A stretch of 35,329 nucleotides of DNA from Corallochytrium limacisporum Hawaii (Eukaryota; Protista; Pluriformea): assembly GCA_002811645.1 (NCBI GenBank), contig PDIP01000098.1:49658-84986 (forward strand). Reading direction: 5' to 3'. A program made the position numbers and the translations under genes. Below are positions 1 through 35,329 of this stretch, piece after piece. The first letter of the stretch is position 1; every line of letters starts with the position of its first letter. The notes under the pieces were generated by a model. The model saw nothing but the letters and a program-made list of their open reading frames with translations, had not been told where the DNA came from and did not search any database.

Positions 1-504
1 TTTGAACTCGGTTGGCGCGAATTTCTCCCTCCCTCCTTATTCCGGTTGATTAAATGTGATTTGGAGCAATATTTCGACGCAGAGGATAGTAGTATTTTAG
101 CTTTTTGGCTCTCGCTATTTGGATATACTTCCACGGGAGGGCACGGAAATTTTGCGAGGGAGGCTGGCTGCGACTGTTTGCGCCAGCTCGAGTTCGGTGA
201 GGAGTCCGTGTACGATCCTCCCGCTCATTCTTGCGATAACAAGCGCATACAAAGGCGTGCACAGGAAAGAACGACGAATGGTAGAAGAGTATCAAAGATA
301 TGTGTGAGAACAGAAACAAAGATACAGGAACATGACTATTGAGAACGGGAGAAGAAGAGCTTCATAGTGGCCATTGGACAACTAACGAAGAGTTGATCAG
401 AGAAACCTGATCGCAATGGAGTGTCTGACCTGAATAGCCGGATAGCGTCCTTTAGGGGATGGTAGAATGAGACAGGTTCTATATATTTCTTGAATAACAG
501 AGCT

Positions 505-1770
505 ATGAGTTCACTTGCTATTGCAACCATACAGAGATACCCAGATGGCTTGGCGCTAGTATCCTCTGGGAATCAGGACCATATCCCGCCAGACCTAAGA
601 AGGGTTTTGAAACTGCTTTCTCGTAGGATCGGGCAGTTGATGCACCGGACGAGTGACCGTGGATGTATTGTTCTCACGGCCGATGGAAAGGCTGATGGCA
701 AGCACCCCGCATTTTACTATCAAATCAGGGGCCAAATCAGCATCATTGTGTTCCTCTTTCCCGGGGGAAACTCACTGGCTCCGGCCACCGGGTGGACCCT
801 GTGCGCAGAAGGCATCAAGGCATTCTACTCGCACGTCAACTCAAGTGCGGTAGCGTCGGTACAGAGACCACACTCGTTCATGAGCATTGAACCAACTATG
901 CGTGCGATAGTTGAACAGTTTCTGTTTCAACAGACCCTCCCGCAAGTGGCTATGGCCTTGAATACGTCCGGGAATGAGACCTACGCACAGCCACCACCAG
1001 TGATGTCTCTTTACGAATGTCTAGGCAATGACTGTCCTGTGGAATACATTCCCGAGCAAGTCCGACAAGCATTATATGAGAACAGTCTAATGCCCTCGAA
1101 AACGGCGCAGAATACAAATGGTTCATCGGGGTACGGACCACGAGACTATCAGGATATGACAAGCGTGCCTCTGCATAATGATCTCTCGCAGGCCAGTTCA
1201 CCGGTCCGCATCCCGCACGATTCTCGATCCGGTCGGACCGTGCTTGGTGGTATGGGCGTAGGTTTGAATCGATTTGCGACAGACGGTAGTGAGAGTCTGG
1301 CGAGCATGGTAATGAACGGGAAGTCGTTGAGGACCGATCAGGGCAATTGGGACAACGGGCGCATCCTGTCCGTCCTCCTGATGATTCTCGTAGTGGCAGA
1401 ATCATTGGCGCAGGCTTTAAACAGGCGGATCGAAGCGGTACCCATATTTGAACTGGATGTCACGCATCCACACAAAGTCCCAGGCGAGAAGGCTTTTGTC
1501 GCCTACCACGCTAGCTTTGGAGCCACAGCCCTCCTGCTGGCATACGCCCTCGTCCGGAACGTCTTCTGGCGCATGGTGCCGGCCATACTCCTTCTGTTCA
1601 TGCTCACTACGCGGCTCATGTGTGTATATTACTACGACTACTACTGGGAATGGCACACAGAAACGCTCCAGGCCATTGCCGTACTGTGGATCCTGGCCCG
1701 CGAGTATTCAGCCGGTACGTTTAGCAGTAGCTCTGGACAGATGTCTGGTCAGGGACGACACAGAGATTAA
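505..1770 (+). CDS. SEC22A/SEC22C-like longin-domain multi-pass membrane trafficking protein (no SNARE coiled coil evident)
   Basis: N-terminal longin signature (IQRYPDGLALVSS ~ Sec22 RVxDGLPL; KLLSRRI; RPHSFMSIEP ~ RPYxFIEFD). C-terminal 3-4 hydrophobic segments, with FGATALLLAYALV..VFWRMV resembling the SEC22A TM region. First ATG is at 505; the track ORF starts at TTG 490. Confidence 0.75.
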   Translation: MSSLAIATIQRYPDGLALVSSGNQDHIPPDLRRVLKLLSRRIGQLMHRTSDRGCIVLTADGKADGKHPAFYYQIRGQISIIVFLFPGGNSLAPATGWTLCAEGIKAFYSHVNSSAVASVQRPHSFMSIEPTMRAIVEQFLFQQTLPQVAMALNTSGNETYAQPPPVMSLYECLGNDCPVEYIPEQVRQALYENSLMPSKTAQNTNGSSGYGPRDYQDMTSVPLHNDLSQASSPVRIPHDSRSGRTVLGGMGVGLNRFATDGSESLASMVMNGKSLRTDQGNWDNGRILSVLLMILVVAESLAQALNRRIEAVPIFELDVTHPHKVPGEKAFVAYHASFGATALLLAYALVRNVFWRMVPAILLLFMLTTRLMCVYYYDYYWEWHTETLQAIAVLWILAREYSAGTFSSSSGQMSGQGRHRD

Positions 1771-1813
1771 ACCGATACATTAGTGCTTCATTTATTTCGT
1801 TCATGCGTGTATG

Positions 1814-2152
1814 TCAGGGGCCCTCTTTGCTCTCATCCTTATGCTCTTCAAGTGCAACTAGAAGCTCCTTGACATGCAGCTTCCCGTGGCAAATCTTGTG
1901 GTTCCTAACATGGATCACGGGGACTGTCTCCGCGTAATCCTTCTTGGCCCAACCAAGTGGACCGTCCACTGAAAGTTCGTCAATGTTGACGATCCCTATC
2001 CGAAACGGTCTGGAGTTTTGTAGTTTTACTAGTTGGGAATAGGCAGTATCACATGGTGCGCAATTATGCTTCTTGAAGATCCACACCGGAGTCCCCGAGC
2101 CCAGTGAATGTGTGTTGAATCTCCGTACAGTTGTCGTTAGTAATCCACTCAT
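1814..2152 (-). CDS. Glutaredoxin-like protein (DUF836; C5orf63/YDR286C family), probable mitochondrial presequence
   Basis: CxxC (NCAPCD) after a beta strand, VNID, and a W...Y..TVPVIHV cis-Pro motif. N-terminus is rich in Thr/Arg and lacks acidic residues. Confidence 0.8.
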   Translation of the reverse strand: MSGLLTTTVRRFNTHSLGSGTPVWIFKKHNCAPCDTAYSQLVKLQNSRPFRIGIVNIDELSVDGPLGWAKKDYAETVPVIHVRNHKICHGKLHVKELLVALEEHKDESKEGP

Positions 2153-2409
2153 GGGTTCTGTCCAGTAAACATTTTAATCTTTCTCTTGTTCCTGTCTTTT
2201 CCTACTGCTACTCGTCATTCAGCTGGACAAAGACTTTATGAACCTTTGCGTTTTCTGATTCTATTTGCTCAACATCTCGGCCGAGATCCGGGGTGGGGAA
2301 GGGGAGGGCCCCCAACCCGCCACAAGTTTACTTTGCAGAAAGCTATGATGATGTATGGAGAATATTATGGACGAATAATTGTGTGATTTTGAAAATGATG
2401 GCGATGACT

Positions 2410-3438
2410 TTAGACGATAGAGTCAGCGTCCGAGCCCAGGCTAGCATTCTCGTATACATCGTTGCTTCTCTGGGCGTCTTGGTATACATGCGATTCATCA
2501 ATGGCATACGGGGACGCCCTGTTGATCCTGTTCGCACTGTCGTACATGTCCGCAGTAGCATCGATGTCCAGGTTTCGGATTGAAGACGTGGAAGGCTGGC
2601 TCTCCTTGCTTGTCCGCAGCTTCCTTCTCCCGGGCGAACCAGAAGATTCCAGTCCTGACCCCATCCATGCACTGTCGTATCCATCGGTGACATTGTTGAA
2701 ATAACCTTGGCTTGCCATGCTTCTCTGAATGAGATCAGCGTCTGTCTGGTTCTTGCTGTCGGTGCCCTGCTTGCGCTTGCGGATGAACAACACGGCAAAT
2801 ACTACAGTAGTGACCAGGGCCAACCCACCGACTACCCCCAGAACCGGAATCAGCCACTCCTCTGTAGAATTGCCACTGCTCTGGTCATCCTCTTCATTCG
2901 ATATTTCTGCGTTGTCGATGGCGAGAACGGAAATGTCTTGATCTGAAAAAGCGACGTTGTAAAAACCCTCATTGTACGCTTTAGTAACAGCAGCGAGAGT
3001 GTGTTCCTTATCACAAACTTCCTTCAACATCTCGTCATAGATAAGGATGTGAAGATCAGTGTCCTGGGCAGCATCGGCCATTACAGCAATACTACCTGGG
3101 ACCACTGCAAACCCACACAGTTCCTCTGAGGACGAGATCATTCTGAAACCTGCAGAGGTGGCAGTCCGAATGCTTGATACGACGTCTTCGCGATTCAAGT
3201 AAGTGACCAATGCACTCGTCTCGGTGCTGCTGGCCAGAGTCATGATCACTTCAGAGTCTATGTACATGCTGAACAATTCATCTACATCGTCAATGCTTGG
3301 TCCTTCTAAGTCAATGTCACCATCGTCATCGTCAGTGCTATTGTCAGTAGAGTTGCTTGCGTGCGTCCCGAGGGTGAACGAAAGTGCGAGAATGGCGAAT
3401 ATGGCCAGTAGCCGATTCCAACGCAATCTACCAGCCAT
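2410..3438 (-). CDS. Type I single-pass membrane protein with Tyr-motif cytoplasmic tail; no catalytic domain
   Basis: Signal peptide (MAGRLRWNRLLAIFAILALSFTLGTHA), NST sequons, TM LIPVLGVVGGLALVTTVVFAVLFI followed by RKRK. Tail carries YFNN, YDSA x2, YAID, YQDA, YENA and ends in -DSIV. ATG at 3438. Confidence 0.8.
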   Translation of the reverse strand: MAGRLRWNRLLAIFAILALSFTLGTHASNSTDNSTDDDDGDIDLEGPSIDDVDELFSMYIDSEVIMTLASSTETSALVTYLNREDVVSSIRTATSAGFRMISSSEELCGFAVVPGSIAVMADAAQDTDLHILIYDEMLKEVCDKEHTLAAVTKAYNEGFYNVAFSDQDISVLAIDNAEISNEEDDQSSGNSTEEWLIPVLGVVGGLALVTTVVFAVLFIRKRKQGTDSKNQTDADLIQRSMASQGYFNNVTDGYDSAWMGSGLESSGSPGRRKLRTSKESQPSTSSIRNLDIDATADMYDSANRINRASPYAIDESHVYQDAQRSNDVYENASLGSDADSIV

Positions 3439-4062
3439 TTTGTCTGTCGTGATCTGTAAATTGTGCAACACCCGAGGAATCTCTGATTGATTCCCGCCAG
3501 TTCTACTGTGACACCAGGGACATAAAGCCCTTAACTACCATCCGAAGTGTCCCAATACATGGGATCAATTCCAAAACGGCAAATCACATTCACCACCCCC
3601 AGTACTGCTCGGAGTGCAGACTTGGCTGTAGGCCCCCACGGTCGCAACGCAACAAAAGGTACGAGCGCTTGCGGGTGTGACCGCGGCAAGCCGACTTTCA
3701 CTATGGAAAATATAGGGACATTTTTCTACACCAGCCAAAGCCATCTCGCGATGAGAGGGAGACCTACTTGGAGCTTTCTCGTTTCCGAATCTTTCCTCTC
3801 GCTGGCCTGTTTCGTCGCACCGCTTAACGCCACCAGTCTGAATCAAAACCCAACGACACACAACCGTATCGTCCCTCAGCATCTGCGTGTACTTATGATA
3901 CGCCTTCTTGTGCTTAAAATTTGCGTATTGTGTGTGTGTACACATGTCAAGAAGATGGGAGAGAGGGTGTGAGCTAAATTACTGTCGTACGTATCTGTCG
4001 GATCATGCTCACACACACGAACACACCCGCAGCAACAGAGAGGCCACCCGGGGAGGGGTGGG

Positions 4063-4102
<40 letters not shown>

Positions 4103-4111
4103 GAGCAGAGA
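4063..4111 (+). repeat. (GA)n/(GAGACA)n microsatellite
   Basis: gagagagagagagagagacagagacagagacagagagagagagcagaga. Confidence 0.9.
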
Positions 4112-4662
4112 AGGGTGGGTAGGTACCCTTGTGTAGCCTACGACCGATTGTAACAGTACCTTTCGTGTCCGCGCACTGTGCTAACGTCACCTGATTCTTC
4201 GAAAAGGTGGGATTCTCCTCAGTATTCTTCTACTGCCAGAACACAGAGAAATACAAAGAAATCTCTCCCCTCTTTCTCCGTTATGAACAAACTCCCCGGG
4301 GGGGGGGGAGGGAGGCCCCATTCCGCCTTCGTCAAGCCGTGACCATATTCGGACACCTCCGACGTTGTCTCCAAGGCGTATTTGGACCTGTTCAGAGTTC
4401 AATATAGAAATCATCCACCTCTCTTTTTGCAGCGGTAATTTGTGATCGATTTCTTTTTTGTGTTCTACTTCCAATTTGGTCCAAGGGCAAAAAGGAAAAA
4501 AAGAAAACAACAAATCCAAACCCCCCCCCCTTCCTTCCCCCCGGGGGCGCACGCCCCCTGCCTCTCTCCTCCCTTCCCTGTTCTCTCCCTCACTACTATG
4601 TGTGGGTCTGTCGGCGCGGCTTGGTCTCCCGTGATGCACACGTAGAAGAGAGTGAGTAGTGC

Positions 4663-4688
4663 GTGTGTGTGTGTGTGTAGGGTGTGTG
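4663..4688 (+). repeat. (GT)n microsatellite
   Basis: gtgtgtgtgtgtgtgtagggtgtgtg. Confidence 0.85.
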
Positions 4689-6909
4689 GTTGGCGGCCGC
4701 GCCCCAAAAGGGAGGAAGGAAGGGGGGGGAGAGAGAGAAAAAAGAGGGAGAAGGAGTATAGGATTTCTACCAACAATTACTCTGCGGATGGCAGGGGTAT
4801 GGGTACTGGCCGTGCCGGTCGTGTATTCTCCATAAAAGGAGGGGGGTTCAGCGGAAATCAGGGTTAGAAGGTAGAGAGTGTGGGGGCCACCAAGGCGTTG
4901 AAAAAAGTTCCATGCCAGCTGCTTATGCCTAATATATTATTAACACGGTCTACGTGTGTTCCCGGAACGAAAATGAATTAGCTCGCCACCGCCAGAGGCG
5001 CTTTCTCTGCTTGTACGATCGCACCAAACGGTTCACATGCACCGAATAGTCAAGGCTTTCGGAACACGATGATGACTTGAAAGCAGCGGGAGGCAGTGCA
5101 GTTGCAGCTGCAGGTCTGGACACGGCTCAGACCTGAACATTGATCATGCACCCTATAGAAACTGACTACGACAGGGGCCGCATATCTAACTGTAGGGAGT
5201 ACATGCCCACTGTATCCGTCAATATCCTCTCTGACTGTGTGTGTCAGTACAAGTGAATTGGCGGTTGAGTTAGTGTGCTCGTTTGCAAGTTGCTTGGGTT
5301 TCATTGAACAAGCCCCAAGCCAGGACCGGCGTTCGGGGTTCAGTATCCAAGGACGATGAGCCGAGTAGGAAAGAAATTGTGGTTCCTACAGATAACACCA
5401 GTACGGACCAGATATTTTCCCGAAGTACATTAGGTACCGGAATGCGGGTATCGAGCAAGCACCAACTCCGAGCAGAGGATGGGACCCCGGATTTTGCTGG
5501 CCCCGACTGCCATCAATATCACAGGTCCATTAGTAGGAAACAGGGTCTGTTGCTCTACCGCACCAGAGTGAATGGAATGCTAGAGATTTGTGAAATCAGT
5601 GCACGCGGATGGAAACTGCCACAGTGGACAGTAGATCTGGTGGAGCTTAGCTGCGACCCACACCGTATGGAACATCATGAACTCTGGTTGACGACAGGAG
5701 AATCTCACGGCGGACAGACTCTGCACAGTTGGATTGGTGGATGTGTCTCACCTGTGGGAAGTTTGGCTCACTTGTGTGTTCCAAACCGCTGGATTACTAT
5801 GTTATTCCCGTTCCATGCTGAAAGGGACTACTACAGGTCGACTGGACGGCCCCAATAACCCACCTGCCGGAAAAACCATGGCCACACATTCCGAACCACT
5901 TTGCTCTCTAGCCGGTTCCTCGCTGCCGTAGGAAGGGAGGGTTGTCGCGGGGGTGCTTGACAACAGGCTAGAGACCATAGTTAATGTACTACTGCTGATG
6001 GCCCCAAGTGACGAAAAGTTAAAATGTTTCTTCCTATCAACCGCCATGGGACGGCGGGTTGGGCAGTGACAGATTTGTTTTCTCATGCTTGCCTTCGTTC
6101 CATCAGCACCGCGCAGTATTTGACAAGATGTGGCCCATAGTCTCACCATAACCTTGGCACGTTCTCATGGTTTATAAACATCTGGTTCGGCAGTCATTTT
6201 GACTGTGCTTCATGCCTCTTCCTCGCAAACCGGTGTCCTCACCATTGTGCCTGGCACATTGAGCCAATGAGAGGGCAGGAAAGTTCGACCCATCTTTTTG
6301 CGTCCACGACGGCACTTAATGTACCAGAGAGCGGCAACTTAGGGAGAACCGGTTTGCTTCCCACATTTTGATTCTGGCCGTGGCATCTCGATAAATTTTC
6401 AACTTATGGTTGAACTATCCACCAACATGCCAGTTGAAACATCATCAATTTATCTGCAGCACATTTGAGTCTTGAACGTGTCTAGTCCACTTCTGCGAAG
6501 GATACCATATTGCTGGGAACATTGGTACCATTCTCTGCAGAAGGGGGAGCAGCCTATACAGCTTTCCCCTTGAGACGTCACAAAGCATGATCCTCTGTGT
6601 AGTATGGAAATTTATTCCGCAATGTGCAAACTTCCCATTAGGAGATGCTGTGTCAACTTATGATGAGATTTCCATGCGTGCGTCATTCGAGTGAAAACGG
6701 TGCTTCAAAGTCGTTGTTTTCTCGAGAACGAGGAAAGCTACTTGGAGCGTGAAACTTTCAGTCAAAAGCGTAATTAAATGATCTCACTGTAACGACCTAT
6801 ATATTTGAACACAACATAGACATGTATACCTAATGGTCGGTAGGTTGACATATGTGTACAAGGATTATGATTTGACAGACTAGTACACGACACCAAGACA
6901 GACAAAGCT

Positions 6910-8865
6910 ATGGAAAAGCTCGGGATTGCAGAAGGGGATTCTGGAACCCCCCAGGTAGCAGCGGCCAATGTATGCTCAACAAAGCCGGCTCGTCCGGGAA
7001 TGGCAATCCCTCAAAGGGCACCCATGAAAACGTTAAACCTTATGGCAATCAAGCACAAGGTGTCAACGCAGTTTGAGCAAAGCCAGCAGCGCTTGAGTAT
7101 GGACGACGATGAAACATTGAATGATCTCCTTGACAGTCAGGCTGAGGTGGAAATTCTGGGCGACCGTGTTGTTTCGCGTGTCTCTCTTGCTACTCCGTGT
7201 TCGTTGTCAGCAAACACCCTCACCGAAGGAGACGAGTATGGCTCCGTGGACGAAGCCGACTATACATACACAGACGCAGATTACGGTGTGAAGCAGGGAG
7301 GATCTTATGAAGACGCGTACTATGAGGCCGATGACGCCAAGGGTTTGAACGGTACATACAACGCGGGTGCTAACGAGGGCCGAGAGCCGGTTGCTCCTCG
7401 GAAAATTGCAGCAGTAAACCCCGGGGACGATGGCGTCTACGGTGATGTTGACGACCACCAATACGATAAACCTGACGAGGACGGAGCATATGGTGAAGTA
7501 GATGACATCGCGGCCAAGCATGAGTATAAAGAGGTGGCCTCCGTGAACGGTCATGATGAAGAACGCGATGCGTACCCTGAGCTGGAGGATTCTATTGGTC
7601 CAGTGTCTTCCATCGTAAGCAGCACTCATGCACCATCGTGCACAAATTCCATTTACGCCAGTACACTCTATGAGGACCCTGCGGACGACTATTCTCAGAC
7701 CGAAGTGTCTCGTGACACTAGTTTGAGCAATCGTCCCCTGCCCCAAACACCGATGGGCGCGCGGCACAGCCGTACTTCCTCATCAATGTCTGCCACTACC
7801 ATTCCCTTGCCTCCACGCAATCCTACTCTGACCAAACTCCAGCAGTTCTGTCCACCAGCAGTGAGCCGATCTGCATCCGAGTCCTCCATGCAGGGTGCCG
7901 TGAAGGTGAGCACCAAGATCTACACAACTCCGACCTACGGCGTGCCTAGCCTGCTCCGGGAAAGTGACACCGCCAGTACAATCATTCGACAGTTCGTGCA
8001 CGATGGCCTGGATCCCAAAAAGAACTGGGCCATGCAGGAATCTATTCCGGCCTTGGGTCTGGTGCGGGTAATCGAAGACCATGAGAACATCGCAAAAATT
8101 GGTGTGCGGTGGCCAGATGGCAACAGTGGGGAATCCACCTCTCATATTCGATTCTTAATGAAGGACTATGAGAAGAAATTCAAGCTACCTGACTGTATGA
8201 ACAGCTGGGACGAATCCCTCCCGAACTACATTGAGGCGTGTACAATAAATCGCCTGCAAAAGGATGGAAAGTTCAAAAAGCGCCACATCAAGTGCTGTGA
8301 AGAGAGCGGCAGCAAAGTTCTGTATAATGACAAAGGCAAGGGTAAGTTCAAAGAGTTGTGTGACCTCAGCGAACTCATCATCTACCACACCATAGGCTTC
8401 AAGGAGCGAATGGGTGCCCCCACTGATCGTTGCCTGGTTCTAGTGCCGAATTCGACACCTTACACATTGCGCACCAAGGCTATTGTTCTCTGCTTTGAGG
8501 ACGAGTACGCCATGAATAACGCTGTTGCCATCTTGCGCCGGGCAAAATATGGCAGACAGATTGCTGTGGACGAGACATATCACCAGAGTCTCCAGTCCAT
8601 TGCCCTACCTACACATGTCACGCACCACTTCAGTGGCCGTGGTAAGGCCACAGTGTCCAAGACACCGAGCAGCAGCTCTGCCGGAGTTATGCGTCCGGAT
8701 GCCCACATCACCGGTTCTATTCTTGCCGATCGCACTGCCAGCCGGACTGGCAGCGACAGGGCAGCAAAGGCGGCAAATCACAAATTTGAGAAGAAGCATC
8801 AGCGAAATATGTCCAGGTCTAGCAACCATTTGGCGGGCAACGGCAATGGACGTCGCCGCAAGTAA
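6910..8865 (+). CDS. RA-PH adaptor of the MRL (RIAM/Lamellipodin/Mig-10)/Grb7 superfamily with a Tyr-rich N-terminal region
   Basis: RA domain (NWAMQESIPALGLVRVIEDHENI ~ WCLYEIYPELQIERFFEDHENV). PH domain (IYHTIGFKERMGAPTDRCLVL ~ YYG...KYKAPTDYCFVL; LRRAKYG ~ IRIAKYG). No C-terminal SH2 seen. Confidence 0.8.
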   Translation: MEKLGIAEGDSGTPQVAAANVCSTKPARPGMAIPQRAPMKTLNLMAIKHKVSTQFEQSQQRLSMDDDETLNDLLDSQAEVEILGDRVVSRVSLATPCSLSANTLTEGDEYGSVDEADYTYTDADYGVKQGGSYEDAYYEADDAKGLNGTYNAGANEGREPVAPRKIAAVNPGDDGVYGDVDDHQYDKPDEDGAYGEVDDIAAKHEYKEVASVNGHDEERDAYPELEDSIGPVSSIVSSTHAPSCTNSIYASTLYEDPADDYSQTEVSRDTSLSNRPLPQTPMGARHSRTSSSMSATTIPLPPRNPTLTKLQQFCPPAVSRSASESSMQGAVKVSTKIYTTPTYGVPSLLRESDTASTIIRQFVHDGLDPKKNWAMQESIPALGLVRVIEDHENIAKIGVRWPDGNSGESTSHIRFLMKDYEKKFKLPDCMNSWDESLPNYIEACTINRLQKDGKFKKRHIKCCEESGSKVLYNDKGKGKFKELCDLSELIIYHTIGFKERMGAPTDRCLVLVPNSTPYTLRTKAIVLCFEDEYAMNNAVAILRRAKYGRQIAVDETYHQSLQSIALPTHVTHHFSGRGKATVSKTPSSSSAGVMRPDAHITGSILADRTASRTGSDRAAKAANHKFEKKHQRNMSRSSNHLAGNGNGRRRK

Positions 8866-8944
8866 GGCTATCTTCGTCATCGTCATCATTCATGTAAACT
8901 AAAAGATTCTAAATATCTATCATGTATTGCATTTGACGGATGAT

Positions 8945-10270
8945 TCAGTCCGTTCCAATGTATTTCAGGTCCTTGAAACAAAACTGTGTTCGGCAAGTTG
9001 GACAGGGCAAAGTCAAGCTATCCCACTCTTCCGGGGGTGGCATGCTGTCGCCTCGATTTGTTTGGCTGCTGAACCAAGCCGCCATGCAGTCAAGGCACCA
9101 CATCGGTCGACAGAGGCATCTTCCGCAAAGCGGACGACGACATCGTTTACGAATGCACACTTCAGGCGCTTCTTGCATACACCCCACACATTCGTCATCT
9201 ATCTGCAATTGGTCCGTGACGCGGGTGCCAAATATTTCGGGTAGGAGAGTGTCGCTTTCTCGACTGCTATTAAATTTGATCCGCCGATTGAATTCCTCAG
9301 CAAATTCCTCGCGTAGGGTCTGCAGAATGATGATCTGTCTCGTGTTTCTGATTTCGTTGTCTAAGGCGTCATGAATGGCTCGTAAGCGATCAGACCGCAA
9401 TGTTACTTTTACCGCACCGGACCACCTCGGATTCAGCGAGTCGATAAGTATGTCGACATACTGCACGGTGCCACCTCTTCCAACCGCAGACACATTTACG
9501 CCATGCCTGACATTGTGCCTGGGCGGAAGGTTGGTGCTAATGAGGGGTTTGATGGTACGCTCATCCACGATGCTTAGGTCGGCAGCATGGCGGGGAATAA
9601 CGTGAAGAGAATACGCAGTGTTGACCAAGATCCAACGCATTGTGATGCTGAGCTTTTGTGATGCCTGTGCGCTGGACTGTCCACTTCCCTGTAGATCGTG
9701 TCCCGTCCAACCCCGGTCTACAATAGCAGCCACCCTGTCAAAGTCTGACATGTCGTTATTGACCTGCGCGGCAATATGATACCATCCTTCACTGCTGTAC
9801 CAAGGCAGAGGACCTGTACGACTCTGATCCCGCTCCAAAGCCGCAAGGCCAGCCATTCGCCAGGCACTGGGATGCAGACTCAAGTGACGGAAGAACAAAA
9901 CGCTGGCCGTCACGAAGACTAATGACCCAATCATTCCAAGATAGGGTAGAGTCACAAATGTGAAGTGCATAAAGGCCGCTTCCTTGTACTTATACTGTCC
10001 TGTATCGCTCAGTAACAATGCAAAGAAACCAAAGGCCAGGGTGGCATGCATCCCAATTGTGGCGGCACTTCGTCGCAAATGATACTCGACATAGTTCCTG
10101 CTTATTGATCCCAGGTACGAACCGAGTATGCCTTCTACTGTCAAACCTGCACGTACAAAGGCTTCCGGTGGGAACACGAAGCACAATGCGACTGTCACAT
10201 ACGCTAGTAACCCAGCGCGGAAGGCGTCCAGTCCCTCAGAGCTCCGGCCCCAACCTGATCTCGCAAGCAT
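8945..10270 (-). CDS. TMEM129: TMEM129 ER E3 ubiquitin ligase (C4C4 RING)
   Basis: N-terminal CFVFPP..F..AGLTV..ILG..LGS...YHLRRSAAT. C-terminal CVGCMQ...CLCRPMWCLDCM..WF...CPTCR..FC..DL. Confidence 0.92.
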   Translation of the reverse strand: MLARSGWGRSSEGLDAFRAGLLAYVTVALCFVFPPEAFVRAGLTVEGILGSYLGSISRNYVEYHLRRSAATIGMHATLAFGFFALLLSDTGQYKYKEAAFMHFTFVTLPYLGMIGSLVFVTASVLFFRHLSLHPSAWRMAGLAALERDQSRTGPLPWYSSEGWYHIAAQVNNDMSDFDRVAAIVDRGWTGHDLQGSGQSSAQASQKLSITMRWILVNTAYSLHVIPRHAADLSIVDERTIKPLISTNLPPRHNVRHGVNVSAVGRGGTVQYVDILIDSLNPRWSGAVKVTLRSDRLRAIHDALDNEIRNTRQIIILQTLREEFAEEFNRRIKFNSSRESDTLLPEIFGTRVTDQLQIDDECVGCMQEAPEVCIRKRCRRPLCGRCLCRPMWCLDCMAAWFSSQTNRGDSMPPPEEWDSLTLPCPTCRTQFCFKDLKYIGTD

Positions 10271-21222: not shown

Positions 21223-22128
21223 ATGAGCGGAAGTTCGTGGACTTTGGTCCGGGTGTTAGTATATGTGGCTGCAGGGTTCCAGCTCACCCCTCTGCTGTTG
21301 CCGAAGTGGTACGCGTTGATCAATAAGGCAAACCTTGAGGTCAGTGAAGATCTTCAGGACCTCACACAGCAAGTATGTCGACGAATGGACGTTGATTCTA
21401 GTAAAGTACACATATACATGAGCAGCAACATTGCGGCCAGCACAGTTGGATCGCTGATGGTGCCTGAGGGGGTATGGATCGGCCTGCCCTTCTCCTATCT
21501 TGCGGCGGAACGGCCGTCTGTCTTTGACGACCATCCGTTCACGATGAATGGGAGACAGATTCCATGGAACAGCATACTGGGTAGGCAGGTTAAGGATTTG
21601 ATCACTCCTAGTCGACAGGCGCAGACCTTTGCCATAGCGCACGAATTGGCCCATGCGCGTGCGGAACATCCTCTGCAGGCGTACTCCCAGCTTAGTTTGA
21701 TGTATATCGGCGCATACCATCTGTGCAGACCATTGTACTATATGACAATCTTGCCACGGACAGGACCTCTGCGGGCAGGACCGCTCTTCTATGCTGGGTG
21801 TGCGATGAAGGGACTAACGCTGTCCCTCCTTTCATACTTCGCAGTGCTTAAGACATCGGCCGTAATTGGGAGAAACTATGAATTTGAAGCGGACGATGTG
21901 GCCGCTAATCAAGGTTTGTTGTACGCGGAGGGAGGGTATGAGCACTTAACGAAACATTTTCTCTTGATCCAGAAGATCACGGCCGCCCAGGAGCCCCTTG
22001 CCAACGAGAGTCCGGGATTTTTCGATCGCACAAGAGCGCGAATTTCAAAGTGGCTGCAGGCGCAGCTGACACGGCATCCTTCCGCTGAGCAACGCCTCCA
22101 GAGGCTTTCCGCCTCCCACGACATCTGA
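21223..22128 (+). CDS. TMEM177-like protein with intact peptidase M48 motifs
   Basis: WIGLPFSY, IPWNSILGRQV..LITPSRQAQTFAIAHE (TMEM177: VDW.S..G..L...L.LS..AQKFALARE), plus HELAH, EFEAD and HPS...RL. Confidence 0.75.
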   Translation: MSGSSWTLVRVLVYVAAGFQLTPLLLPKWYALINKANLEVSEDLQDLTQQVCRRMDVDSSKVHIYMSSNIAASTVGSLMVPEGVWIGLPFSYLAAERPSVFDDHPFTMNGRQIPWNSILGRQVKDLITPSRQAQTFAIAHELAHARAEHPLQAYSQLSLMYIGAYHLCRPLYYMTILPRTGPLRAGPLFYAGCAMKGLTLSLLSYFAVLKTSAVIGRNYEFEADDVAANQGLLYAEGGYEHLTKHFLLIQKITAAQEPLANESPGFFDRTRARISKWLQAQLTRHPSAEQRLQRLSASHDI

Positions 22129-22201
22129 CGCGTATGTAGTATATATAAACAACATAGATTCGTGAATGATCAAAAAGTGAGAATTGTAATGTACATATTG
22201 G

Positions 22202-23959
22202 TCAACCAGAAGTCGCAGAAGTACTTGCGATTGTAAACATGCGACCGCTACGCAATTCTGTAAGTACCGGAGCCTTAGTGATTCGACGCCATGGCCCGGC
22301 ACTCTCCTGGCCTAGAATGAAAACTTCGGTTCCCTCATCCTCAGGATCACTCAGGGAGACCCGTGGATCCCCTTCTACTGTTCTTGCCCAAACAATGCCG
22401 TTGTTATCAATGACGGTGACTTCTTCTCGCGTCTCTCCACATGCAGCGACTCCCACAGCCACAGTGCGAGCTGACCGTTCACGGCCGTCGAAAAAGGGAT
22501 CGATCTGTGCTTCGATGTGAACCCGGTCCGAGTCTACTGTTCGTTTCACGAGCACCAGTTGGCCGTCGGTGAAAACCAGACCACCAACCTCACCACCAAC
22601 ATCCAGTCCGACGATTTGGTCTGCCTTTGCGAGCACCAGATCCTGCACCTGCCGTGCACTTTTGTCCCCTTCTAGGCTAGGCACTCCCGTGACCTTTAGT
22701 TTTGTTAAAGCCCCTGCAGCCTTCTTTTCTCCGCCCGAAGCACCAGCTGCTGCGTGAAAGGGTACCTTTGACGGAACCGCGCCCATGACCTCAGCGGCGT
22801 TTGTCAGTAGCGATCCGGTCATGGCTTGAAAGGCGCTTTTGATGGCGCCGCCAATGGACGGAATATCTTCGTCAATGCGCCACCCTTCGCGTCCATCCAT
22901 GTCCAGGAACAGTGGTGTATCAAAGATCGCAGTCGGTGGCACAGCTGCAACAGGTGATCCAAACACCACGAGCGATGGCTCCATTTCGTTGGGCTGTGTG
23001 CCGATAGCCATCCCAAACCAATGACCCATACTTAGATGCTGTAGACGTTGACCGTCCAGGCACTTCAGGATCTGCGGCCGCAGTACCTTGGACACCGGCG
23101 CAGACTCACCTCCACCTGGTGGATGTATAATACCCCAAATGAAAGCACGTCCATGTGTCATAGACTCCTCTCCACAACTCTCACAGTAGACTATCGAGCA
23201 GAATGATCCACATGCCACCTTTTCAGGCCTCCAGCTGGCCTCATGACCTAGCATTTGCAGCTGATCAAACATTTGCATACGAGTCGGAAGGGATTCAAAC
23301 TGTTCGCTGCCGTCTCCAGTAAGTGCACTTCCCCAGCTCCACACTCCATACGATGCCTCATCAATGCGCTGACTGTCATCGGTTCCCAAGGCAAGGTTGT
23401 GAAAGAGGCCGCAGTTGACATCAAACATGCGGCAACTGCTCGTGATGCCCGGAATGGGGCGAGGAAACAAAACCTCGTCCTCTTCGTCCATCTGGTGGCT
23501 CTTAAGATTAGATTGCTCTGCCTTGCCAATTTGTCCAAAGAAATTCGATCCGAAAGCTACCAATTTACCGACCTTTGTGGACCCTGAGCCTTCGTCCACA
23601 ATGATGGCCATGACATGGTTCGCACCCAGTGAATATTTGATTGGTGACTTTTCAATTGCGTTCCCAGTATCGGGAGATGGCATTTGATCCTGATCCCACG
23701 CCTTCACTCGGCGCATTAATGGTTCCAATAACACGGGAAGTTCCACTCGCAATCCTGCAATGCCTACTCCCATCTGACCGTCCTTAGCATCACCCCACCC
23801 TAACACAAGGGGTCGATTCGGAGGCCATCTCTGTAGCACAGAATCAGATATTCCCTTCTGCACCAGACCATCATCTGTCACCTTCGCTGCGGCTCTGACA
23901 ACAGTGGTAAACTTTCGAACACACCGTCCGAGACACTCACGGCGCGGAGTGGTCCACAT
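22202..23959 (-). CDS. RCC1-repeat beta-propeller protein, probable mitochondrial presequence (RCC1L/WBSCR16-like possible)
   Basis: Repeats LGWGDAKDGQMG, AFGSNFFGQIG, VNCGLFHNLAL, VWSWGS, VACGSFCS, AFIWG, LSMGHWFGMA. Arg-rich N-terminus. Confidence 0.75.
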   Translation of the reverse strand: MWTTPRRECLGRCVRKFTTVVRAAAKVTDDGLVQKGISDSVLQRWPPNRPLVLGWGDAKDGQMGVGIAGLRVELPVLLEPLMRRVKAWDQDQMPSPDTGNAIEKSPIKYSLGANHVMAIIVDEGSGSTKVGKLVAFGSNFFGQIGKAEQSNLKSHQMDEEDEVLFPRPIPGITSSCRMFDVNCGLFHNLALGTDDSQRIDEASYGVWSWGSALTGDGSEQFESLPTRMQMFDQLQMLGHEASWRPEKVACGSFCSIVYCESCGEESMTHGRAFIWGIIHPPGGGESAPVSKVLRPQILKCLDGQRLQHLSMGHWFGMAIGTQPNEMEPSLVVFGSPVAAVPPTAIFDTPLFLDMDGREGWRIDEDIPSIGGAIKSAFQAMTGSLLTNAAEVMGAVPSKVPFHAAAGASGGEKKAAGALTKLKVTGVPSLEGDKSARQVQDLVLAKADQIVGLDVGGEVGGLVFTDGQLVLVKRTVDSDRVHIEAQIDPFFDGRERSARTVAVGVAACGETREEVTVIDNNGIVWARTVEGDPRVSLSDPEDEGTEVFILGQESAGPWRRITKAPVLTELRSGRMFTIASTSATSG

Positions 23960-24363
23960 GTCTTGGAATCACGTTCTCCTTCTAGTCCTCCGAGTACATA
24001 CTGATTTGATTGGACCTACGAACCCATGTAGATTAGTTTCATGATCATTCCTGTATTCTTCACGCAAAATGCGAAGGAGTCTTTAGAGCAGTCGATTGCG
24101 AATACACGTGAAGTCTCCTCGGCGACCGAAATAGCTTCCGGTCGTCTTTTCTCCCCCCAAACGACACTGCCCGTGTGAGCCCCTCCCCACGGAGGGAGGC
24201 AGGACTCGCGTAGGGACGGAGCTAGAGCGAGAACGACTACGTATGGCCCTGTTGCCGCTGACTTTGACATAGTCTCACCTGCGCCACTGGCAAGGAGTCC
24301 GGGGCTGGTTGTGTATGCGTTAAGTGTATAAGTTTACAGTATTAAATACCGGACTGCTATAAT

Positions 24364-26286
24364 CTACGCTTGCTCAACTTCATCGATGACCTCGCTTGGA
24401 TCTCTAGGAGACGTGTAGGACTCGTCAAAGAACTCGAGGTCGTTGCCTAGATTTGTTCTGGCTTGGCGGAGACCTTTAAGGAGACGGTCTTCAATCAGCG
24501 CATGGGCTGCGATGCAATCTTCTACGGACATTGCAGAAGGGCTCAAGTCCGGGTTCGCTGGATCGGCGTGTGTTTGAGGAAGTTTCCCCTCATTGCGCAT
24601 CTGCACCCAATGGTTGGCAAGAATGGTAGCAATATAACTCACCATACGGGGTCCAATACGTTTCCGGCCCATTCGCTGCTGCACTCTTTCCATAAAGTCC
24701 GGGTGCTCTGAATTAATTAGAAGCAGACCACCCTCGCGACGGCTGCGCTTCGAGAGGAGAGGATCCTCGCCTTCCACTGTCAAGTCCGCGACTCGAATTT
24801 CCAAGGGAAGCTGCTTTGGTAATTGTGTCTCCTGCTCCCCATGCACAGAACGAGGCTCAGAGGCTTTGGGCATCTTTTCAGGCAACCCCTCATCCCGCAA
24901 ATGTTTGTCTGATGTGCCGCTGTCAGCCTTCTCAACGACAATATCTTCCAGTTCCGAGTTCAATCTCTCATAAAATTTTCTTTGTCGAGTGCTACGTCGT
25001 TTCAGAAGAACATCCACGTTGCCAAACGTAGTCGCCATGATCTGGCTCATCCGCTCCATGGTCATGTCATAGCTTGCAAGCAACATACCGTCAAGTTTCG
25101 CCTTGAGGTCATCCTCCATGGAAAGAATGACATCATATACTTTCTTCCTCAGTACCGTGTTTCGATAGTCATTGCGTGTCAAAACAGGTTGCAGCAAATC
25201 ACCAGTTTCAATGTAGCCACAAATTTGCGGATGATTCCAAACTGTTGGTCCATACTTGGACTTGGCCATGAGACTTCGTACACTTGCCACCTCAGCAATA
25301 CGACGGCCCCGTGTAAAGAACCGTAGTCGATGCACCCAACTTTCTTTGCGAGAAATCTTGAGATACATGGTAGGCACACAGTATTCCGGGACTACATCGG
25401 TCCTTTGGCGCTCTTCATGGTGCTCACCTTCCCGTTCTAGTAGGACACTGAGCTCGTTTAAATCTGGTACTGGCACGATGTCACCAACATATTTGTCATA
25501 GTCGTGACCCTTGCAAGTCACAACCTTATTTTCGTCCAAAAGATGAAGATTGACACCCGACAGGGCGAGAATCCGTTCAAAGTGCCGGTCCATTTCTCTA
25601 GCGAGTATGTGGATCTTCAGGTTTGATCTATATGTCCGATGGATTCCCTTTACTTCAACAACCGTGCCGGCTCCTTTGTTCCGAAAATGCTGCTTTGCCC
25701 ACAAAGGAATTTTCTTTACCTCTTCTGCAAGATCACTTTTCTGTTCCACTGATAGGCCGTATGCATTTTCGAAGCCGTCTCTAGAACTTATAATGGTGAG
25801 CTTCTTCGCACACGCGCGAAAAGCATGAATTCCAAAGCCAAATCGTCCACTGAAAGCGGCATCCCCACGTTTACCACTTTTGCCAATATTCATCATCACG
25901 GCGTCCAGCTCATCCTTATTCATACCAACACCATTGTCATATACCCGAAAACTATCCTTGCTCGGAAGCTCAACCATGATCTCCTTTTTGCGTCCATCAG
26001 TTACAGGCACGTAGGAGTCAAAGGAGTTGTCCACATATTCCATCAGAATTCTTGGCAGTTGTGTATACTGATGTGCTATATTCTCCAACAGGGTGGAAAT
26101 GCTGCCAATTTTGAGCTGAATCTTTCCGTCCTCGCTGGCATATTGGTGTGATGTCGTTGTGAAAGGGGCGGAGACACCAATACTTCCCAGCCTAAGTGAC
26201 GAGCCGTAACTGTGGCGTGCCCGACATAATGTGCTGTAAAATGAAGGCGGTACCGACTTTCTGCCCAATATCCATACCCGATTCAT
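24364..26286 (-). CDS. GHKL (MORC/HSP90-like) ATPase, prokaryote-type architecture, probable mitochondrial presequence
   Basis: Bergerat motifs EYVDNSFD, DNGVGM, GRFGFG and GTVVEV; S5-like middle region; C-terminal LLINSEHPDF. About 50-aa Arg/Ser-rich acid-free N-terminus. ATG at 26286; the track starts at GTG 26319. Confidence 0.82.
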   Translation of the reverse strand: MNRVWILGRKSVPPSFYSTLCRARHSYGSSLRLGSIGVSAPFTTTSHQYASEDGKIQLKIGSISTLLENIAHQYTQLPRILMEYVDNSFDSYVPVTDGRKKEIMVELPSKDSFRVYDNGVGMNKDELDAVMMNIGKSGKRGDAAFSGRFGFGIHAFRACAKKLTIISSRDGFENAYGLSVEQKSDLAEEVKKIPLWAKQHFRNKGAGTVVEVKGIHRTYRSNLKIHILAREMDRHFERILALSGVNLHLLDENKVVTCKGHDYDKYVGDIVPVPDLNELSVLLEREGEHHEERQRTDVVPEYCVPTMYLKISRKESWVHRLRFFTRGRRIAEVASVRSLMAKSKYGPTVWNHPQICGYIETGDLLQPVLTRNDYRNTVLRKKVYDVILSMEDDLKAKLDGMLLASYDMTMERMSQIMATTFGNVDVLLKRRSTRQRKFYERLNSELEDIVVEKADSGTSDKHLRDEGLPEKMPKASEPRSVHGEQETQLPKQLPLEIRVADLTVEGEDPLLSKRSRREGGLLLINSEHPDFMERVQQRMGRKRIGPRMVSYIATILANHWVQMRNEGKLPQTHADPANPDLSPSAMSVEDCIAAHALIEDRLLKGLRQARTNLGNDLEFFDESYTSPRDPSEVIDEVEQA

Positions 26287-26959
26287 GATAGCCTGTCTTG
26301 TTGATTCCTGCTTTGGCACCTACATGGTAAGTAGTCTATCTAACTCTAAAAAGTGCTACGCCAACACGACCAATCTAGCAAAACAGAATTCGTAGGCGGG
26401 TCAAACGTGTTCAGGAGTTTCCATGTCTTCCTCAAGTTCCACTCACATAAGATCAACCGTTTGAATAGACTTCAACTTTTAAGAAGTCTCCCACCTGACA
26501 TAGCCCTTGCTGCCGGTTAGTCACAAATGCCAGCCGGTTGGGTCTCAACTGAGAGCCCGCCGGACCGCTTCCCTCAAACCACTCCCGCCTAAAAGTCTGG
26601 CGCAGAAATATTACCGCGTAAGACACAGCCAGCCAGGAAATGGACTCCCATTCCTGTGCTCGGCCTGTACGGACGTGGGTCGACTGGGCCCCAAGGCGCA
26701 GGTGGGTCTCATGTGCCGGCCAGGGAAACGACAGAGAGCGGGTCCGATATTGCCGCTGCACCACCGTCTAATGCACTCTCGGGCAGGAAAGTGCAATTAC
26801 CATACCGTCGGATATTTCAATGAGCTCGCCTGAAGTAATACAGGTAAAGAAATGGTTGTGATAAACTTGATTGGCATGTGACAGAGAGTGGAGAACTGTC
26901 TAGTTCCACACGACGGGGACATCACGCAATGGACTTCGTAACGTAACGAAAATGAAACT

Positions 26960-28570
26960 ATGTTAGGTAGATCTTTTAGTTTGAGCCGTGTTGGTGGAAA
27001 TCGCGTCCCCAATTATACGGCCGCTGTCTGCCGGGCATATTGTAAAGATCACAAAGGCTCTGGTCAGGATACGGGGAAGTTGGTGTACGGAATGGTGGTC
27101 GCGAAACCAAAGCAAAAATATGAGGTGCAGCCACGGAACCCGTTCCGAATCAAGAATGAAAAGTTTGTCCAGGCAACAAAGAAACAGACACACAAGAACA
27201 GCCTCAAGATGGGCGGAAACAAACAAAATCTTTCCAAAAAGGGACAGCAAACGCCCGGTCAACACGTTCGGCATGAACTTAGGCAAGCGGATGCTTCCGG
27301 TGACGTCCTGAAGATTGGTATGGAGAACTGGCACTGTGACAGCTGTGGAACGGTAAACACGGACTCCATGAGTCGAAAATGCGGCCATTGCAAGGCCCAA
27401 AGGCCCATGCACCTCGGGAACAAATGTAAATCATGCAAGCAACCCCTTTCTGTAGATTGGACAGGAAGGTGTCCTGCGTGCGGTGTGGATCATCCCCTCA
27501 GCAGGCAGGATTTTCCACACAGAAATTCTTTCTCTGATCTTACAGGACATTTGCCCCGCATGGTGGAGCTGTATGTGGGATTCCAAAAGATTTTAAAGAA
27601 GGCCCAGCAGCATTTGTATCTTATGCCAAACGTACATGATCAAGGCGATTTGGATGACGGGGCGGTTCCTCCAAGTCTCACGGTTAGCAAACAACATGAG
27701 CAACAGAGCCACCGCGCAGAACAAGAGTCAGCACGGGGTGTCTTGACAATGCTGAGACCCTGGGTGTGCTTTAGCTGCGGTATGGTGAACCCCGATGCGG
27801 ATCTGACACCGGAATGCATTGCTTGCGGACAGAATGACAGCGAGCAAGCGGCCTCCTTAGCGGACGTTGATCTGAACAGAATGAATCTTACTATGAACGA
27901 AGATCCTTATGATCCGTATCCAGTGATATGGAGGTGTCCACGGTGCGCAACAGTGCACAGCAAACGGGTCGTGACCAATGAAATTGCTCCTTTGCCTCGG
28001 CACGCTGACGATATCTCCGAAGACTGTACCGAAGTGAGTGTGGTGGAATCCAACGATTCTCTGCTTGCGGAGCAAATGTCACCCATTGCCGAAGCTCCCT
28101 CCGCAGCGTGCTCTATTTGTGATACAGGAGTATCAGTTGGATCATGGATCTGCTTTCAGTGCTGGAATCCGCAACCGGCGCACACCAGCCGATGCCAGTT
28201 CCAGGGCTGCGGCGCCCTACGCTACTTCCGCGGGACACAGTGGATGTGCACGTCGTGCCAGAACATTACGAAGGCACCACAAGCTCAGTGTGACCACTGT
28301 GGATGCGACGCTGAGGCAGTACAAGCTGGGCATGGATGGACCTGTCATCCATGCGGTGCATTTAATTTGGCTTGGGATACCTTCTGCCATCAATGCAGAC
28401 AGTTTCGACCGGACGGATTCGAAGTGCGGGAGCGAGCAAAGTCTAGAGGACGGGCCCAAGCAAAGCGGCCCTTTAATCGCCAATTGTCATCAAAGAATGG
28501 AGAAAGTGATGGCAATGTAGGGGACACAGATGGTGAGAACGGCTTTTCCGGACCACTCTTTGGACGGTGA
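26960..28570 (+). CDS. Multi zinc-ribbon (RanBP2-type) protein, possible mitochondrial presequence
   Basis: W-x-C-x2-C...C-x2-C modules: WHCDSC..CGHC, KCKSC..CPAC, WVCFSC..CIAC, WRCPRC....CSIC, WICFQC..CQFQGC, WMCTSC..CDHC, WTCHPC..CHQC. Confidence 0.8.
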   Translation: MLGRSFSLSRVGGNRVPNYTAAVCRAYCKDHKGSGQDTGKLVYGMVVAKPKQKYEVQPRNPFRIKNEKFVQATKKQTHKNSLKMGGNKQNLSKKGQQTPGQHVRHELRQADASGDVLKIGMENWHCDSCGTVNTDSMSRKCGHCKAQRPMHLGNKCKSCKQPLSVDWTGRCPACGVDHPLSRQDFPHRNSFSDLTGHLPRMVELYVGFQKILKKAQQHLYLMPNVHDQGDLDDGAVPPSLTVSKQHEQQSHRAEQESARGVLTMLRPWVCFSCGMVNPDADLTPECIACGQNDSEQAASLADVDLNRMNLTMNEDPYDPYPVIWRCPRCATVHSKRVVTNEIAPLPRHADDISEDCTEVSVVESNDSLLAEQMSPIAEAPSAACSICDTGVSVGSWICFQCWNPQPAHTSRCQFQGCGALRYFRGTQWMCTSCQNITKAPQAQCDHCGCDAEAVQAGHGWTCHPCGAFNLAWDTFCHQCRQFRPDGFEVRERAKSRGRAQAKRPFNRQLSSKNGESDGNVGDTDGENGFSGPLFGR

Positions 28571-28922
28571 AGGAGGCGAGTTGGGGATGAAACCACGGAC
28601 ACTAGCGATCAGCCCACTGACCCAACCCCCTCCCGGCTCCCTCCTCTCCCTCCGCCTTCACACCCCTTCCCCCTCCCTGACGTAGGTGGCTTTTTGTTCA
28701 CAACCGCGGGACTGACAGGACCCGCGGAGGTTCCAATTGTTGATCTTGTGTTGGCAAGATTGGGTTCGTTCAATTGCAAGACAAGCCACCATTGGCCATC
28801 TTAAGGTGTTTCACCAAGCTGCTCATGAGACAATCAACGTACAAGTAAAGACCCTCTTTTTTGAGATAAAGAACTAATTCAACAAACCAAGATCTACTTT
28901 AGTTTTGGAAATATTCATTCAG

Positions 28923-29636
28923 ATGACGGATTCAGGAATATCAGCTGCGGCCGCACGGGCCCATGACGTAAAATCTGTGCTAGAGGATGAAGAAGACGGA
29001 AAAAGAGCCCTTCATGTCCTGGTTGCTGTGACTGGTTCTGTGGCCAGCGTGAAACTACCTTTGTTGGTGGATTGCCTCTCTGCGACATTCAATACACGAA
29101 TGCAAGAGCAGCGCAGTACCTTGAGGAATAGATTCCCTAGTGGGATCAAGGTACGAGTCGTCACCACAAGTTCAGCACAGCATTTCTATGATAAAGGCGA
29201 AGTTGAACAGAAAATTGGAGCACCCATTTGGAACGACGAGGACGAATGGTCTATGTGGCAAAGGATGGGTGATCCAGTGCTGCACATTGAGCTGCGTCGG
29301 TGGGCGGACGTGTGCCTCATCGCACCTTTAGATGCGAACACTATGGCAAAGATGGCAAATGGTATGAGCGACAATCTTATCAGTTGCCTCACCCGTTGTT
29401 GGGATTTCACTCTGGCACCGATGATCGTGGCGCCAGCGATGAACACCTTAATGTGGGAGAGTCCGTTCACGGCACAGCATTTGGAGAGGCTGAAGGAAGT
29501 TGGAGCCGATGTAATTCCACCAATATCTAAAACACTGGCCTGCGGTGACACCGGTGTCGGTGCCATGGAACAGGTGGACAAGATAGCCTCCTACGTAATT
29601 GACAAGGCAGAGTCATGGCCTTATCACGGAATGTGA
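28923..29636 (+). CDS. PPCDC: Phosphopantothenoylcysteine decarboxylase (HFCD flavoprotein, CoA synthesis)
   Basis: VTGSVAS, VLHIELRRWAD (catalytic His), APLDANTMAK, PAMNTLMW, KTLACGDTGVGAM (catalytic Cys). ATG at 28923. Confidence 0.95.
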   Translation: MTDSGISAAAARAHDVKSVLEDEEDGKRALHVLVAVTGSVASVKLPLLVDCLSATFNTRMQEQRSTLRNRFPSGIKVRVVTTSSAQHFYDKGEVEQKIGAPIWNDEDEWSMWQRMGDPVLHIELRRWADVCLIAPLDANTMAKMANGMSDNLISCLTRCWDFTLAPMIVAPAMNTLMWESPFTAQHLERLKEVGADVIPPISKTLACGDTGVGAMEQVDKIASYVIDKAESWPYHGM

Positions 29637-29739
29637 TGAAGTCTACGTTTCTCTATAAATATGCAAGTAACAATGTATATCTGTATCATAGTGACTGTCT
29701 CAAGGTGCAACCGTCTCTAAACAGGAATCGGTGGGGATT

Positions 29740-31101
29740 TCAGAAGTTGCCACCGAGCCGTCCGAGCCGGCGGCTTTGCGTTGGCATCGTCCGACGGTAG
29801 GAGCTTGGTCCATCACCGCCGCGCTGAGGACTGGTGCCTTCACTGTCCACTGTACGGTTCGGTGTGAATTGCGCAGTGTCACCACTGTTGAGCTCAGGGA
29901 CGCTGTTTCGGCCTGCCCGCAGGCCGCGTACGGCAGATGCCCCATCAGTATGGCTCACTGTTGACTCTGGTTCCCCTGCGCTGACCATCTCACTCTCAGC
30001 CGGCTGTAAAGATCCACAGCCGTTGCTTCCATCGTCTGCTCTTCGTGCGTTTCTGTTCGGACTGAGGTCTTTCAAATTGGTCGTGACTGTCGTGATGCGG
30101 GTCAAATGGGCATCACCTGCACGGCGCTGTTGCTGTTTCTGTTGCAAAGCCAAGAACTCACTATCCGAGTCCATCACCATACTACCATCGACGGGCATGC
30201 CAAAAATGCCGCTATGATGCTGTTCACCAACGCTATCTCCGCCGTTGTCGCTAAAGGAAACTTCACCCTCCGACCGGTAGTACTCATAGCCGCGGTATAA
30301 TGGCTGACGGTACGCTGAACCGCGACCACTGCTCATGGCCCCTCTGGTGGGCACAGCACTCGACGGTGTTGGTGAGTCCGTCGTCTTCGGCTGGTCGTGC
30401 CTGCGGTGCCTTAGATTGTAGCGGCTACTTGAGTTCGATCGGCCCGTGTCCACACTGTTTGTGTGCCCATTGGCATTTCCATCGTGGGCAGCCTTTACGG
30501 CCTGCTCGCCGTTCAGAGAGAGGTATACCTCGCTGGTGTCTGGCGATGACACGTAGCCAGGCCGTGACGGTGGCCCGCGATTGCCCATTACTGTCGGTCC
30601 CGACATGTACTGGAGCGGCCGTACGCTTTCATTGCTCATGCCTTGGCCACCCCGAGCGTGGCGTTTGTTCTTTAACACGATGATGTTTCCGTCGTAGTCA
30701 CAGCTCAGGTTGTACGTGGCCAACACACGGCGCATGCGGCGCACGGTTGTTCTGCGGGCTGCGATCTTATCTTCGTAGAAACCCAGGGCCATGAAGAGTA
30801 ACAGTCCCAGTAGACTCATAGGCATTAAACTCTTGCTGCTCAACCATTGTGATTCCTCTTCATCTAGACTACACCACCAGCTCCAGAATGTGTACGCAAA
30901 TAGCAAGAAGACAATCCCCAGAATGATTTGGAAAAAGAATCTAGTATTCTTCAGTCGGCTCAGTTGCGACTTTAATTCTCGTTCAAACACTTCGAGGTCT
31001 GTTTTGCGTCTTGAAGCCAGCATTGGTACCCGGGGATCTGTCTGTGATGTGCTCGGCTGGTTTTGGTTCAGCTCCTGCTGACCAACCCGATTCCCGCGCA
31101 T
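29740..31101 (-). CDS. CNEP1R1: CNEP1R1 (TMEM188)/Spo7-like regulatory subunit of the CTDNEP1/Nem1 phosphatase, with a long disordered C-terminal tail
   Basis: DLEVFEREL ~ DLKAFERRL; two TM segments; RRVLATYNLSCDYDGNII ~ RTVLAEYNMSCDDTGKLI. Confidence 0.8.
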   Translation of the reverse strand: MRGNRVGQQELNQNQPSTSQTDPRVPMLASRRKTDLEVFERELKSQLSRLKNTRFFFQIILGIVFLLFAYTFWSWWCSLDEEESQWLSSKSLMPMSLLGLLLFMALGFYEDKIAARRTTVRRMRRVLATYNLSCDYDGNIIVLKNKRHARGGQGMSNESVRPLQYMSGPTVMGNRGPPSRPGYVSSPDTSEVYLSLNGEQAVKAAHDGNANGHTNSVDTGRSNSSSRYNLRHRRHDQPKTTDSPTPSSAVPTRGAMSSGRGSAYRQPLYRGYEYYRSEGEVSFSDNGGDSVGEQHHSGIFGMPVDGSMVMDSDSEFLALQQKQQQRRAGDAHLTRITTVTTNLKDLSPNRNARRADDGSNGCGSLQPAESEMVSAGEPESTVSHTDGASAVRGLRAGRNSVPELNSGDTAQFTPNRTVDSEGTSPQRGGDGPSSYRRTMPTQSRRLGRLGGNF

Positions 31102-32063
31102 GGGTGTTCGTAAAATTGGTTAAACCCCTTCGCTAGGTATACTTCTTACCGCGCGGGTTGATTCTTCTGGCGTGTCATTTTGCTAATAAATATTCCCAAT
31201 ATGTTTCTTTCCTTTTTGAACTGCGGAGGTGCTCCTTGAGTACTGCAATGCCCCGTCGCTGTATTACCTTCGTGCACCTGACTCTCGATAAAGATTATGC
31301 TGTTCTGGGCTTTAAATAGCCGGGTCCAACGAGGTACACACGGACCAATTATCCTGTGCTCACAGCATCATATCTTCACGTTCCTCAGGGCACCATACTT
31401 GACAATAAGATGTCACAATGTGCGCATGTAGCCCACTCCAATATCCACAGAAACGAAAAATGCAACAACAGTAATCAGGCACCACCAGTATGACAAAGGA
31501 AATGACGGCTATCAGCCCAGGCACACCCTGCACAACGTTTCGTGAAGGGTCCCCCGGTCCGTACGCGCCTCTTTTCGCGACCCGAACCGGGCGGAGCCGG
31601 CCCTGCCTTCCCTGGAGTTTTGTGTGAAGAAAACACGGGCGCCTCTTGCTTTTAGACTTTTCTTCGCCTTTTCTACGGAGACGCATTAGCTGATAGCCCT
31701 AGGGTTTTGGGAGACCTCAGTGGGGGTTACGAATACCCAAAAGAGAAAGTCCGCTCCCTCCTTGAACCCTCCTTTTCGATTCCCTCAGAGAGGAAATGAG
31801 TAATATTGACCTTCTGGTCAGCAAGGAACACACCACCGCCAACCCTGCCATTTTCTTCGATTTTTCACTCGGTGGAGGAGGGGACCGGTGACACGGCCAC
31901 GGGAGTGACGAGAGAGAGTGTGTGCGCGCGTTGGACATCTGGCACAAACCAAAGAGAATCGGACCTGACAATGGAGTTCTATTGGATGGAATCGCTGCCA
32001 AGGCAATGATGAGAACACACGGACTATGAAGTATGGTTGATGCTAATGTTACATTTATGAGTC

Positions 32064-33887
32064 TTATGAAGCAGGTGCGCGGGTACTGCTTTCCTCAAAG
32101 AGGCGGTCAAAGACAGCGAAGAGGTTGCCGTTGATGTAATCGTTGTCAACAACGTTTACCAGATACCACGAATCGCGGATACGGTCAATCATCTTACGAC
32201 TGTGCGTGTCGGGCTCGTAGAGCTTGCTCCAGCGGTTCCACAAGGCAAACGCCTCATCCTTCCAAACCATGAAGCTGACCGGGTCCACCACGGTCGGCTG
32301 AATAATTTCCTTGCCCGGGAACACACCCCATGTGACAGCGGTAGCCGTGCGTTCACTGATATTGGTAATCTCTTCCTGGCCCTTGGCATCGATGGCGTGG
32401 TAAGAGAGATTCGGAAACTCCTTGAGGATCACCAACAGGAGCTCGAACATCTCCTTGCTGATGAAGAACTCCATATAGGCCTTCTGGTACACGTATCCGT
32501 TGGGCCCGCCCCATCCGTAAATGTGGTGATCACTCTTAACGCCGTTGATAGGGGGCTGAGAATTGATGGTCAGGATACCATGGCGATTGATGTTAATCAG
32601 TTGGTCCTTGATGGCCTCGGTCTCAAGATGCAGAGGACCGTCGTCACCATCACTCCACGGTAGGCACTTGACAGTGTTGTCGTTGCTGAGGTACTTGCAG
32701 AAGACATCGTAGACATCTTGCTCGCTCTTCAACTCAGATCCCCACTGAGCCTGCAGATGCTTGTTGTCGGCACACTTGGAATCCAATTGGAAGATGTGGT
32801 AGTCGGTCAGATCGCCGAACGCCGGGGAGTCGGAGTTACCCCAGCGACCGTTGGGGAAGTCATCCCAGTCTTGAGTACGGTTGAGGTAGGACTTTGGACG
32901 GCTGGACCAGAAGATTGGTCGTACATCCTCACTGCTGCGACGGGTGGAAGCAGAAGATCTCCAAGGCAAAGCACGAGGAGTAGAAGTCTCCTTCCACAGA
33001 CCGACGTTCTTAAGAATCTCGCGGGTGGCAATCTCACGGTTGAGAGTGTACATGTGTACGCCCTCAACACCGGCGTCAAGTAGTTCCTTGATCATCTTGG
33101 AAGCAAGCTGCACACCGTAAGCACGCACAGCTTCGTCATTGTCCTTGACGGCCTCAACAGCCTCCACGATTTCGTTGGGAGGGTTCAACTTGCTCAGTTT
33201 GGTCAGATGGCGCAAACTTGCATAGCCCTGAATTGGCAGTACCCCTGGAATGATAGGAACCGTAATGCCCATGTTACGGCAGTCCTCGCGGAACTTCAGG
33301 AAAGTTTCAGTCTCGAAAAAGAGTTGCGTGATGATAAAGTCAGCACCGGCGTCAACTTTCATCTTCAAGTAGCGCAGGTCCTCTTCGTAGCTCACGCAAT
33401 CGGGGTGGCCGTTCGGGTAGCCAGCAGCACAGATGCAGAATTCATTACCGAATTTCTGCTTAACATGTGCAATAAGCTCAGTAGCATAGCTGAAGCCGCC
33501 CTTATGGGCCTTGAACTCCTCTCCGGGAGGCGGATCACCACGAAGGGCAAGGATGTTTTGGATACCACTCTGGCGAGCTTGTTCCATATGCTTTGTAACC
33601 TGCTCTGCGTCAGAGTCAGCACACGTGTAGTGCAGCAAAGTGTCCAGACCGCAATAGTTTATGGCAGTGGAAGCAATGCTCATGGAGCTGGTGCTTTGGG
33701 AGCCAGAGGGGTCACCACCTCCAGCGCCCCATGTAATGTCGATGAAAAGAGGGCGTCCCCGAGCCATACGATCGAAACGGTCCACGAGGTTGATGGCGCC
33801 ATTGGTGGTGCGTGGAGGGAAGAATTCTAGGCTGAAGAAAGGGTCACCAGACTCCTTGGCCGCGTTAATCTTATCAATGATCTTCAT
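32064..33887 (-). CDS. MTHFR: Methylenetetrahydrofolate reductase, eukaryotic type with SAM-binding regulatory domain
   Basis: FSLEFFPP, ITWGAGG, ILALRGDPP, AGYPNGH, TQLFF, MYTLNRE, EDVRPIFW, WDDFPNGRWG, TINSQP, YQKAYMEFF, AVTWGVFPG. ATG at 33887 (MKIIDKI). Confidence 0.98.
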   Translation of the reverse strand: MKIIDKINAAKESGDPFFSLEFFPPRTTNGAINLVDRFDRMARGRPLFIDITWGAGGGDPSGSQSTSSMSIASTAINYCGLDTLLHYTCADSDAEQVTKHMEQARQSGIQNILALRGDPPPGEEFKAHKGGFSYATELIAHVKQKFGNEFCICAAGYPNGHPDCVSYEEDLRYLKMKVDAGADFIITQLFFETETFLKFREDCRNMGITVPIIPGVLPIQGYASLRHLTKLSKLNPPNEIVEAVEAVKDNDEAVRAYGVQLASKMIKELLDAGVEGVHMYTLNREIATREILKNVGLWKETSTPRALPWRSSASTRRSSEDVRPIFWSSRPKSYLNRTQDWDDFPNGRWGNSDSPAFGDLTDYHIFQLDSKCADNKHLQAQWGSELKSEQDVYDVFCKYLSNDNTVKCLPWSDGDDGPLHLETEAIKDQLININRHGILTINSQPPINGVKSDHHIYGWGGPNGYVYQKAYMEFFISKEMFELLLVILKEFPNLSYHAIDAKGQEEITNISERTATAVTWGVFPGKEIIQPTVVDPVSFMVWKDEAFALWNRWSKLYEPDTHSRKMIDRIRDSWYLVNVVDNDYINGNLFAVFDRLFEESSTRAPAS

Positions 33888-34329
33888 GTTTAACAAAGTG
33901 TATGCCCATTGACCCTTTCAGTAAACAAGCGCAGATTTCATTCAACGTATGGAGTACCAAGAAGACAAACCCGTCTGGTTCTTGGACAACTACAACACAG
34001 GTTGAAGAGAATATTTTTGGTCGTCTCACAGAGACGTTCTAGTTTCACCTCGAACAATGAAACTATAACCAATAAATATGGCTAAAGAAACGGAACAACT
34101 CTCCCATTAGATACTTCTGTTATGCCACTGAAGTAGCTAGGGATCACCCAGTGGATCCCCGTGGCCGTTGTCTGGTAAGGCCATTCGAACAAACCCAGTG
34201 CTTAATGGAAACTACTGCGACAACGACGAATAAACGCACAACTAGCATAAAAATGATCTCATCATTCTTCTTGTCTGGAATTCCGGTAAGTGGTTTCGGG
34301 TCCAAACGCGCGGTTTTCGTTTTGTTGTA

Positions 34330-34630
34330 CTGCGGTCCCGTGGATCCCCAAAGAGTGTGGTCCCCGTGTTGCACCGTGGTCCCCCCCCCGGGGGGGCCAG
34401 AGCGGGGGGAGGACGACTCCTCCCGCTTCTCCCCCCACCCCCCCACCCCCAATCCCCCACATCCCCCATTTCCTTCGCAGCACTTCTCGTTCAAGGGAAA
34501 CCGTTTCTCATCCCTCTCCTTGTTCAGAGTAAGCCACGCAGGAACACGTAGTACACGTATCTGCTCTGAAGATTTTTGGGGATGGCGGTGCAACAGAGCC
34601 AGGAGAATATAGAGAGAGAGAGAGCGCCCG
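34330..34630. promoter_or_regulatory. GC-rich putative promoter island upstream of MTHFR
   Basis: C9G7 palindrome, clustered C tracts and (AG)n; same composition as the other intergenic islands. Confidence 0.5.
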
Positions 34631-35329
34631 AAATTTGCTAAAGGGTAGCTGCCGGTCGAGCGTGCTGGCCGTCCAGAGTTGCGTGGCAAACGACCAGCAT
34701 CGGGTGGACACGTTATCCTGACGACCCGGGTGCATTACCAGGACGGGTCTTATGCCAAATGTACTATACTGTTCGGCTCTGTTGGATTGAGGATGAATAC
34801 TTGCGTGTTGTCGCTTGGATTTTAACTGTCAGTACTTTCACTACCGGGCGACCCGGGCCAATTCTGTACCCCGTGGACTGGCATGACCGCCAAGAAAGCC
34901 GAAGCATGGGCACCTTCGAATTTGTTCCCAGTCTGTGACTATGCATACGGAAAAAGCGGCGATCCCATGCACCTATAGCTCAGAGCAGTACAGGAGATCG
35001 CAGCAGTTGTCATGTTGGACTCGGCTGGATAGTGTATGGCCTGCTCCGAAGTTTCTGAGAATTGAATAGGTCCAACTTTTCCTAGAACTACCACCCTCTG
35101 TCTGGTATGTTAGGGTCAAAACTCCGAAAAACTTGACTCCCGAGGATCTTTTTTAATCTTGATTGTATAATAACTTATATTGATTCCATTCTATTTCATT
35201 ATATTTTGCTCTTTTTAACAATCATAAAAAAATATTTCAATAGCTGATTCAAACGAAGAGTCCCTGCTACTCTCAAAAAAGGACTATTTTGACTTTGGCT
35301 TGACATTGAACACATCGTAGTCGTACAAA

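What the first reader, a model, noticed from the sequence alone, without database searches (positions are those of the whole stretch)
467..33909. Window-wide CAG/GACAG signal just before start codons: possible trans-splicing, leader introns or an undescribed initiation element
Seen: in 10 of 16 genes a CAG ends 0-9 nt upstream of the ATG. They are SEC22-like aaCAG-4nt (498), glutaredoxin gaCAG-5 (2160), receptor gaCAG-5 (3446), adaptor gaCAG-8 (6899), TTC7 gaCAG-5 (11013), microprotein gaCAG-9 (15078), DCTN2 tgCAG-6 (17324), TMEM177 agCAG-3 (21217), GHKL gaCAG-6 (26295) and PPCDC ttCAG-0 (28920). Six are GACAG. TTC7 and glutaredoxin share CTGGACAGAAnnnATG exactly; receptor and adaptor share GACAGACAAA; STN1 has GACAAG-ATG. 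Rough uniform-base chance is about 15% per gene for CAG and about 1% for GACAG. CDSs have no introns, and the GC-rich promoter-like islands generally lie over 100 nt, often several hundred nt, upstream. Inference: these are 3' splice acceptors (spliced-leader trans-splicing with outrons, which I do not know from unicellular holozoans, or a single surviving 5'-UTR intron per gene), or an initiator/TISU-like element giving very short leaders. Polypyrimidine tracts are weak and good GT donors occur in only some leaders. Start codons were chosen by eye.
Basis: partly seen in the sequence, partly recalled or inferred. Interest (0 to 1): 0.8.

Follow-up and report, generated by a model that had tools for sequence, protein, structure and literature searches.

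The report
Weak YAGA word before start codons
The run of CAG/GACAG just before start codons in this window is a local cluster that the rest of the genome does not repeat. RNA contigs run straight through it, so it is not a splice site. A weaker, real word (C/T-A-G-A-C/A) does sit before about four in ten start codons and may mark where transcripts begin.

Summary
In an independent 200 kb (74 ORFs), CAG ending 0-9 nt before the ATG occurs in 20% of genes against a 15% background, and GACAG in 1 of 74. The long shared words are not enriched in the whole genome.

A looser oriented word, Y-A-G-A-[C>A], is enriched about 2-fold in the last 30 nt before start codons. It is present in about 43% of genes against 22% expected (z about 4.6). 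Several other first-stage notes on this genome flagged the same YAG|A pattern on other DNA.

RNA contigs of two 2015 runs cover three motif genes. They run colinearly through the motifs, to 49 nt and 108 nt upstream of two ATGs and across the whole intergenic stretch above the third. There are no joints. The only loose end is a fold-back artefact, and no pyrimidine tract precedes the AG. Spliced-leader trans-splicing and leader introns are therefore not supported.

The initiator or short-leader alternative stays open. The word needs a pyrimidine-A step, and upstream ATGs are depleted only within about 50 nt. Contigs, however, cannot show transcript starts. The genome is probably Corallochytrium limacisporum. 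Interest is low to moderate.

The parts
498..500 (+). CAG 4 nt before the ATG 505 of the SEC22-like ORF (aataaCAGagctATG). It is not a YAGA[CA] word. A TATATAT lies at -25..-19.
2156..2160 (-). CAGAA (within CTGGACAGAA) 3 nt before the ATG 2152 of the glutaredoxin-like ORF. An out-of-frame upstream ATG at 2171 opens a 7-codon uORF that ends over the start codon.
   Evidence: X2 contig 5 runs colinearly through it
3442..3446 (-). CAGAC (within GACAGACAAA) 3 nt before the ATG 3438 of the receptor-like ORF.
   Evidence: X1 contig 2 (2345-3487, laid over its whole length) runs colinearly 49 nt upstream of the ATG
6876..6880 (+). Distal CAGAC in the adaptor-like leader, 34 nt before the ATG 6910.
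   Evidence: X2 contig 6 covers it
6899..6903 (+). Proximal CAGAC (AGACAGACAAAGCT-ATG) of the adaptor-like ORF.
   Evidence: X2 contig 6 reaches 6802, 108 nt upstream of the ATG, through four upstream ATGs
11013..11017 (+). CAGAA (CTGGACAGAAAAT-ATG) before the TTC7-like TPR ORF, ATG 11021.
15076..15078 (-). CAG 9 nt before a small ATG at about 15066. The microprotein itself is unverified. A CAGAC lies at 15093-15097.
17324..17326 (+). CAG 6 nt before the dynamitin ATG 17333. It is not a YAGA[CA] word.
21217..21219 (+). CAG 3 nt before the ATG 21223 of the M48-like ORF. CAGAT is not the favoured word.
26293..26295 (-). CAG (AAGACAGG) 6 nt before the ATG 26286 of the GHKL ATPase ORF.
28920..28922 (+). 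CAG abutting the ATG 28923 of the PPCDC-like flavoprotein ORF.
20594..20841 (.). Assembly gap in the G/C-run-rich divergent intergenic region. It is not part of any gene model or motif site.

Best explanation
Shown: the window's CAG/GACAG run is a local over-representation, found post hoc, of one variant of a weak genome-wide oriented word. That word has the consensus (A)-Y-A-G-A-[C>A] and floats mostly 5-30 nt upstream of start codons in roughly 40% of genes. It is not a splice acceptor in the dominant transcripts, because RNA contigs are colinear with the genome across it.

Inferred: the word is most likely an initiator-like, start-site-proximal core-promoter preference. RNA polymerase II would start at the A of the Y-A step, with G-A-M at +2 to +4. 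A share of mRNAs would then have short leaders of about 5-40 nt, beside longer transcripts that start upstream and carry upstream ATGs. The A/C-rich stretch and A at -3 that follow are an ordinary Kozak-type context.
For: Word specificity in -30..-1: CAGA[CA] 1.9x, TAGA[CA] 2.0x, AAGA[CA] 1.05x, GAGA[CA] 0.6x. For the fifth base, C gives 2.3x and A 1.7x, while G and T give none.

Independent sample (C186 ORFs of 300 aa or more): 25 sites against 11.3 +/- 3.0, in 20/47 genes against 10 expected. The zones -60..-31 and +4..+33 are near background.

The count peaks at -20..-1 and the reverse complement is depleted there. The information lies at and downstream of the Y-A step, with no pyrimidine tract upstream.

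Out-of-frame upstream ATGs are 0.8x of permuted triplets in -50..-1 but 1.6x in -110..-51 (Fisher p 0.001). They are not depleted in the 60 nt upstream of the word.

There are no joints and no leader-like loose ends in two runs over three motif genes. The single loose end, at 7369, is the reverse complement of nearby sequence.

Kozak-type context: A at -3 in 62% of genes, C at -1 and -2.
Against: Contigs reach 49 nt (receptor-like) and 108 nt (adaptor-like) upstream of the ATG. They also cross the whole intergenic region above the glutaredoxin-like gene. So transcripts that start well upstream of the word exist, and contigs give no levels.

Only about 20% of genes carry the word in excess of expectation. 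No TATA-to-word spacing was seen. A composite TGTAC..YAGAC..ATG pattern is not enriched genome-wide, 382 against 437. Leaders of 5-13 nt would be unusually short for a free-living eukaryote that scans for its start codon (my knowledge).

Confidence: 0.4

Rival explanations
1. The word is a leader-embedded RNA element or an extended translation context. It would be transcribed inside ordinary 50-150 nt leaders and act on the mRNA, for example by keeping an unstructured A/C-rich run-up to the AUG, as a protein-binding site, or as an RRACH-like methylation site (AGAC-H).
For: Contigs show the word inside transcribed leaders. It is strand-specific. There is a mild positional preference: G at -6 in 28/89 genes against about 17 at neighbouring positions, AGAC starting at -7 in 6 genes, and YAGA starting at -8 in 6. 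It merges into the A/C-rich Kozak zone.
Against: The position floats over about 30 nt, unlike a start-codon context. The need for a pyrimidine before AGA is not part of DRACH, and YAGAA, which lacks the C, is also enriched. Upstream ATGs are not depleted upstream of the word, which is odd if long leaders are the translated form.
Confidence: 0.25
2. The word has no function. The window cluster is chance (look-elsewhere over 471 windows and about 1,000 pentamers). The YAGA[CA] excess would be a by-product of local composition or mutational bias near gene starts.
For: CAG and GACAG are not replicated. The long words are at control level genome-wide. The excess is only about 2-fold and the region is A-rich and T-poor. 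The sample is small.
Against: Dinucleotide shuffles of the same 12- or 30-nt segments never or almost never reach the observed YAGA[CA] count. The base requirements are specific at five positions. Other first-stage readers noted YAG|A on other contigs; these are unchecked notes.
Confidence: 0.2
3. YAG|A is a 3' splice acceptor, for spliced-leader trans-splicing or for a leader intron. It would be used in a minority of molecules, in other conditions, or at other genes.
For: YAG followed by a purine is the canonical acceptor shape. The genome keeps U2 snRNA (113 bits) although coding sequences lack introns (PMC5560861). Upstream ATGs are frequent above the site.
Against: There is no joint and no shared non-genomic leader at any of the three motif genes in two runs, and contigs pass unbroken through the sites. 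No pyrimidine tract is present, and A is the commonest base just before the Y. Tandem AGs such as GACAGACAG are atypical for acceptors. Only about 40% of genes have the word. No paper in the library links Corallochytrium with a spliced leader.
Confidence: 0.06

Closest known systems
Initiator (Inr) core-promoter elements (mammalian YYANWYY/BBCABW, Drosophila TCAGTY, Trichomonas TCAYW)
   Same: A pyrimidine-A step followed by a few informative bases downstream. Oriented with the gene and placed close upstream of the coding sequence. The position floats relative to the ATG. The fly consensus also reads CAG at -1 to +2 (my knowledge).
   Different: Coincidence with mapped transcript starts is untested. 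The downstream bases (G-A-M) differ from the described consensuses. Only about 40% of genes carry the word, and the distances to the ATG are very short.
Spliced-leader trans-splice acceptors (kinetoplastids, nematodes, dinoflagellates, some animals)
   Same: A YAG lies a short distance upstream of the start codon of intronless coding sequences.
   Different: There is no common leader on the RNA contigs, the transcripts are colinear upstream, no pyrimidine tract is present, and the genes are not in polycistronic arrays.
Kozak-type start-codon context, and TISU for very short leaders
   Same: A at -3 and C at -1/-2 are present, with a weak G at -6 as in the vertebrate consensus (my knowledge).
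   Different: YAGA[CA] is not fixed in position. It does not overlap the ATG as TISU (SAASATGGCGGC) does.
m6A DRACH/RRACH sites
   Same: AGAC-A/C/T fits RRACH.
   Different: The required pyrimidine lies outside DRACH, and YAGAA, which lacks the C, is also enriched. No methylation data are available.

Membership tests
Spliced-leader trans-splicing | A common non-genomic leader joined to mRNAs at the acceptor AG | tested here: not met
   there are no loose ends at the motifs of three genes in two runs. The one loose end (7369, inside a CDS) is a fold-back. These are contigs, not raw reads, so a rare form could be missed.
Spliced-leader trans-splicing | Mature transcripts are not colinear with the genome upstream of the acceptor | tested here: not met
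   the contigs spanning 2345-3487, 6802-7500 and 1550-3396 are colinear through the sites.
Spliced-leader trans-splicing | An SL RNA gene (leader, GT donor and Sm site), usually in repeats | not tested
   No candidate leader sequence emerged to search with, and Rfam SL models are lineage-specific.
Spliced-leader trans-splicing or cis intron | A pyrimidine tract or branch signal upstream of the YAG | tested here: not met
   at 61 YAGA sites, positions -12..-1 are A-rich (28-49% A) and about 45% pyrimidine.
5'-UTR cis intron | GT..AG junctions in RNA that end at the motif | tested here: not met
   no joints in either run over 5,951 nt.
Initiator element | A pyrimidine(-1) purine(+1) step with a conserved downstream context, oriented with the gene | tested here: met
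   Y is required, with G-A-[C>A] downstream, and the reverse complement is depleted.
Initiator element | Capped 5' ends map onto the element | not testable with these tools
   Only contigs were available and they cannot show starts. The contigs extend upstream of the word.
Initiator element | A fixed spacing from a TATA-like box where one exists | tested here: inconclusive
   there are too few TATA-word pairs and no peak.
Kozak-type context | A fixed position relative to the AUG | tested here: not met
   A at -3 and C at -1/-2 are fixed, but YAGA[CA] floats over about 30 nt.

The most novel reading that the evidence does not exclude
YAG|A is a genuine acceptor used by a minority of molecules or genes. 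That would mean spliced-leader trans-splicing, or leader-restricted cis-splicing, in a unicellular relative of animals whose coding sequences have lost all introns. It would explain both the retained spliceosome and the leaders laden with upstream ATGs.
Probability: 0.04. Interest if true: 0.8.

Novelty: new member of a known kind. Interest (0 to 1): 0.25.

Why it matters
If the YAGA[CA] word marks transcript starts, it would be the first core-promoter element described for this lineage. A 2020 preprint on transfecting Corallochytrium states that no regulatory sequences had been described. It would help to annotate starts and leaders and to design expression constructs in a transfectable relative of animals. 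It would also explain how genes are translated despite many ATGs further upstream. The more exciting reading, trans-splicing in a unicellular holozoan, is made unlikely here, which saves follow-up effort on the several sibling notes in this genome.

Tried and rejected
- **More genome sequence.** A logo over all genes was therefore impossible.
- **Transcript contigs through the look-up of encoding contigs.** Nothing is on record for the window's proteins. The listing of cluster members showed only singleton EukProt entries.
- **Whole-genome pattern counts.** Gene starts are about 1% of all ATGs, so these counts are insensitive. They showed no strong element.
- **TATA-to-word spacing.** There were too few cases.
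- **Tiny GTA..YAG leader introns.** I considered these because GTA/TGTA is enriched 10-30 nt upstream of the word. I rejected them because the lengths of 9-25 nt vary and a contig is colinear across one of them.
- **m6A DRACH reading.** The pyrimidine requirement and the enrichment of YAGAA do not fit.
- **U6 snRNA search.** It was uninformative because too few candidates were scored.
- **Pfam on the ORFs of the RNA-silent 3.3 kb.** No hits.
- **Organism identity.** I did not confirm it directly. It rests on assembly size, lack of introns, the EukProt source and two 2015 runs about 1% apart.
Full report
**What the window is.** The window is G000:C283:49658-84986 of a 24,109,830-base assembly in 286 contigs. 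It holds about 16 ATG-initiated, uninterrupted ORFs on both strands. Pfam assigns Tmpp129, a TPR protein, dynamitin, an OB-fold protein, an M48-like protein, an RCC1-like protein, a GHKL ATPase, a flavoprotein (PPCDC-like), Tmemb_18A, MTHFR and a glutaredoxin-like protein. Ten of ten ORFs tested are exact entries of EukProt, so the starts chosen by eye equal the annotated starts. Several features fit Corallochytrium limacisporum as described in PMC5560861: the assembly size, the lack of coding introns, and two 2015 RNA-like runs that differ by about 1%. That identity is inferred, not proven.

**The assembly gap.** The gap at 20594-20841 lies in the divergent intergenic region between the starts at 20324(-) and 21223(+). 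It sits next to a G13 run and a C-rich tract. No ORF crosses it, and it is 270 and 381 nt from the two motif sites. Continuity across it cannot be shown, but nothing below depends on it.

**Checking the observation.**
- Every CAG site is at the stated coordinate with the stated spacing, and the shared longer words are real.
- Within the window, 8 of 15 long ORFs have a CAG ending 0-9 nt before the ATG, against 2.6 in other upstream 12-nt windows. Four of 15 have GACAG there.
- To test this independently I fetched C186:1-200000.
- CAG in -40..-1 equals dinucleotide-preserving shuffles, 64 against 62.6.
- In the whole genome, GACAGAC-N0-12-ATG gives 698 against 567 for the backward control. GACAGACAAA-N0-5-ATG gives 10 against 8. 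CTGGACAGAANNNATG occurs four times, two of them in this window.

The CAG/GACAG signal is therefore a local cluster. The binomial probabilities are 0.005 and 4e-5, but they are post hoc. Over 471 windows and about 1,000 pentamers, such clusters are expected.

**What is real.**
- The pentamers ACAGA, AGACA and CAGAC are about 5-fold commoner in -40..-1 than in -400..-100. They stay about 2- to 2.6-fold above dinucleotide shuffles.
- Generalising gives Y-A-G-A-[C>A]. In -30..-1, CAGA[CA] is 1.9x and TAGA[CA] is 2.0x. AAGA[CA] is 1.05x and GAGA[CA] is 0.6x. For the fifth base, C gives 2.3x and A 1.7x, while G and T give none.
- In the independent C186 ORFs of 300 aa or more there are 25 sites against 11.3 +/- 3.0. 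None of 300 shuffles reaches that count. The sites fall in 20/47 genes against 10 expected.
- The zones -60..-31 and +4..+33 are near background.
- The word peaks at -20..-1 and its reverse complement is depleted there.
- Its position floats. The only fixed-position signals are A at -3 (62%), C at -1 and -2, and a weak G at -6.
- Other first-stage notes on this genome report YAG|A before start codons on other contigs. They are unchecked, but my C186 test agrees with them.

**RNA evidence.** Two runs of 2015 hold the region as contigs. Their cover is restricted to genes, and 3488-6801 has none, so they behave as RNA and not as DNA.
- X1 contig 2 (1,143 nt) lies wholly on 2345-3487. It runs colinearly through ACAGACA to 49 nt upstream of the receptor-like ATG.
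- X2 contig 6 reaches 6802, 108 nt upstream of the adaptor-like ATG, and passes through both CAGAC copies.
- X2 contig 5 runs colinearly from 1550 to 3396, through the glutaredoxin-like motif and the whole intergenic stretch.
- There are no joints. The one loose end, at 7369 inside a CDS, is the reverse complement of sequence at 7265, which marks it as a fold-back artefact.

A frequent spliced form should have broken these contigs at the AG or left leader letters, and neither is seen. In addition, the 12 nt before the YAG are A-rich and are not a pyrimidine tract. The two splicing readings are therefore not supported, with one caveat: contigs can miss rare forms.

**Initiator or leader element.** Contigs cannot show starts or levels, so upstream colinear RNA does not exclude a major start at the word.

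Points for an initiator-like role:
- The word needs a pyrimidine-A step.
- Its information lies downstream of that step.
- It is oriented with the gene.
- Out-of-frame upstream ATGs are 0.8x of permuted triplets in -50..-1 but 1.6x in -110..-51 (Fisher p 0.001).
- Upstream ATGs are not depleted in the 60 nt above the word.
- The long leaders seen in contigs carry upstream ATGs. There are four in 6802-6909, and one uORF overlaps the glutaredoxin-like start.

Points against:
- No TATA-to-word spacing was seen.
- A TGTAC..YAGAC..ATG composite is not enriched genome-wide, 382 against 437.
- Leaders of 5-13 nt would be unusually short.
- Only about 20% of genes carry the word above expectation.

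My odds are initiator-like about 0.4, a leader or translation element about 0.25, no function about 0.2, and an acceptor about 0.06.

**Comparison with what is known.** The paper library holds no report of a spliced leader in Corallochytrium. A 2020 preprint says no regulatory sequences had been described for it. PMC5560861 reports 0.0 introns per kb of coding sequence. It also reports loss of three of the four exon-junction-complex components and of most SR factors. Those losses may relax selection against upstream ORFs, but that link is my inference. U2 snRNA is present, so some splicing persists somewhere in the genome.

**Verdict.** The splicing interpretations are not supported. A weak, specific YAGA[CA] word near start codons is real and deserves 5'-end mapping. 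Interest is low to moderate.

Noticed in passing
window 3488-6801: This 3.3-kb stretch has no RNA contig cover in either run, only short ORFs without Pfam hits, and two internal repeats flagged by the read tool (4049-4112, 4650-4753). It is unusually empty for this compact genome.
   Followed up: partly
window + L001-L020, -110..-51 upstream of start codons: ATG is 1.6x commoner than its five letter permutations 51-110 nt upstream of start codons (88 against 54). It is at parity further out and 0.8x closer in. This could reflect a promoter word that contains ATG, or abundant uORFs.
   Followed up: partly
window + L001-L020, -40..-20 upstream of start codons: TGTA (33 against 14.2 in shuffles, z 5.5), GTAC and TACA are enriched 20-40 nt upstream of start codons. 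Both orientations are enriched, which suggests a palindromic DNA-level site (TGTACA-like) just upstream of the YAGA[CA] zone.
   Followed up: partly
window 2153-2171 (-) and 6802-6909 (+): The transcribed long leaders carry upstream ATGs. A 7-codon uORF starts at 2171 and its TGA overlaps the glutaredoxin-like ATG. Four upstream ATGs (6823, 6834, 6852, 6868) lie ahead of the adaptor-like ATG.
   Followed up: partly
window 1550-3396: Run X2 differs from the assembly at 17 of 1,847 positions, 8 of them in the 257-nt intergenic stretch 2153-2409. Run X1 is identical to the assembly. The two runs therefore look like two strains about 1% apart.
   Followed up: no
window 1770-1814: The convergent SEC22-like and glutaredoxin-like ORFs end 44 nt apart, and single contigs span both. 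Their transcripts probably overlap at the 3' ends.
   Followed up: no
G000:C186:634533-634753 (-): A full-length U2 snRNA (113 bits) is present in a genome whose coding sequences lack introns. A U6 search scored too few candidates to be informative.
   Followed up: partly
window 2157-2172 (-) and 11008-11023 (+): CTGGACAGAANNNATG has only four copies in the 24-Mb genome. Two of them lie 8.9 kb apart in this window, on opposite strands, each at a gene start.
   Followed up: partly
window 20842-20900: A G13 homopolymer and G-rich runs abut the assembly gap, and a C-rich tract lies on the other side. G/C-run islands are typical 150-400 nt upstream of genes here and probably caused the gap.
   Followed up: partly
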